Source: Spirochaetales bacterium
Lineage (GTDB): Bacteria; Spirochaetota; Spirochaetia; DSM-27196; SLST01
NCBI GenBank assembly: GCA_019038705.1
Contig: JAHOYX010000019.1
Location: 1-57,502, forward strand
Direction of reading: 5' to 3'
DNA: 57,502 nt
Within the stretch, counting starts at the first letter, position 1. Each line of letters opens with the position of its first letter. The position numbers and the translations under genes were made by a program. Positions 1 through 57,502 of the stretch are shown piece after piece. The notes below the pieces were generated by a model. It saw only the letters and a list, made by a program, of their open reading frames with translations. It made no database searches and had not been told where the DNA came from.

Positions 1-768
1 ATAGGCCTCCAGCAGTTCGTCGGCACGATCACGGATTTCCGTCGTCGTCGCGCCCTCAATGAGCGTCTCAGCGTCCGGAATACGGATGACCGTGCGCGCG
101 GCCGCTCCAACGGCAAGTCGGAACCGGGTGACGTACGGCGGGGCGCCGTGCGAAGCGCTGTTCCCGTCCATCCCGGCCTCAGCGTACACGGATAGCTTGG
201 ACAACGCGTTGGAGCGCCTTGGCGCGACCTTGCGGTAGAAGACGAACGGGGCCGGCTGTCGGGGGATGATGACCTTTGTCATCAATTCATCCTCACCGAG
301 GAGTGTCTGTCCGGGCCCGGTGATGAACTCCATAATTGGCAGCGCTCTCTCAGTGGATGCGGTTGCCAGCACGACGGTGGCGCCTGCCGCGTAGAGGTAG
401 GGGAGCGTATCCCCCGCGGGTGAGGCGTTGCAGATATTCCCTCCGATTGTCCCCGCGTTTCGGACGGCCGGCGATGCGAACTCGGCAATTGCCGCGGTCA
501 GGCCGGGAGGCGCCGACGGATGGGCTGCAACATCGTTCAGTGTCACCGCTGCCCCGATGGTCAGGTCTGATGCCGTTTCGGTAACCGCACGCAATTCCGG
601 CAGACGTCCGATGAACATCGGCGGTGCGTCCAGCTGGATCGGAAGGGGCCCGCCTCGGCGGTGGCGCACCATGAGATCGGTTCCGCCCGCAACCGGGATT
701 GCTCGCTCCGTCGCGAGGATCTCCAGGGCGTCGGCGAGTGATGTTGGCGTGAACCCGTTACTGCCCAT
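1..768 (-). CDS. FAD-binding (CoxM/XdhB-type) subunit of a molybdenum hydroxylase; 3' end runs off the window (not in the supplied ORF track)
   Basis: My own translation of the minus strand from ATG 768..766 gives MGSNGFTPTSLADALEILATERAIPVAGGTDLMV...VRNAGTIGGNICNASPAGD. I checked all 256 codons down to position 1 and found no stop. GGTDL and TIGGN are FAD-binding PCMH-type motifs. The ATG overlaps the upstream 2Fe-2S gene stop by 11 nt. Confidence 0.8.
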   Translation of the reverse strand, partial: MGSNGFTPTSLADALEILATERAIPVAGGTDLMVRHRRGGPLPIQLDAPPMFIGRLPELRAVTETASDLTIGAAVTLNDVAAHPSAPPGLTAAIAEFASPAVRNAGTIGGNICNASPAGDTLPYLYAAGATVVLATASTERALPIMEFITGPGQTLLGEDELMTKVIIPRQPAPFVFYRKVAPRRSNALSKLSVYAEAGMDGNSASHGAPPYVTRFRLAVGAAARTVIRIPDAETLIEGATTTEIRDRADELLEAY

Positions 769-1225
769 TGAGCGTCTCGCTTGCCGCCTGCACCGCCTGC
801 ACGATCATGTTGTACCCGGTGCAGCGACACAGGTTACCCGACAACCCGCGCCTGATTTCGTCTTCCGACGGTTTCGAGTTCTCGCGAAGAAGCGCCTCGG
901 TAGCCATGACAAATCCGGGGGTGCAGAAGCCGCACTGAACGCCACCGCTGTCCGAGAATGCCTGCTCTATGACTGCATATCGATCTGTCTCGCAAAAGCC
1001 CTCAATGGTGAGGATCTCGCCGTCGGCGGCCGCGGCAACGGGAGTGACGCATGAATTCACGATTCGCCCGTTGAGGAGAACCGCGCATGCGCCGCATTCT
1101 CCCTCTCCACAGCCCTCCTTCACGCCGTGGAGTCCCAGGTCGATACGAAGCACATCCAGCAGGCGGGCCAGAGGTTCCGCTTCAACCACCACCGGGTTGC
1201 CGTTCACCGTAAACGAGATTCTCAT
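758..1225 (-). CDS. [2Fe-2S]-binding small subunit of molybdenum hydroxylase (CoxS/XdhC-type)
   Basis: The ORF track gives 758..1309. I prefer the ATG at 1225 (MRISFTVNG...), which forms an ATGA overlap with the upstream stop. Cysteine motifs [20 protein letters not shown] and CRCTGY are present. Confidence 0.9.
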   Translation of the reverse strand: MRISFTVNGNPVVVEAEPLARLLDVLRIDLGLHGVKEGCGEGECGACAVLLNGRIVNSCVTPVAAAADGEILTIEGFCETDRYAVIEQAFSDSGGVQCGFCTPGFVMATEALLRENSKPSEDEIRRGLSGNLCRCTGYNMIVQAVQAASETLNGQ

Positions 1226-3378
1226 TGCGCGCCCCCCTGGGTTCGCACAATCCGTTCGAGATACTCGGGCGTCAACGGGATTTGATGGATCTCCACCCCC
1301 AGAGCGCACTCCACCGCGTCGCCGAGTGCGGGGGGAGGGCCGGTGAGCGGGATCTCGCCAACTCCCTTTGCGCCGAAGGGGCCGCCGTGATAGGGATTGG
1401 AAACGAGGTTCACGTGTATCTCCGGGGTGTCAAGGGAGCCCGGGATGACATAGTCGGTCATGGTGCGCTGTTGGAAGGCACCATCTCGCACCTCGAGCAA
1501 CTCGGTTGTGCCGTAGCCGATCCCCTGGGCTATGCCCCCGTGGATCTGACCAATGACGATCCGCTCGTCGATCGCCGTCCCGATATCGAAGCTCGCCCAG
1601 ACGGTCAACGGGCGGATGGCATAAGTGAGCAGGTCCAGCTCGATCTCTATGATATTGACCCCCCAGCTGAATGCCGGGTACGCATCGCCGGTGAAGGTCG
1701 ATTGGTCCCACTCAATCTCGGCGGGTTGCTGGTAGTTTGCTTCCACCTCCACCGGTTGTCCGGGGCCGGGCGAGGTGGCATCCTTGAGTTTCAGTGCGGC
1801 CGTGTGCAGGAGGCCCCCGACCACCATTACGGTTCGCGATGCGACGGTGGGCCCGGAGTCCGGAACCTGATCCGTGTCCGGGTTCTGGAACACCACATTG
1901 CCAATAGGAACGCCGAGCGTCTCGGCCACGATCTTGCGAAGCGTCGTCTCCGCGCCCTGACCCATTTCTACGTTGGAACAGAGCACTTCGACCTTGCCGT
2001 CTGCGTGACCCCTCAGCTTGACCCGTGCTTTGATGATGTCACGCTCGCCGCTCCCGGTGAAGCCGCAGCCGTGATTGAACAGTGACACGCCGATGCCCCG
2101 CCGGGTGATGCCGGTGGCCCGCTCGTACTCGGGGCGTTTTCGGTTGTACTCCGACTGAGTGAGGACGGAGTCTATCATCTCCTCCATTTTCACCGGGTCT
2201 CGCAAGGTGCCGCCTGTTATCGTTCGGTCACCCTGGCGGACGAGGTGGCGGCGTTTGAATGAGAGGGGGTCTTCGCCATGTTTTCGGGCGAGGTGACACA
2301 TGTGCATCTCGGACGCAAAGAAGGCCTGAGGCGATCCGAATCCTCTAAAGGCGCCGTACGGAACGATATTGGTCCTGTAGGCCTGCCCTTGAACGGAGAT
2401 CTCGGGGATGCGATACACTCCCGAAGCGTTGAACATTGCGCGTTGGAGAACCGTGGAGGACAGTCCCTCAAAGGCACCTCCGTCTATGCGAATGTCCGCA
2501 CAGGTGCTTTGCGCAAGACCGGATCTCCCAACACTGGACGCCAGCGTGATTCGCGAAGGGTGGCGTTTGGTGGATATCTCGATGTCCTGTCCCCGGTCCA
2601 GAACGAGCTTCACTGGTTGCCCCGTCTTGTGAGCGGCCAGCGCCACGTATCCGGCGAGAACCGAAGGAAAGTCTTCCTTGCCGCCGAAAGCGCCACCGGT
2701 TGTGGCCTGCACAACCCGGATTCTGTCCGCATCCCAGCCCAGAACCGTAACGAGCGCTTTGTGAACGTAGTACGGGCATTGGATGGACCCGGTGACCGTA
2801 ATCCTGTGGCCTTCGCACCAGGCGGCCATTGCCTGAGGCTCCAGGTAGATGTGTTCCTGCGCTCCGGTGTCAAATGTCTCGGTGATCGTGAACGCAAGAT
2901 CCCCGGATGGTTGATCTGTTGGACCCGGCGCGCCCTCGAGGTGGTATTCCAGGTGGTAGTCCACGAAGCACTCCGGGTCCTCGACCGTTTCCGCGCCGTC
3001 AATACCGAACACCGGGGTGAGATCCTCGTACTCGACGGTCACGGCTGCGAGCAGTTCATCTATCACAGCCACGTCCGGCCCGGCGATGAGCAGGATCGGT
3101 TGGCCGACATACTCCACCATGTCCACCGGAAAGAGCGGCCAGCCGTCGTTGATCATGCGTACCGCGTTGGTGCCCGGTATGTCGCTATGGTCCACGGTGA
3201 CGTAGCCGTCCGGGAGCGCAGGTGTCTCAACTCGGAGAATTCTTGCCCGGGGTCGTGTCGAGAGGAGCAGTCGCGCGTGGAGTGCTCCCGCTATCCTCAT
3301 GTCGTCCAGGTAATTCGCCCTGCCGGCGCTCTTCTGTGGCGAGTCAGTGCGCGGGATGGATCGACTGATGGTACTCAT
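1222..3378 (-). CDS. Molybdopterin-binding large subunit, xanthine dehydrogenase/aldehyde oxidase family (XdhA-like, 718 aa)
   Basis: Has the GGAFGGKE and GPFGAKGVGE (catalytic Glu) motifs and an N-terminal hammerhead-like region. ATGA overlap with the upstream PLP gene. Confidence 0.9.
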   Translation of the reverse strand: MSTISRSIPRTDSPQKSAGRANYLDDMRIAGALHARLLLSTRPRARILRVETPALPDGYVTVDHSDIPGTNAVRMINDGWPLFPVDMVEYVGQPILLIAGPDVAVIDELLAAVTVEYEDLTPVFGIDGAETVEDPECFVDYHLEYHLEGAPGPTDQPSGDLAFTITETFDTGAQEHIYLEPQAMAAWCEGHRITVTGSIQCPYYVHKALVTVLGWDADRIRVVQATTGGAFGGKEDFPSVLAGYVALAAHKTGQPVKLVLDRGQDIEISTKRHPSRITLASSVGRSGLAQSTCADIRIDGGAFEGLSSTVLQRAMFNASGVYRIPEISVQGQAYRTNIVPYGAFRGFGSPQAFFASEMHMCHLARKHGEDPLSFKRRHLVRQGDRTITGGTLRDPVKMEEMIDSVLTQSEYNRKRPEYERATGITRRGIGVSLFNHGCGFTGSGERDIIKARVKLRGHADGKVEVLCSNVEMGQGAETTLRKIVAETLGVPIGNVVFQNPDTDQVPDSGPTVASRTVMVVGGLLHTAALKLKDATSPGPGQPVEVEANYQQPAEIEWDQSTFTGDAYPAFSWGVNIIEIELDLLTYAIRPLTVWASFDIGTAIDERIVIGQIHGGIAQGIGYGTTELLEVRDGAFQQRTMTDYVIPGSLDTPEIHVNLVSNPYHGGPFGAKGVGEIPLTGPPPALGDAVECALGVEIHQIPLTPEYLERIVRTQGGAQ

Positions 3379-4553
3379 CCAGGTATCCCCACCCGGTCGG
3401 TCGCCGCTTCAATGTCCTTCAGACCCGTGCCGGTGATCAGCAGCACGGTGACTGCGTCCCGCGGCAGTGTATCTGATACGCGCAGAAGTCCGGCCACCGA
3501 CGATGCCGCCGCCGGTTCGGCAAACAGTCCGCTCTGTGAGGAGAGCATCTGCTGGGCGTCCAGTATCTCGGCATCGGAGACCTCAACGCAGTGCCCCCCG
3601 TGCCGGGCGAGTTTCTTCACCGCACTGCGACCATTCGCCGGGACTCCCACCGAAATCGAATCAGCAATGGTGTTGCCCGGAACCGGATCGTCAAACTCAC
3701 CGCGCGCGAGCGCCCGGCAGATGGCATTACTCCCCTCGGCCTGCACGGCGTAGATCGTGGGCATGGTGTCGGCCAATCCGAGCCGGATGAGGTCCTCGAA
3801 CCCCTTGAAGACGCCACCGAGAATGACGCCGTCGCCTGTCGGGACGAATACTGCGTCGGGCATGCGGCCCAGCTGGGCGAACACTTCCAGCGCGACCGTC
3901 TTCTTGCCCTCAATGGTAAGTGGATTGAATCCCGTGTTCCTGCTCAGGCCCCCGTGCAGGGCGGTGTATTCCAGCGAGTCGCGGCAGGCGTCGTCATAGG
4001 TACCGTCAACCACGGTGACCTCGGCACCGTACTGGAGGGACTGCACCAGTTTCGCCCGCGGCACCGACTTCGGGACAAAGATCCTTACCGAGAGCCCCGC
4101 GGCCGCGCCTATCCCGGCCATGGAACTCGCGGCGTTGCCGGTGGAGGCAACGACCACGTCGCTGATCTCATGTTTGCGTGCGAACGCGGCGACCAGGAGA
4201 GACGCACGGTCCTTCAGCGAGCCGGTCGGGTTGGCCGTGTCGTCCTTCAGGTAAATGCCGGGTCGACCCAGGTGTTGGCGTAGTCTCGCCGGTTCCCACA
4301 GCGGTGTGTTGCCCACCGGGACTACGGGAAAGTACCGAGGCTCCACCGGAAGCAATTCCGCGTAGGGCAGGGAAGGTGCTTCCGCGCCGGGGGGCGGCCA
4401 CGGGCCCCGTAGTTCACCGCGGAGACCTACTTCGAGGACGCCGCGAAGCGGTTGGTCCGGCTCGTGCCGCTGTGAGCAGTCCGGACAGAGCATGAGATCC
4501 GGTGTGATGGCAAACTGTCTATCGCACTCGCTGCAGCGATAGAAGAACTCCAC
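3375..4553 (-). CDS. PLP-dependent fold-type II enzyme, threonine-synthase-like, with N-terminal Cys4 zinc ribbon
   Basis: NPTGSLKDRAS matches the ThrC-type PLP-lysine motif. The N-terminus YRCSECDRQF...LCPDCS is a zinc ribbon. GTG start shares 1 nt with the upstream stop. Confidence 0.8.
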   Translation of the reverse strand: MEFFYRCSECDRQFAITPDLMLCPDCSQRHEPDQPLRGVLEVGLRGELRGPWPPPGAEAPSLPYAELLPVEPRYFPVVPVGNTPLWEPARLRQHLGRPGIYLKDDTANPTGSLKDRASLLVAAFARKHEISDVVVASTGNAASSMAGIGAAAGLSVRIFVPKSVPRAKLVQSLQYGAEVTVVDGTYDDACRDSLEYTALHGGLSRNTGFNPLTIEGKKTVALEVFAQLGRMPDAVFVPTGDGVILGGVFKGFEDLIRLGLADTMPTIYAVQAEGSNAICRALARGEFDDPVPGNTIADSISVGVPANGRSAVKKLARHGGHCVEVSDAEILDAQQMLSSQSGLFAEPAAASSVAGLLRVSDTLPRDAVTVLLITGTGLKDIEAATDRVGIPG

Positions 4554-5563
4554 TACGGGCGACCTCCCATGAGAAGCGAGAGAAGGCTCTTGGATGTGTG
4601 AAGCCGATTCTCCGCCTCGTCGTAGATGATCGAGTGCTCACTGTCCAGCAGTTCATCGGTAATCTCGTTGCCGCGGTCTGCGGGGAGCGCATGCATGATC
4701 TTTGCCCCCTTGTTAGCAGCCGCGAAACGTTCGGTTGTGCAGATCCAATCCTTGTGCTTCTCGAGGTTCTCCTTCATGACTCGGGCGTGATCCTCGTCAT
4801 CCACAAAATCGTCGAAGTGCGCAAAACCACCCCAGTTCTTGGGTATCACGATATCCGCGCCGGCGATCGCGTCGTCCATGGAATCCACCACGGAGACCGA
4901 CCCGCCGCCTGCGTCGGCCAGTTTCCGGGCGCGAGCGAGCATGGAGTCCTGCAGGGGGAACTCCGGCGGATTGGCCACAACCACGTCCAGGCCAAACCGG
5001 GGGAAGAGGAGAGCCTGCGTGACCGGTACCGAGAGGGGCTTCGCGTGCGTCGTTGCGTAGGCCCAACTTACCGCTACCTTGAGCCCTTTGAGGTCTGCGC
5101 CGAAGTGCTCCTGTATGGTCATCAGGTCTGCGAGGCCCTGGAGCGGATGGTAGAGATCGTCCTGCATCGAGATCACCGGCACCTCCGCATGCTCCGCGAT
5201 CTCCTCGAGGTAGGCGTTTCCGAGGTCGTAGAAGCAGTTGCGAATTGAGATTGCGTCACCCATCCGTGAAAGGACCTTGGCGGTGTCCTTCGGCGATTCT
5301 CCGTGGGTGATCTGCATCTTGTCCGGGGTGAGATCGTGGGCATGGCCGCCAAGCTGGGTCATGCCCCCTTCAAGGGAGTTTCGCGTTCGGGTTGACTGCT
5401 CGAAAAAGAGCATGAAGAGCGTCTTGTGTTTGAGGAGATCCTCGTATTGGCCCAACGCGTAGCGACGTTTCATGTCAAACGCGACCTCCAGCACGGTCCG
5501 GATCTCGCCGACCGACCAGTCGGCCAGGGTTATGAGGTCTCGGCCTCGAAGCAGGGTGTTCAC
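4553..5563 (-). CDS. ygeW: Carbamoyltransferase of the ATC/OTC superfamily, YgeW-like (336 aa)
   Basis: Has STRTRNS (carbamoyl-phosphate site), YHPLQGLAD (HPxQ) and HALPADRG. It lacks the OTC-type SMG loop. It sits next to the YgeY-like gene. The symbol is assigned by context and is not certain. Confidence 0.75.
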   Translation of the reverse strand: MNTLLRGRDLITLADWSVGEIRTVLEVAFDMKRRYALGQYEDLLKHKTLFMLFFEQSTRTRNSLEGGMTQLGGHAHDLTPDKMQITHGESPKDTAKVLSRMGDAISIRNCFYDLGNAYLEEIAEHAEVPVISMQDDLYHPLQGLADLMTIQEHFGADLKGLKVAVSWAYATTHAKPLSVPVTQALLFPRFGLDVVVANPPEFPLQDSMLARARKLADAGGGSVSVVDSMDDAIAGADIVIPKNWGGFAHFDDFVDDEDHARVMKENLEKHKDWICTTERFAAANKGAKIMHALPADRGNEITDELLDSEHSIIYDEAENRLHTSKSLLSLLMGGRP

Positions 5564-6792
5564 AGTTGTTCCTCCAGGATGTAGGGGAGCAGGGCGTAGA
5601 ACGCCGCTGCTTTCTCAAGATGGTCAATGGGTGTTCGTTCGTTCGGGGCGTGGGCGTAGATCTCGTTGCCGGGCCCAAACCCGATTGTCGGGATGCCATG
5701 CTTTCCACAAATAGCGACGCCATTCGTGGAGAAGGTCCATTTGTCGATTTTCGGCTCTTCTTTGAAGAGTGAAGTGCAGGTGGCGGCCCCCGCCTTCACC
5801 AGCGGATGGTCCTCCTCGATCTTCCACGTGGGGAAATAGGACTCCTGCGGGTAGGAGGTGCCGGTGTACCCTGCCTTGTCGTACATCGTGAGGGACACAG
5901 CCGGTTTCCCGGCGTTGCCGCCCGGTGGCGACGGCAAGCCCGATACGATTTCCCTGACCTCCCCGAGGGCCACTTCCTTTGTCTCACCCCAGGTGAGTCT
6001 CCGGTCAATGTGGAGGTCCGCCCCGTCGGCCACCGCGCACAGCGAGGGAGCGGAAGACCTGAATCGAGACACGACGACAGAGCCCTTGCCGAGGAAGGGA
6101 TCCGGTGCGAGGCGATCGTTGAGGGCTTCAATGCCCAGGGCGGCACGGGAACAGTGATAGATGGCATTGTCTCCACGCTCCGGGGCCGAGCCGTGGGCCG
6201 AGAGGCCGCTGAATGCAACATCAATCTCCATCCGTCCGCGGTGTCCCCGGTAGAGGCCCAGGTTGGTCGGTTCGGTGATGACGGCGAACTCCGGAATGAG
6301 TTTCTCCTGTTCTATCAGGTAGTTCCAGCACAGGCCGTCGCAATCCTCCTCCATGACCGTAAAGGTGAAGTAGACGCTCCACTCGCCGTCGTATCCGGCC
6401 TCCGTGAGAATACGCCCGGCCGTGATCATCGATGCCGCGCCGCCTTCCTGATCCACCGAACCGCGTCCGTAGACGTGACCGTCCTGGATCAGTCCGGAGA
6501 ACGGGTCGTGGTCCCACTGTGAGAGATCGCCGGTGTCAACCGTGTCAATGTGCGCATCTATGGCGAGCACTCGCGGGCCGTGACCGACTCGGGCGATGAG
6601 ATTGCCCAGACCGTCCACCCGGACTTCGTCGAATCCGGCACTTCGTGCCATCTCCTCGATTGCACCAATGACCGGACCCTCCTCGCCACTCAGGCTGGGA
6701 ATGCGGATCATCTGTGCGAGGTTGTCCGCGGTGTAGTCGCGCAGGCCACTTGCCGCATTGAGTATCGTGTCGTCGGAAATCAAATCGATCAT
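5560..6792 (-). CDS. ygeY: M20-family metallopeptidase/amidohydrolase, YgeY-like
   Basis: Has IDAHIDTVD, VDQEGG and MEEDCDG metal-ligand motifs. The ORF track start is 6882; I prefer ATG 6792 (MIDLISDD...), which is preceded by GGAGG and does not overlap the upstream gene. Confidence 0.8.
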   Translation of the reverse strand: MIDLISDDTILNAASGLRDYTADNLAQMIRIPSLSGEEGPVIGAIEEMARSAGFDEVRVDGLGNLIARVGHGPRVLAIDAHIDTVDTGDLSQWDHDPFSGLIQDGHVYGRGSVDQEGGAASMITAGRILTEAGYDGEWSVYFTFTVMEEDCDGLCWNYLIEQEKLIPEFAVITEPTNLGLYRGHRGRMEIDVAFSGLSAHGSAPERGDNAIYHCSRAALGIEALNDRLAPDPFLGKGSVVVSRFRSSAPSLCAVADGADLHIDRRLTWGETKEVALGEVREIVSGLPSPPGGNAGKPAVSLTMYDKAGYTGTSYPQESYFPTWKIEEDHPLVKAGAATCTSLFKEEPKIDKWTFSTNGVAICGKHGIPTIGFGPGNEIYAHAPNERTPIDHLEKAAAFYALLPYILEEQL

Positions 6793-6811
6793 ACCTCCAG
6801 ACTGCGAAAGT

Positions 6812-8107
6812 TCACCCGTCGAACCTCTCGTGCAGGCGGTGCGCCACCTTGGACGCGTGGGCCTGAAATCGATCCTCGTCAAGGAACGTCAGTCTCCCGT
6901 CCTCGTAGAGCACCCTGCCGTCCACAATGGTCATGAATGCAACCCCGCGTTTCATCCCGTAGATCAAATGCGGGAGCACGTTGGAATCGTCAACCGGTGT
7001 GATTGGAATATAGTCCAAAACGGCAATATCGGCGCGGGAGCCGACCGCAAAATCTCCCGTGGCGGGGAAGTAATGCTTCTGGATCTCCCTCCGGTAGGAG
7101 AACAGCGCCTCCTGCAACGGAGCAAGATCGGCCCCCTGTGCCTGGAGAGAGAGGAACTGGAACCGAAGGGTCTCAATGACGTCCCCGGTCATCCCGTCGG
7201 TTCCGAGGGCGTACTTGCGAACCATTGACGGGTCCATGCTGCCCACCCCGTTGTTCCAGTTCGATTGAGGCGCCGTGACCACAATCGGTTGCACTTCTCT
7301 GAGGATCGCAGCGTCGCGTTTGGAGAGATGCAGGGCGTGAATGAGCAGGGCGTTGGAGTCCACCAGTCCGTACCGGTGCAATCTATCAACGGGCCCTTCG
7401 TAACCCTCTCGTTCACACAGGGCGAGGTCCTCATGGGCCTCACCCACGTGCACGTGGATGGGCATATCAATGGGGCGCGCGGCCGCGATTTCGGAGAGAG
7501 ACTCGCCACTCAAGGTGAGATTGGCGTGGAGTCCCATGGTGCCTCGAACGAAGCTGTCGGTGCGGTGAGACTCGTAGAACTCGACATTCTCCTCAATGTG
7601 GTCGGCAACCGCCTCACGTCCGGTTCGCTCCGACGTCTCGAAGCAGAGTGTCCCGCGAATGCCCGCCTCGCGAAATGCGCGCTCCACGATGTCCAGGCTT
7701 CCGGCAACCAGCCCCATGGAAGCGTGGTGGTCAAAGATAGTGGTGACCCCGGCCTTGATGTGCTCAATAACACCGGCCATCGCCGAGAAGTAGATGCTCT
7801 CCTCATCGTGCACGGCGTCCAGGCGCCACCAGAGGTTCGCAAGGATCTCTCCGAAAGTGTCCATTGGACCCGCAGGTTGAAGCCCGGCCGCGAGAGCCGA
7901 GTACAGATGCGTGTGCGCATCCAGCAGGCCGGGGAGGATGAGCCGGCCGGACACGTCCACGAACGGCGCGTCATGGTGTGTCCGTATCGGGTCTGTCGGC
8001 CCGAGGGCCGCAATCTCGCCGTCGTCGATGAGGATTGCCCCGTCTTTGAGGAAGGTTGTGCCGTCGTAGAGTGTGCCGCCGCCGACAATGTATCGATTTG
8101 GTCTCAT
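6812..8107 (-). CDS. SsnA-like amidohydrolase (chlorohydrolase/deaminase superfamily), paralog 1
   Basis: Has the PGLLDAHTHLYSAL HxH motif. The shared blocks NLWWRLD and DHHAS...GSL link it to the 13190..14524 paralog. 431 aa. Confidence 0.8.
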   Translation of the reverse strand: MRPNRYIVGGGTLYDGTTFLKDGAILIDDGEIAALGPTDPIRTHHDAPFVDVSGRLILPGLLDAHTHLYSALAAGLQPAGPMDTFGEILANLWWRLDAVHDEESIYFSAMAGVIEHIKAGVTTIFDHHASMGLVAGSLDIVERAFREAGIRGTLCFETSERTGREAVADHIEENVEFYESHRTDSFVRGTMGLHANLTLSGESLSEIAAARPIDMPIHVHVGEAHEDLALCEREGYEGPVDRLHRYGLVDSNALLIHALHLSKRDAAILREVQPIVVTAPQSNWNNGVGSMDPSMVRKYALGTDGMTGDVIETLRFQFLSLQAQGADLAPLQEALFSYRREIQKHYFPATGDFAVGSRADIAVLDYIPITPVDDSNVLPHLIYGMKRGVAFMTIVDGRVLYEDGRLTFLDEDRFQAHASKVAHRLHERFDG

Positions 8108-9501
8108 CGCGGGCCTCTCCTCAGGAACACGCCCGATCCGGCATCGGTCGTGATGCCGTGCTCGGCGTCGTACACCACGCGACCTCTGACGATCGTCCGC
8201 GTGACCTTGCCGGTCAGTGTCATTCCGTCAAAGGGAGTGATCGTCCCCTTGGAGAGGAACTCGGACCCCTTCACGGTCCATTCCGCATCGGGATCGATGA
8301 GCACACAGTCACCGTCCATCCCCACCTGGAGGCTGCCCTTGCGGTGGTCCAGGCCATAGCGTCGGGCGGCGGCGCTGGATGTGAGTTCAACCAGACGGGA
8401 GAGGCCGAATCGGTCCGCGGAATAGCCTTCGCTGAACAGATAGGGCAGCAGGGTGCCCGTCCCCGGGATGCCCCCATAGTCGGTCCAGATGGAACCAGTA
8501 TGTTTCTGCGCAGCCGGGGCGGGGGCATGATCGGAGGCAACGAAGCCAAGCGTGCCGTTCGCAAGCGCCGACCACAACTGCTCGTTGTTCGGGGCGGGCC
8601 GGGGTGGCGGCGTGACCTTCAGCGGACTGCCGATATCCTCGAAATCCTCGAGTGTGAACGCCAGGTACTGCGGCCCCGTCTCCCCGGTCACGAACGGGGA
8701 ACTGCCGATGATTTGGGCGGCGCGTCCCGTTGAGACATGGACGATATGCAGGGGAGGGGAGACCGGTGGTGCGCCGCCGCCCCACGCTGCCGCTGCGAGT
8801 TCCGCGGCGTTCCGCACCGCCAGTATCTCCGTGTCCTCAGGACGGGAGTGGTAGTAGTCGATAGGTCGATTGCCGCCGCTCCGGCCGGCCTTGGCCGACC
8901 CTGCGATGGAGTCGAAGTCCTCGGCGTGGAGCAACACCGGGCGATGGAGCCCGGCCGCAATCTCCAGGACCCGCGAGAACTGTGTGTGAGTCACGCGGTT
9001 GAAGGTCTGCATCCCGGAGATGAAGTAGGTTTTGAAGCCGAGAACGTCCGGTGCGAGTTCCTCCATGGAACGGCGCGCGCCTGCCTCGAATACCTGGCCG
9101 GAAACGCCGCCGTAGAATCCGAAATCGATCACAGCCTCTTTCGAGACAACTTCCAGTTTCGTCTGGAGATTGGCAGCGCTGGTGACAGGGGGGATCGAGG
9201 TGCACGGCATGTCAATTACGGTGGTTATGCCGCCGGAAGCCGCAGCACTTGTGCCGTGCAGGAAGTCCTCCCGGTCGGTGTAACCCGGATCGTCAAAATG
9301 AACGTGCGGGTCAACTCCGCCCGGCAGCACGAGCATTCCATCCGCGTTGATAGTCTCGTGTCCGCCGTGTGGATCGGCTGAAACGCCGACCGACCTGTCG
9401 GGCACGGAAATGGCCGAGATGATGCCTTCAGAAATCGTTATGTCGGCGCGGACCGGCGTATCAACGCCGGGAAGCGCGAGAAATCCACCTGCAATGATCA
9501 C
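8104..9501 (-). CDS. Cyclic amidohydrolase (hydantoinase/allantoinase/dihydropyrimidinase family, HyuA-like)
   Basis: Has GGVDPHVHFDDPG, GFKTYF (carboxylated Lys), LLHAED, HIVHVS, KVTPPPR and ASDHAP motifs. 465 aa. Confidence 0.85.
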   Translation of the reverse strand: MIIAGGFLALPGVDTPVRADITISEGIISAISVPDRSVGVSADPHGGHETINADGMLVLPGGVDPHVHFDDPGYTDREDFLHGTSAAASGGITTVIDMPCTSIPPVTSAANLQTKLEVVSKEAVIDFGFYGGVSGQVFEAGARRSMEELAPDVLGFKTYFISGMQTFNRVTHTQFSRVLEIAAGLHRPVLLHAEDFDSIAGSAKAGRSGGNRPIDYYHSRPEDTEILAVRNAAELAAAAWGGGAPPVSPPLHIVHVSTGRAAQIIGSSPFVTGETGPQYLAFTLEDFEDIGSPLKVTPPPRPAPNNEQLWSALANGTLGFVASDHAPAPAAQKHTGSIWTDYGGIPGTGTLLPYLFSEGYSADRFGLSRLVELTSSAAARRYGLDHRKGSLQVGMDGDCVLIDPDAEWTVKGSEFLSKGTITPFDGMTLTGKVTRTIVRGRVVYDAEHGITTDAGSGVFLRRGPR

Positions 9502-11840
9502 GCGGAGGGCTCCTCCTGGGAGCGTGACTCCTGCAGTGCCTGGAAGACACGTTCCGGTGTCATCGGCAGATCATACAATCGGATGCCCACAGCATCGAAG
9601 ATGGCATTGGCTATGGCGGGAGCCGGGCCGTTGATCGCTATTTCACCCACGGACTTTGCGCCGAACGGACCGTTTTCCTCATCGGTTGGAACGAGAAAGG
9701 TCTGCATCCTGGGCATGTCGGCGGTGGTGTATATCCCGTACCGGCCGAACGCGGCGTTGGTGACTCTGCCGTCCCGGTTGAAGACGAACTGTTCGGAGAG
9801 AGCGAAGCTTATTCCGTTCACCGCCGCCCCTTCAACCTGTCCCTCAGCGAGAATCGGGTTGATCGGTTGACCGCAGTCAACGGCGCTGACAAACTCCACC
9901 ACTCGGACGACCCCGGTTTCAGGGTCCACCTCCACCTCGGCGAACTGAGCGAGGAACGGGGGCGGTGACACATCGGAGGTGTGCGATGCGTTTGCCTGCA
10001 GTTGAGCCTGGTTGACGGCATAGAAGCTCCGGTAGCCAATCTGCTCAAATGTGAACGATTTTCCTGACGCTGGATCGGTGAAACACTCGGGCTCGTGACG
10101 GAGGGTTTCCTTGTCCACCTCCAACGCTTCGGCAGCCACCGATTGGAGTTGGTCAAGCATGGCCAGCGCACACTTCTTCACCGCGCCGCCGGAGATATAG
10201 GTGGTTGACGAGGCATACGCTCCAACGTCGAACGGTGTGAGATCAGTGTCGGATGAGAGGATTTCGAACTTCTCCGGGGGTGCTTTGAGCGCTTCGGCGG
10301 CAATCTGGATCAGGATTGTATCGGACCCGGTTCCCAGATCGGTTGCGCCGACCGCGAGATTGAACGATCCGTCCTCGTTGAGTTTAATGGAGGCGCCGCC
10401 CATGTCGATTTTCGGAATCCCCGAGCCTTGCATCATGACTGCAGCACCAACTCCGCGGATGGCGCCGTTCGCGCCGCGCTGCTTTCGGCCGCGCTTCTCC
10501 TTCCAGCCGATTGCCGCGGCGCCTACATCTATGCACTCGCCCAGGCCGCAACTGCCGATGACCTGACTCACCCCTTCCTTGCCTTCTCCGAGTATGCGGA
10601 AGATGTCCGAGGTTTCTCCCTCTTTGATGTGCCACTTCTTGCAGTAGTCCAGGAAGTCGACCCCCAGCTTGCGGGCGATCATGTCAATGTGCTGATTGAA
10701 CCCGAAGTAACTCTGCGTCGCGCCGTACCCTCGATAGGCCCCACCGACTGGAAGATTGGTATAGACCGAGCTTCCGGTGAAGAGCATATTCGGGATCTTG
10801 TTGAACAGCGGCAGCACCTTTGCCCCGGCGTTTGAGAGGACCGTGAGTCCGTGCGAGCCATAGGCGCCGGAGTCCATGAGCGCGTCCATCACGAGCGCGG
10901 TAATCTCCCCGTTGTTCTTGACACCCATCTTGAAGTCCACGCGCATCGGGTGGCGGGTCCGTGAAGAGACAAAAACCTCGCTCCGCGTGAACTCGCAGAA
11001 CGTGGATCGGCCCGTCCTCAACGTCGCCAGTGCGGCGTACGGTTCCAGAAGAACCTCCTGCTTACCGCCGAAACCTCCCCCTATTCGAGGTTTGATGACA
11101 CGAATTCGTTGAATGGGAATGTCCAGAACCCGACCCACGATTCTCCGCACGTGGAACGGGACCTGTGTGGCGGTGACGAGAACGACGCGATCCCTTGGGT
11201 CCAGGTAGCAGGCAACAACGTGCGGCTCCATCGCCGCATGCGATGCCTGGTGGGTCGTGTAGCGATGCTCCACGATGAAGTCGGCTTCCTTCATCCCGGA
11301 TTCGACATCGCCGAGCGGTATGTTGAGGCCCGCACAGACGTTCTCCTCCGGCTGATAGCGCACCGGGATTGGCATATATTCGCCGTCCGCGTGCAGTCGT
11401 GGTGAATCCGGGTCTCTCGCCAATTCGGGGTCAAACAGTGCGGGCAAAGGGTCCATTTCCAGGTCAATGAGGGAAATGGCCTCTTCAGCAATCTCGGACG
11501 TCTCGGCCGCAACCATGCAGATGCGGTCACCGACGAAGCGCACCTTGTGATCAAAGAGCCGGTTGTCGTACGCGGATGGTTCGGGGTAGCCCTGCCCCGC
11601 GGTCGTGTAGAACGTGTCGGGGCAGTTCCAGAAGTGAAAAACACCGGCGACTCCGTCAAGTGCCTCGGCCCGTGACGCGTCCAGTGAAACGATGTCGGCG
11701 TGGGCAAGATCGGAGTACATGAACTTGAGCACGAGCGGTGAATCCAGCGGATAGTCCGCAGTGAAGGGTTCGGTTCCCATGGCCAGGGACAGGGCGTCTA
11801 TCTTCTTCACTGACTTGCCGACGGTGGTGTAATCAGCCAT
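9498..11840 (-). CDS. Molybdopterin-binding large subunit, xanthine dehydrogenase family (780 aa; Mo part of an XdhD-like enzyme)
   Basis: Has [11 protein letters not shown] and [10 protein letters not shown] motifs. 8-nt overlap with the upstream 2Fe-2S gene. Confidence 0.9.
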
Positions 11841-12300
11841 CTTTTCGCATCCTTTTACAGGCCAGTTTGACTGCGTCGAAGATCTTCACGTATCCGGTGC
11901 ATCGGCAGAGGTTGCCGACGAGTCCTAGCCGGATTTCCTCATCGGTGGGGTCCGGAGTGGTTGTCAGCAGTGAGTGTGTCGCCATAACCATGCCGGGCGT
12001 GCAAAACCCGCACTGAACCGCCCCGGCATCGGCAAAAGACTCATGGATCACATGGGGGCGTCCATCGCCGTTCAGGCCGCTACTGGTTGTCACCTTCTTG
12101 CCCAGTGCGGTGGCGGCAAATACCTGGCACGAGTTGACCAGGAGATCGTCCAGGAGGACCAGGCAGGTTCCACATTCGCCCTTTGAGCAGCCCCGCTTCA
12201 CCTCTGTGTGCCCATTGTCACGGAGCACATCCAGAAGCGTGTCGGCCGGGTCAAAATCGATTTCAATCTGCGCGCCGTTCACTATGATGGTGCCGTTCAT
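11833..12300 (-). CDS. [2Fe-2S]-binding small subunit of molybdenum hydroxylase
   Basis: Has [21 protein letters not shown] and CRCTGY motifs. 155 aa. ATGA overlap with the FAD subunit gene. Confidence 0.9.
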
Positions 12301-13103
12301 GTTGCGTTCCTCTCTGCCCCACGGAGTCCCCGGGTGATCGCCACCGCGGCCAGATGCGTGAGATATTCGCCGCTGAACCCCTGACGGTCGGGAAAGCCCG
12401 CTCCGAGGTCCGCAGGTGTGACTTCAACGGCCGGCTGCGATGTCCCGCGGATCTCATTCTCGACCGCTTCGAGCCGCTTGAATCTTCCCCGATTGCCGGT
12501 GAGCACAATCCGGCAGTCTGAGATGGATGTGCCGTCCAACTCGGTCAATACAACCACGGTGAACAGCGGATAGTTGAAGTGCGTCGGGGCGAATCGGTAC
12601 CAGTGGCTCTCCCACTCCCGGCTCGCATCCGCTCGGATCTCGGTAATTGCAGTCTCTGCTCCGAGTTCGCGATTTCCGATGTACTCCGACACCGGATAGG
12701 TGCCCGTTGTGGCGCCAACGATGGTCAGTTCGGCGTCCAGCGCGACCAGCGGTCCCACCACACTGCTCCACGGCGGAAAGAGGGCGAGGCTGCCGCCGAT
12801 GGTTATGCGGTTTCGGAGGGCGGGCGATGCGGCATCGTACAACGCCCTCGCCACGATATGACCAGGCCGGGCTGCCGCGATTGCAGATGCGGCGGCGGTG
12901 AACGTTGCGGCGCCTCCAATCCGTACGGATCCGTCGGTGACACGTACCGAAGCGATTCCAACGCCCGAGAGATCCGCCAGTGAACCGGACTGCGGGACAT
13001 TTCGCATGAATCCGGTCCCACCACCGTGCGGCCGCGTATCATTTTTCAGACATTCTGTGAGTTCATCTACAGATTTTGGGTAGACCCAGGTTACTTTGCT
13101 CAT
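12297..13103 (-). CDS. FAD-binding subunit of molybdenum hydroxylase (YgfM/CoxM-like, divergent)
   Basis: Has HGGGTGF and RNRITIGGSLA motifs. 268 aa. It occupies the position of ygfM in the E. coli order ssnA-ygfM-xdhD. Confidence 0.8.
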   Translation of the reverse strand: MSKVTWVYPKSVDELTECLKNDTRPHGGGTGFMRNVPQSGSLADLSGVGIASVRVTDGSVRIGGAATFTAAASAIAAARPGHIVARALYDAASPALRNRITIGGSLALFPPWSSVVGPLVALDAELTIVGATTGTYPVSEYIGNRELGAETAITEIRADASREWESHWYRFAPTHFNYPLFTVVVLTELDGTSISDCRIVLTGNRGRFKRLEAVENEIRGTSQPAVEVTPADLGAGFPDRQGFSGEYLTHLAAVAITRGLRGAERNAT

Positions 13104-13127
13104 TCAGATCTCATACCTCGTTGAGTC

Positions 13128-13156
13128 ATTGTCTGTCGACATTGGCGTGGAGTCAA
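13128..13156 (-). promoter_or_regulatory. Putative internal sigma70-like promoter, TTGACT-N17-GACAAT (minus-strand reading)
   Basis: On the plus strand, AGTCAA is at 13151..13156 and ATTGTC at 13128..13133, with a 17-nt spacer. It lies in the 86-nt gap before the FAD subunit gene. It shares ACAGACAATG with the element at 17655..17683. Confidence 0.3.
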
Positions 13157-13189
13157 GATTATTGTTCCACTGCATCGCGGGGCGGAAAG

Positions 13190-14524
13190 CTACGGTGCAA
13201 TCCCGTTCATCCGCCCCCAGAGTGCTTCCGCCTGTCCCCTGGCTTCTTCATAGATCGGGGCGATATCGAGACTGAAGATCCGATCCTCCATGACGAGACG
13301 CCCGTTCACCATGACCGTCTCGACGACGCCCGATCCCATACCAAACACCATGTGCCCGGCGATATTTTCCGGAACCAGCGGTGTTGGTGATAGGTAGTTG
13401 GCCACCACCAGGTCCGCCTTGTAGCCCGGCTCGATCCGGCCGAACTTCGCGCCGTAGACCCGCTCCAGGAGCCGGTTGCCGGCGGCCAGCGCGCCGAGGA
13501 AGTCTCCGGGCCACCATGCGCCGCCTTCGTCCTTGTGTTTGAAGTAGGCGGCCTTGATCTCCTCGAACATATCCGCGCCGATGCCGTCGGTGCCCAGCCC
13601 CAGGTTCTTCACCTCGGGGATACGCTTCGTGTAGCCCACATTGTTGTTCATGTTGGATCGTGCGTTGTGGATCAGGAAGGAATCCCGTTCGTTGAGGGCC
13701 GCAATCTCCTCGGAGGAGAGGTGGACGCCGTGCACCAGGAGCGTCTTGTCGGACAGGAGTCCGAAGCTGTCCAGCCGCGGGATGAGATCCTTGCCGTATG
13801 TCGCGTGGCTGTGGGACACGTCGTAGCGGTCTTCCGCCAGGTGGACGTGGAAGCCGCGACCGGTCTTCTCGCAGGCGTCGGCGATCAGTTTGAGCGCTTC
13901 GTCGGGCAGGGTCACCGGCGCGTGGCCGCCGATATGAGCTTCGGTCAGGCCGGACCAGGTTCCTTTCGCTTTCTCTGCATCAATCCCTTGCGCGAAGGCG
14001 ACGTTTTCCTCGACGCCGGCGATCATGTCATCGCGGCCGCGCCGGTCGCTCACCTCGTAACAGGTCGCTCCCCGAAGTCCTGTTTCCTCGAACGCCTTCT
14101 TGAGCACGTTCAAGCTGCCGGTGATGAACTGTGGGGACGCGTGGTGATCAATCACGGCCGTGGTGCCCGCGCGGATCGCGTCAATGGAGCAGATGAGCCC
14201 TGAGCTGTAGAGGCTCGCCTCGTCGATTGCCCGGTCCAGTCGCCACCACAGGTTCCTGAGAATCGATACGAAATCGGGGGTGGGCCCGATATCGGCCATG
14301 ATCCCTCTTGCGAGCCCCGAATACATATGATGGTGGCTGCAGACCAGGCCCGGGAAGAGGATCTTCCCGCCCGCATCGACCGTCTTGTCTTCTGCGACGA
14401 GGCCGGCGACCGTAAGATTGCGGCCCACCTCCTTGATCACGTCGTCCTCGACGAGGAGGTCGGTTCCCTCCCGTACGCGGGCCGGATCAAATTCGACCAG
14501 GGTTGCGTTCTTGAACAGCGTCAT
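13190..14524 (-). CDS. ssnA: SsnA-like amidohydrolase, paralog 2 (positional equivalent of E. coli ssnA, directly after ygfK)
   Basis: Has FPGLVCSHHHMYSGLARG, NLWWRLD and DHHAS motifs. 444 aa. Its start codon shares 1 nt with the ygfK-like stop (TAATG). Confidence 0.8.
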   Translation of the reverse strand: MTLFKNATLVEFDPARVREGTDLLVEDDVIKEVGRNLTVAGLVAEDKTVDAGGKILFPGLVCSHHHMYSGLARGIMADIGPTPDFVSILRNLWWRLDRAIDEASLYSSGLICSIDAIRAGTTAVIDHHASPQFITGSLNVLKKAFEETGLRGATCYEVSDRRGRDDMIAGVEENVAFAQGIDAEKAKGTWSGLTEAHIGGHAPVTLPDEALKLIADACEKTGRGFHVHLAEDRYDVSHSHATYGKDLIPRLDSFGLLSDKTLLVHGVHLSSEEIAALNERDSFLIHNARSNMNNNVGYTKRIPEVKNLGLGTDGIGADMFEEIKAAYFKHKDEGGAWWPGDFLGALAAGNRLLERVYGAKFGRIEPGYKADLVVANYLSPTPLVPENIAGHMVFGMGSGVVETVMVNGRLVMEDRIFSLDIAPIYEEARGQAEALWGRMNGIAP

Positions 14525-17500
14525 TACTTGACCTCCTCCAGCACGGGCCCGAAGAGGTGGGGCCGCGACTCGTGAACGATGGTGAAGAGTCGGAAGAAGT
14601 GCTCGTCCTGGGGCAGCTCTGCGAGGGGCATAGTGGCCTCCGTGCCGTTCTGCCTGTATCGCAGTGCATCCCCTTCAATGAGCCAGCCTGGGTTCTCCGA
14701 GTTGGCGAAGTCCTGCGCCGTCGAGAACACGGTGGGCTTATCGATGTAGGGACGGCCCTCCCAGGGGCAGAAGTTGCCGCAGTTCCCGCACTCGTTGCAG
14801 TAGGCGTCCACGTGCACGATCTCGTAGGGGTTGGAGAAGAGTGCCTCACCGGAGACCGGGGTCGCCAGGTTCGCCCGATTGGGACAGACGTCCACGCACT
14901 TGTTGCAGATATAGTCGCACTCGAGGCATCGGGAGAGTTCGGTCCTGCCGAAGGCCGCCGGCACGTAATCTGTGCGGGCATTCGGTTTCGCGGTGATCTT
15001 CTCCTTCTTCACTCGGATTTGCTCGTTTCGCTGGTCGGGATCCATGAAGGGCAGGGCTTCCACCCGCTCCCATCCGGCCTCTTCTTTCACGCAGATCGCG
15101 TCGGAAGCCCGCCGCCCCTCAGCGATACACCGCACGACTGTGGAGGTCCCGGTCCGGCTGTCCCCGATCAGGAACACGTTCTCGGACTCGGTCTCGCCTC
15201 CCTCCCTTGTGGCCACTTTGCCCCTGGAGTTCACGGTGAAACCCAATCCCTCCAGGAGTTTGGCGTCGGGGTCATCCCCGATCGCGTAGACAACGGAGTC
15301 CACCTTGAGCGTCTCGGTGGTGTCGGTGGGCACCGGGCGCCGCCGTCCGGAGGCATCCACCTCGCCTAATTCCATCACCCGGACGGTCAGTTCGCCGTCC
15401 TCAAAGCGTTCAGGGTTGCGCAGCCACTTGAAGGCCACATTCTCCTCGATGGCGTCTTCGTACTCCTCGCGACTCGCCGGCATCTGCTCAAAGGCCCGCC
15501 GGTAGACGATGGTCGCTTCCTCCACTCCCGGGCAGCGCAGGGCTGATCGGGCGCAGTCCATCGCCGTGTCACCGGCACCGATGACCACGACCCGTTTCCC
15601 CATCCGGAGCTTCGAACTGTCGCGGTTGAACTGGGTCAGGAAGGGCAGGGACGCGACCATGTTTTCGCCCGGGCCTTCAATGGGCAGGGTCCGGTTCTGG
15701 TAGCTTCCCAGCCCCAGGACGATGTAGTCGTAACCCCTGGCCTTGAGGTCGGTCAGGCCGAACGTCTCATCGACACTGAACACAAACTCGACCCCCTGGT
15801 CCCGGATATGGTCCACGTCGCTTGCGATGGCCTCACGGCTGATCCGGAAATGAGGCACCACGTATTGCACAATGCCACCGGCGTCTTTCTCCCGTTCGAA
15901 CACGGTGACGGAGAAGCCCTCGCGGACCAGGAAATATGCCGCCGACAGACCCGCGGGGCCGGCGCCCACCACCGCGACTTTGGCGTCGCGGCTGACCTCC
16001 GGCTTCCTCCATCGGGTCTTGTACTCCTCCATCCCGTGCAGAACGGCCAGCTTTTTCACCTCCCGGATGTTGATACAGCCTTCGTAATCCAGGCGGGTGC
16101 ACACGAGCTGGCACTGGTGGTCGCAGATGTTTCCGGTCATGGAGGGCAGGGCGTTGCGTTCGTAGATCGTTTCGAGGGCCTCGCCGTAGCGGCCTTCGCC
16201 CACGAGGCGGATGTATTCGGGAATGTGCTGACCGATGGCGCAGGCGGTAACGCAGGGAGCCTCGTAGCAATCGAAGACCGGCAGGGGCCCGGGGCTGCGC
16301 ACCTCGTCGGTGCCCCGGAACTCCTTGGTGATGGTCTCCTCGGAGAGGGCACGCCGGGCAAGTGCTTTGAGCGCCTCCACGTCTATGCCTTCCCGGTCCC
16401 ATTGATCGATCTCTTCAATCGCCCTTGCCATCTGCGCCTGTCGGAGGTAGCCGCCGGGCTTCAGCAAGTCGGTGGCCATGGTAATGGGCCGGATCCCCGT
16501 CTCGAAGACCGCTTTCACGTTGTGGATGGTAATGCCCCCGGAGTAGGAAATGGGCAGGTCGCCGCCGAAGTGCTCGCTGAGCTGCGCCGCCAAATTGATG
16601 GACAGGGGGAAGAGGGCGCGGCCGGACATGTACATCTCGTCCCCGGGCAGTGCGTTCCGGTTGTTCGCGCACCCCAGGGTGTTGGTGAGCTTCACGCCGA
16701 ACGTGAGGCCCTCGTGCGCCGCCACCTCGCGCAGACGGGTCAGCATGGGGATAGCGTCGATATACTGCAGATCGTGGGAGAAACCCTCGGGATCCAGGTC
16801 CACGTAGCCGTAGCCCAGTTCGTCCAGGATCTCCCGCACCCGGTCGAAACCAAGCAGGGTCGGGTTGAGTTTGACGTAGGTGTCCAGTTTCTGCTCGGTG
16901 AGCATGTAGGAGCAGATCGACTCGATTTCGTGGGGGGGGCAGCCGTGCATTGTGGACAGGGTCACCGAACCGCATATCTTCGCGGGGATCTTGTCGGCGA
17001 AGGCTCGCAGGTCCTGTGCCCTTTCGGGGAAGTACCGTGATGCGACATCGACCATCTCGCCAATCCAGCTCGTGAACTGCTGTTCGTCCCCGGAGTCCTT
17101 CATGCGGCGGAGGTACTGCTGCATCCGATCGGTCTTGATGCCCTCGAGGTCGTATCCAACGCTCATGTTGAAGATGAACGAGCGTCCCGAAGGTCCTTTC
17201 TTGAAGCCAAAGAGTTCCTCGATCAGGTGCAGGAGGATCCAGGCCTTTGCGTACTCCATCCAGGCCTCGGTGAGGGAAAGCTCGGTGGACCACTCGGTGT
17301 TGAAGCCCTCGTCGCAGGCATCGATACAGGGCTTGTCGATCTCCAGGGAATCCAGGATCTGCACGGTTTTCAACTCGATGAATCGGCTTCCGGTGAGGTA
17401 GGAGGTCAGGATATTCATGGCCAGCTGCGTGTGGGGACCGGCCGCGGGGCCGAGCACGGTGCCGCAGGTCTCGCCCAACAGGTCGATACCCCGCTCGTCC

Positions 17501-17616
17501 ATCTTCCGATACCAGGAACTCTCATGGATATCCATGATCGTCCCCTGCGCCTTGTACTCCTCGAAAACCCGCTCCAGCAATTCGGTAAGACCAACCAATC
17601 TCATTTTGTCGCCCAT
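14524..17616 (-). CDS. ygfK: YgfK-like multidomain Fe-S flavoprotein ('putative selenate reductase subunit YgfK'; DPD/GltD-like)
   Basis: About 1030 aa. Has the Fe-S motif CYEAPCVTAC, Rossmann motifs KVAVVGAGPAGLSAAYFL and RVVVIGAGDTAMDCAR, and C-terminal ferredoxin motifs CLECDYICNKCVDVCP and CNECGNCGNFCP. The ORF track starts at GTG 17634; I prefer ATG 17616, which has GGAGGA 4 nt upstream. Confidence 0.9.
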   Translation of the reverse strand: MGDKMRLVGLTELLERVFEEYKAQGTIMDIHESSWYRKMDERGIDLLGETCGTVLGPAAGPHTQLAMNILTSYLTGSRFIELKTVQILDSLEIDKPCIDACDEGFNTEWSTELSLTEAWMEYAKAWILLHLIEELFGFKKGPSGRSFIFNMSVGYDLEGIKTDRMQQYLRRMKDSGDEQQFTSWIGEMVDVASRYFPERAQDLRAFADKIPAKICGSVTLSTMHGCPPHEIESICSYMLTEQKLDTYVKLNPTLLGFDRVREILDELGYGYVDLDPEGFSHDLQYIDAIPMLTRLREVAAHEGLTFGVKLTNTLGCANNRNALPGDEMYMSGRALFPLSINLAAQLSEHFGGDLPISYSGGITIHNVKAVFETGIRPITMATDLLKPGGYLRQAQMARAIEEIDQWDREGIDVEALKALARRALSEETITKEFRGTDEVRSPGPLPVFDCYEAPCVTACAIGQHIPEYIRLVGEGRYGEALETIYERNALPSMTGNICDHQCQLVCTRLDYEGCINIREVKKLAVLHGMEEYKTRWRKPEVSRDAKVAVVGAGPAGLSAAYFLVREGFSVTVFEREKDAGGIVQYVVPHFRISREAIASDVDHIRDQGVEFVFSVDETFGLTDLKARGYDYIVLGLGSYQNRTLPIEGPGENMVASLPFLTQFNRDSSKLRMGKRVVVIGAGDTAMDCARSALRCPGVEEATIVYRRAFEQMPASREEYEDAIEENVAFKWLRNPERFEDGELTVRVMELGEVDASGRRRPVPTDTTETLKVDSVVYAIGDDPDAKLLEGLGFTVNSRGKVATREGGETESENVFLIGDSRTGTSTVVRCIAEGRRASDAICVKEEAGWERVEALPFMDPDQRNEQIRVKKEKITAKPNARTDYVPAAFGRTELSRCLECDYICNKCVDVCPNRANLATPVSGEALFSNPYEIVHVDAYCNECGNCGNFCPWEGRPYIDKPTVFSTAQDFANSENPGWLIEGDALRYRQNGTEATMPLAELPQDEHFFRLFTIVHESRPHLFGPVLEEVK

Positions 17617-17654
17617 GCGATCCTCCTGCTCCACGCCTTCACTGCGGGGCTGCC

Positions 17655-17683
17655 ATTGTCTGTGGGCACTCGCCCCGCGTCAA
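17655..17683 (-). promoter_or_regulatory. Putative operon promoter, TTGACG-N17-GACAAT (minus-strand reading)
   Basis: On the plus strand, CGTCAA is at 17678..17683 and ATTGTC at 17655..17660, with a 17-nt spacer. It lies about 40 nt upstream of the ygfK-like ATG, in the divergent intergenic region. Confidence 0.35.
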
Positions 17684-17745
17684 GAAGGCAAACGGCCTCG
17701 CAAGGTACCGTTGCAGCGCGTTGTGGCTTCGCCTATCATGGCGCC

Positions 17746-18060
17746 ATGGCAGCGTGTTACAAGTGCGGGCACGAACTTCCGGCCCGCGAGAGGATATTCC
17801 GCGCAACACTGTGCGAGAGTTGCGGGTCCGATCTGCGCGTATGCAGGAATTGCGGATTCTATCTACCGGGGGCTCACTGGGATTGTCGTGAGACCGTCCC
17901 GGAAGCGGTTCGAGAGAAGGATCGCGCAAATTTCTGCGAGTTCTTTCGGCCTGCCACTGGAGCGGAGGCCAAAGGACAGGCGAAGCCCGGTGATGGAAGT
18001 GCAGACAACAGGGAAGAAAAGGCCCGTGACCAGCTCAACAATCTTTTCGGCGACAGCTGA
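17746..18060 (+). CDS. Small Cys-rich zinc-ribbon protein (104 aa), function unknown
   Basis: Reads MAACYKCGHEL...CESCGSDLRVCRNCGF...WDC...FCEFF followed by a charged tail. It is the internal ATG of ORF 17227..18060; the upstream part of that ORF is antisense to ygfK. Confidence 0.55.
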   Translation: MAACYKCGHELPARERIFRATLCESCGSDLRVCRNCGFYLPGAHWDCRETVPEAVREKDRANFCEFFRPATGAEAKGQAKPGDGSADNREEKARDQLNNLFGDS

Positions 18061-18904
18061 ACAACCCATTGGATTTCTTGATTCGGGTGTCGGCGGACTT
18101 CCGTATCTCCAGCGGGCCCGGGAACTCCTTCCCGAAGAACGCTTCGTTTATCTGGCCGATCGTCGGCACTTCCCGTACGGTGTCAGGAACCGTGACGAGA
18201 TCCGCGCCATAGTCATCAGCGCCGTGTCGGAACTTGTCGGTGTCGCTCGGCCTAAGATGGTCGTTGTCGCGTGCAACACGGCGAGTGTGGTTTCCCTTTC
18301 CGAGCTGCGCGCAACCTTCAGCATCCCGTTTGTCGGGGTTGTTCCCGCCATCAAACCCGCGGGAGCCACCGTGGAGAAGGGGCGTATAGGGGTACTGGCA
18401 ACCGAGCGAACGGTGGAGGACCCGTATGTGTCGAACCTGATTCGGGAGTTTGCGCCGAATAGCGATCTGGTGCTTGTGCCTGCCGGCCGGCTTGTGGAGT
18501 TTATCGAGACCGGGGTTGCCGTCGTCTCGCGCGACGAGATCCTTACCGTCCTGAAGATCCCGGCCGAGAAACTCATTGCCGAGTCGATAGACGTTGTGGT
18601 TCTCGGGTGCACTCATTTCATTCATATACGTAATGAGCTTTCCCAACTGCTCGGGCCCGGGATTCCGGTGCTTGATTCGGTTGAAGGTGTGGCGCGCCAG
18701 ATTGTCAGGGTGTGTGAGCAGACCGGGAAGACCGCCCGTGCTCAGCAGGCCGCGACAGGTGACCAGGAGCACAGCCTGCTCCTGGTCAGCGGCGGAGAGT
18801 CGCGCGGCGCCCCCGGCGGCGACGCCGCCGAGAATTACCGTCGATTGGCTGCGAAATTCAATCTCCAACTGCTTGATCATGAGCCGGCTGATCAGGTCCG
18901 GTAG
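17993..18904 (+). CDS. murI: Glutamate racemase
   Basis: Has IGFLDSGVGGLPY and VVACNTAS motifs and a later GCTHF motif. The start is uncertain: ATG 17993, or GTG 18026 preceded by GGGAAGAAAAGG. Confidence 0.85.
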   Translation: MEVQTTGKKRPVTSSTIFSATAEQPIGFLDSGVGGLPYLQRARELLPEERFVYLADRRHFPYGVRNRDEIRAIVISAVSELVGVARPKMVVVACNTASVVSLSELRATFSIPFVGVVPAIKPAGATVEKGRIGVLATERTVEDPYVSNLIREFAPNSDLVLVPAGRLVEFIETGVAVVSRDEILTVLKIPAEKLIAESIDVVVLGCTHFIHIRNELSQLLGPGIPVLDSVEGVARQIVRVCEQTGKTARAQQAATGDQEHSLLLVSGGESRGAPGGDAAENYRRLAAKFNLQLLDHEPADQVR

Positions 18905-18908
18905 CTGC

Positions 18909-19826
18909 ATGAACACGGGATTGGTGCTGACCGGGCGCAACAACATTTTCACCGTTCTGGTGGATGACCGGGTACTTCTGTGCCGGTTGAAGGGCAAGCG
19001 GCTGAACATCGACGAGCGAAGCTACAATCCGCTGGCGCCGGGAGACCTGGTCACGGTCGGCAGTGTCGACTACGCCCACGAAAGTGGCATTATAGAGGGA
19101 AGGCTGGAGCGGTCCAACGCGTTCGTGCGCTTCAATCGGAAGCGCATGGCGCCGCAGATGCTGGCGGCGAATGTTGACGAAGCGCTCTGCATCGCCTCCG
19201 TTCGGGAGCCGGGATTCCGCCCGCGATTCGTTGATCGATTCCTTGCGCTCGCGGAAGATCAGGGTATTGCGGCGGCCGTGATCGTCAACAAGGCCGATCT
19301 GGACGCGGATCAGGCGAACCGTGTGGTTGATCGATACAGGGGCCTGGGCTATCCGGCGTTTGCACTCTCCGCTTCCCGTGGAGACGGCGCGGAGGATTTT
19401 CGTCGACATATTGCATCGCGGTTGGTGGTGTTTGTGGGGCAGTCGGGAGTGGGCAAATCCACCCTGTTGAACGGCCTGGTTGGTCGGGAGATGCAGCAGG
19501 TTGGTCACGTGAGCCATAAGTTTCGGCGGGGACGGCACACGACAAACGCCGCCCGGCTTGTTCAGGATAGCGGCCTGCGGATTGTCGACACACCCGGCAT
19601 TCGGGAGTTGGACATTCGCACCATCGAGATTGGTGCCCTGGGGTGGTGTTTCCGGGAGTTTCGCGATTTCATCGGCTCGTGCGAGCATTCCGACTGCGTA
19701 CATCGCGATGAGCCCAGTTGTGCCGTGCGGACCGCGGCCGCCGAAGGAGAAATTTCCAGCGAGCGTTACGAGAGCTATCTAAGACTTCTCACCGAGCTTC
19801 GCGATCTGGAGAATGAATCGTCGTGA
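18909..19826 (+). CDS. rsgA: Ribosome small-subunit-dependent GTPase A
   Basis: Has GQSGVGKSTLLNGL, HTTNAARL and DTPGIRE motifs and a C-terminal zinc cluster CEHSDCVHRDEPSCAV. It is the internal ATG of ORF 18594..19826. Confidence 0.9.
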   Translation: MNTGLVLTGRNNIFTVLVDDRVLLCRLKGKRLNIDERSYNPLAPGDLVTVGSVDYAHESGIIEGRLERSNAFVRFNRKRMAPQMLAANVDEALCIASVREPGFRPRFVDRFLALAEDQGIAAAVIVNKADLDADQANRVVDRYRGLGYPAFALSASRGDGAEDFRRHIASRLVVFVGQSGVGKSTLLNGLVGREMQQVGHVSHKFRRGRHTTNAARLVQDSGLRIVDTPGIRELDIRTIEIGALGWCFREFRDFIGSCEHSDCVHRDEPSCAVRTAAAEGEISSERYESYLRLLTELRDLENESS

Positions 19827-22189
19827 ATAGACATACCATCCGAGTACTCGAATTTGAAAAGATTCGAACGCAGCTCCGCGAATATTGTCTTACGGCTGAA
19901 GCGGATGAGACGTTGCGAAGGGAACGGGTGAGGCTTGACCCCGGCGAAGTGGATCAACTGCTCTCGATCTCGGGTGCACTGAGGCGGTGCCTCGAGAGCA
20001 CTGCGGAGTTTCCGGCGCTCTCTTTTCCACCGATGGACACCGTTCTCGGCGAACTGGAGAAAGAGGGCGCCGTATTGGAAGCGGCGGAGCTTGCGGCCAT
20101 TGGATCGTACGCTCAAAGTGCGGCGCTTCTTCGGGCCTATCTTGTTCGAGCGGTCTCCGAAACCGGAGACCCCACCGTTGCGCCGCTTGCAGACGCCGTT
20201 CCCGATGTGAAGCCCGTTGCAGATCATGTGTTCAAGTTCGTGGACGCCGACGGTTCAATCCGTGAGCGCGAGATTCCGGAACTGAAACGAATCCGTAACC
20301 AGATAACCAAGGCCGGACAGGAGTTGCAGCGGGAAGCGCAGAATCTGCTGGGACGGAACGATCTGCGAAGATACTGGAACGCCTCGGTTCCCACCCTGCG
20401 CGAGGGCAGAACGGTCCTCGCCCTGAAAGCGGATCACCGCGGCAAGGTGAGCGGCATTGTTCATGAGGTTTCCTCAACCGGCGCAACAATCTTCATTGAG
20501 CCTGACTCGCTGGTTCAACGGAACAACGGCGTCACCGAGGCAAACAGTCGATATCAGATGGAACTCCTGCGCATTCTGCGTCAGCTGTCCGGTTTCTGCC
20601 GCGAGCACCACGATGAGCTGACTCGATGTGTCGTATCGGTGACCGAAATCGACAAGGTCTACGCACGTGCGCGGTACGCCATTGCGAACGACTGCATCGC
20701 CGCGGAGCGCAGCATCGACCGTATCTCCCTGCGGCAGGCCCGTCACCCGCTGTTGGGTGAGGCCGCGGTACCCATCTCCGTGGAGTTTCCGGCCGACAAA
20801 CGGCTGCTGGTTGTCACCGGGCCAAACACCGGCGGGAAGACGGTGAGCCTCAAGACGGTTGGCCTTCTCGCGCTGATGAATCAGTTCGGAATGGAGGTGC
20901 CGGCCGCTGCCGGGAGCGAGTTGCCGGTTTTCAGCGGCATCTTTGCGGACATAGGCGACGAGCAGAGCATTGAACAGAGCCTGTCTACATTCTCCGGGCA
21001 CATGCGGAACATCGGTAGAATTCTGAACGGCGCCGACGGACAGTCGCTCGTGCTGCTCGACGAGCTTGGATCCGGCACCGACCCCGAAGAGGGCGGGGCT
21101 CTCGCCATGGCCATCCTCGACGAACTCCTTGACCGTGGGCCCCACACGATCGTTACGACACACCACGGCGCGCTCAAGCACTACGGGTTCACCCAGCCGG
21201 CGGCAACCAATGCGTCGGTTGAGTTTGACATGAAAAGCCTGCGGCCTACCTATCGGATTATCCCCGGTGTTCCGGGATCGAGCCATGCGATTGAGGTGGC
21301 CGCGCACATGGGGCTTCTGCGAAAGGTTACCGGAGCGGCAAAGGCGTATCTCAGAGGTGAGGAGTACGATACCGGTCGCATCATTCGGACCCTGACCGAC
21401 AGGGAACAGGAACTCCATCACGAGCGCGAAAGTCTTCAGCTGGGTTTGCAGAGACTGGAAGCCGACCGGAACGAAGCACAGACCACACGTGACGAGCTGG
21501 CGCGCAAGGAGAAGGAGCTCAAGCAGGGTAAGCTGCGCGAGCTGGAAGCCTGGAGCGCGCAGGCGCGTAGCGAGCTGGAGAATCTTGTGCGGGAGGTCAG
21601 GGAAGGCGAGCTGACCCGTGAGAAGACCCGCCGCGTCAAGGAGTTCATCGGCGAAGCTGCGGATCAACTCGCCCGGGAGCGGGCGGCCACCGAGAGGGAT
21701 GACTTCGCGGCGCATGTGGACCGCTCAGCCGACGAGATCGATTCCGACATTCCATTATCCCCTGGTGTCGCTGTGCGTCTCCGGAGCAGCGGAAAGAAGG
21801 GTGTCGTTCAACGGAAGGCTAAGGGTTCTCGCTGGCAGGTACAGGTGGGCGCGGTCCGTCTTGCGATTGATGAAAGTGATCTGCTCCCTGTTCGAGAATC
21901 CTCAGATCTCACCCTCTCTGTCGCTGTCTCCGGTGCCGGTGGCCGGCCAAGCCTTGAGTTGGATCTGCGCGGCAAACGTCTGGAGGAGGCGCTCGAGGAG
22001 GTTGAGCGTCAAATTGACCAGGCGCTTCTGTCGGGAATGCAGCGGTTCGGGATCATTCACGGAACTGGTGAGGGTGTACTCCAGAAAGGAGTTCAGGATC
22101 TTCTCCGGCGCCACCCGCACGTTCGAAAGTACTCATTTGCACTGCCGGAAGACGGTGGCTTTGGTAAGACTATCGTAGAACTCTCCTGA
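19823..22189 (+). CDS. mutS2: Endonuclease MutS2 (MutS-family ATPase with C-terminal Smr domain)
   Basis: 788 aa. Has TGPNTGGKTV (Walker A) and LLDELGSGTDPEEG motifs and a C-terminal LDLRGKR...IIHGTGEGVL Smr domain. The GTG start overlaps the rsgA stop. Confidence 0.9.
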   Translation: MNRHTIRVLEFEKIRTQLREYCLTAEADETLRRERVRLDPGEVDQLLSISGALRRCLESTAEFPALSFPPMDTVLGELEKEGAVLEAAELAAIGSYAQSAALLRAYLVRAVSETGDPTVAPLADAVPDVKPVADHVFKFVDADGSIREREIPELKRIRNQITKAGQELQREAQNLLGRNDLRRYWNASVPTLREGRTVLALKADHRGKVSGIVHEVSSTGATIFIEPDSLVQRNNGVTEANSRYQMELLRILRQLSGFCREHHDELTRCVVSVTEIDKVYARARYAIANDCIAAERSIDRISLRQARHPLLGEAAVPISVEFPADKRLLVVTGPNTGGKTVSLKTVGLLALMNQFGMEVPAAAGSELPVFSGIFADIGDEQSIEQSLSTFSGHMRNIGRILNGADGQSLVLLDELGSGTDPEEGGALAMAILDELLDRGPHTIVTTHHGALKHYGFTQPAATNASVEFDMKSLRPTYRIIPGVPGSSHAIEVAAHMGLLRKVTGAAKAYLRGEEYDTGRIIRTLTDREQELHHERESLQLGLQRLEADRNEAQTTRDELARKEKELKQGKLRELEAWSAQARSELENLVREVREGELTREKTRRVKEFIGEAADQLARERAATERDDFAAHVDRSADEIDSDIPLSPGVAVRLRSSGKKGVVQRKAKGSRWQVQVGAVRLAIDESDLLPVRESSDLTLSVAVSGAGGRPSLELDLRGKRLEEALEEVERQIDQALLSGMQRFGIIHGTGEGVLQKGVQDLLRRHPHVRKYSFALPEDGGFGKTIVELS

Positions 22190-22209
22190 GATTCTTTGCG
22201 TGCTGCTTC

Positions 22210-22238
22210 TTGAGGGTCGCCCGCTTTCGTACTACTAT
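22210..22238 (+). promoter_or_regulatory. Putative promoter TTGAGG-N17-TACTAT, ending 7 nt before the lipoprotein ATG
   Basis: TTGAGG is at 22210..22215 and TACTAT at 22233..22238. No Shine-Dalgarno lies between the -10 and ATG 22246. Confidence 0.35.
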
Positions 22239-22245
22239 CGCGATC

Positions 22246-22848
22246 ATGAAGTATGGTTTCTCCTTGCTCGTCGCAGCCCTGCTCCTGACGGGATGTCTGA
22301 GCGTTGACACAACAATCGAATTGAATCGCGACGGCAGCGGTCGCCTCGATATCGTCTATGAGATTGACGCGGAACTCTACGACCTCGGGGTGTTTGACGA
22401 CACCGATAATGCCCTGCCGGTGCCGATTTCCCGGGATCAGTTTGAGGACACGGTGGAAAGGATCCCGGGACTGCGCCTGCGGCGCTACCGTGTCCGCGAG
22501 GACGTTGGCGTGGTGACCGTGTCCGCCCGGCTGCTGTTTGATTCGGTGGATGCCCTGAATGCCTGGTACGGCGGCGGGTCGGAAGCAATCTCGGTCACCG
22601 ACGAGGGAGAGTCAACCCTGTGGCGTCAGCTGCTCTATCCGGGTGGCGGAGGCGCCGGCGAAGTCGGTACGGCGCTGGGCGATTCGCTCCAGGGTTATCG
22701 AATTTCGTATCGGCTTGAACCGCCATCCGGTGTGATCTCGGCCGGCATCGGTGGGATATCCGATGACGGCAAGGCCGCGTTTGTGGAAATCAGCCTCGAG
22801 GAGATTGCCACGGCGGAGGCCCCGTCCTATTGGGAGGTGAGGTGGTAG
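22246..22848 (+). CDS. Hypothetical lipoprotein
   Basis: Starts MKYGFSLLVAALLLTGC, a signal peptide with a lipobox. It is the internal ATG of ORF 22210..22848. Confidence 0.6.
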   Translation: MKYGFSLLVAALLLTGCLSVDTTIELNRDGSGRLDIVYEIDAELYDLGVFDDTDNALPVPISRDQFEDTVERIPGLRLRRYRVREDVGVVTVSARLLFDSVDALNAWYGGGSEAISVTDEGESTLWRQLLYPGGGGAGEVGTALGDSLQGYRISYRLEPPSGVISAGIGGISDDGKAAFVEISLEEIATAEAPSYWEVRW

Positions 22849-23981
22849 GACCCCGCTTGCCGAGCATCGTCATCGTTGTCGTCACTGCGCTGCTGGGCCT
22901 GTCCGGCTGTGCGACGACCGCGGACGTTTCGGCCAGTGGCACTCAGCCTGCCGTCGAACCGATCACCGGACCCACCGCCGATGAACTGAATCAGCTACTC
23001 GCCCGCGCGGCGGAGTCCCTTGAGTTCGGCAACCATGCCGAGGCCCTTCATGACTTTGTCCTGCTGACCTTGGTCGCACCTGATTCCGACCACGGACGCC
23101 GCGCCGCATCTGAGTTGGACCGGCTGTCGAGCGCCCTTCGCCTGGAACCCGCGGCACAGTGGCTTGCCCCCGACGGATCTCAAGAATCAGCTTCAACGAG
23201 AGAGCTGAAATCCACTGGAGCACCCCTGCCGTCGGTAATCGCAACTATCGGCGAAGGGCCGGCTCGAGTCGCCGTGCACGGTCTGACGATCCAGTTTACC
23301 GTGACCGAAGGCGGAGCGCAGGGACCGTCGGTGCTTGTTCCCACCTCTGAATTTGGCACGGCAACGGCACCGATCCATTCCAACATAGCCGGGAGCAGGC
23401 CGATTTCTGTGTTCGCCACGCCCGTGGTTCTTACGGACCGCGGTCAGATTGCGCTTGCCTCAAGACCACTGGTCTTCACGTACGTTCCTCCTGCGTCCGT
23501 CTTCATTGTCCTGACCGCCACGCTGGTGGAGGACGAAGTAGCGCCGGCTCCGGAACTCGGGGGCGCCGTGGCAGTCCCGCTGCGAGCGATTGGATCGGTG
23601 GCCGTGCAGGACGGTTCATCCGTGAACGGCTTTCTGGGCGCCTATTCCGGTGATCCGGAAGCTATCCGGGCAATTCTGGATGCAAACGACGCTTCGCTTC
23701 TCGGAGTTGCGGTGCTGGACGTGCAGGCGATCTCCCAGGTGGAGTACCAGGGTCAGCTCTACAACATCTGGAAGGCGGATGCAGTGGTACGGCTTCTGTT
23801 CTTTGACGCGGTTGGTGGGCGATCACTCGTCACCCTGACCAGCAAGCCTCTCGCGGGTCAGGGCGGGAGCCGATTGGATGCACTCGTGGACATTGCGAGG
23901 GTTGGGGCCGAAGCTCTGGATGTGCTCATGGGTGCAAACGGTGACGAGTTTCGCACCCTCGTGACCGGGTCTCGTGAGTGA
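22830..23981 (+). CDS. Hypothetical lipoprotein (383 aa)
   Basis: The N-terminus ...IVIVVVTALLGLSGCATT carries a lipobox. It overlaps the previous gene by 19 nt. Confidence 0.6.
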   Translation: MGGEVVGPRLPSIVIVVVTALLGLSGCATTADVSASGTQPAVEPITGPTADELNQLLARAAESLEFGNHAEALHDFVLLTLVAPDSDHGRRAASELDRLSSALRLEPAAQWLAPDGSQESASTRELKSTGAPLPSVIATIGEGPARVAVHGLTIQFTVTEGGAQGPSVLVPTSEFGTATAPIHSNIAGSRPISVFATPVVLTDRGQIALASRPLVFTYVPPASVFIVLTATLVEDEVAPAPELGGAVAVPLRAIGSVAVQDGSSVNGFLGAYSGDPEAIRAILDANDASLLGVAVLDVQAISQVEYQGQLYNIWKADAVVRLLFFDAVGGRSLVTLTSKPLAGQGGSRLDALVDIARVGAEALDVLMGANGDEFRTLVTGSRE

Positions 23982-24376
23982 GACACCCCTCCCTTGTCCA
24001 GTTTGAGGCCGATCTCAAGCGTCTCTTCGACAGCGTGGATGATTATCTCGAGGGGAAATATGGACGGAAGTACCAGCTTCATCCGAGCAGGCCGGCCAGA
24101 GGACAGACATCCAACAAGGCTCAGGATGGCCTGTTCAATGTGGGTGCAAGTTTCACCGCAGGGTACGGATCACGGTACGGCCGCGGCTACGTGGTACAGG
24201 TGGAGATGGTGACGCTGGAGCGAGTGCCTCCGCATGTGCGTGAACTTATCGAACAGGAAGCCGCGGATCTCGTCAATGAGAAGCTGGCGTTCTACTTTCC
24301 CGGACGTGAGCTGACGGTGGCACGTGACCGCAACATCTTCAAGATTCACGGAGACCTCCGTCTTGGTGAGTTATAG
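23978..24376 (+). CDS. Hypothetical protein (132 aa)
   Basis: Uninterrupted ORF with a GTGA overlap to the upstream stop. I recognised no motif. Confidence 0.45.
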   Translation: MRHPSLVQFEADLKRLFDSVDDYLEGKYGRKYQLHPSRPARGQTSNKAQDGLFNVGASFTAGYGSRYGRGYVVQVEMVTLERVPPHVRELIEQEAADLVNEKLAFYFPGRELTVARDRNIFKIHGDLRLGEL

Positions 24377-24394
24377 CAAAATCTCCAATGTGAC

Positions 24395-24423
24395 TTGATA
24401 GAATCAGGTAGGGGAGCTACTAT
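24395..24423 (+). promoter_or_regulatory. Putative V-ATPase operon promoter TTGATA-N17-TACTAT
   Basis: TTGATA is at 24395..24400 and TACTAT at 24418..24423. GAGG lies 5 nt before ATG 24460. Confidence 0.4.
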
Positions 24424-24459
24424 CTTCTCAGTTTCACAATATCGTCACGCGAGGTCAGT

Positions 24460-25104
24460 ATGGATGCTCAGCTGCAGGAATTACTAGAGGCAATCAAGAC
24501 GGAAGGCGTGCAGACCGCTGAAAAACAAGCGGAACAGATTGTAGCGTCGGCCGAAGAGAAAGCCCGAGAGATTACCACTGACGCCGAGAAACGGGCCAGG
24601 GAGCTTGTTGAAGAGGCGCGAGCCGAACAAGCCAAGCTGGAGCAGTCAGGCCGAGAAACCTTGAAACAGGCTGGTCGTGATCTCATTCTGGGTGTCCAGG
24701 CACAGCTTGGGGTTATGTTCAAGACCGTCGTGGGTACTGCCGCGGTTGAGGCGATCTCCGCGGACATCCTTGAGAATACAATCGTCACCGTCGTTAACGC
24801 ATGGAGCCAGGGGAAGACTGACTCTCTGGACGTTATTCTGAGTGAAGCCGATCTGAAACGCCTCGAGCAGCGGCTTCGCAGCCGGCTGGCCGAGCGGATT
24901 AGCTCCGGGACCGAGATCAGGGCAAACAACGCGGTCAAGACGGGGTTTCGCGTGTCCACGAAGGACGGTTCTCTCTACTACGATTTCACTGTTGAGAGCA
25001 TCGCCGACGCTCTGTCGGCATACGTTGGTCCGCGGTTGATAGCGGTTCTGAAGGATGCCGCCGGGGGAACGGTCGGTGCGAGTCCCGCCGGCGGTGAGGC
25101 GTAG
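24460..25104 (+). CDS. atpE: V-type ATP synthase subunit E
   Basis: Has an N-terminal Ala/Glu/Lys-rich coiled coil followed by a globular C-terminus. It is the first gene of the V-ATPase operon. Confidence 0.75.
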   Translation: MDAQLQELLEAIKTEGVQTAEKQAEQIVASAEEKAREITTDAEKRARELVEEARAEQAKLEQSGRETLKQAGRDLILGVQAQLGVMFKTVVGTAAVEAISADILENTIVTVVNAWSQGKTDSLDVILSEADLKRLEQRLRSRLAERISSGTEIRANNAVKTGFRVSTKDGSLYYDFTVESIADALSAYVGPRLIAVLKDAAGGTVGASPAGGEA

Positions 25105-25120
25105 GAAAGCCGGGCGCATT

Positions 25121-25696
25121 GTGAACCAGTACTATTTTCTTGTAGCCAGCCTGCCATTCCTTTCACGCGACAGTGACCGGGCGAGCCCGCCGGAGGAGTT
25201 TCTTGCTTCTGCACGGGAGCACCTGACTCCGCGTGACTATACGGCCGTGTGCAGTGCCCGGATCGATGCCCCTGTGGAACTTGAACCCGGCCCGCCGGTG
25301 GTCACGAAGTGGCAACGATTCGAGCGTGGGCTTCGAAACGAGTTGGTGAAGGTGCGCGCGGCGAGGCTCGGGGCAGACCCGGCTGAGCATATTCGCACCG
25401 ACGAAGCGGGCAGCGACGACACTGATCAGACAGGCCTGACGGATACGGCTCGCGAGGCGTTTGGCGAGGAATCTCCGCTTTCCGGGGAGGACGTCCTCGG
25501 GCGAGCTCGCTGGGAATTCCTGACCGAACTGGAAGTTGGCCATTTCTTTGATGTTGATCGACTTGTTGTCTACTATCTGAAGCTGCAGCTTCTCGCCCGC
25601 AAGCGCCTGTTCAACAGGGACGACGGCGAGCGCGCGTTCAAAGCGGCCACGGACAGAATCATGAACGATTACTACCAGGAGCAGGGTGACTTATGA
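25121..25696 (+). CDS. DUF2764-like V-ATPase-associated protein (occupies the subunit C slot)
   Basis: The GTG start gives VNQYYFLVASLPFLS, the characteristic DUF2764 N-terminus. It lies between the E and A subunit genes. Confidence 0.6.
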   Translation: MNQYYFLVASLPFLSRDSDRASPPEEFLASAREHLTPRDYTAVCSARIDAPVELEPGPPVVTKWQRFERGLRNELVKVRAARLGADPAEHIRTDEAGSDDTDQTGLTDTAREAFGEESPLSGEDVLGRARWEFLTELEVGHFFDVDRLVVYYLKLQLLARKRLFNRDDGERAFKAATDRIMNDYYQEQGDL

Positions 25697-27483
25697 GCCA
25701 GGCAAGCGGACACGTTGTAGGCGTAAACGGCAACATGGTCTCGGTGCAGGTGGACGGCGACGTCTCACTGAACGAGGTTGGTTACATCGTCCTCGACGAT
25801 ACGACGACGGGCGAAACCAAGCGGCTGAAGAGCGAGGTCATTCGTATCCGTGGGGACCGGGCTGAGGTCCAGGTCTTCGAAATGACCCGCGGTCTCGGCG
25901 TGGATGATAAGGTGGAGTTCACAGGGGAGCTGCTTGCCGTTGAGCTCGGCCCTGGACTCCTGACCCGCGTCTACGACGGTCTGCAGAACCCGCTCCCCGA
26001 ACTCGCTGAGCAGTGCGGGTTCTTCCTGGAACGGGGGGTGTACGTTAACGCCCTCAACCGAACGAAGAAGTGGGATTTCACTCCCGCGGCGCGGGTTGGA
26101 GACGCCGTGGAACGAGCCGACACGCTCGGAACCGTTCCGGAAGGGATGTTCAAGCACCGCATCATGGTGCCGTTCAACCTCTACGATCAGTATGCGGTGA
26201 AGTCGATCGTGGACGCCGGCGAGTACACGGTGGACGACGAAATTGCCGTGCTCACCGACGGCAGCGGTGCCGAGATCAGCGTGACCATGCGGTTCAACTG
26301 GCCGGTGAAACGTCCAATTGACTGCTACGCGGAGAGGCTCCGGCCCACCGAGCCGGTGGTCACGAAGGTACGCATAATCGACACCTTCTTCCCGGTGGCT
26401 CTCGGCGGCACTTACTGTATTCCCGGCCCCTTCGGCGCGGGAAAGACCGTGCTGCAGCAGATCACCAGTCGGAACGCGGAAGTTGACATCGTAATCATTG
26501 CGGCCTGCGGCGAACGGGCGGGTGAGGTTGTTGAAACGCTGCGGGAGTTCCCGGAGCTTCTGGATCCACGCACCGGCCGAACACTGATGGAACGGACGGT
26601 GATCATCTGCAACACCAGTTCCATGCCCGTTGCGGCCCGCGAGGCTTCGGTATACACGGCAGTGACGATAGCCGAGTACTACCGGCAGATGGGCCTGAAC
26701 GTTCTGCTCCTTGCCGACTCAACCAGTCGATGGGCGCAGGCAATGCGGGAGATGTCCGGCCGGCTGGAAGAGATCCCCGGTGAAGAAGCCTTTCCGGCCT
26801 ATCTCGAATCGGTTATTGCGTCGTTTTACGAGCGTGGGGGCCTGGTGCGCTTGAAGGATGGAGGCAGGGGCTCGGTTACTATCGGCGGAACTGTCAGCCC
26901 TGCAGGAGGCAACTTCGAAGAGCCCGTGACGCAGGCAACCCTGAAGGTTGTGGGCGCTTTTCACGGGCTCTCTCGCGAGCGATCGGATGCTCGGCGATAT
27001 CCGGCAATCCATCCGCTGGAGTCGTGGAGCAAGTACCCGGGAACTATTGATCCGGGCATGGTCGAGTATGCTCGAGATGCACTGCACCACGGAAATGAGG
27101 TCGGCCAGATGATGAAGGTCGTTGGCGAGGAAGGGACGAGCCTTGACGACTACATCTGGTATCTGAAGGGCGAGTTCACTGATTCGGCATACCTGCAACA
27201 GAATGCGTTTGATCCGGTTGATGCGGCGGTCAACACCGAGCGCCAGAAATACTGCTTTGGCATTCTCTTCGATTTACTGACGAGCAAGCTGAATCACGGA
27301 AACAAGGATGAAGCACGAAACTGGTTTGCGCAACTGCGTCAGAGGTTTTTGGATCTGAACGGAGCGGAGTGGCAGAGCGAGTCCTTCAAGACGCTTGAAG
27401 CAGAGATCCGCGACACGATCAATGACAAGCGGGCAGGCACCGAGGCGAACGCCATGGACTTCGTCGGCGAAATCCGGAACTGA
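25693..27483 (+). CDS. atpA: V-type ATP synthase catalytic subunit A
   Basis: 596 aa. Has the GPFGAGKTV Walker A motif, [10 protein letters not shown] and typical A-subunit architecture. Confidence 0.95.
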
Positions 27484-27493
27484 GAGGCAGATA

Positions 27494-28816
27494 ATGAAGA
27501 AGGTCTATAGCAAGATCGAATCAATCGCCGGCAATGTCATTACCGTCACAGCGGAGGATGTCCGTTATGGTCACCTCGCCAGGGTGACTTCCTCCATCGG
27601 TAGCAGCCTTGCGGAAGTCATTCGGCTGGCCGGTGACAAGGTTTCCCTGCAGGTGTTTGCCGGGGGACGCGGCATTTCAACCGGCGACGAGGTGGTGTTC
27701 CTCGGTCACGCAATGCAGGTCTCTTTCACCGACAATCTTCTCGGCCGCATCTTTGACGGCAGCGGCAATCCCCGGGACAACGGCCCTCGCCTGGAGGAAA
27801 GCCTGGTGGAGATCGGCGGCCCTTCAGTGAACCCGGCAATGCGCATTATCCCGCGGAACATGATCCGCACCGGAATCCCGATGATCGATGTCTTCAACAG
27901 TCTCGTCGAAAGCCAGAAACTGCCCATCTTCTCGGTCAGCGGTGAGCCGTACAATGAGTTGCTCGCACGGGTCGCGATGCAGGCCGAAGTGGACTTGATC
28001 ATCCTTGGCGGGATGGGGCTGAAGTACGACGACTATCTCTATTTCCGGGAGATGCTTGAAGAAGGTGGGGCGATGAGCCGCACGATCTTCTTCGTCCACA
28101 CGGCCAGCAACCCGGTCGTCGAGTGCCTGCTGGTACCGGACATTTCACTCGCTGTGGCTGAACGGTTTGCGCTCAAAGGCAAGAAGGTGCTTGTCCTGCT
28201 GACCGACATGACCAACTTCTCCGACAGCATGAAGGAGATTGCAATCACCATGGAGCAGGTGCCTTCCAACCGGGGTTATCCGGGGGACCTGTACAGCCAG
28301 CTTGCGGCCCGGTACGAAAAAGCTGTCGACTTTGAGGGTGCGGGCTCCATCACCATTCTCGGTGTGACCACGATGCCAGGCGACGATGTCACCCATCCGG
28401 TTCCGGACAATACCGGCTACATCACCGAGGGCCAGTACTATCTGCGAAACGGCCGGATTGAGCCGTTCGGGTCGCTATCGCGGTTGAAGCAGCTTGTAAA
28501 CAAGGACAGCCGGGAAGATCACCGGGCTTTGATGGACGGTATGATCACACTGTACGCTAACTACAAGGAGTCGCTGGAGAAGAAGTCCATGGGTTTCAGG
28601 ATGTCGGGTTGGGACGAGAAACTCCTGAAGTATGGCGAGATTTTTGAGCGGGATATGATGGACCTCTCGGTGAACATACCGCTGGAACAGGCCCTGGATC
28701 GAGGATGGCAGATCCTCGCGGAATGTTTTGACCCGGCGGAGACCGGCCTTCGGACGGAGTTGATCAACAAGTTCTGGCCCGGAGGGCGCAACGAGCCTGA
28801 TGAGGAGAGTGCATAG
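27494..28816 (+). CDS. atpB: V-type ATP synthase subunit B
   Basis: Starts [18 protein letters not shown] and contains [11 protein letters not shown] and YPGDLYS. It is the internal ATG of ORF 27395..28816. Confidence 0.95.
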
Positions 28817-28819
28817 CGC

Positions 28820-29437
28820 ATGGCACGGGTGAAGCTCACCAAGAATGAGCTGAAAGGACAGAAGGATGCGCTCAAGCGCTTCCAACGCTACCTCCCGACT
28901 CTCCAGCTGAAGAAGCAGCAGCTTCAGCTGGTGATCCGCCAGGTGGAAGTCCAGATGCGAACCAAGGATGAGCAGCGGATCAATCTGGAGCGCGAGATCA
29001 TGAGCTGGGTCGAAGTTTTCGGGGAGGACGTGGACATCTCGGGAACTCTGAAGATCCGATCTCTGAAGACAGATACCGGCAACATTGCGGGCATTGATAT
29101 CCCGGTCTTTGAAGGCATTGAGTTCGATGAACTTCCGTACGACCTGTTCGTTCTGCCGCCCTGGGTGGATCGCGGGATAGACGCTGTCAAGCGTCTGCTG
29201 GCGCTGGATGCAGAGGTCCGGATACTGAAGGAGCAACATCGATTGCTGGCCGAAGAGCTCCGGATCACCACCCAGCGGGTCAATCTCTTCGAGAAGGTCA
29301 AGATACCGGAGACCAGGGAGTCCATCCGGATGATCCGGATCTATCTCGGAGATCAGCAAACGGCAGCGGTAGTACGTGGAAAAATCGCCAAGTCCGCCAT
29401 TGCGGAGGCGGTTGCCAAGGAGGCGCTGCCCGCATGA
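28820..29437 (+). CDS. atpD: V-type ATP synthase subunit D
   Basis: Starts MARVKLTKNELKGQKDALKRFQRYLPTLQLKKQQL. It is a coiled-coil central-stalk protein. Confidence 0.85.
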   Translation: MARVKLTKNELKGQKDALKRFQRYLPTLQLKKQQLQLVIRQVEVQMRTKDEQRINLEREIMSWVEVFGEDVDISGTLKIRSLKTDTGNIAGIDIPVFEGIEFDELPYDLFVLPPWVDRGIDAVKRLLALDAEVRILKEQHRLLAEELRITTQRVNLFEKVKIPETRESIRMIRIYLGDQQTAAVVRGKIAKSAIAEAVAKEALPA

Positions 29438-31299
29438 TCGTCCCCATGAAGAAGGCTACCGTTCTGGTTCTCGATTCTCACAGAGATCGCGAGCTTGCGC
29501 GATTGAAACGACTTGGTCTGCTGCATCCGGATATTGAACACCGGACGAGCGAGAACGCTGACGTGCTCCTGGCTGATCGTGATGCTCTCTCCCGCGCGCT
29601 GGCCGAACTGCCGATTGCGACTGACGTGAAACAGAGTCCGGTGCCAGGCATATCGCAAGACATTGTGGCCGAGGGCCATGCCCGAGCCGCTGAGATAAGC
29701 GCGGTCGCGGAGAGAAAGCGGACGGCAATGGAGACGCTGGAGCGATGGCGGCGCGAGCTTGCCCGAATTGAGCCGTGGGGCAGTTTTGACCCGGTCGACA
29801 TTGCGACTCTTGGTGACCAAGGGGTTGATATTCATCTGTACGTGATGAGTCGCAAGGAGTTCCGAGCGGAGGCGCCCGCAGATGCCATTGTCCTGGAACG
29901 CACCGGCAAGGCTGTGCGGTTTGCACTGATCTGGCTCAACGGAGGCCACTCGAGCGGCCGGTCTGCGGAGGAGTTCACCGCTCGGGGCGATCTCCAGGAA
30001 TTTATGCCGCCGCAGGAGTCGGCTGTCCGAATTCGATCGGAGATTGCTGAAGAAGAAGCCAAGCTTGCTCACATTGCGGAGCTGTTTGGGGAGTATTCAG
30101 CGCACAGAAACCTGCTCATGGCCGCCGGCGACATCGCGGAACGTCGCATTGAGCACGAGCGCGTCAGGCTTGGCATGGACACAGCCGAGAAGGTTGCTTT
30201 CATCTCGGGTTACGTTCCCGCAGACTCCCAGGACACACTCCGGATTGCTGCGTCCAACAACGGGTGGGGTCTCCTCTTTCGTGAGCCTTCTGCGGATGAT
30301 CCGGTTCCGACAAAGATCACCAATCCTCGGTGGATTCGGACCATCAGGCCGGTGTTCGACATGCTGGGAGTTATTCCGGGATACCGTGAGCGTGACATCA
30401 GCATGTGGTTCCTGCTCTTCTTCACCGTGTTCGTCGGGATGATAATCGGCGATGCGGGGTACGGGGCGCTCCTGTTTGTAGCCGCGATTTTCGGAACTAT
30501 CTCCAGCAAGCGGAAGAGCGGGCGGGTGAGCGAAGCGGCGGTGCTCCTGATGATCTTGAGCCTCAGCACGCTCGGCTGGGGCGCTATCACCGGGAACTGG
30601 TTCGGCTACGAGCCCATAGGAGAGTTGCGCCCGTTCTCCTTTGTGGTGATTCCTGCCCTGGACAGTTTCGATCCACGGAGTGTCCAGGCGGTGCAATCGT
30701 TCTGCTTCATGCTGGCCGCAGTGCACCTTTCGATTGCTCACATCTGGAACTTCATCCGCGAAATCAAAGAGCGCCCTGCGATCAAGGCCTTTGCCCAGAT
30801 TGGCTGGTTGAGCGCTGTGCTTGGCCTCTACTTTCTGGTTGTCAGCCTCTTTGTGGGTCAGGCAATGCCACAGTACGCGTTGTACATGATTATCGGAGGA
30901 ATCACTGGAATCTTTCTGTTCAGTGGACAGAGTCCCGATCACGGATTCTTCGGTGGGATTGGACGAGGTCTGAGCAACGCATTCACCATCGTCTTTGACG
31001 GAATCGGGGCATTCTCGGACATCATTTCGTACATTCGATTGTTCGCTGTAGGCCTGGCATCTGTGGCAATTGCCCAGGCGTTCAACGAGATGGCGGGCAG
31101 CATGGCGACAAGCCCGGTCGGGATCGTGCTTGCCGCGGTGGTCCTGTTCCTCGGTCATTCGCTCAATCTCGTGATGGGAGGCCTTGCCGTGGTTGTTCAC
31201 GGCGTGCGCCTGAATCTCTTGGAATTCTCCGGTCATGTCGGCATGGAATGGACCGGCGTAGAGTACCGACCGTTTGCTGAAAATGAACAAAACACGTAA
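29434..31299 (+). CDS. atpI: V-type ATP synthase subunit I (a-subunit)
   Basis: 621 aa. Has a soluble N-terminal half and a polytopic C-terminal half. ATGA overlap with atpD. Confidence 0.85.
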   Translation: MIVPMKKATVLVLDSHRDRELARLKRLGLLHPDIEHRTSENADVLLADRDALSRALAELPIATDVKQSPVPGISQDIVAEGHARAAEISAVAERKRTAMETLERWRRELARIEPWGSFDPVDIATLGDQGVDIHLYVMSRKEFRAEAPADAIVLERTGKAVRFALIWLNGGHSSGRSAEEFTARGDLQEFMPPQESAVRIRSEIAEEEAKLAHIAELFGEYSAHRNLLMAAGDIAERRIEHERVRLGMDTAEKVAFISGYVPADSQDTLRIAASNNGWGLLFREPSADDPVPTKITNPRWIRTIRPVFDMLGVIPGYRERDISMWFLLFFTVFVGMIIGDAGYGALLFVAAIFGTISSKRKSGRVSEAAVLLMILSLSTLGWGAITGNWFGYEPIGELRPFSFVVIPALDSFDPRSVQAVQSFCFMLAAVHLSIAHIWNFIREIKERPAIKAFAQIGWLSAVLGLYFLVVSLFVGQAMPQYALYMIIGGITGIFLFSGQSPDHGFFGGIGRGLSNAFTIVFDGIGAFSDIISYIRLFAVGLASVAIAQAFNEMAGSMATSPVGIVLAAVVLFLGHSLNLVMGGLAVVVHGVRLNLLEFSGHVGMEWTGVEYRPFAENEQNT

Positions 31300-31310
31300 G
31301 GAGTAAGACT

Positions 31311-31757
31311 ATGGACTGGGGTCTTGTTGGTATTGGAGCTGCAATTGCTTTTGCCGCAGTGGGTTCGGCGCTCGGGACCGGCACCGCGGGAATGGCGGCC
31401 GTGGGGGCCTGGAAGAAGTGCTTTGTGCAAAATCGGCCTGCGCCGTTCATCCTCGTGGCCTTTGTCGGTTTCCCGTTGAGCCAGACAATCTACGGCTATC
31501 TCCTGATGAACAGATTGGCGCAGGCCTTCGCCCTCGGCACGGACGCCGGCTATCTTCTGGGCGCCGGTGTTCTGGGTGGACTCGCCATCGGCATGTCTGC
31601 GTGGTATCAGGGACGGGCCGCCGCAGCGGCCTCCGACGCAATGGGTGAGACGGGGAAAGGCACGGGAAACTATATCTTTGTGCTCGGTATCATTGAGACC
31701 GTAGCACTGTTCGTCATGGTCTTCCTCTTCCTGATGACTGGATCGTTCGAGGGCTGA
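31311..31757 (+). CDS. atpK: V-type ATP synthase proteolipid subunit K (4-TM c-subunit)
   Basis: 148 aa, Gly/Ala-rich, with four hydrophobic segments. The carboxylate Glu lies in GIIETVALF. Confidence 0.85.
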   Translation: MDWGLVGIGAAIAFAAVGSALGTGTAGMAAVGAWKKCFVQNRPAPFILVAFVGFPLSQTIYGYLLMNRLAQAFALGTDAGYLLGAGVLGGLAIGMSAWYQGRAAAAASDAMGETGKGTGNYIFVLGIIETVALFVMVFLFLMTGSFEG

Positions 31758-31811
31758 ACGCCCACGTGAAGACGTAAAGCCACTCGCACTGGTCGGCCGA
31801 TAAGTAGAGCA

Positions 31812-32726
31812 GTGACACAGTTTGCGCGGAAACTAACAGTGACTCTTTTTGTCGGCCTGTCGGTCATCGTCAGTGCTGTGGCGCAGAGTCCGGATCCGGC
31901 GTGGCTGCAGATCCGCCGCGCCGACAAGCTTGCTGCAGACGGTGATTATGGCATCGCCATCCAGCTCTACCGTGAGGCGTTGACTCTCGACCCCGGCAGT
32001 CCTGAGGCAATTTTCGGGTTGGCACGGGCGTTCAAGTCCATCAGTGACTACCCGATTGCCGAGGAGTACCTCCTCGAGGCTCTCGCTGCCGCCGAAGACC
32101 TCATGGTTCCGGCCGTGCGCTACGAGATCAACTACGAGTTGGCCGGTCTCTACAAGGTGCAGCGAAGGTTTGCGGATTACGAACGGGTCCTCTTCCAGAC
32201 CGTTGACCTCGCAGCCGGGGAACCGGCGACGCCGCGATCAGTTGATGTTCCGGCTGATACCCTTCAGACGGTCCTCATCAACGATGGTCTGGATCGTGTT
32301 CTGGTCCTCTACCGGCTGCAGGAGGATGGGGGCACTCGCGCTCGCGGTGAGCTGGCCGAGCTGCTCGTTGGCCTGGGACGCTACGACGAGGCAGCGGAGC
32401 AAGGACTTGTTGCCATTACCCAGCAGCTGTCAACGGTGATCGAAGCGGTCATCGAGCGGGACCCCGGCTACGAATACCAGACGGTTCTCGGCGCCCTCAC
32501 GCACGCGGAGATCTACCCGGAGACCCGCGCTTACCTTGCCGACACCAGCCTGTACGAGAACCTCTACTTCCTGGCAGGCGCCCTCTACGCCCGCGGCAAT
32601 CCGGAGTCTGCGGTATCTCTGTGGAGACTGCTGCCGGCCCTTCCCCGTGCCGGAGACTTGTCCAACCGCGCAAGGATCCAACTTGCGGACCCGCAGCCTG
32701 AACCGTTGCTCGTGCCGCCGCGGTAG
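31812..32726 (+). CDS. Secreted TPR-repeat protein
   Basis: The signal-like N-terminus is KLTVTLFVGLSVIVSAVAQ. TPR-like repeats are present (IAIQLYREALTLDPGSPEAIFGLARAF). Confidence 0.55.
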   Translation: MTQFARKLTVTLFVGLSVIVSAVAQSPDPAWLQIRRADKLAADGDYGIAIQLYREALTLDPGSPEAIFGLARAFKSISDYPIAEEYLLEALAAAEDLMVPAVRYEINYELAGLYKVQRRFADYERVLFQTVDLAAGEPATPRSVDVPADTLQTVLINDGLDRVLVLYRLQEDGGTRARGELAELLVGLGRYDEAAEQGLVAITQQLSTVIEAVIERDPGYEYQTVLGALTHAEIYPETRAYLADTSLYENLYFLAGALYARGNPESAVSLWRLLPALPRAGDLSNRARIQLADPQPEPLLVPPR

Positions 32727-32765
32727 ACCGTGCCGGTCCCGGCCGGCGTGCTTTCGGTGCGCGCC

Positions 32766-32794
32766 TTGCATCCACTGATTTGATGTCGTACTGT
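32766..32794 (+). promoter_or_regulatory. Putative uvrA promoter TTGCAT-N17-TACTGT
   Basis: TTGCAT is at 32766..32771 and TACTGT at 32789..32794. The -10 ends 11 nt before ATG 32806. Confidence 0.35.
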
Positions 32795-32805
32795 AGCCGC
32801 TGACG

Positions 32806-35634
32806 ATGGACAAGCTGATCATCCGCGGCGCCCGCGAGCACAACCTCAAGAACATCGACCTGACGCTGCCCCGGGACAAGCTGATCGTGATTTCCGGTCT
32901 CTCCGGCTCGGGCAAGAGCAGCCTCGCGTTTGACACTATCTTCGCCGAAGGTCAGCGGCGTTATGTCGAGTCGTTGTCCGCATACGCCCGGCAGTTCCTT
33001 GGTCGCCTCGACAAACCCGATGTTGACTACATCGAAGGGCTCTCGCCTGCTATTTCCATTGAGCAGCGCACGACGAGCCGGAATCCGCGGTCCACCGTCG
33101 GGACGGTCACCGAAATTTATGACTATTACCGGCTTCTCTTTGCCCGGATTGGTGTGCCTCACGACCCGAAGACCGGGAAGCGTGTTGAGCGACAGACGGT
33201 AGACCAGATCATTGACGCGATCATGCAGAACCCCTCGGGCACACGCCTGAGTATTGCGTCTCCGGTCATCCGAGGCAGAAAGGGCCATCACGCGAAGATC
33301 CTGGCAGATGCCCGAAAGGCCGGGTTTTCGCGGGCTGTCGTGGATGGTGATGTCGCGATGCTCGATGATGAGATTGAGCTGGACCGGAAGAAGAAACATA
33401 CCATTGAAATCGTGGTCGATCGGCTCAAGGTGTCTGAGGACAACCGGCGTCGCGTGGCCGACAGTGTCGAGACAGCCCTTGAGCTTTCCGGCGGCCTTGT
33501 GACCGTCATCAGCCATGACGATGAGAGCGAGCGGACTCAGTCGTTCAGTCAGAACTACTTCTATCCCGACAGCGAAGTCAGTTTCCCTGAGCTGGAGCCG
33601 CGGCTGTTCAGTTTCAACAACCCGTACGGGGCCTGTCCGGACTGCTCCGGTCTGGGCATGAGCATGGAGTTTGACGAGAAACTGATCATGCCCGACCCCA
33701 AATTGAGCTTCAACGAAAAGGGACTCAAGCCCTACAAACCGGACGCAGCGTGGAATCGGAGCCGGTTTGAGAGTCTGGCGGAACATCTTGATTTCAGCCT
33801 GGACACGCCGCTCGGTGAATTGCCCGACCACGCGCTGAAGGCGATCTTTGACGGCACCGATGAGCCTATCCGCGTCAAGTACGTCAACCGGGAGAAGACA
33901 GGCAAGTTCGAGTATGAGGGGAAGTTCCGCGGCATATACGACGATCTGAAGCGGCGATACCTCGAAACCACGTCGGATGGGGTGAAGGGGTGGCTCGAAG
34001 GTTTCATGAGCCGGCGGGACTGCCAGACCTGCAACGGGATGCGGCTGCGGCCGGAGGCGCTCGCGGTTCTCGTCCAGGGCAGGAGCGTCCACGATCTGAC
34101 GGCGGTAAGCATCAAGGAAGCTCTTGAGTTCTTCCGGTCCCTCGAACTCAGCGAGACTGAGAAGCAGATCACCACGCAAATTCTCAAGGAGATCACAAGT
34201 CGATTGGACTTCATGGTCAGCGTTGGTCTGGACTACCTCACACTGGACAGGAAATCGGCCACGATCTCCGGCGGCGAAGCGCAGCGAATAAGGCTGGCGA
34301 CCCAGATAGGCAGTTCGCTCATGGGCGTTCTCTACATCCTTGATGAGCCGACGATTGGTCTCCACCAGCGGGACAACGAGCGGTTGATATCCACCCTGAC
34401 CCATCTCCGGGATATCGGGAACACCCTCATAGTCGTAGAGCATGACGAGCAGACGCTGCGAGCGTCGGATTACATCGTGGACCTGGGGCCCGGCGCCGGT
34501 GTTCACGGCGGAGAGGTTGTCGCCGAAGGCCCACTGGAGGCTATCCTCTCAAACCCCAACAGCCTCACCGGCCGATACCTGAACGGTACTTTGTCCATGG
34601 ATGTTCCCCTGGAACGCCGTTCCGGTAACGGGCACCGGCTCACGGTGAGGAATGCGCGGGAACACAACCTGAAAAACGTCGACGTTGAGTTTCCCCTTGG
34701 AATGCTGACGGTGATCACCGGAGTCTCCGGATCGGGCAAGTCCACGCTGCTCACCGACCTGCTCTATCCCGCGCTGTCAAATCGACTGCACAAGTCTCAT
34801 CATTCGGAAGCAGCCTACGATTCCATTGAGGGCATCGAGCATCTGGACAAGGTGATCAACATAGACCAGAGCCCTATCGGCAGGACTCCACGGTCAAACC
34901 CGGCAACCTATGTTGGGCTGTTTGGACCCATTCGCGAGCTGTTTGCATCGCTCCCGGAGGCGAGGGCGCGCGGGTACAAGCCCGGCAGATTCAGCTTCAA
35001 CGTGAAGGGAGGCCGCTGCGAGAATTGCGAGGGCGCCGGCACCATCAAGATTGAGATGCACTTCCTGCCGGATGTCTACGTCACCTGTGATGTCTGCGGC
35101 GGGAAGCGGTTCAACCGGGAGACCCTGGACATTCACTACAAGGGGCACACAATCCATGATGTGCTGGAGTTTTCGGTGGAGGAAGCGCTGGACTTCTTCG
35201 CGGCGATCCCGCAGATCGCCCGCCGGTTGGAGACTCTCCGCGCCGTCGGGCTGGATTACATCAAGCTGGGGCAGAGCGCGGTGACGCTCTCCGGCGGCGA
35301 AGCGCAGCGCGTCAAGTTGTCTCTTGAGCTGTCCAAGCGAAACACCGGCAAGACAATCTACATTCTGGACGAACCGACAACCGGTCTCCACTTCGCAGAT
35401 GTGAAGAAGCTGATGGAGGTTCTCCAGGTATTCGTGGACAAGGGGAACACGGTCCTCCTCATTGAGCACAATCTGGATGTCATTCTGCAGGCCGATCATA
35501 TAATCGATCTGGGTCCGGAAGGTGGCGATCGTGGCGGTTCGATAGTAGCGAGCGGCACGCCGGAGACGATTGCGGCAAACGCGCAATCGTACACCGGGCG
35601 TTACATTGAGGAAGTGCGGGCCCGGCGACGATGA
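32806..35634 (+). CDS. uvrA: Excinuclease ABC subunit A
   Basis: 942 aa. Starts MDKLIIRGAREHNLKNIDL and has two ABC modules (GLSGSGKSSL and GVSGSGKSTL). Confidence 0.97.
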   Translation: MDKLIIRGAREHNLKNIDLTLPRDKLIVISGLSGSGKSSLAFDTIFAEGQRRYVESLSAYARQFLGRLDKPDVDYIEGLSPAISIEQRTTSRNPRSTVGTVTEIYDYYRLLFARIGVPHDPKTGKRVERQTVDQIIDAIMQNPSGTRLSIASPVIRGRKGHHAKILADARKAGFSRAVVDGDVAMLDDEIELDRKKKHTIEIVVDRLKVSEDNRRRVADSVETALELSGGLVTVISHDDESERTQSFSQNYFYPDSEVSFPELEPRLFSFNNPYGACPDCSGLGMSMEFDEKLIMPDPKLSFNEKGLKPYKPDAAWNRSRFESLAEHLDFSLDTPLGELPDHALKAIFDGTDEPIRVKYVNREKTGKFEYEGKFRGIYDDLKRRYLETTSDGVKGWLEGFMSRRDCQTCNGMRLRPEALAVLVQGRSVHDLTAVSIKEALEFFRSLELSETEKQITTQILKEITSRLDFMVSVGLDYLTLDRKSATISGGEAQRIRLATQIGSSLMGVLYILDEPTIGLHQRDNERLISTLTHLRDIGNTLIVVEHDEQTLRASDYIVDLGPGAGVHGGEVVAEGPLEAILSNPNSLTGRYLNGTLSMDVPLERRSGNGHRLTVRNAREHNLKNVDVEFPLGMLTVITGVSGSGKSTLLTDLLYPALSNRLHKSHHSEAAYDSIEGIEHLDKVINIDQSPIGRTPRSNPATYVGLFGPIRELFASLPEARARGYKPGRFSFNVKGGRCENCEGAGTIKIEMHFLPDVYVTCDVCGGKRFNRETLDIHYKGHTIHDVLEFSVEEALDFFAAIPQIARRLETLRAVGLDYIKLGQSAVTLSGGEAQRVKLSLELSKRNTGKTIYILDEPTTGLHFADVKKLMEVLQVFVDKGNTVLLIEHNLDVILQADHIIDLGPEGGDRGGSIVASGTPETIAANAQSYTGRYIEEVRARRR

Positions 35635-38600
35635 CCATCAGACCCATCCTGTGCGGATTCATGGTTCTCGCTCTTGCTGCCCCGGTAAGCCTGGTGGCGC
35701 AGGAGGCGCTGGAATCCGCACAGCAGGACGAACCAGAAATCAGAACTTCCCCAATCCTCAACGAGCAGACGTTGCGCCGGGATATCGAGACGGCCGGCTT
35801 CTACGAGCTGATTGCCTGGCTTGAGGGGTTGAATCAGTCAACCGCGGGCGACCGGAACGCGCTGGCGGGTCGACTCCTGGGCTACTACGGGTTGGCCGAG
35901 GAGCCTATCCTGGAAGACGAATCGACGCCGCTGGTCATTGATTCCGCCACCAGAACCCGGTACTTCACTCTGGACGAGATCGATGAGAGCTACGTGCGTC
36001 TGTCCGGAGGCGTAACTCTCACTCTCAGAGACGACGAGCGCGACGTGACTCACCAGATCGTTGCCGATGAGGTCACCTACAATCAGGATCTGAATGTCCT
36101 TTCGGCCTCGGGCGATGTGATCTACATCCTGGACCGCGGAGGCACCATAGAGCGGTTCACCGGGGCCGCCCTTACGGTTCAGTTGGACGATTGGGACGGC
36201 GCTTTCGTCCATGGCGTTACAGAACGGGCACGCACCATTGAGGGGGAGGAGGTGGATTTCTCCTTCGCCGGGAGCTACATAACGCGGTCCAGCGATGATG
36301 TTGTGGTGATGGAAGACGGTCGTGTCACTTCATCCACTGCCAAACCGCCGAACTATGAGATCCACGCAGACAAGATTTGGGTCCTGTCCCCGGGCGAATG
36401 GGGACTGCGGAATGCATATCTGTACGTCGGTCGGGTGGCCATCTTCTACTTTCCATTCTTCTTCAGACCCGGGAATGAATTTTTCTTCAACCCATCTGTG
36501 GGAGTGCGTGACCGAGAGGGCCGTTTCATCCAGACAACCACCTACATTCTGGGAGAACCGGAGGAGCCCGAGTCGGCGTTCTCGTTTCTTCAGATCGCGG
36601 AAGAGGAAGGAGCCGGCGGAGAGCACAAGATTGAGGGGCTCTACCTCGTTCCGGATGAGGAGTCTGACCTCGCTCCTGAGGATAGTGGGGCGGTGCTGCG
36701 GATTCTGACGGACATCTACACCAAGCTTGGCGCATACGTTGCCATAGACGGCACGATTCCGGAATCCGGCGTCCTGAACAATCTGGAAGTGTACCTGGGG
36801 CTCGGAATGAGTCGTCACATCTACCCGGGGCAAGGTAGCACCTACACTCCTTACCACCTGATGGACGGAGAAGCCGTGACATCATGGAACGCGACCCAGA
36901 TTGGATCGGTTCGGGTACCCTTCAGGTTTGGGCTTGGCCTCTCGGCGGCGCTGAGAGGCCAGGGGTACACCGTGTCGGGGGATGTGACCTTGTTCAGCGA
37001 CAGTCGATTTCAGAAGGACTTCGACCGACGCACCGAACAGATCGATTGGCTCGGGCTCATGGGTCAGGGAACACCCGTACCCGAGCCAGGATTGGTTACG
37101 AGCTATGAGTGGGCGCTGAGAGGAAGTTTGACGCCGCAGGTGCAGGCGCTGAACCCGTGGCTCCAGCGGGTTCAACTGCAAAACGCATCAATTGTCCTCA
37201 GGTGGCGAGAGGAGTCACTGCCGGAGCCCAGCGAGGAAGAAGGTTACCAGACGCCTCAAGAAGAACTGGTGTGGGAGGCGGATGGCAGCCCTGAGACGGG
37301 TTTCTTCTACCCCGACACTCTGCAGCTTCCCAATGTTTCGGGGATTATTTCGGGTCAGATTCTGCGCCTCTCGTCGTCCTCCGCGCCGGACGGGGATCTT
37401 GAGTCGCCGCCTGAGAGTGACCTCAGGCCGCCATGGACGGCCGAGAGCTTCGAACCCCTCGGCCCGGAGGAGTATCTCAGGTTGCCTGCGCCGCCTGGAG
37501 CGATGCCACCGCCTCCAATTCCAGAGCTGTGGAACGCATCCGTTGGGTACACCTTCACGCCGAGCGGTCTCCTCGAGAACACCTTCAATTCGGCCGGATG
37601 GGAAGAAGCGGCGGACGTGGACTATTCGCTGGAGTACTCGGCGGCCTCGGGCAGGGTAGGCGGCACCCTGCCGATGGCGCTGAATCTTCTGTCAAACGCA
37701 ATCGGGCTGACAGGTTCTCTCGCCATGAGCGGCCAGTACCGGACCGTGTACAATCGAGCCGGAACGATGGAGGATGTCGCTTGGACGTCACTTCTTCAGC
37801 AGGCGTACTCCTACTCTTCAGCTAATGCCACGGGGAATATGGCTCTCAGGGTATCCCCTTTTACGGGAAGCCGATTGTGGTCCAGCTCCACCGTCAGCTA
37901 TTCGCTGAACCTGCTGCTCTACCAGTTTCGTTACGAGCCCCTCGATCCGGCGGAGCTCGAGGCCCTTGGGATCGAGGGGCTCGAGGAAACAGGCCCGCCG
38001 ACCCATACGGAATGGATCGATTGGGGCGACGAGTCCTTTGTTCGGTCTCACCAGGTTCAGTTGAACGCCGTGCTTGATGTGCTGAGCGGGCAGGCGGTGC
38101 GACTCACCGCGGATCTGCCGCCGCGCGCGCTGAGATTTGTCGGACAACTGGATTTCGGGCTTTCACCCGTGGCGATCTCAGTGGCCTCGGGCTTACTCCA
38201 GGAAGAGGACGCAGCCGGCGTTAAGAGTTGGGCCTATCAGCCCATTACGTCTGCGCAGGCGCTGCTGCTGGGTGAGCTTGGTCAGATCCAGAATCAGATC
38301 TCCTACGACTGGGATCAGGACAACGGGGCGTACAAATTTGCGTACAACAACGCATCGGCGACGATCGGACCAGTGGGAGCGCAGTTTGAATGGCGATCAG
38401 CAGAGGAGTTCAAGTTTGAGAGCGCGGGTGAAGACTGGGACAATGACGGGATCGCTGGCGAACGGTGGATCTCCGTAAGCGCTCTTGACGATCAGGGAAA
38501 CCCGATTCTTCAGCCCCTTCCCACTCGCGCGGCGGTGACGGTGAATCTCTCGTCGGAACTCGAGCCGATGTGGCGCAGTCGCCTTCTCCTTGGCGGAACT

Positions 38601-39137
38601 CTTACCAGCTCCTGGTCCATGAATCTTCTTCGGTACACAGAGAGCAGTCTCTCGTTTGGTCTCAAAACGAATGTTGAGATCACTGACTTCCTGAGCCTGA
38701 GTTTCTCCTCCCAATCGATGAATACCCAGAGTTACGTGTACGTGGAATCGCTTGCCGAAGGTGTCGGCAGAGAGCGCCGAAGCCTCGTCGTTGACCTGCT
38801 GAAGAGCTTCAATTTTTTCAGCACAGACCAGAAGCATCGGACTGATTCGGCCTTTAACCTCCAGCAGATCCAGGTGAACGCGACCCACAATCTGGAAGAC
38901 TGGGATCTCGAGATCAGCTACTCCGGCAGACCCGAGATCATCGAGGTGCTCAATCTGGAGACCCCGGAGGCCGACGATACCCGACGGGTGTACGACTGGC
39001 AGAGCAGCCTTGAGATTGTGCTGCAGTGGCGGGCAATCCGAGAGCTGTCGTCCAATCTGCAGGCCGACAATCGGACCGGTTCGGATGCCGTGACCACCGG
39101 GTCACCGTGGGATCTGACCTTTGGGAGCGACTCTTGA
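35631..39137 (+). CDS. Large secreted/outer-membrane protein with OstA-like N-terminal region (putative LptD homolog, 1168 aa)
   Basis: The signal peptide is MVLALAAPVSLVAQE. The N-terminal segment LSGGVTLTLRDDERDVTHQIVADEVTYNQDLNVLSASGDVIYI resembles the OstA/LptD beta-jellyroll. ATGA overlap with uvrA. Confidence 0.5.
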   Translation: MTIRPILCGFMVLALAAPVSLVAQEALESAQQDEPEIRTSPILNEQTLRRDIETAGFYELIAWLEGLNQSTAGDRNALAGRLLGYYGLAEEPILEDESTPLVIDSATRTRYFTLDEIDESYVRLSGGVTLTLRDDERDVTHQIVADEVTYNQDLNVLSASGDVIYILDRGGTIERFTGAALTVQLDDWDGAFVHGVTERARTIEGEEVDFSFAGSYITRSSDDVVVMEDGRVTSSTAKPPNYEIHADKIWVLSPGEWGLRNAYLYVGRVAIFYFPFFFRPGNEFFFNPSVGVRDREGRFIQTTTYILGEPEEPESAFSFLQIAEEEGAGGEHKIEGLYLVPDEESDLAPEDSGAVLRILTDIYTKLGAYVAIDGTIPESGVLNNLEVYLGLGMSRHIYPGQGSTYTPYHLMDGEAVTSWNATQIGSVRVPFRFGLGLSAALRGQGYTVSGDVTLFSDSRFQKDFDRRTEQIDWLGLMGQGTPVPEPGLVTSYEWALRGSLTPQVQALNPWLQRVQLQNASIVLRWREESLPEPSEEEGYQTPQEELVWEADGSPETGFFYPDTLQLPNVSGIISGQILRLSSSSAPDGDLESPPESDLRPPWTAESFEPLGPEEYLRLPAPPGAMPPPPIPELWNASVGYTFTPSGLLENTFNSAGWEEAADVDYSLEYSAASGRVGGTLPMALNLLSNAIGLTGSLAMSGQYRTVYNRAGTMEDVAWTSLLQQAYSYSSANATGNMALRVSPFTGSRLWSSSTVSYSLNLLLYQFRYEPLDPAELEALGIEGLEETGPPTHTEWIDWGDESFVRSHQVQLNAVLDVLSGQAVRLTADLPPRALRFVGQLDFGLSPVAISVASGLLQEEDAAGVKSWAYQPITSAQALLLGELGQIQNQISYDWDQDNGAYKFAYNNASATIGPVGAQFEWRSAEEFKFESAGEDWDNDGIAGERWISVSALDDQGNPILQPLPTRAAVTVNLSSELEPMWRSRLLLGGTLTSSWSMNLLRYTESSLSFGLKTNVEITDFLSLSFSSQSMNTQSYVYVESLAEGVGRERRSLVVDLLKSFNFFSTDQKHRTDSAFNLQQIQVNATHNLEDWDLEISYSGRPEIIEVLNLETPEADDTRRVYDWQSSLEIVLQWRAIRELSSNLQADNRTGSDAVTTGSPWDLTFGSDS

Positions 39138-39163
39138 CCCGATCTTCCATGGCCTTCTATACT
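39134..39163 (+). promoter_or_regulatory. Putative phoH-operon promoter TTGACC-N18-TATACT
   Basis: TTGACC is at 39134..39139 and TATACT at 39158..39163. AAGGAG lies 5 nt before TTG start 39186. Confidence 0.4.
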
Positions 39164-39185
39164 TTCCGGTGGAGAAGGAGACCGT

Positions 39186-40154
39186 TTGAGCAATAGTAGT
39201 GCCGTGGTCCTGGGCAACCCTGAGTTGTTGTCGGAGTTTTGCGGTGTGAACGATCAGAATCTCCGTGTGCTGGAAGAGCTTATCTGCACCCGCATCCACT
39301 CTCGAGGCAACGAGTTATTTCTGGAGGAAGACGACGAGTCAAATCGATCAATGCTCCTGAAGATGGTGGAGGAGCTCAATGCCCATGTGGCGCTTGGTCA
39401 AGTGCTCAATGAAGAACTGATCCGAGCGGTGTTTCTCTCCCTTGCGGAGAATGACGAGAAGAAAATGGAACTGCTCAGGGAAGCGTCCATAGTGGTTCCA
39501 GGCCGCGATCAGAAGGTCTTTCCGCGATCAGCAGCCCAGGCGCACTATCTGAATGCCCTGGATAGTCACGATGTCGTGTTTGGGGTGGGGCCGGCCGGGA
39601 CGGGAAAGACTTATCTCGCGGTGGCCCACGCGTTGAGAGATGTGTTGACCAGGAAGCGTCGAAAGCTTGTGCTCACACGGCCGGTGGTTGAAGCGGGCGA
39701 AAGTCTTGGATACCTGCCGGGTGACCTGGCTCAGAAGATCAGCCCCTACCTTCGGCCGCTTTACGATGCGATGGAATCACTTGTACCGTATGAAACACTG
39801 CACCGTATGGAAGATCAGCGGGTGATTGAGATCGCTCCGCTTGCCTACATGCGCGGGCGGAGCCTCAATGACTGTTATGTGATTCTGGACGAAGCCCAGA
39901 ACACCACTCGCGAGCAGATGAAGATGTTCCTCACACGGATCGGCGAGGGGAGCCAGGCGATCATAACCGGAGACGTGACTCAGATTGATCTCCCCAGAAG
40001 ACGGCACTCCGGTCTTCTCCACGCCATTGAACTCCTCAGTGACATTCCCGATATCCGCTTCTGCTACTCCACCGCGCAGGACGTGGTGCGAAATCCTCTC
40101 GTACAGAAAATCATCAGTGCCTATGAGGCAGAATCGATTTCAGGGGACATGTAG
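39186..40154 (+). CDS. phoH: PhoH-family ATPase
   Basis: Has the GPAGTGKTYLAVA Walker A motif and ILDEAQN. Confidence 0.9.
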   Translation: MSNSSAVVLGNPELLSEFCGVNDQNLRVLEELICTRIHSRGNELFLEEDDESNRSMLLKMVEELNAHVALGQVLNEELIRAVFLSLAENDEKKMELLREASIVVPGRDQKVFPRSAAQAHYLNALDSHDVVFGVGPAGTGKTYLAVAHALRDVLTRKRRKLVLTRPVVEAGESLGYLPGDLAQKISPYLRPLYDAMESLVPYETLHRMEDQRVIEIAPLAYMRGRSLNDCYVILDEAQNTTREQMKMFLTRIGEGSQAIITGDVTQIDLPRRRHSGLLHAIELLSDIPDIRFCYSTAQDVVRNPLVQKIISAYEAESISGDM

Positions 40155-40160
40155 GCTCAG

Positions 40161-40634
40161 GTGAAGACTGTCGATGTATCATTGGAAGACGTTGAACCTC
40201 CTGACTGGCTTCCGGACGTCTCAAGTGTTGCGGCGTTCACCCTTGAGGCAGTATCAATATCGAACTATGAAGTGGGTGTTCTCCTGTGCACGGATTCCAG
40301 GATAGCTGATTTGAATTCAACCTACCGGGGCATCGACGGGCCGACCGACGTTCTTGCCTTTTCACAGGACGAAGGTGATCAAGTCCCGGTAGAATCGTCC
40401 GATGGTCTTCGCGGCGATGTGGCGATTTCATTGGAATCGGTCCAGGCGAATGCCGAGCGGTTCGGTGTTGGTGCGGCTGAGGAGATTGTGCGGGTAGCCG
40501 TTCACGGCCTTCTCCACCTTGCCGGGTACGGACACGAGGGAGTGACACTGTCCGACAGCACGGCCGGAAAGCATCCGATGCTCGCCTTGCAGGAACAGAT
40601 TGTAGAAGCGCTTACCAAGGAGCAGAAAGAGTGA
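40161..40634 (+). CDS. ybeY: rRNA maturation endoribonuclease YbeY
   Basis: Has the HGLLHLAGYGHE zinc motif. 157 aa. Confidence 0.9.
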   Translation: MKTVDVSLEDVEPPDWLPDVSSVAAFTLEAVSISNYEVGVLLCTDSRIADLNSTYRGIDGPTDVLAFSQDEGDQVPVESSDGLRGDVAISLESVQANAERFGVGAAEEIVRVAVHGLLHLAGYGHEGVTLSDSTAGKHPMLALQEQIVEALTKEQKE

Positions 40635-41422
40635 AACGGGAAAGTTTCTTCAGGCGTCTATTCCGTCGGAACGGAATACCGGTGGACGGCGAAGATCATG
40701 AGTTGAATATCGAGAAACAGGACATGATCCGTGGCGTTTTTACGCTTTCGGAGAGAACCGTGAAGGAGGTCATGGTTCCGAGGATTGACGTGGCATTTGT
40801 TGCGCTGGACATGGATCCGAAGGTGGCTGTCGAGAAAGTGGGTGAAAGCGGGCATTCCCGGCTTCCGGTCTACAAGGACACGATAGACAACGTCGTTGGC
40901 ATGATCTACGCCAAGGATCTGCTCGAATACTACATCTCCGGAAAAACATTTGAGATAGAGCAGGTAATACGGAAACCGTTTTTCGTGCCCGACAGCAAGC
41001 GGCTGGATTCGCTGCTTCGTGAGATGCGAAGACGACGCGTGCACATTGCCGTTGCCGTGGACGAATACGGCGGCGTGTCCGGAATAGTCTGCCTTGAAGA
41101 TATTCTTGAGGAGATTGTGGGAGATATCCAGGATGAGTTCGACAACGAGCGGGAAGATATCCTTGAGATAGGCGACAAGGTCTATCTGTGTGATGCTCGA
41201 GTTGACATAGAAGATCTGAATGAAGAGCTGGAACTGGATCTGCCGGATGCTGATTTTGACTCTCTCGGAGGATTCGTGTTTGATTTGTTTGGCAAGATCC
41301 CGGTCCGGTATGAGAAGGTGTCGTATGGCGACACGGGGTTCGTAGTCCAGGAGATGGACGGTCACAAGATCAAGACGGTGAAAGTAGTGGTGGAATGGAA
41401 TGACAAAGAAACGGTCCGGTAG
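40631..41422 (+). CDS. corC: CBS-pair plus CorC_HlyC domain protein (CorC/YbeX-like)
   Basis: Has VMVPRIDV...LPVY...VDEYGGVSGIVCLEDILEEIVGDI, and sits in the conserved phoH-ybeY-corC context. Confidence 0.85.
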   Translation: MKRESFFRRLFRRNGIPVDGEDHELNIEKQDMIRGVFTLSERTVKEVMVPRIDVAFVALDMDPKVAVEKVGESGHSRLPVYKDTIDNVVGMIYAKDLLEYYISGKTFEIEQVIRKPFFVPDSKRLDSLLREMRRRRVHIAVAVDEYGGVSGIVCLEDILEEIVGDIQDEFDNEREDILEIGDKVYLCDARVDIEDLNEELELDLPDADFDSLGGFVFDLFGKIPVRYEKVSYGDTGFVVQEMDGHKIKTVKVVVEWNDKETVR

Positions 41423-43385
41423 GCTACCTGCCGTAGTCGTTCTAAGTCTCATGGTCGGTTTGAGCATCACTGGCGTCGTCGGCGCCCAGACCGTCTGGGA
41501 ACTTCAGACAGCTGGACTGGAAGCACTGGCCGGCGGTGACTACTACACGGCAATAGAGGCGTTTGGCAGCGCACTTCAGATCAACCCACAGGACCTGGGC
41601 TCTACAGTGGGAATGGCCGAGTCGTACTACTGGCTTGGCGAATACGATCAGGCCCAGGGTCTCGCGTCACGGGCGCTCTCCCTGTCGCGCCGTGACCCGG
41701 AGGTTCTGACCCTGAACGGGCGCATTTCCATCGGGTCGGGCGATCTTGATGCCGCACTGGACTACTTCAATTCGGCCATTGCCGTTGAACCGAATAACGT
41801 AGAGGCTGAAATCGGGTTGGCTGAGCTGGCTCTCGCCGAGGGCAGGAATCTTGATGCAACGCTTTCACTTGAGCGTCTGCTCAGGATCCATCCCGAACAC
41901 CAGAAGGCACTTCTTTCCCTGGTTCTGGTATATGAACAAGCCGGTGATTTTGAGACTGCCGAGCGCTACCTGGATATCGCACTGCAAACTCACGGCAACG
42001 CACCTGAGACCCACATCCTTGCTGCGGAGTACGACCTCAGGCGCGGCAACAATGACGCAGCTGCCGCCCACGCCCGGACGGCGCAGGCTCTTGATGCACA
42101 CAGCACCTCGGCAGCACGCATACGCGCGACGGTGGCGCTGCTTGACGAAAGATACATCGAGGCAATCGCGACTGCTGAAGAGTTGCTCAGAGGCGAGAGG
42201 ACAGACGCCAGTGTGTGGTTCCTTCGCGGACAGGCCCTTGTTGGCGCGGAGAGAATTGAGGAGGCAATGGATTCGTTCCGGACCGCGCTACGCTACAAGC
42301 CGGACGACGAAATCATCCGTCTCGTTGCCGAGAATATCGCAATGCGGGAATATCCGATGGAAGCGCCAATTCGCTCCGAGTTTGCGGCCTATGCCGCCGA
42401 GCGCGCGGACTATTTCGCCGATGGGTATCTCTATTCGAAGGCACTTTCTTCCTACCGACGGGCGTTGCGATTGACACCGTTTGATGTCTCCCTGCGGCTA
42501 TCATACGCCGAGCTTCACCGGACACTTGGACACACCGCGACATTCCTGCAGGAACTCGCCGTGCTCACTGACGCGGGGCAGGGAACCCCCGAGATTGACC
42601 GACGCATATCGGTCTACGAGAATGCGCTGTCGGAAAGCGTTGCGTTCCAGTGGGCAATAGATCAATTCACGCTGTCGAAGTCAAAGACATCAATTGCAGT
42701 GTTTCTGGCCGGCGGCTCCACTCCCCTGACCCATCCGCTCTCAGAAAGAGAGCTCCTGAAGAGCATTACGACGAATCTCGAGAGCCTGGAACGCGTGGAT
42801 GTTCGAGAGAGTTCGGTTTCTTCCGACTTTCCGGACGCATTCGCCCGAGCTAGATCTGAGGATGTCGATTTCTTCATACTATTGTGGCTCACCGATAGCC
42901 CCCGCAGTTTTGGTTTGGATGCCACGGTTCATGTTGGGCGTACCGGCGTGGCCGTCACATCCATATCGATTGCGCGCGTGGGGCCGACGCGGGTCATTGA
43001 CACCCTTGATGCCTTCTCCCGTCGTGTGGCCGGCATGTTCCCTTTTCAGACCACGATCATCCGGCGTCGTGGCGATCTCGTGCTGATTGATGCCGGACTG
43101 CGCGACGGGATTGCTGAAGGAGCCGAACTCACTGTACTGGCGCCCGAGGCGATAATCGTCGCGGCCGGAGCCATCGAGTATTCCTACGACGCAGAATCGG
43201 TACTCGGGAGCATCAAGATCACCCGACGTGACGACCTGATCTCGGAGGGGATCATATCCGTTGACGGCCTTGTAGATGCAATAGTGGTAGGGGACACGGC
43301 AGTGATGCCCGGAGAGACAGTTCTGGAGCGAAGCTCAGGGGCACTCTATCCTCTGCTATACGACAGGGTGCGTGCTCTGCGTTGA
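41400..43385 (+). CDS. Secreted TPR-repeat protein (661 aa)
   Basis: The signal peptide is MTKKRSGRLPAVVVLSLMVGLSITGVVGAQ. Multiple TPR-like repeats are present. 23-nt overlap with corC. Confidence 0.55.
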   Translation: MTKKRSGRLPAVVVLSLMVGLSITGVVGAQTVWELQTAGLEALAGGDYYTAIEAFGSALQINPQDLGSTVGMAESYYWLGEYDQAQGLASRALSLSRRDPEVLTLNGRISIGSGDLDAALDYFNSAIAVEPNNVEAEIGLAELALAEGRNLDATLSLERLLRIHPEHQKALLSLVLVYEQAGDFETAERYLDIALQTHGNAPETHILAAEYDLRRGNNDAAAAHARTAQALDAHSTSAARIRATVALLDERYIEAIATAEELLRGERTDASVWFLRGQALVGAERIEEAMDSFRTALRYKPDDEIIRLVAENIAMREYPMEAPIRSEFAAYAAERADYFADGYLYSKALSSYRRALRLTPFDVSLRLSYAELHRTLGHTATFLQELAVLTDAGQGTPEIDRRISVYENALSESVAFQWAIDQFTLSKSKTSIAVFLAGGSTPLTHPLSERELLKSITTNLESLERVDVRESSVSSDFPDAFARARSEDVDFFILLWLTDSPRSFGLDATVHVGRTGVAVTSISIARVGPTRVIDTLDAFSRRVAGMFPFQTTIIRRRGDLVLIDAGLRDGIAEGAELTVLAPEAIIVAAGAIEYSYDAESVLGSIKITRRDDLISEGIISVDGLVDAIVVGDTAVMPGETVLERSSGALYPLLYDRVRALR

Positions 43386-43411
43386 CATCAACTCTTCGAC
43401 TTTTGTATTAT
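43382..43411 (+). promoter_or_regulatory. Putative pgk promoter TTGACA-N18-TATTAT
   Basis: TTGACA is at 43382..43387 and overlaps the upstream stop. TATTAT is at 43406..43411. GGAGGG lies just before ATG 43457. Confidence 0.5.
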
Positions 43412-43456
43412 GCGGGAACGATTTGCTTGCCCATTCACCGCTGACATGGAGGGTCT

Positions 43457-44641
43457 ATGCCGCTGAAAACGATTCGGGATATTGACGTCTCGGGCAAGCG
43501 AGTGCTCGTGCGTGTGGACTACAATGTTCCGATCAAGAAGGGGCAGGTCACCGACTCCACGCGGATTGAGGCAAGCCTCCCGACCCTGCGACATCTCCTT
43601 GACAATGGGGGCCGGCTCGTGCTCATGAGCCACCTCGGTCGACCCAAAGGATCGCCCGATCCAGCACTCAGCCTGAGGCCGGTCGCTGATAAACTCTCGG
43701 CATTGATCGGCACGCCGGTCAGGATGGCGCCGGACTGTATCGGGGAAGAAGCCGAACAACTCTCGCGTGGTCTGGCCGCCGGCGAAATCCTCATGCTTGA
43801 GAATGTGCGATTCCATTCGGCTGAGACTTCAAACGACAGTGACTTTGCGACGCAGTTGGCTCGCCTGGGCGATTTGTACGTCAATGATGCGTTTGGCAGC
43901 GCGCACCGGGCTCACGCTTCAACTGAAGGTGTTGCGCACCTCCTACCGGCTGTGGCCGGCTTCCTCATTGAGAAGGAAATCAGGTTCTTCCGGCCCCTGG
44001 TAACCAACCCGGAGCGGCCGTTTGTCGCCATCATCGGTGGCGCCAAAGTGTCCAGCAAGATTGGCGTACTCGAGAGTCTGCTTCCGAAGTGTGACACCTT
44101 GATCATTGGTGGCGGCATGTCCTACACCTTCCTCAAGGTTCAGGGACACCGTATTGGGGACAGCCTCTGTGAAGACGAGTATCTTGACACCGCGAAGGCT
44201 CTGCTTCGGCAGGCTGAAACGTCCGGAGTCAAGATCGTGCTTCCGCTGGATCACGTGGTAGGCTCGGAGTTCTCCGAAGATGCCTCTCCGGAGGCAGTAG
44301 ATGGGATTGACATCCCTGATGGGATGATTGGCATGGATGTCGGCCCGAAGACAATTGCGTCTGCGGCGGGGCCCATCCAAAGTGCCCGGTCGGTGATCTG
44401 GAACGGACCCATGGGTGTGTTCGAGTTTGAAGCGTTCGCCAAGGGGAGCCTGGAGATAGCCAGGCTGGTAGCTGAATGCGCCGGCACAACCGTTGTCGGT
44501 GGCGGTGATGCAGTGGCGGCGGTCAATGCCTTCGGGCTGAGCGGGAAGATGGACCATGTGTCCACCGGAGGGGGCGCTTCGCTGGAGTTCCTGGAAGGAA
44601 AGACTCTCCCGGGGATTGCAGCCCTGGAGAGCAGGGAGTAG
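43457..44641 (+). CDS. pgk: Phosphoglycerate kinase
   Basis: Has VLVRVDYNVP, SHLGRPKG and GGGDAVAAV motifs. Confidence 0.95.
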   Translation: MPLKTIRDIDVSGKRVLVRVDYNVPIKKGQVTDSTRIEASLPTLRHLLDNGGRLVLMSHLGRPKGSPDPALSLRPVADKLSALIGTPVRMAPDCIGEEAEQLSRGLAAGEILMLENVRFHSAETSNDSDFATQLARLGDLYVNDAFGSAHRAHASTEGVAHLLPAVAGFLIEKEIRFFRPLVTNPERPFVAIIGGAKVSSKIGVLESLLPKCDTLIIGGGMSYTFLKVQGHRIGDSLCEDEYLDTAKALLRQAETSGVKIVLPLDHVVGSEFSEDASPEAVDGIDIPDGMIGMDVGPKTIASAAGPIQSARSVIWNGPMGVFEFEAFAKGSLEIARLVAECAGTTVVGGGDAVAAVNAFGLSGKMDHVSTGGGASLEFLEGKTLPGIAALESRE

Positions 44642-44643
44642 AT

Positions 44644-45396
44644 ATGCGACAATCATACGTGGCGGGCAACTGGAAGATGCACAAGACCATTGCCGAGGCC
44701 GTGTCCCTGGCAAATGAATTGGCCGAAGGACTGAAACGTTCGCCAAACAAGCTCATGGTGGCCCCGCCGTTCACCGCGCTGTCGGCCGTTGGACCTGCGA
44801 TAGCCGCCGGCGGAATACTGCTGGGTGCGCAGAATATGGCTTCGGAACTTGAGGGCGCACACACCGGAGAGATTTCGGTGCGAATGCTGAAGGATCTTGG
44901 AGTGCGCGTGGCGATCATCGGTCACTCCGAGCGTCGCCATGTGTACAACGAGAGCGACGAGCTGATTAATCAGAAGGTGCAATTGGCTCTTACCGAGGGA
45001 ATGGAAGTCATTCTCTGCGTCGGCGAAACACTGGATGAGCGTGAGGCCGGTGACGTTGAGCGTGTCGTGGGGACCCAACTCAGGGCGGGGCTTTCGGGTG
45101 TCGAAAATGTCTCCCTGGATCAGGTGACCATTGCATACGAGCCGGTGTGGGCGATAGGGACCGGAAAGACTGCAACGCCCGAAGACGCCGACGCCGTACA
45201 TCGGTATATTCGGGGCTGGTTTGCTGAGACCTACGAAAGTGACGCAGCCGAGAACATCATCGTGCAGTATGGTGGCTCGGTGAAACCGGACAACATTGCT
45301 GCCCTCATGAAGATGGAAAACATCGATGGCGCCCTTGTCGGCGGAGCATCGTTGAAGGCGGAAACCTTTCTGCCGATCTGTCGCTTCAATGACTGA
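44644..45396 (+). CDS. tpiA: Triosephosphate isomerase
   Basis: Has VAGNWKMHKT, IGHSERR and AYEPVWAIGTGK motifs. Confidence 0.95.
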   Translation: MRQSYVAGNWKMHKTIAEAVSLANELAEGLKRSPNKLMVAPPFTALSAVGPAIAAGGILLGAQNMASELEGAHTGEISVRMLKDLGVRVAIIGHSERRHVYNESDELINQKVQLALTEGMEVILCVGETLDEREAGDVERVVGTQLRAGLSGVENVSLDQVTIAYEPVWAIGTGKTATPEDADAVHRYIRGWFAETYESDAAENIIVQYGGSVKPDNIAALMKMENIDGALVGGASLKAETFLPICRFND

Positions 45397-45430
45397 CACA
45401 CTGGCGCAGGACGCCGACTAAGGAAACGAA

Positions 45431-45868
45431 ATGGCAATCTTGAGTGGATTTCTACTGGTTACGTTCATCATCAGTGCGGTACTGCTGGTGATTATCGTTC
45501 TGATGCAGGATGAACAGGGCGAAGGCCTTGGCGGAATATTTGGTGGCGGCGGCGCGGCGCCAGTCGGAAATCGGTCCGGAAACATCCTGACAAAGGCTAC
45601 GACCATCATCGCGGCAGTCTTTCTCATCAGCGTAGTCGGCTTCGCATACGTGAATCGCTCTCCGGAAACAGCCAACATCGAGGCGGCAGCCCGGCAACTG
45701 GAGAACGAGACGGGTGGCACTCTGCAGTGGTGGAACGTGGACGAACCGGTGGAACTTCCCGACGGCTCCACAGATTCTTCGGAGGGTGGAACCGAGTCGG
45801 CGACCTCGGAGGCTCCGGCTGCCCTGGAGACTTCAGCTGATGAAGAGACGGCGCAGGAGGGTGATTAA
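45431..45868 (+). CDS. secG: Preprotein translocase subunit SecG with extended acidic C-terminal tail
   Basis: Contains LLVIIVLMQDEQGEGLGGIFGGGG and a second TM segment. It sits in the pgk-tpiA-secG context. Confidence 0.85.
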   Translation: MAILSGFLLVTFIISAVLLVIIVLMQDEQGEGLGGIFGGGGAAPVGNRSGNILTKATTIIAAVFLISVVGFAYVNRSPETANIEAAARQLENETGGTLQWWNVDEPVELPDGSTDSSEGGTESATSEAPAALETSADEETAQEGD

Positions 45869-45908
45869 TCACTTTCCCGACCGTTATCGATGTGGTTAGG
45901 GAGGCGAA

Positions 45909-46322
45909 ATGAGAGTAGCAGTCGTCTTTGTCTCGCAAGGCAAGCGTGGTAAGCTCCTTGAAATTTCCAAAGCGCTCGCTTCCGGGATTGAGGCTCATGG
46001 GCACACTGTTGAGTTGGTGGATGGAGCGCGTGACGTCAACGTGAAGCTCACCGTCTACCAATACATTGCCGTCGGTACGGAGATCACTTCGCCTTTTGGA
46101 GGGAAAATCCCGGACAAAGTCGGGGAGTTTCTCCAGAGTTCAGGGATGGTGGCTGGTAAGCGAGCATTCGCCTTCGTTCTCAAGCAGAGTTTTGGAGCGT
46201 CGAAAGGCCTGCAACGACTGATGAAGGCAATGGAGGGCGAAGGAATGTACCTGAAGTTCTCGGAGATCCTGTCTTCCTCGGCCGAAGCCACCGAAATCGG
46301 CAAACGTTTACGTATTCAGTAG
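45909..46322 (+). CDS. Hypothetical protein, flavodoxin-like fold suspected
   Basis: Contains MRVAVVFVSQGKRGK...YQYIAVGTE, an alternating beta/alpha pattern. It has a GGGAGG RBS. I saw no specific cofactor motif. Confidence 0.4.
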   Translation: MRVAVVFVSQGKRGKLLEISKALASGIEAHGHTVELVDGARDVNVKLTVYQYIAVGTEITSPFGGKIPDKVGEFLQSSGMVAGKRAFAFVLKQSFGASKGLQRLMKAMEGEGMYLKFSEILSSSAEATEIGKRLRIQ

Positions 46323-46332
46323 ATAGTTCAAA

Positions 46333-46362
46333 TTGACTTCAGCTCACTCTCGCGGCTATACT
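46333..46362 (+). promoter_or_regulatory. Putative promoter TTGACT-N18-TATACT
   Basis: TTGACT is at 46333..46338 and TATACT at 46357..46362, upstream of TTG start 46390. Confidence 0.4.
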
Positions 46363-46389
46363 GGGACTGCACCATCTGGTAGCTAAACA

Positions 46390-47187
46390 TTGAAAACGTA
46401 TTACGAAATACTGAGTGTCAACGCCACATCGACAGCGGACGCGATCAAGCGCGCATTCCGAAAACGCGCGAAAGAGATCCATCCGGACGTCAATCCGTTT
46501 CATGAGTCGAATCCGGAGGTCATGCAGAAACTCCTGCAGGCGTATGAGACTCTCATGGACCCGATTCGACGTGAAGATTACGATCGGCGCAACTTCATAT
46601 TTCAGCCCGAACTGAAATTTGACTATCGTGAGTTTCTGAAGAGCAGACCGAACGACGAGTCGATCCAGTCCCGGCTGGTGTTTTTCGATCTGCTTCATCA
46701 GCGGGAAGATGATGCCCTGGCGTTGTATGATCGCCTCGCGGCGCGCGATGGATTCAGTCTGGATCGCTATCTGGACCGGGAAGACTACATGGATTGCGCG
46801 TTCTTGCTCGCGGAGGAGTATGAGTTCCGTCTCCGATTTCGTCCGGCGTTCGAGCTTCTGCTGGACATCGTTGAACTCGAGCACGACGAGCCTTACTTCC
46901 GGCACTTCTTTGTGGACGTGACTGAGCGGATTCGGACGCTTGTCTGCTTCAAGATGCCGACGGAACTTCCTCCGAGGGAAGTGATCGAGCACCTCAATCG
47001 ACTTATCGTGCTTGAGCTGCCGACCAAAGATATCGCGTTCTATCTGAAGAAGGCTGCGGAACTCTACCTGGATATTGGGGATTCGGTAACGGCTGCGACA
47101 TATCTTCAGCGTGGACTGCAGCTTGACGAGAAGTTGGCCGGCACCAAGAAGCTCCGGGAGCGTCTTGCACCGTTCCAGGCTGTCTAA
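46390..47187 (+). CDS. J-domain (DnaJ-like) protein
   Basis: Contains YYEILSVNATSTADAIKRAFRKRAKEIHPDVNP (HPD motif). It lacks the Gly/Phe and zinc-finger regions of canonical DnaJ. Confidence 0.75.
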   Translation: MKTYYEILSVNATSTADAIKRAFRKRAKEIHPDVNPFHESNPEVMQKLLQAYETLMDPIRREDYDRRNFIFQPELKFDYREFLKSRPNDESIQSRLVFFDLLHQREDDALALYDRLAARDGFSLDRYLDREDYMDCAFLLAEEYEFRLRFRPAFELLLDIVELEHDEPYFRHFFVDVTERIRTLVCFKMPTELPPREVIEHLNRLIVLELPTKDIAFYLKKAAELYLDIGDSVTAATYLQRGLQLDEKLAGTKKLRERLAPFQAV

Positions 47188-47246
47188 CTGAACCGCTCGT
47201 GGTATCTTCTGAGACTGATGTGAGGGGAGTCAAACAAGGGTCAACC

Positions 47247-48290
47247 ATGAAACGAGCCGTCTTAACAGTGCTTTTTTCGCTTTCCGCTCTTGGGTTGTCG
47301 GCACAGATCCTGGACATGCCGGTCGCACTCGTCCGATTGACCGAGACGGTCAATATCGGCCGGCGCAATCTCGGTTCCCAGATTGACCTGTTTGCGGCTC
47401 AACTGGGACGTGAACTGACGACTCTGGAAAAGCGGCAGATTCTCGATGCGCTTGTGAACGATGAACTCCTTCTGCAAGCGGCCGCCAGGGCAAATGTGCG
47501 CGTCACGCAACAGGAAATTTCCAGTTACCTGGATCTTCAACGTCAGCAGTGGAGTCAGATGCTGGGCTCCGCCCTCACCGATGTTCAATTTCGCCAGCAG
47601 GTTGAGCGACAGACCGGTTCCACCTGGACTGAATACGTTGAGGATGTCACAAACGAGTTGATCAAGCTCAAGTACGTCCGGCAGGAGAAAGCCGGCTTGT
47701 TTGCGACGATGCTTGTCCCGTCGCAGATCGAGATCCAACAATTCTACGAGGAGCAGGCGACTTCGTTCACCAACCCGGCAATGGTGAGTTTCCGCCATAT
47801 CTATATTGACCTCCGAGGGAAATCAGACGCTCAGAGAGAGGCAGGTCGATCTCAGATCGCTGGTCTCCGGCGCGAGATCCGCGACGGCGCCGCAACCTTC
47901 GACGCGATAAGTCGCCGCTCTCTGGACGATCCCGGATTTTCGGCGGCTGATTTCGGCTATCTCCTGCGAAACGATGCCAGGAATCAGTCTCTGCTCGGAA
48001 GGACTTTCACGGACGGAGTTTTCGCGCTCGATATCAATGACGTGAGCGAGGTGCTTGAGTCCAATGTCGCACTGCACATCGTCCTGGTCACGGACAAGCG
48101 CCCTCCGCGGATTCTCGGGCTTGATGACCCCATTCTGCCTGGTCAGAACGTAACGGTGCGCCAACAGATAAGCGAGCTGCTCGCAGCGCAGAAGGAACAG
48201 GAAGCGCTCGGGGCAGCGGTGGACGAGCTCGTCGGAGAACTACGCCTGGAAGCGGAGATAACCATCTTCGACAACAATCTTCCCTGGTAA
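47247..48290 (+). CDS. Periplasmic peptidyl-prolyl isomerase, SurA/PrsA-like (parvulin domain)
   Basis: The signal peptide is MKRAVLTVLFSLSALGLSAQ. It has a SurA-N-like region and a PpiC-type segment VSFRHIYI...ALHIVLV. It is the internal ATG of ORF 47199..48290. Confidence 0.7.
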   Translation: MKRAVLTVLFSLSALGLSAQILDMPVALVRLTETVNIGRRNLGSQIDLFAAQLGRELTTLEKRQILDALVNDELLLQAAARANVRVTQQEISSYLDLQRQQWSQMLGSALTDVQFRQQVERQTGSTWTEYVEDVTNELIKLKYVRQEKAGLFATMLVPSQIEIQQFYEEQATSFTNPAMVSFRHIYIDLRGKSDAQREAGRSQIAGLRREIRDGAATFDAISRRSLDDPGFSAADFGYLLRNDARNQSLLGRTFTDGVFALDINDVSEVLESNVALHIVLVTDKRPPRILGLDDPILPGQNVTVRQQISELLAAQKEQEALGAAVDELVGELRLEAEITIFDNNLPW

Positions 48291-48297
48291 ATGAATT

Positions 48298-48708
48298 ATG
48301 GGATCGCGTCGAAAAGCCCGGATCATCGCCATGCAGTCACTCTACAGCTGGGATGTGAATAAGCTCAATCATGAACAATTGCTGGAGTTTGAATGGGTGG
48401 ATCGTCGAGACGGCCGCGAAGAGACCTTTGCCTTCGCGCGTCTCATCATCGCGGGAGCCCTGGAGCACATTGACGAAGTAGACGCTGCGATTGGGAACCA
48501 CCTGGAGCACTGGGACATCACACGCCTGTCCAGGGTTGATCTTGCTATCCTGCGGATGGCTGCATATTCACTGCTGTTTCAGACGGACGTGCCTGCATCG
48601 GTGACAATTGACGAGGCTATCGCGATTGCGAAAGAATACGGGACCGATGCTTCGTACAAGTTTGTGAACGGTGTCCTGGATGCCATCCGTCGAGATTCCG
48701 TGAAATGA
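48298..48708 (+). CDS. nusB: Transcription antitermination factor NusB
   Basis: Contains RRKARIIAMQSLYSWD...IDEAIAIAKEYG....FVNGVLD. Confidence 0.9.
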   Translation: MGSRRKARIIAMQSLYSWDVNKLNHEQLLEFEWVDRRDGREETFAFARLIIAGALEHIDEVDAAIGNHLEHWDITRLSRVDLAILRMAAYSLLFQTDVPASVTIDEAIAIAKEYGTDASYKFVNGVLDAIRRDSVK

Positions 48709-50324
48709 ACCGCCGCCACCGGCACCTGTTGATCCTTTGTATTTCGATTATCGCGTTCGCCGGCATGGTCACCCTTGTCTCCCTCGGCGTCATCTCCCGG
48801 CGCCGCAATCGTGATCTGACTTTCGGGCTCGAACGCGTTGATGTCCTCATCGCGGAGGGCCGCCTGGCCGAGGCTACCGCAATGGTTCCATGGCTTGCCG
48901 ACAGAGCGGACGAGGCGTCCGAGATGTTATCGGTGCTGAAACGCGGCGTGACAGTGCTCGATGCGGGTGCCGGGCCCGAAGCTCTGGATGAGGCGGCGCA
49001 ACGGGCGGTCGGAACGTTCCCCGGGAACGCCACATTCCGGTCCTTAGCGGTGTACGCTGCCGTCATGACCAGCGACATGGACCGAGCGCTGGAATGGAGC
49101 CGCGCCTATCTCATCGATGACGACCCCGAGATGTTCGCATGGGTCCTCCTCAAGAGCGATGCTGAGGTGCCGGAGCGCTCTGAATCATCTGCCGATGATA
49201 CGCTCTATGAGTCGTTCTTTCTGGCCGGACTGGACAACCAGGCGCGAGCAGAGGACTTCGAGCGCGCCTGGCGTCTGACGGGCGACTGGCGCTATGCCTC
49301 CAATGCGGCAATCCTGTTCCTGCAGGACGGAGCTGTTGCGCCTGCGCTCGATCTGGTCGTTGGTGCGTCTCTTCCGTTGCGGGCGCCCGTGCTCGCGGCG
49401 GACGTACTTCAGGATGCCGGAGACGCGCAAGGTGCGCTCAATGCTCTCCGCAATGCAGGTACCAACGACGAATCACGCGCCCTTCCCCGTACGGCCGACG
49501 CTCTGATGTCCATAGGCCGCTATGATGAGGCTGAACGCGTTTATCTGGACCTCATCCGGCGGATGCCCGGTTTGTCGGACGTGCCACTTCTCAACCTTGC
49601 ATGGCTTGGGACCTCCCCGCAGGAATCTGCGGGGTACTATGATGCGGCCGTTGCCGGATTTCCGGAATCGTGGCGCGCCGTTGAACAACGTGCCCTTCAC
49701 CTTGCACTATCGGACCTGGAAACCGCATACGCCTCACTTGGTGAGTACACGGGGCCGCACGCCGGCAGCCGTGAGTCGCTGCTCAGATTGAAATTGGAAC
49801 CATTCATGGACCCTCGTGGCTACGAGGCGGCGGTGTGGACCCTCGTGGCAGAGCCGGACAGTCCGGAGGATGCGCTCCGGTTTGCGGCCTGGTATTTCGA
49901 CGGCCGGGGACAGCATGACGCGCTTCTGGAGTTCCTCGAACGCGTTGACCTCAGGTCGGCCTGGGCTGAAACCTACACTGGTATCTCCCTTGCGCGCGCA
50001 GGCCAATGGTCCGACGCGGTTGACTCGTTCAGGGCCGCGTATTCTGCGGGTCCCTCCTGGATGACCGCTCTGAATCTTGCGCTGTGCCACTTCGCCGCAG
50101 GGAATCCGCGGGAAGGCACAGAGGCTTTGGACAACGCAGTGCAATATGCGCGGCAGTCGGGCCTGCCGCCGGAAAGTGCGTCGGTCTTCGTGACAATCTC
50201 ACGTATCACGACGGACAGATTGGCTGCGTACGAGGCAATCACCACCGCACTGGAATTGGACCCCACCAATACCCAGGCGTTGTTCATTCGGGATCGGCTT
50301 GAATCCGGATCAGGTTACCAGTAG
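48705..50324 (+). CDS. Membrane-anchored helical-repeat (TPR-like) protein
   Basis: Has one N-terminal TM segment (LLILCISIIAFAGMVTLVSLGVI) followed by an Ala/Leu-rich repeat region. ATGA overlap with nusB. Confidence 0.5.
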   Translation: MNRRHRHLLILCISIIAFAGMVTLVSLGVISRRRNRDLTFGLERVDVLIAEGRLAEATAMVPWLADRADEASEMLSVLKRGVTVLDAGAGPEALDEAAQRAVGTFPGNATFRSLAVYAAVMTSDMDRALEWSRAYLIDDDPEMFAWVLLKSDAEVPERSESSADDTLYESFFLAGLDNQARAEDFERAWRLTGDWRYASNAAILFLQDGAVAPALDLVVGASLPLRAPVLAADVLQDAGDAQGALNALRNAGTNDESRALPRTADALMSIGRYDEAERVYLDLIRRMPGLSDVPLLNLAWLGTSPQESAGYYDAAVAGFPESWRAVEQRALHLALSDLETAYASLGEYTGPHAGSRESLLRLKLEPFMDPRGYEAAVWTLVAEPDSPEDALRFAAWYFDGRGQHDALLEFLERVDLRSAWAETYTGISLARAGQWSDAVDSFRAAYSAGPSWMTALNLALCHFAAGNPREGTEALDNAVQYARQSGLPPESASVFVTISRITTDRLAAYEAITTALELDPTNTQALFIRDRLESGSGYQ

Positions 50325-50345
50325 CTTCTGGCCACAGAGAAAGCA

Positions 50346-51110
50346 GTGAAGCTCAAGAGTCCCAAACAGATAGAGTCTATTCGCGAATCCGGAGCAATTC
50401 TCGCCCGAACATTGGAGCAACTGAGGCTCCTGGTTGAACCGGGGATCGCGCTCCTGGACATTGATGCGGAGTGCCGCCGGATCCTTGGCGACTATGGTGC
50501 TCGTCCGGCCTTTCTCGGCTACATGGACTTCCCTGCTTCAATCTGTACATCTGTAAACGAGGCGGTGATCCACGGTATTCCGGACAAGCGAAAGCTGCGG
50601 GATGGAGACGTGGTGGGCCTGGACTGCGGTGTGGAATTTCAGGGGTTCATCAGCGATGCCGCGATCACGGTACCAGTGGGGACCATTCGGCCGGAAGTCA
50701 GGCAACTGTTGCAGGTCACTCTGGAGGCTCTCGAGTTGGGGATTGCCGCGGCACATCCCGGCGGGCGTGTCCACGACATCTCTCGTGCAATCTATCGGCA
50801 CGTCAATCAGCACAACTACGGCGTCGTTCGCCCGTACTGCGGACACGGTGTTGGATTTGCGGTTCACGAGGAACCTCAGGTTCCCAACTATGTTTCGTCG
50901 GGACCAAATCCACGGCTGAAGCCGGGAATGGTGCTTGCGGTGGAACCGATGATCAATCTGGGCGGAGACGATGTTGACGTTCTCAGTGATGACTGGACGG
51001 TCGTCACGACCGACAGATCCATCTCCGCCCACTTCGAACACACAATCGCAATTCGCGAGGGCGGCGTGGACGTGCTTACACGCCTGCCGGAAGCGGTGGA
51101 GGTATCATGA
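50346..51110 (+). CDS. map: Type I methionine aminopeptidase
   Basis: Has VVGLDCG, CGHGVG, EPMI and FEHT metal-ligand motifs. Confidence 0.93.
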   Translation: MKLKSPKQIESIRESGAILARTLEQLRLLVEPGIALLDIDAECRRILGDYGARPAFLGYMDFPASICTSVNEAVIHGIPDKRKLRDGDVVGLDCGVEFQGFISDAAITVPVGTIRPEVRQLLQVTLEALELGIAAAHPGGRVHDISRAIYRHVNQHNYGVVRPYCGHGVGFAVHEEPQVPNYVSSGPNPRLKPGMVLAVEPMINLGGDDVDVLSDDWTVVTTDRSISAHFEHTIAIREGGVDVLTRLPEAVEVS

Positions 51111-52585
51111 AAGTCCGCTGGTCGCTTCCGACCATTGTCAGCTTGTCGTTATCATCCCTCTCAATGGTCGGCGTACTCGTGCTGGCACTGGTTTCGTGTA
51201 CGACAACCGTACCGATGGAGCCCTCCGCCCTGCAGCCGGCGCCTGTGCCTGCCACGGACGGGATTGCTGGGCTCCGTGAACTTCAGTCGTCATTCCATGC
51301 CTTGAGCGACTCGGTAGCCCCGAGCGTTGTTCGAATTGATGTACGCGAGCAGATCACCCAGGACGGTCCCCGGGAAGGCCTGCCGTTCTTCGATTTCTTC
51401 TTCGGGAAACCGGATGATTCCGAGCCGGAGGATCGCGGATTTGAACGGGGCGGGGTTGGCTCCGGTGTGATTGTGAGCTCGGACCGGCGCCTATACTACG
51501 TGCTGACCAATGATCACGTTGTCGGGGAGGCCGACGTGATCACTGTCGTGCTGAACGATGGCACCGAACTCGATGGCGAACTGGTTGGACGCGATTCTCG
51601 CAAAGACCTTGCTATGATCAGTTTTCACTCGGATCGGGATCTGCCTGTCGCGCGACTGGGGGATTCTGATTCGCTGCGCGTTGGCGACTGGGTTGTAGCA
51701 ATCGGGAGCCCGTTTGGATATCAGAACACAATCACCGCGGGGATCGTGAGTGCGCTTGGAAGGCGCGGAGGCCCGGACGGCAATATCAGCGACTTCATCC
51801 AGACGGACGCTTCAATCAACCAGGGCAATTCCGGTGGCGCTCTGGTCAATCTCGATGGTGAAGTCATCGGAATCAACACCTGGATTACGAGTGACAGCGG
51901 CGGAAGCATCGGGTTGGGTTTCGCCGTACCCATCAACAACGTGGTCAGGTCGATTTCGGAGTTCCTTGACGACGGAGAAGTCGAGTACGGGTGGCTCGGA
52001 GTGTCCATTCAGACTGTGGATGCCGATCAGGTCGAGGACCTGCAGCTGCCCGGCCGATCCGGAGCGCTCGTCAACAGTGTCTTTGGTGACTCCCCGGCCG
52101 ATGAGAACGGACTTCTCGCCGGTGATTTCATAAACCGAATCGGTGACACGGCGATCTGGGATTCCGACCATCTGGTGTTGGTTGTCGGCGAGATGCCGGT
52201 GGGCGAGTCCGTGGAGTTCTCCGTCTTCCGGCAGGGGGAGGAACTTACCGTTCGGGTGACTCTCGCCGCGCGGCAGACCGATGCAACCATCAGACAGTTG
52301 AATCGACGCCTGTGGCCCGGCATGTCGGTCTATCCTCTCACTGCCGATATCATTGAAGAGGTCGGACTGGACGCGGGCAACGGAGTGATCGTTTCCCTGG
52401 TGGATCAGGGCACCGCTACGGATATCGGCGGGCTCCGATCATTCGACATCATAACTTCAATCAATGGCGTGGCCGTGAATGATCTGCTATCATTTTATAC
52501 GATCATTGCCGACCCCGACCTCAAGGAATGGCAATTTGCCGGGGTGAGAGACGGGGAAGAGTTTGAAGTTACGGTGGTACGTTGA
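51107..52585 (+). CDS. htrA: HtrA/DegP-family serine protease with two PDZ-like regions
   Basis: Has TNDHVV, DLAM and GNSGGALVN, the catalytic triad context. It has a signal peptide and an ATGA overlap with map. Confidence 0.9.
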   Translation: MKVRWSLPTIVSLSLSSLSMVGVLVLALVSCTTTVPMEPSALQPAPVPATDGIAGLRELQSSFHALSDSVAPSVVRIDVREQITQDGPREGLPFFDFFFGKPDDSEPEDRGFERGGVGSGVIVSSDRRLYYVLTNDHVVGEADVITVVLNDGTELDGELVGRDSRKDLAMISFHSDRDLPVARLGDSDSLRVGDWVVAIGSPFGYQNTITAGIVSALGRRGGPDGNISDFIQTDASINQGNSGGALVNLDGEVIGINTWITSDSGGSIGLGFAVPINNVVRSISEFLDDGEVEYGWLGVSIQTVDADQVEDLQLPGRSGALVNSVFGDSPADENGLLAGDFINRIGDTAIWDSDHLVLVVGEMPVGESVEFSVFRQGEELTVRVTLAARQTDATIRQLNRRLWPGMSVYPLTADIIEEVGLDAGNGVIVSLVDQGTATDIGGLRSFDIITSINGVAVNDLLSFYTIIADPDLKEWQFAGVRDGEEFEVTVVR

Positions 52586-53199
52586 TGGCCAAAGAGTTTC
52601 TCTGTCAGCAGACGGTTCGGGACAATTCCCTCAAACTGGCGCGTAAGATTCGTGCGGACGGATTCATCCCCGACGTGATCTATGTCAGCCTGCGCGGCGG
52701 GGCTTATGTCGGCAATGTCATCAGCGAGTACTTCAAGCTGATCCGTCGCGGACAACGCCCGGTTTTCTACGCAGCGGTGGTTGCGCGCTCCTATACGGAC
52801 ACCCACACCCGGGAGCGCGTCATGGTTGACGGATGGACTTACAGTCCAGAGTTCCTGCGCAGCGGTGACCGGGTGCTGTTGATTGACGACATCTTCGATT
52901 CGGGCCGCACGATCAATCATCTGGTGGAGATCTTTCTGGAGAAAGGGATACCGCGCTCCGACATAAAGGTGGCGGTGCACGATTACAAGATCCGGACCTT
53001 TGTCCCTGAGCGACTTCCCATACAACCCGACTACTGGTGCCGTCGCCACACGGTGGATGCGCCTGAAGGAGACACCTGGATCCACTACCTCAGTCATGAG
53101 TTGGTGGGACTTACCCAGGATGAAATCCAGGAACACTATTCAGACGACGCTGAAGTCCGTGCGGCAATCGGTGAGGTTGCGCAGATCCAGAAAGAGTAG
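52585..53199 (+). CDS. Type I phosphoribosyltransferase (purine PRT-like)
   Basis: Has the VLLIDDIFDSGRT PRPP-binding motif. ATG 52585 shares 1 nt with the htrA TGA. Confidence 0.7.
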   Translation: MAKEFLCQQTVRDNSLKLARKIRADGFIPDVIYVSLRGGAYVGNVISEYFKLIRRGQRPVFYAAVVARSYTDTHTRERVMVDGWTYSPEFLRSGDRVLLIDDIFDSGRTINHLVEIFLEKGIPRSDIKVAVHDYKIRTFVPERLPIQPDYWCRRHTVDAPEGDTWIHYLSHELVGLTQDEIQEHYSDDAEVRAAIGEVAQIQKE

Positions 53200-53215
53200 C
53201 TCCTCCTCCGAGTTT

Positions 53216-54415
53216 CTACTCGCGTATCCACTGAGGTGGATCCCCACCATACAGAACCTTCCACAAGCCCAGATTGGACGTTCCGGCAAAGAGGAAGTCT
53301 CCGGTGGCGCCCTCGTCCACGTAGAAGGTGAGAATTGTGGCCTGAGCCAGCTCGCTTGCCTGATAGTTGGACACTTCCGCCGCCGGAGTCGTCGGGCTGA
53401 AATCAAGAGCGTCCAGCTCCCTGTATCCGTGTCCCTCTGTACCAACCACGAGCAGGTCCGTGCCCCCGTTGTCAACGGCGACCAGATCGGCAAACTGCAG
53501 GGGACTCTCGTCACTGGTGCTCACCAGATGCGCGGCCGTGTTTGCCGACCATGTAGCGCCAAAATTGGCACCCTGATAGAGGTACCCTTCGTTGTCGGTG
53601 ACCCAGAGCGTACCGGTGGCCGGATGCAGGTAGATGCCCCCGAAAACGGGCTGACGGTCAACGATGCCGAGAGTCGCCGCCACATCGGTTATGGTGGTCG
53701 GATCAGGGGCAAAGTCCAGCCCGTCGCTGTCAATGAGAACAGCCTTCTCAGTCAAAAACCCAATCGCGCCGGCTGCATTTTCTGCCACGTCAATCACGGG
53801 CAGGTTGCGCTCGGTTCCGGCTACTTCAGCAAATGTCCCCGCATCACCGGTCGTGCTTGCGTACACGCTGTACCGGGAGGTGACATCCGATTTCTTGACA
53901 GCAACCAGGAGATACGTATCAGTTCCGTCGTTGGCGACAAACACCTTCCCGACACCGGCCACTCCGTCAACGTCCGTCCCGAAAACGGGGTCCGTCGCCA
54001 CCTGGACTGCGTCCGCGGCCGGGTCCACCGTGTAGACACCGCCCTCGGTCCCGTCCTGAGACGAGTACGCGGCATAGATCAGTTCAGTCCCGGATCCGTC
54101 GAAGGTCACAAGCGAGCTGGTCGTGAAGTTGGACGCCCCCGGTGGTGTTATGGATGCCCACTGAGTGAGCAGTCCTTCCGCATCCATCTCATCAACGTCC
54201 CGGGTCCAAAGGGTGGCAGCTGCGATGAAGTAGTAGCCGCCGGATTCAGTCATCCCTCCGACGAGCAGTTCGTTGTCCAGGTCGCGATCGTCAATGATCT
54301 TCTGTTCCAGTTCGATACTCTCAAACAGACCGATGGGACTCTGTGTACAGCTCGCGAGGAACCCGACAAGAACGACAAGGGCCATGCCCGCAACGGCTGA
54401 TATGTATCGTCGCAT
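53216..54415 (-). CDS. Hypothetical lipoprotein, repeat-rich (beta-propeller-like)
   Basis: Starts MRRYISAVAGMALVVLVGFLASC, with a lipobox. The body is Asp/Gly/Thr-rich and repetitive. Confidence 0.55.
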   Translation of the reverse strand: MRRYISAVAGMALVVLVGFLASCTQSPIGLFESIELEQKIIDDRDLDNELLVGGMTESGGYYFIAAATLWTRDVDEMDAEGLLTQWASITPPGASNFTTSSLVTFDGSGTELIYAAYSSQDGTEGGVYTVDPAADAVQVATDPVFGTDVDGVAGVGKVFVANDGTDTYLLVAVKKSDVTSRYSVYASTTGDAGTFAEVAGTERNLPVIDVAENAAGAIGFLTEKAVLIDSDGLDFAPDPTTITDVAATLGIVDRQPVFGGIYLHPATGTLWVTDNEGYLYQGANFGATWSANTAAHLVSTSDESPLQFADLVAVDNGGTDLLVVGTEGHGYRELDALDFSPTTPAAEVSNYQASELAQATILTFYVDEGATGDFLFAGTSNLGLWKVLYGGDPPQWIRE

Positions 54416-54424
54416 TACTTGCTC

Positions 54425-55030
54425 CTAGAAGTGGTAGAGCGCACTCAGGGTGAACTCGAGAAAATTGCCGTAGCGCGTTGCGTCGGCGCCGGCGGGGCTC
54501 GTGGCCAGATAGATCTGCGGAACAAACCAGTAGAAGAGATTGCCGCCGAATGCCCACTGGGAACTGTAGTTCCAGAGGAACGATCCACCGGCTTTGACAA
54601 AAGGGTCAATCTTCTGGATGTCTGAAAGCCGACTGAAGTTCATCCCGGCGGCGAGGGTAACGGGAATCTCGAACGGATAAAGATTGAAGATGTAGCTTCC
54701 CCGGACCGCAATCGGAAGCATGAACAGAGTTCGAAAATTCGGCGTGAAGGAGAAACTTCCACCAACCTCAACGCCAATGGTAATAGTGCTGGAGAGATAA
54801 CTTTCCCACACCAGCGATCCCGCGCCGCCCAGAGTGAGATTTGCCGGGGCCGGTCCGTCCGGTCCGCCAAAGAAGAACAGTGGGAAGAACGTGCCCAAAT
54901 TGATGCGGAGCGTTTGATCGCCAAGCGAATAGACGGGCACGAAAAGTTCTCCGTTGCCATCATCGTCCTGGGCAAACGCGGGAACGAGGAGAATCGTTAT
55001 CAGAGTTATCAACAGAAATGCTTTTCTCAT
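54425..55030 (-). CDS. Small outer-membrane beta-barrel protein (putative)
   Basis: The signal peptide is MRKAFLLITLITILLVPAFAQ. It has alternating hydrophobic beta-strand patterns and a C-terminal ...LSALYHF ending in Phe. Confidence 0.55.
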   Translation of the reverse strand: MRKAFLLITLITILLVPAFAQDDDGNGELFVPVYSLGDQTLRINLGTFFPLFFFGGPDGPAPANLTLGGAGSLVWESYLSSTITIGVEVGGSFSFTPNFRTLFMLPIAVRGSYIFNLYPFEIPVTLAAGMNFSRLSDIQKIDPFVKAGGSFLWNYSSQWAFGGNLFYWFVPQIYLATSPAGADATRYGNFLEFTLSALYHF

Positions 55031-55152
55031 TGGCCCGCCCTATGGTTCATTTGTGGTGTTGAAGAAGGTATCACGGTGGGTACCGATGTTTCAATCGCGA
55101 CTGGTTGCAGGTTGGTGCTCATCTGTGATACACAAGGCCGAGGTCAATAAAG

Positions 55153-56049
55153 ATGATACTTGATGGCAGTGCACTTTCAAAAACCCTTCGTGAAGAGGTT
55201 GCAGAGGCAACACGCGGATCCGGCGTCAAACCGGGTCTTGCCACAATCCTGGTTGGAGATGATCCGGCGAGTTTTTCCTATGTGGGCAGCAAACAGCGGG
55301 CCTGCGAACGAGCGGGATTCAAAGCAGAAGATGTCCGGCTGCCCGGGCAAACGACCCAGGCAGAGCTTGAGGACGTGATCCAGGGACTGAACGCTCGCGA
55401 CGATATTCACGGTGTTCTCGTCCAGCAGCCGCTCCCGAAACAGATTGATACCGAGGTCATCGTAGCTTCGGTGGATCCGGACAAGGACGTCGACGGATTT
55501 CATCCCGTCAATCTGGGACGATTGATGCGAGGCGATCGCGGATTCCTGCCGTGCACGCCGTTCGGTATCACCCGGCTCTTGTCGTCGGCGGGCATCTCGG
55601 TCTCCGGCAAGAACGTGGTTATCGTCGGCCGGAGCCTCCTCGTCGGCAAACCACTGGCTCTTATGTTCCTCGCCAAGATGGGGCAGGGGGGCGGTCTTCA
55701 GGACACCGGGGATGCAACGGTTACGGTCTGTCACAGCAGAACATGCGATTTGCCGGCCGTCACCCTTGGCGCCGATATCCTCGTGTGTGCCATCGGGATT
55801 CCGGAGTTCGTCCGTGCGGACATGGTCCGGGAAGGCGCGACGGTCGTGGACGTGGGGATCAACCGCGTGGACGACTCCACGAAACCACGTGGATACCGTC
55901 TCGTCGGCGATGTCATGTACGATGAGGTGGCAGAGAAGGCGGGAGCAATCACTCCTGTCCCCGGCGGAGTCGGCCCCATGACGGTCACGATGCTCCTCTA
56001 CAACACCCTTCAGTCGGCTCGGAAACTCTACTCGCAAGATCCTCTGTAG
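55153..56049 (+). CDS. folD: Bifunctional methylenetetrahydrofolate dehydrogenase/methenyl-THF cyclohydrolase
   Basis: Contains MILDGSALSKTLREEV...LATILVGDDPAS.SYV..K...VVIVGRSLLVGKP...PVPGGVGPMT. Confidence 0.93.
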   Translation: MILDGSALSKTLREEVAEATRGSGVKPGLATILVGDDPASFSYVGSKQRACERAGFKAEDVRLPGQTTQAELEDVIQGLNARDDIHGVLVQQPLPKQIDTEVIVASVDPDKDVDGFHPVNLGRLMRGDRGFLPCTPFGITRLLSSAGISVSGKNVVIVGRSLLVGKPLALMFLAKMGQGGGLQDTGDATVTVCHSRTCDLPAVTLGADILVCAIGIPEFVRADMVREGATVVDVGINRVDDSTKPRGYRLVGDVMYDEVAEKAGAITPVPGGVGPMTVTMLLYNTLQSARKLYSQDPL

Positions 56050-56058
56050 GCACCTGAG

Positions 56059-56742
56059 GTGAATCGCGTCGAATCGGTGCAGGATCGCATTCATGTGACC
56101 AATGTGCTGATAAGCGTGTCCGACAAGCACGAGCTCGAGCATCTTGTGCCCGGGCTTCTGGGAATGGATGAAGTAACGCTCTACTCGACCGGGGGTACCT
56201 ATGATCACATCCGGTCCATGATGCACGCGAACGATCAGCACCGCCTGAAGAAGGTCAGCGACTACACAGGTCAACCCGAGATGCAGGGAGGCCTCGTGAA
56301 GACGCTCGACTACAGGATCTATCTTGGTCTTCTGAGCGAGCCGTTCAATGAGGCGCATGCTGCAGATCGAGAGCGGGCCGGTGCGAAGCTGATTGACATG
56401 GTGGTGGTGAATCTCTACCCGTTCCGAAGCGTCGCACGCCGACGGGGTGCGGATTTGGAGGACGCGCGGGGCAACATTGATATTGGCGGCCCGTGCATGC
56501 TCCGCGCTGCGGCAAAGAGCTTCGTTCGAGTGGCTGCAGTCTGTGACCCGGCTGACTACACGACTATTGTTGAGGAACTCCGGACCAGCGGCGGGGGATT
56601 GTCTCTGTCCACCCGTTTCCGTCTGGCTCAGAAGGCTTTTGGACATACAGCACAGTACGATCGGGCCATTGCAGATTATCTATCGGACACGAGTTTCCAG
56701 AGTGTGTCCTCCACCTACCGCCATGAGCGCCGGGCGGAGTAG
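56059..56742 (+). CDS. purH: Stand-alone IMP cyclohydrolase (MGS-like N-terminal domain of PurH)
   Basis: Has VLISVSDKH, YSTGGT, MQGGLVKTLD, VVVNLYPF and IDIGGPCMLRAAAKSF motifs. It ends at TAG 56740..56742. Confidence 0.85.
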   Translation: MNRVESVQDRIHVTNVLISVSDKHELEHLVPGLLGMDEVTLYSTGGTYDHIRSMMHANDQHRLKKVSDYTGQPEMQGGLVKTLDYRIYLGLLSEPFNEAHAADRERAGAKLIDMVVVNLYPFRSVARRRGADLEDARGNIDIGGPCMLRAAAKSFVRVAAVCDPADYTTIVEELRTSGGGLSLSTRFRLAQKAFGHTAQYDRAIADYLSDTSFQSVSSTYRHERRAE

Positions 56743-56744
56743 CC

Positions 56745-57502
56745 ATGGCTTCACCCGGCATCTATCAGCGCATTAACCCGGACGATTTCCCTCGGAACAT
56801 GGAAATCAGCTTCTTTGACGACCAGCACCGGCAGACCCTTTTCTACGAGAAGGTGACCTGGACGATAGATGGGGAGAACCGGGGCCTCCGATACGGTGAG
56901 AACCCCGACCAGCAGGCCGCGCTCTACCGCCCGGTCAACGGTAACCTCTGCCTTGGCGAGGTTGAATGCATCTCGCCCGGCCGTTTTCTCGCTTCCGATA
57001 TCGAACTGCTCCAGGCCGGGAAACATCCCGGCAAAATCAACGTGACCGATGCTGATAGTGCGCTCAATATCCTTCGGTATCTCTCCGATCGGCCCGCAAC
57101 GGTGATCGTCAAACACAACAATCCGAGCGGCGTGGCAGTCGCCGACACGCTTGCAGAGAGCTATCAGCGTGCCTACCTCGCCGATCGCGTCGCGGCGTTT
57201 GGCGGGGTTGTCGCCGTGAACCGGGAGTTGGACATGGAGACCGCCGAACACATAGCTTCGAGCTATTCGGAGGTTGTTGTGGCGGCGGAGTACGCCGAGG
57301 GAACGATTGAAGTGCTCTCACGGCGCGAGAATCTTCGGGTCATGAGAATCGCGAATCTTGATCGATTGCAGGAATACCGTGCCCATCGTGTGGTGGAACT
57401 CGATACATTGATAGATGGTGGGATTGTGGCGCAGTGGTCGCAGGTCCCGAAGGCGGCTTCCCCAGATGAATATGCACTCGCGGAGAGTGTACACAGGGGG
57501 GA
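56745..57502 (+). CDS. purH: Stand-alone AICAR formyltransferase (C-terminal domain of PurH); 3' end runs off the window (not in the ORF track)
   Basis: My own translation from ATG 56745 gives MASPGIYQRI...LRYGENPDQQAALY...VIVKHNNPSGVAV. I checked it to position 57502 and found no stop. GGAG lies 5 nt upstream of the ATG. Confidence 0.85.
   Translation, partial: MASPGIYQRINPDDFPRNMEISFFDDQHRQTLFYEKVTWTIDGENRGLRYGENPDQQAALYRPVNGNLCLGEVECISPGRFLASDIELLQAGKHPGKINVTDADSALNILRYLSDRPATVIVKHNNPSGVAVADTLAESYQRAYLADRVAAFGGVVAVNRELDMETAEHIASSYSEVVVAAEYAEGTIEVLSRRENLRVMRIANLDRLQEYRAHRVVELDTLIDGGIVAQWSQVPKAASPDEYALAESVHRG

Follow-up and report, generated by a model that had tools for sequence, protein, structure and literature searches.

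A mosaic operon predicted to mediate reductive anaerobic purine degradation in a Spirochaetales bacterium

Introduction

The reductive pathway of anaerobic uric acid degradation, which proceeds through 2,8-dioxopurine and has also been named the isoxanthine pathway, was reconstituted by two studies in 2025 (10.1101/2025.05.19.654654 and 10.1101/2025.04.24.650524; commentary, PMC12990295). An initial annotation of the locus described here had likened its gene content to a form of reductive pyrimidine catabolism acting on a purine ring, which is what those experiments showed. It had also considered the substrates of YgfK, SsnA, YgeW and YgeY to be unassigned, a statement now outdated as the enzymology was solved in 2025.

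Results

Organization of the operon

The stretch of DNA analyzed, hereafter called the window, is an entire contig of 57,502 bp recorded by NCBI as "MAG: Spirochaetales bacterium," in agreement with the spirochaetal host suspected initially. Listing of the open reading frames, together with inspection of stop-to-stop frames, start codons and ribosome binding sites, yielded 13 consecutive minus-strand coding sequences from the ATG at 17616 to the contig end, exactly the arrangement first reported. Ten of the 12 junctions are overlaps of 1 to 11 nt and the other two are gaps: from g1 to g13 there are an overlap of 1 nt, a gap of 86 nt, overlaps of 4, 8, 4 and 4 nt, a gap of 19 nt, and overlaps of 4, 1, 4, 4 and 11 nt. 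As the window is a complete contig, its left edge is the end of the contig and not that of the operon. The features are as follows.

P1, 17655 to 17683, minus strand: promoter-like site TTGACG-17-GACAAT (consensus scan)
g1, 17616 to 14524, minus strand: YgfK, predicted 2,8-dioxopurine oxidoreductase (DOPOR), 1030 aa; TIGR03315
g2, 14524 to 13190, minus strand: SsnA, predicted ring-opening amidohydrolase and YgfK partner, 444 aa; TIGR03314, NF005540
Gap between g2 and g3, 13104 to 13189, minus strand: 86 nt, read as a seam, with promoter-like site P2 (13156-13128, TTGACT-17-GACAAT)
g3, 13103 to 12297, minus strand: FAD-binding subunit of Mo hydroxylase 1 (YgfM-like role), 268 aa; Pfam FAD_binding_5 and CO_deh_flav_C
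g4, 12300 to 11833, minus strand: 2x[2Fe-2S] subunit of Mo hydroxylase 1, 155 aa; XdhC-type models, below cut-off
g5, 11840 to 9498, minus strand: Mo-binding subunit of hydroxylase 1, candidate urate to 2,8-dioxopurine reductase (XdhD/DOPDH-like), 780 aa
g6, 9501 to 8104, minus strand: cyclic amidohydrolase, allantoinase/DHOase-like, candidate ureidomethyl-hydantoin hydrolase replacing HyuA, 465 aa
g7, 8107 to 6812, minus strand: SsnA2, SsnA paralogue, 431 aa, intact; NF005540, below cut-off
Gap between g7 and g8, 6793 to 6811, minus strand: 19 nt, read as the deletion scar of a UacX/PreA-like reductase gene
g8, 6792 to 5560, minus strand: YgeY, predicted M20 ureido-group hydrolase, 410 aa (407 with TTG 6783 as start codon); NF009555
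g9, 5563 to 4553, minus strand: short YgeW-like carbamoyltransferase, 336 aa; below every cut-off
g10, 4553 to 3375, minus strand: threonine-synthase-like PLP enzyme, candidate terminal lyase in YgeX's place, 392 aa
g11, 3378 to 1222, minus strand: Mo-binding subunit of hydroxylase 2, candidate xanthine dehydrogenase, 718 aa
g12, 1225 to 758, minus strand: 2x[2Fe-2S] subunit of hydroxylase 2, 155 aa; NF043084
g13, 768 to beyond position 1, minus strand: FAD-binding subunit of hydroxylase 2, cut by the contig end, 256 of about 290 aa; NF043083

No gene for carbamate kinase, a purine permease, MocA, YqeB, YqeC or SelD was found on the 57.5-kb contig.

Three related loci, L087, L088 and L089, share the order FAD subunit, Fe-S subunit, Mo subunit, cyclic amidohydrolase, SsnA2, UacX-like reductase, YgeY, carbamoyltransferase, ThrC-like enzyme, (MocA), second Mo subunit, Fe-S subunit and FAD subunit. 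Their products are 50 to 84% identical to those of g3-g13, with the same junction overlaps. The series 4, 8, 4, 4 ... 4, 1, 4, 4 recurs in L088, indicating that the tight coupling was inherited rather than arising by chance.

Enzyme families encoded by the operon

The proposal of a purine or urate catabolic operon was borne out by YgfK, SsnA and YgeY, which pass curated NCBIfam cut-offs and are 51 to 56% identical to the E. coli proteins. g1 scored 1328.5 bits against TIGR03315 (cut-off 835.3), with 51.5% full-length identity to E. coli YgfK. g2 reached 587.6 with TIGR03314 (cut-off 455.5) and 567 with NF005540 (cut-off 444), with 55.9% identity to E. coli SsnA, and g8 scored 492.6 with NF009555 (cut-off 321), with 52% identity to E. 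coli YgeY. The start codon attributed to g8, ATG 6792, is ACG in the two closest relatives, and the conserved TTG 6783 is better spaced from GGAGG. The gap between g7 and g8 may thus be 28 nt instead of 19, but it is a gap in both cases.

The family calls YgeW, YgeX and HyuA did not hold. g9 failed both YgeW models (183 bits versus a cut-off of 453, and 176 versus 500) and its identification as YgeW was rejected. It scored 237 with the OTC model (cut-off 281) and harbors the motifs STRTR, HPLQ and HALP. It shares the KPLSVP and HKDW-CT motifs with YgeW but lacks the YgeW insertions, and it is 68 to 84% identical to the gene products found at the same position in L087-L089. Similarly, g6 is not HyuA or a D-hydantoinase: it scored 214 with TIGR02033 (cut-off 393), and its best score, 316, was obtained with the allantoinase model TIGR03178 (cut-off 358). 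It is 31% identical to HyuA and keeps the catalytic motifs HxH, FK (carboxylated Lys), HAE, HVS and DHA. Genes of the g6 type are found upstream of YgfK or beside a Mo subunit in at least seven related loci.

The expected XDH-type enzymes are present as two three-subunit (Mo/FeS/FAD) hydroxylases, encoded by g3-g5 and g11-g13. In hydroxylase 1, all NCBIfam matches of g3 are weak (best, 52 bits), and its identity to the FAD subunit of L088 is 50%. g4 scored 156 bits with XdhC-type models, below the cut-off of 217, and is 71% identical to its L088 counterpart; this Fe-S subunit is separate, whereas E. coli XdhD combines the Fe-S domain and the Mo subunit in one fused protein. g5 is under all NCBIfam cut-offs. 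Of the E. coli proteins, it resembles XdhD (36.8%, 499 bits) more closely than XdhA (32%, 393 bits), and it contains an XdhD-specific loop with the equivalent of Glu606 (LGEGKEG versus IGEGKAP) that is missing from XdhA and g11. In hydroxylase 2, the best matches of g11, to PucD (362 bits) and the Se-dependent XDH (346 bits), fall short of the cut-offs, and g11 is 65% identical to the second Mo subunit of L088. Its motifs GGKE, FRGFG and GEIP correspond to Glu802, Arg880 and Glu1261 of bovine XOR, the canonical XDH catalytic residues. g12 scored 170.5 with the XdhC-type model NF043084 (cut-off 217), with 49% identity to E. coli XdhC, and g13 scored 129 bits with the XdhB-type model NF043083, with 32.5% identity to E. 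coli XdhB. In relatives, the genes that follow the g13 counterpart code for a 486-aa PLP protein and an 8-oxoguanine deaminase.

The ThrC-like enzyme as candidate terminal lyase

Identification of g10 as YgeX was rejected, as the two align with 27% identity over 129 residues only and g10 is ThrC-like instead, with an N-terminal CxxC...CxxC zinc ribbon and ThrC models as its best NCBIfam matches. It is possible, but in our opinion rather unlikely, that g10 is not a diaminopropionate lyase. It might be a genuine threonine synthase present in the cluster by chance, might act on a ureido-amino acid (e.g., by eliminating urea or carbamate from albizziin), or might be a racemase for a D-configured intermediate; with the last two activities, the final step would fall to a CysK-like partner of 486 aa, probably encoded just past the contig end. 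g10 is indeed annotated as a threonine synthase and its score is exactly at the TIGR00260 thrC cut-off (167.1), the gene for the CysK-like PLP protein directly follows genes of the g10 type in 28 loci, and the pathway may proceed in the R/D configuration. The ThrC-like and CysK-like pair also sometimes occurs alone outside purine clusters, next to dnaE or pab genes, and thus the substrate of g10 might not be diaminopropionate. Nevertheless, the motif VNSVNP.R.EGQKT of four solved ThrCs, which surrounds their phosphate-site residues, is replaced in the g10 family by the invariant RNT..NP.T.EGKK. In 80 metagenome loci, the ThrC-like gene adjoins that for YgeY or the carbamoyltransferase, with no gene of the YgeX type; its immediate upstream neighbor codes for one of these two in 28 of 61 loci, and none of about 90 loci with a ThrC-like gene has a gene of the YgeX type. 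Finally, in the complete cluster L087 the g10-type protein is the sole PLP enzyme, the 486-aa protein being absent. We therefore retain g10 as the candidate lyase.

An orphaned SsnA paralogue and the scar of a lost reductase gene

g7 is 35% identical to g2 and scored 382 with NF005540 (cut-off 444). Its metal-binding and catalytic motifs (HxH, HxxE, His and Asp) are conserved, and its 60% identity to L088 is unremarkable next to the 59 to 75% of its neighbors. Intact and ordinary in its divergence, it may still be in use.

In five of five relatives, including the two nearest SsnA2 relatives (72% and 66%), the gene after SsnA2 codes for a DHO_dh plus 2x[4Fe-4S] reductase (PreA/UacX-like); no UacX-like sequence was found anywhere in the 57,502-bp window. 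The SsnA type accompanies YgfK in 15 of 17 loci and UacX in none, whereas the SsnA2 type accompanies UacX in 5 of 5 loci and YgfK in none outside the window. Among the loci compared, the window alone has both types. Directly 3' of the g7 stop codon the window reads ACG GGT GAA CTT TCG, where the L090 counterpart, ATG GCT GAA CTG TCG, forms codons 1 to 5 of its UacX-like gene and that of L093 retains ATG GCT GCG CTT TCA TAG. This relic leads into CTGGAGGT, a stretch that recurs at the 3' end of the UacX-like gene of L090. The relic is common to the window and L093 (93% nucleotide identity) and in part to L092 (83.5%). We read the 19-nt gap as the deletion scar of a UacX/PreA-like reductase gene.

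g7 is probably the orphaned partner of that reductase, a redundant relic whose reading frame is still intact. Such redundancy is likely because SsnA2 is already degraded in sister lineages: L092 and L093, the closest relatives, retain only fragments of it with different deletion boundaries, and no SsnA2 gene is present in L097, in which the cyclic amidohydrolase gene directly abuts that of YgeY, with YgfK-SsnA nearby. A separate, selected role for g7, namely, ring opening of a different reduced purine, production of the alternative 5-ureido-dihydrouracil branch, or a deaminase feeding purines in, appears somewhat improbable. The full-length 431-aa frame with its motifs, the ordinary divergence from L088, the translational coupling to g6 by a 4-nt overlap and the two products reported for SsnA are consistent with such a role. 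However, every relative examined couples SsnA2 to the UacX-like reductase missing here, different deletions removed most of the gene in L092 and L093, L097 does without it, and what remains of SsnA2 has diverged faster than the genes on either side (83% versus 93% nucleotide identity in L093, and 76% versus 83.5% in L092).

Origin of the mosaic

Synteny suggests that g3-g13 represents a single ancestral cluster type that also occurs in other phyla, that its UacX-like reductase gene was deleted and that YgfK-SsnA was added upstream. A literal fusion of the E. coli blocks ygfK-ssnA-ygfM-xdhD, hyuA/ygeY/ygeW/ygeX and xdhACB in one transcription unit of unknown enzymology, as first proposed, is quite improbable. 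Gene order does resemble those blocks, and YgfK, SsnA and YgeY match at the orthologue level, but the YgeW, YgeX and HyuA models failed, the second SsnA paralogue is left over, g3-g13 is collinear with clusters of another type than in E. coli, which contain the UacX-like reductase, the enzymology has been solved, and a promoter-like site lies within the 86-nt gap.

Composition points to a separate origin of the first two genes. GC3 is 0.83 for g1, the contig maximum, and 0.81 for g2, compared with 0.67 to 0.77 for g3-g13 and a mean of 0.67 (maximum, 0.74) for the remaining contig genes. P1, which lies upstream of g1 in a divergent intergenic region of 130 nt, and P2 are promoter-like by consensus match only; they share a 32-nt ungapped similarity, equalled in 2 of 500 shuffles. 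L087 and L088 start with the FAD-subunit gene, the counterpart of g3, which in the window comes just past the 86-nt gap. We read this gap as the seam at which a compositionally foreign YgfK-SsnA pair, possibly with its own promoter, was placed upstream of the ancestral cluster g3-g13. That the juxtaposition is a metagenome assembly chimera is very improbable: the contig belongs to a MAG, GC3 changes abruptly across the 86-nt gap and the contiguity of g2 and g3 is known from one assembly, but a chimera would require two breakpoints, as GC3 is near 0.68 in the genes right of g1, similar to g3-g13 and unlike g1-g2, and it is at odds with the 32-nt similarity common to both intergenic regions, with the UacX-less junction present in two independent assemblies, and with L097, another spirochaete-like contig that has YgfK-SsnA beside the same cluster type.

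Discussion

The operon likely mediates reductive (2,8-dioxopurine) anaerobic degradation of purines and uric acid, preceded by xanthine dehydrogenase, in a mosaic form with the history outlined above. The predicted chemistry is that of the 2025 biochemistry, extended to g1, g2 and g8 by homology alone. The putative roles of g5, g6, g9, g10 and g11 are drawn from position and gene displacement, as all of them score below curated cut-offs except g10, exactly at that of TIGR00260.

The xanthine dehydrogenase g11-g13 would convert hypoxanthine and xanthine to urate, from which g3-g5 (XdhD/YgfM-like with a separate Fe-S subunit) would strip the 6-oxo group to yield 2,8-dioxopurine. After reduction with NAD(P)H by g1 (YgfK), g2 (SsnA) would open the pyrimidine ring, giving ureidomethyl-hydantoin, and the allantoinase-like g6 would open the hydantoin to produce 2,3-diureidopropionate. 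Phosphorolysis of one ureido group by g9 would release carbamoyl phosphate, a source of ATP through a carbamate kinase encoded elsewhere, and hydrolysis of the other by g8 (YgeY) would give 2,3-diaminopropionate, which the ThrC-like g10 would convert to pyruvate and ammonia. Compared with E. coli, three steps would thus be carried out by other enzyme families, with g6 for HyuA, g9 for YgeW and g10 for YgeX.

In the ancestral cluster, the dearomatizing step was probably performed by SsnA2 with a UacX/PreA-like partner (FMN, 2x[4Fe-4S]). The gene of the latter would then have been deleted in the lineage of the window, leaving the 19-nt scar, and the foreign YgfK-SsnA pair set upstream across the 86-nt seam, with g7 orphaned. 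The pathway itself was already known; what is new here is the architecture, in which one reductase module, YgfK-SsnA, appears to have displaced another, SsnA2 and its UacX-like partner.

Layout of the operon and its surroundings

ORF listing, stop-to-stop frames and inspection of start codons and ribosome-binding sites gave 13 successive minus-strand genes, g1 to g13, running from the ATG at 17616 to the contig end; the window is one complete contig of 57,502 bp. Their junctions are, in order, an overlap of 1 nt, a gap of 86 nt, overlaps of 4, 8, 4 and 4 nt, a gap of 19 nt, and overlaps of 4, 1, 4, 4 and 11 nt; the run of coding sequences and the junction pattern described in the initial annotation thus proved exact. 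The start of g8 (ygeY) is ambiguous. Its ATG at 6792 lies only 1 nt from GGAGGT and is replaced by ACG in the two closest relatives, loci L092 and L093, and the TTG at 6783, which is conserved, stands at a better distance from its ribosome-binding site (GGAGG), so the gap between g7 and g8 may be 28 nt instead of 19 nt.

Upstream of g1, an intergenic region of 130 nt faces a divergent Cys-rich ORF, followed by murI:

17747-18061, plus strand: 104-aa ORF with many CxxC motifs, oriented away from ygfK and immediately preceding murI
18062-18904: murI (TIGR00067, 200 bits against a cut-off of 147)

The 104-aa ORF had no match in Pfam or NCBIfam. The other 40 kb of the contig carry housekeeping genes (rsgA, mutS2, V-type ATPase, uvrA, phoH, ybeY, pgk, tpi, map and htrA). 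A 1168-aa ORF between uvrA and phoH (35631-39137, plus strand) and four minus-strand ORFs at the right contig end (53216-57251; 399, 201, 489 and 166 aa) matched nothing in Pfam at E <= 1e-5. Scanned against Rfam over its full length, the window returned no matches, and thus no purine or Moco riboswitch, and no tRNAs were found in it.

Three sigma-70-like matches occur in the 18.1 kb of the operon strand, two of which fall in its only two intergenic stretches:

17683-17655, minus strand: promoter-like site upstream of g1 (consensus match)
13156-13128, minus strand: promoter-like site inside the 86-nt gap (consensus match)

The two sites are identical at 23 of 32 positions (TCTTGAC...ACAGACAATG), a score reached by 2 of 500 shuffles. 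This similarity between both intergenic regions hints at two similarly built promoters or at a shared operator. We found no convincing terminator in the 86-nt gap. Because a promoter-like consensus match lies within that gap, the proposal that the 13 genes form one transcription unit is not established.

The operon encodes a variant of a known purine pathway

We assigned families with NCBIfam profiles and determined identities by BLASTP against the E. coli K-12 proteins.

Families of the operon genes, all on the minus strand (scores in bits against the model cut-off)
g1: YgfK/DOPOR equivalog; TIGR03315, 1328.5 against 835.3; 51.5% identity to E. coli YgfK over the full length
g2: SsnA; TIGR03314, 587.6 against 455.5; 55.9% identity to E. 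coli SsnA
g3, g4, g5: FAD, 2Fe-2S and Mo subunits; all below NCBIfam cut-offs
g6: cyclic amidohydrolase; best model allantoinase, 316 against 358; D-hydantoinase TIGR02033, 214 against 393
g7: second SsnA-clade protein (SsnA2); 382 against 444; 35% identity to g2; catalytic motifs intact
g8: YgeY M20 hydrolase; NF009555, 492.6 against 321; TIGR03526, 489 against 321.5; 52% identity to E. coli YgeY
g9: 336-aa carbamoyltransferase; under every cut-off (OTC, 237 against 281; YgeW NF005538, 183 against 453)
g10: PLP enzyme resembling threonine synthases (ThrC-like); TIGR00260, 167.1, equal to the cut-off of 167.1
g11, g12, g13: second Mo, FeS and FAD enzyme; nearest models PucD and Se-dependent XDH, below cut-off

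The pathway was established in 2025 (10.1101/2025.05.19.654654, 10.1101/2025.04.24.650524; commentary in PMC12990295). According to these three sources, urate is converted to 2,8-dioxopurine by XdhD-YgfM or XdhAC, 2,8-dioxopurine to ureidomethyl-hydantoin by YgfK and SsnA, and ureidomethyl-hydantoin to 2,3-diureidopropionate by HyuA. YgeW then uses phosphate to remove one ureido group as carbamoyl phosphate, from which YqeA forms ATP, the hydrolase UacY standing in for YgeW in some organisms; YgeY yields 2,3-diaminopropionate, which YgeX converts to pyruvate and ammonia. In a C. difficile variant, the PydA-like FMN/Fe-S protein UacX (PF01180) takes the place of YgfK, and SsnA has been noted in Spirochaetota (Li et al. 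2025). None of the three sources mentions a ThrC-like enzyme, an SsnA paralogue or an allantoinase-like hydrolase.

The initial annotation, which had proposed purine/urate catabolism, was right at the level of the pathway, as YgfK, SsnA and YgeY score above curated cut-offs, and its description of reductive pyrimidine catabolism applied to a purine corresponds exactly to the published logic (10.1101/2025.05.19.654654, 10.1101/2025.04.24.650524, PMC12990295). Its statement that most substrates and products were unassigned has been overtaken by the same publications. The profile searches that bore out YgfK, SsnA and YgeY failed for YgeW and the hydantoinase and left the Se-Mo hydroxylase models below cut-off. 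Orthology to YgeW, YgeX and hydantoinase was not upheld; in all, five gene assignments stand under curated cut-offs. Judged from these sequences, the operon is a variant form of a pathway already known. Since that pathway has also been reconstituted, the operon no longer opens a question of long standing and is worth less as a template.

The uricolytic E. coli K-12 locus (ygeW-ygeX-ygeY-hyuA-yqeA ... ygfK-ssnA-ygfM-xdhD; Li et al. 2025; Liu et al. 2025) shares with the window YgfK, SsnA and YgeY at orthologue level (51-56%, above cut-offs), an XdhD-like Mo enzyme with the Glu606 loop, an FAD subunit, and the same logic: dehydroxylation, reduction, opening of two rings, removal of two ureido groups and a PLP lyase. 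It differs in that its Fe-S domain is fused to XdhD, whereas the window has a separate subunit. HyuA, YgeW and YgeX are replaced in the window by allantoinase-like, short YgeW-like and ThrC-like proteins, an SsnA paralogue is added, and all genes, XDH included, lie on one strand with overlapping junctions. The reductive pyrimidine (Pyd) pathway is alike in reaction order, with flavin/Fe-S reduction (PydA, dihydropyrimidine dehydrogenase), a cyclic amidohydrolase (PydB, dihydropyrimidinase) and decarbamoylation (PydC, beta-ureidopropionase), an analogy made explicit in the 2025 papers. In contrast, the substrate here is a purine with two rings and two ureido groups, and the route needs Mo-dependent dehydroxylation first and a PLP lyase last.

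Neither yqeA, yqeB, yqeC, mocA, ygeV nor a permease gene is present on the window contig, and tblastn with E. coli YqeA, YqeB, YqeC, MocA, XanQ, GhxQ and UacT gave no match in its 57.5 kb. The contig thus has no carbamate kinase linked to the carbamoyltransferase (YqeA query); in some strains this kinase is encoded elsewhere (Liu et al. 2025). selD was also absent from the 57.5 kb. The "selenium-dependent molybdenum hydroxylase" neighborhood reportedly came out of comparative genomics, with the TIGRFAM models Se_ygfK, Se_ssnA and selenium_YgeY. The window resembles it in passing TIGR03315, TIGR03314 and TIGR03526, but differs from it in that the Se-cofactor markers yqeB, yqeC and selD are not on the contig. 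Within this cluster type, only a YqeB-like gene (30% identity to E. coli YqeB, a Se-cofactor marker) after the second XDH (Mo2-FeS-FAD2) of locus L016 pointed to the selenium trait.

Alternative families at known steps

Both Mo enzymes scored higher with XDH/XdhD models than with CO dehydrogenase, isoquinoline oxidoreductase, 4-hydroxybenzoyl-CoA reductase or aldehyde oxidoreductase, for which the context is also contrary. In the second enzyme, all three subunit types are present in g11-g13 and all XDH models are below cut-off (pucD, 362 against 784, for g11). The g11 protein carries GGKE, FRGFG and GEIP motifs, which we take to be the equivalents of E802, R880 and E1261 of bovine XOR (catalytic Glu/Arg/Glu). 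The Mo subunit of the first enzyme, g5, is closer to E. coli XdhD (36.8%, 499 bits) than to XdhA (32%, 393 bits) by BLASTP, and it reached 587 on TIGR03313 against a cut-off of 1102. It has the XdhD-specific loop with the equivalent of Glu606 (LGEGKEG against IGEGKAP), a residue singled out by Li et al. 2025; the loop is missing from XdhA and g11. g5 is therefore a candidate urate 6-dehydroxylase of the XdhD/XdhAC type, its regiochemistry being beyond what sequence predicts.

The cyclic amidohydrolase g6 does not qualify as a HyuA of the D-hydantoinase family (TIGR02033/IPR011778). It is a distant homologue, with 31% identity to HyuA and all metal and catalytic motifs intact. Similarly, g9 failed both models of the YgeW knotted carbamoyltransferase (NF005538, and TIGR03316 with 176 against 500); the YgeW-specific motifs KPLSVP and HKDW-CT are present and the YgeW insertions absent.

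The frequency of these families was assessed around ThrC-like genes. A scan of metagenome contigs gave 80 loci, which were tabulated by tblastn along with L005 and L006, for a total of 82. YgeY is found in 29 of them, SsnA in 22, a Mo subunit in 21, YgfK in 19, MocA in 18, true YgeW in 15 and a g9-type transferase in 15. YgeY or a g9-type transferase lies directly upstream of the ThrC-like gene in 28 of the 61 loci whose upstream sequence was long enough. The g6-type amidohydrolase occurs in these loci with 46-50% identity, directly upstream of YgfK or beside the Mo subunit, and an E. coli-type HyuA match was obtained only once among the 82 loci, at 28% identity (tblastn). No locus of the 82 has a YgeX-type gene, as all 28 weak YgeX matches obtained by tblastn overlap the ThrC-like gene itself. 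So, on the strength of this recurrence, the allantoinase-like, short YgeW-like and ThrC-like proteins regularly belong to an environmental form of the cluster. In L015, two tandem g9-like carbamoyltransferase genes (35-38% identity to g9) are followed by a carbamate kinase gene (48% to YqeA; L015:14766-16853), which suggests more diversity in the removal of the two ureido groups.

A mosaic operon and a probable swap of reductase modules

The initial annotation had seen the operon as three E. coli blocks joined together. Instead, g3-g13 are collinear with another type of cluster, represented by L087 and L088, whose full order is FAD-FeS-Mo-cycAH-SsnA2-UacX-like-YgeY-CTase-ThrC-like-(MocA)-Mo2-FeS-FAD, where cycAH denotes the g6-type amidohydrolase and CTase the g9-type carbamoyltransferase. 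Identities are 50-84% with L088, where junction overlaps are identical, and 38-68% with L087. The collinearity holds for L087-L089 and takes in SsnA2, the allantoinase-like hydrolase, the short carbamoyltransferase, the ThrC-like enzyme and the second XDH. From these clusters, from L090 and L091 and from the C. difficile-type variant with UacX, the window differs in lacking the defining reductase gene and having a YgfK-SsnA pair instead.

We inspected five SsnA2-encoding contigs: L087-L089 and those with the nearest relatives, L090 (72%) and L091 (66%). Each of them has, directly after SsnA2 and overlapping it by 8 nt, a gene for a 363- to 384-aa DHO_dh + 2x[4Fe-4S] protein. In four of the five (L088-L091), this gene in turn overlaps the next one by 4 nt; this next gene is YgeY where identifiable. 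The best model for this reductase is PreA (137 bits, below cut-off), and its likeness to C. difficile UacX is one of domain architecture only. By tblastn, UacX-like sequence is absent from the entire window. The gene is missing exactly at the 19-nt gap between g7 and g8, where a relic of about five codons is left. The sequence 3' of the g7 stop reads ACG GGT GAA CTT TCG, against ATG GCT GAA CTG TCG in L090, where these are the first five codons of the reductase, and ATG GCT GCG CTT TCA TAG in L093. The relic runs on into CTGGAGGT, which is also present at the 3' end of the L090 reductase gene.

Over all loci compared, the two SsnA types keep to different partners. SsnA is accompanied by YgfK in 15 of 17 loci and by UacX in none, and SsnA2 by UacX in five of five and by YgfK in none; only the window has both SsnA types together. 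Its YgfK-SsnA pair, in which g2 overlaps the ygfK stop by 1 nt, also stands out by GC3 (0.83 for g1 and 0.81 for g2, against 0.67-0.77 for g3-g13 and a mean of 0.67 and maximum of 0.74 for the other genes of the contig). The 86-nt gap between g2 and g3 immediately precedes the gene with which the ancestral cluster begins. The g2-g3 junction is known from one assembly, and we judged it unlikely that its juxtaposition of YgfK-SsnA with g3-g13 arose from an assembly chimera.

The closest relatives share the UacX-less junction and retain only fragments of SsnA2. Across g8-g11, L093 is 93% and L092 83.5% identical to the window at the nucleotide level. Between cycAH and YgeY, L093 has 245 nt matching SsnA2 residues 329-372 and L092 about 380 nt matching residues 1-44 and 309-382, so that the deletion boundaries are not the same. 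These remnants are more diverged than the flanking genes (83% against 93% in L093, 76% against 83.5% in L092). L097, with an SsnA 78% identical to g2, has a direct overlap between cycAH and YgeY, and its YgfK-SsnA pair is convergent nearby. A neighbor-joining tree of the ThrC-like protein branches in the order L088/L089, L097, L092, and window with L093. In light of this order and of the SsnA2 fragments in sister loci, the window appears to be an intermediate state, in which the new module is already in place and the old reductase lost, but the old hydrolase not yet. In such a scenario, g3-g13 would represent the ancestral cluster, the UacX-like reductase gene would have been deleted at the 19-nt gap, and YgfK-SsnA would be present in its stead.

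The identity of g7 as a guanine, 8-oxoguanine or xanthine amidohydrolase was rejected, with 382 bits for SsnA against at most 135 bits for the deaminase models and no other xanthinase-pathway genes present. Matches to g7 in the genome collection are only distant (24-33%). Its homologues form a sizeable family (45-72% identity) in WOR-3, Marinimicrobia, Acidobacteria and Spirochaetia; intact relatives are at most 72% identical (saturated), and close relatives keep fragments only. g7 itself is intact and its divergence is not unusual, and it may keep a role of its own. Nevertheless, we lean toward g7 being redundant, a reading we consider somewhat more probable than not.

A ThrC-like enzyme at the end of the pathway

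g10 did not qualify as the diaminopropionate ammonia-lyase YgeX. Its only likeness to YgeX is 27% over 129 aa (BLASTP), and there is no other YgeX match in the window. It shares with threonine synthases (ThrC; PDB 6cgq, 2zsj, 2d1f and 1uim) the fold-type II PLP family and the SxKDR lysine motif, and the matches to these solved enzymes (E = 1e-40 to 1e-51) are unambiguous as to fold. It is below cut-off on the other ThrC models (e.g., 193 against 303 on NF006050). It differs from threonine synthases by an N-terminal four-Cys zinc ribbon and by its context, which is purine catabolism and not hom/thrB. In an alignment of 30 homologues, CxxC...CxxC at the N terminus is invariant and the PLP lysine motif reads SLKDR. 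In four solved ThrCs, the segment vNSvNP.R.EGqKT presumably includes the substrate-phosphate-binding residues (Asn154, Ser155 and Arg160 in the T. thermophilus enzyme). g10 does not conserve this phosphate-site segment in the alignment with these four enzymes, having rNTgfNPlTiEGkKT instead (RNT..NP.T.EGKK in the family), and R205, N206, T207 and T213 of g10 are invariant in 30 family members.

In 46 loci there is a gene for a divergent, roughly 486-aa CysK-like PLP protein, which in 28 of them lies directly downstream of the ThrC-like gene:

L088:19387-20847, L089:9823-11283, L097:6892-8352, L015:8074-9534 and 42 further loci: 486-aa CysK-like PLP gene

Its best model is cysK, with 88-97 bits, far under the cut-off of 351, and the gene after it usually encodes a protein scoring above the 8-oxoguanine deaminase cut-off (581-584 against 532). 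In L088, L089 and L097, both genes lie 3' of the second FAD subunit, the point at which the window contig ends, so the operon probably continues with them. The ThrC-like and 486-aa genes also occur as a pair alone, after dnaE in L012, L022 and L024 and beside pabA/pabB-like genes in L014, with no purine genes within ~5-10 kb. The stand-alone ThrC-like clades are nested among cluster-associated ones in the tree, and the role of the pair may not be strictly tied to the purine cluster.

Because the ThrC-like gene is the sole PLP enzyme of the complete L087 cluster, we slightly favor g10 as the terminal lyase. As a serious competing reading, g10 may act on a ureido or D-configured intermediate. 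We regard as evenly balanced the combined proposal that g10 is a so far unrecognized enzyme acting in the final step(s) of anaerobic purine breakdown and that the window represents a UacX-to-YgfK swap in progress. g10 would then be a non-orthologous diaminopropionate ammonia-lyase, or a lyase or racemase acting on D-configured ureido-amino-acid intermediates, and in most environmental (non-gut) forms of the pathway its type would stand in for YgeX. The swap would exchange a ferredoxin-type (UacX) for an NAD(P)H-type (YgfK) dearomatizing reductase, each tied to its own SsnA partner.

Implications

Outside gut bacteria, three "core" steps are routinely taken by the allantoinase-like, short YgeW-like and ThrC-like families. 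Surveys by BLAST or Pfam that start from E. coli or C. sporogenes proteins will overlook these families or give them wrong labels. The g10 type is automatically annotated as "threonine synthase" in hundreds of genomes, often paired with the 486-aa CysK-like protein, and such annotations inside these clusters are probably wrong. The pair may have a bearing on the stereochemistry and order of the last steps.

The interest of the operon lies in a module swap seemingly caught midway and in alternative families at known steps, chiefly the widely misannotated ThrC-like enzyme. YgfK with SsnA and the UacX-like reductase with SsnA2 would be exchangeable dearomatizing cassettes, each reductase with its cognate hydrolase, in agreement with the 2025 biochemical finding that the reduction step is detectable only when coupled to SsnA. 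This points to gene-pair replacement as the way in which the pathway switches its redox currency between NAD(P)H and ferredoxin.
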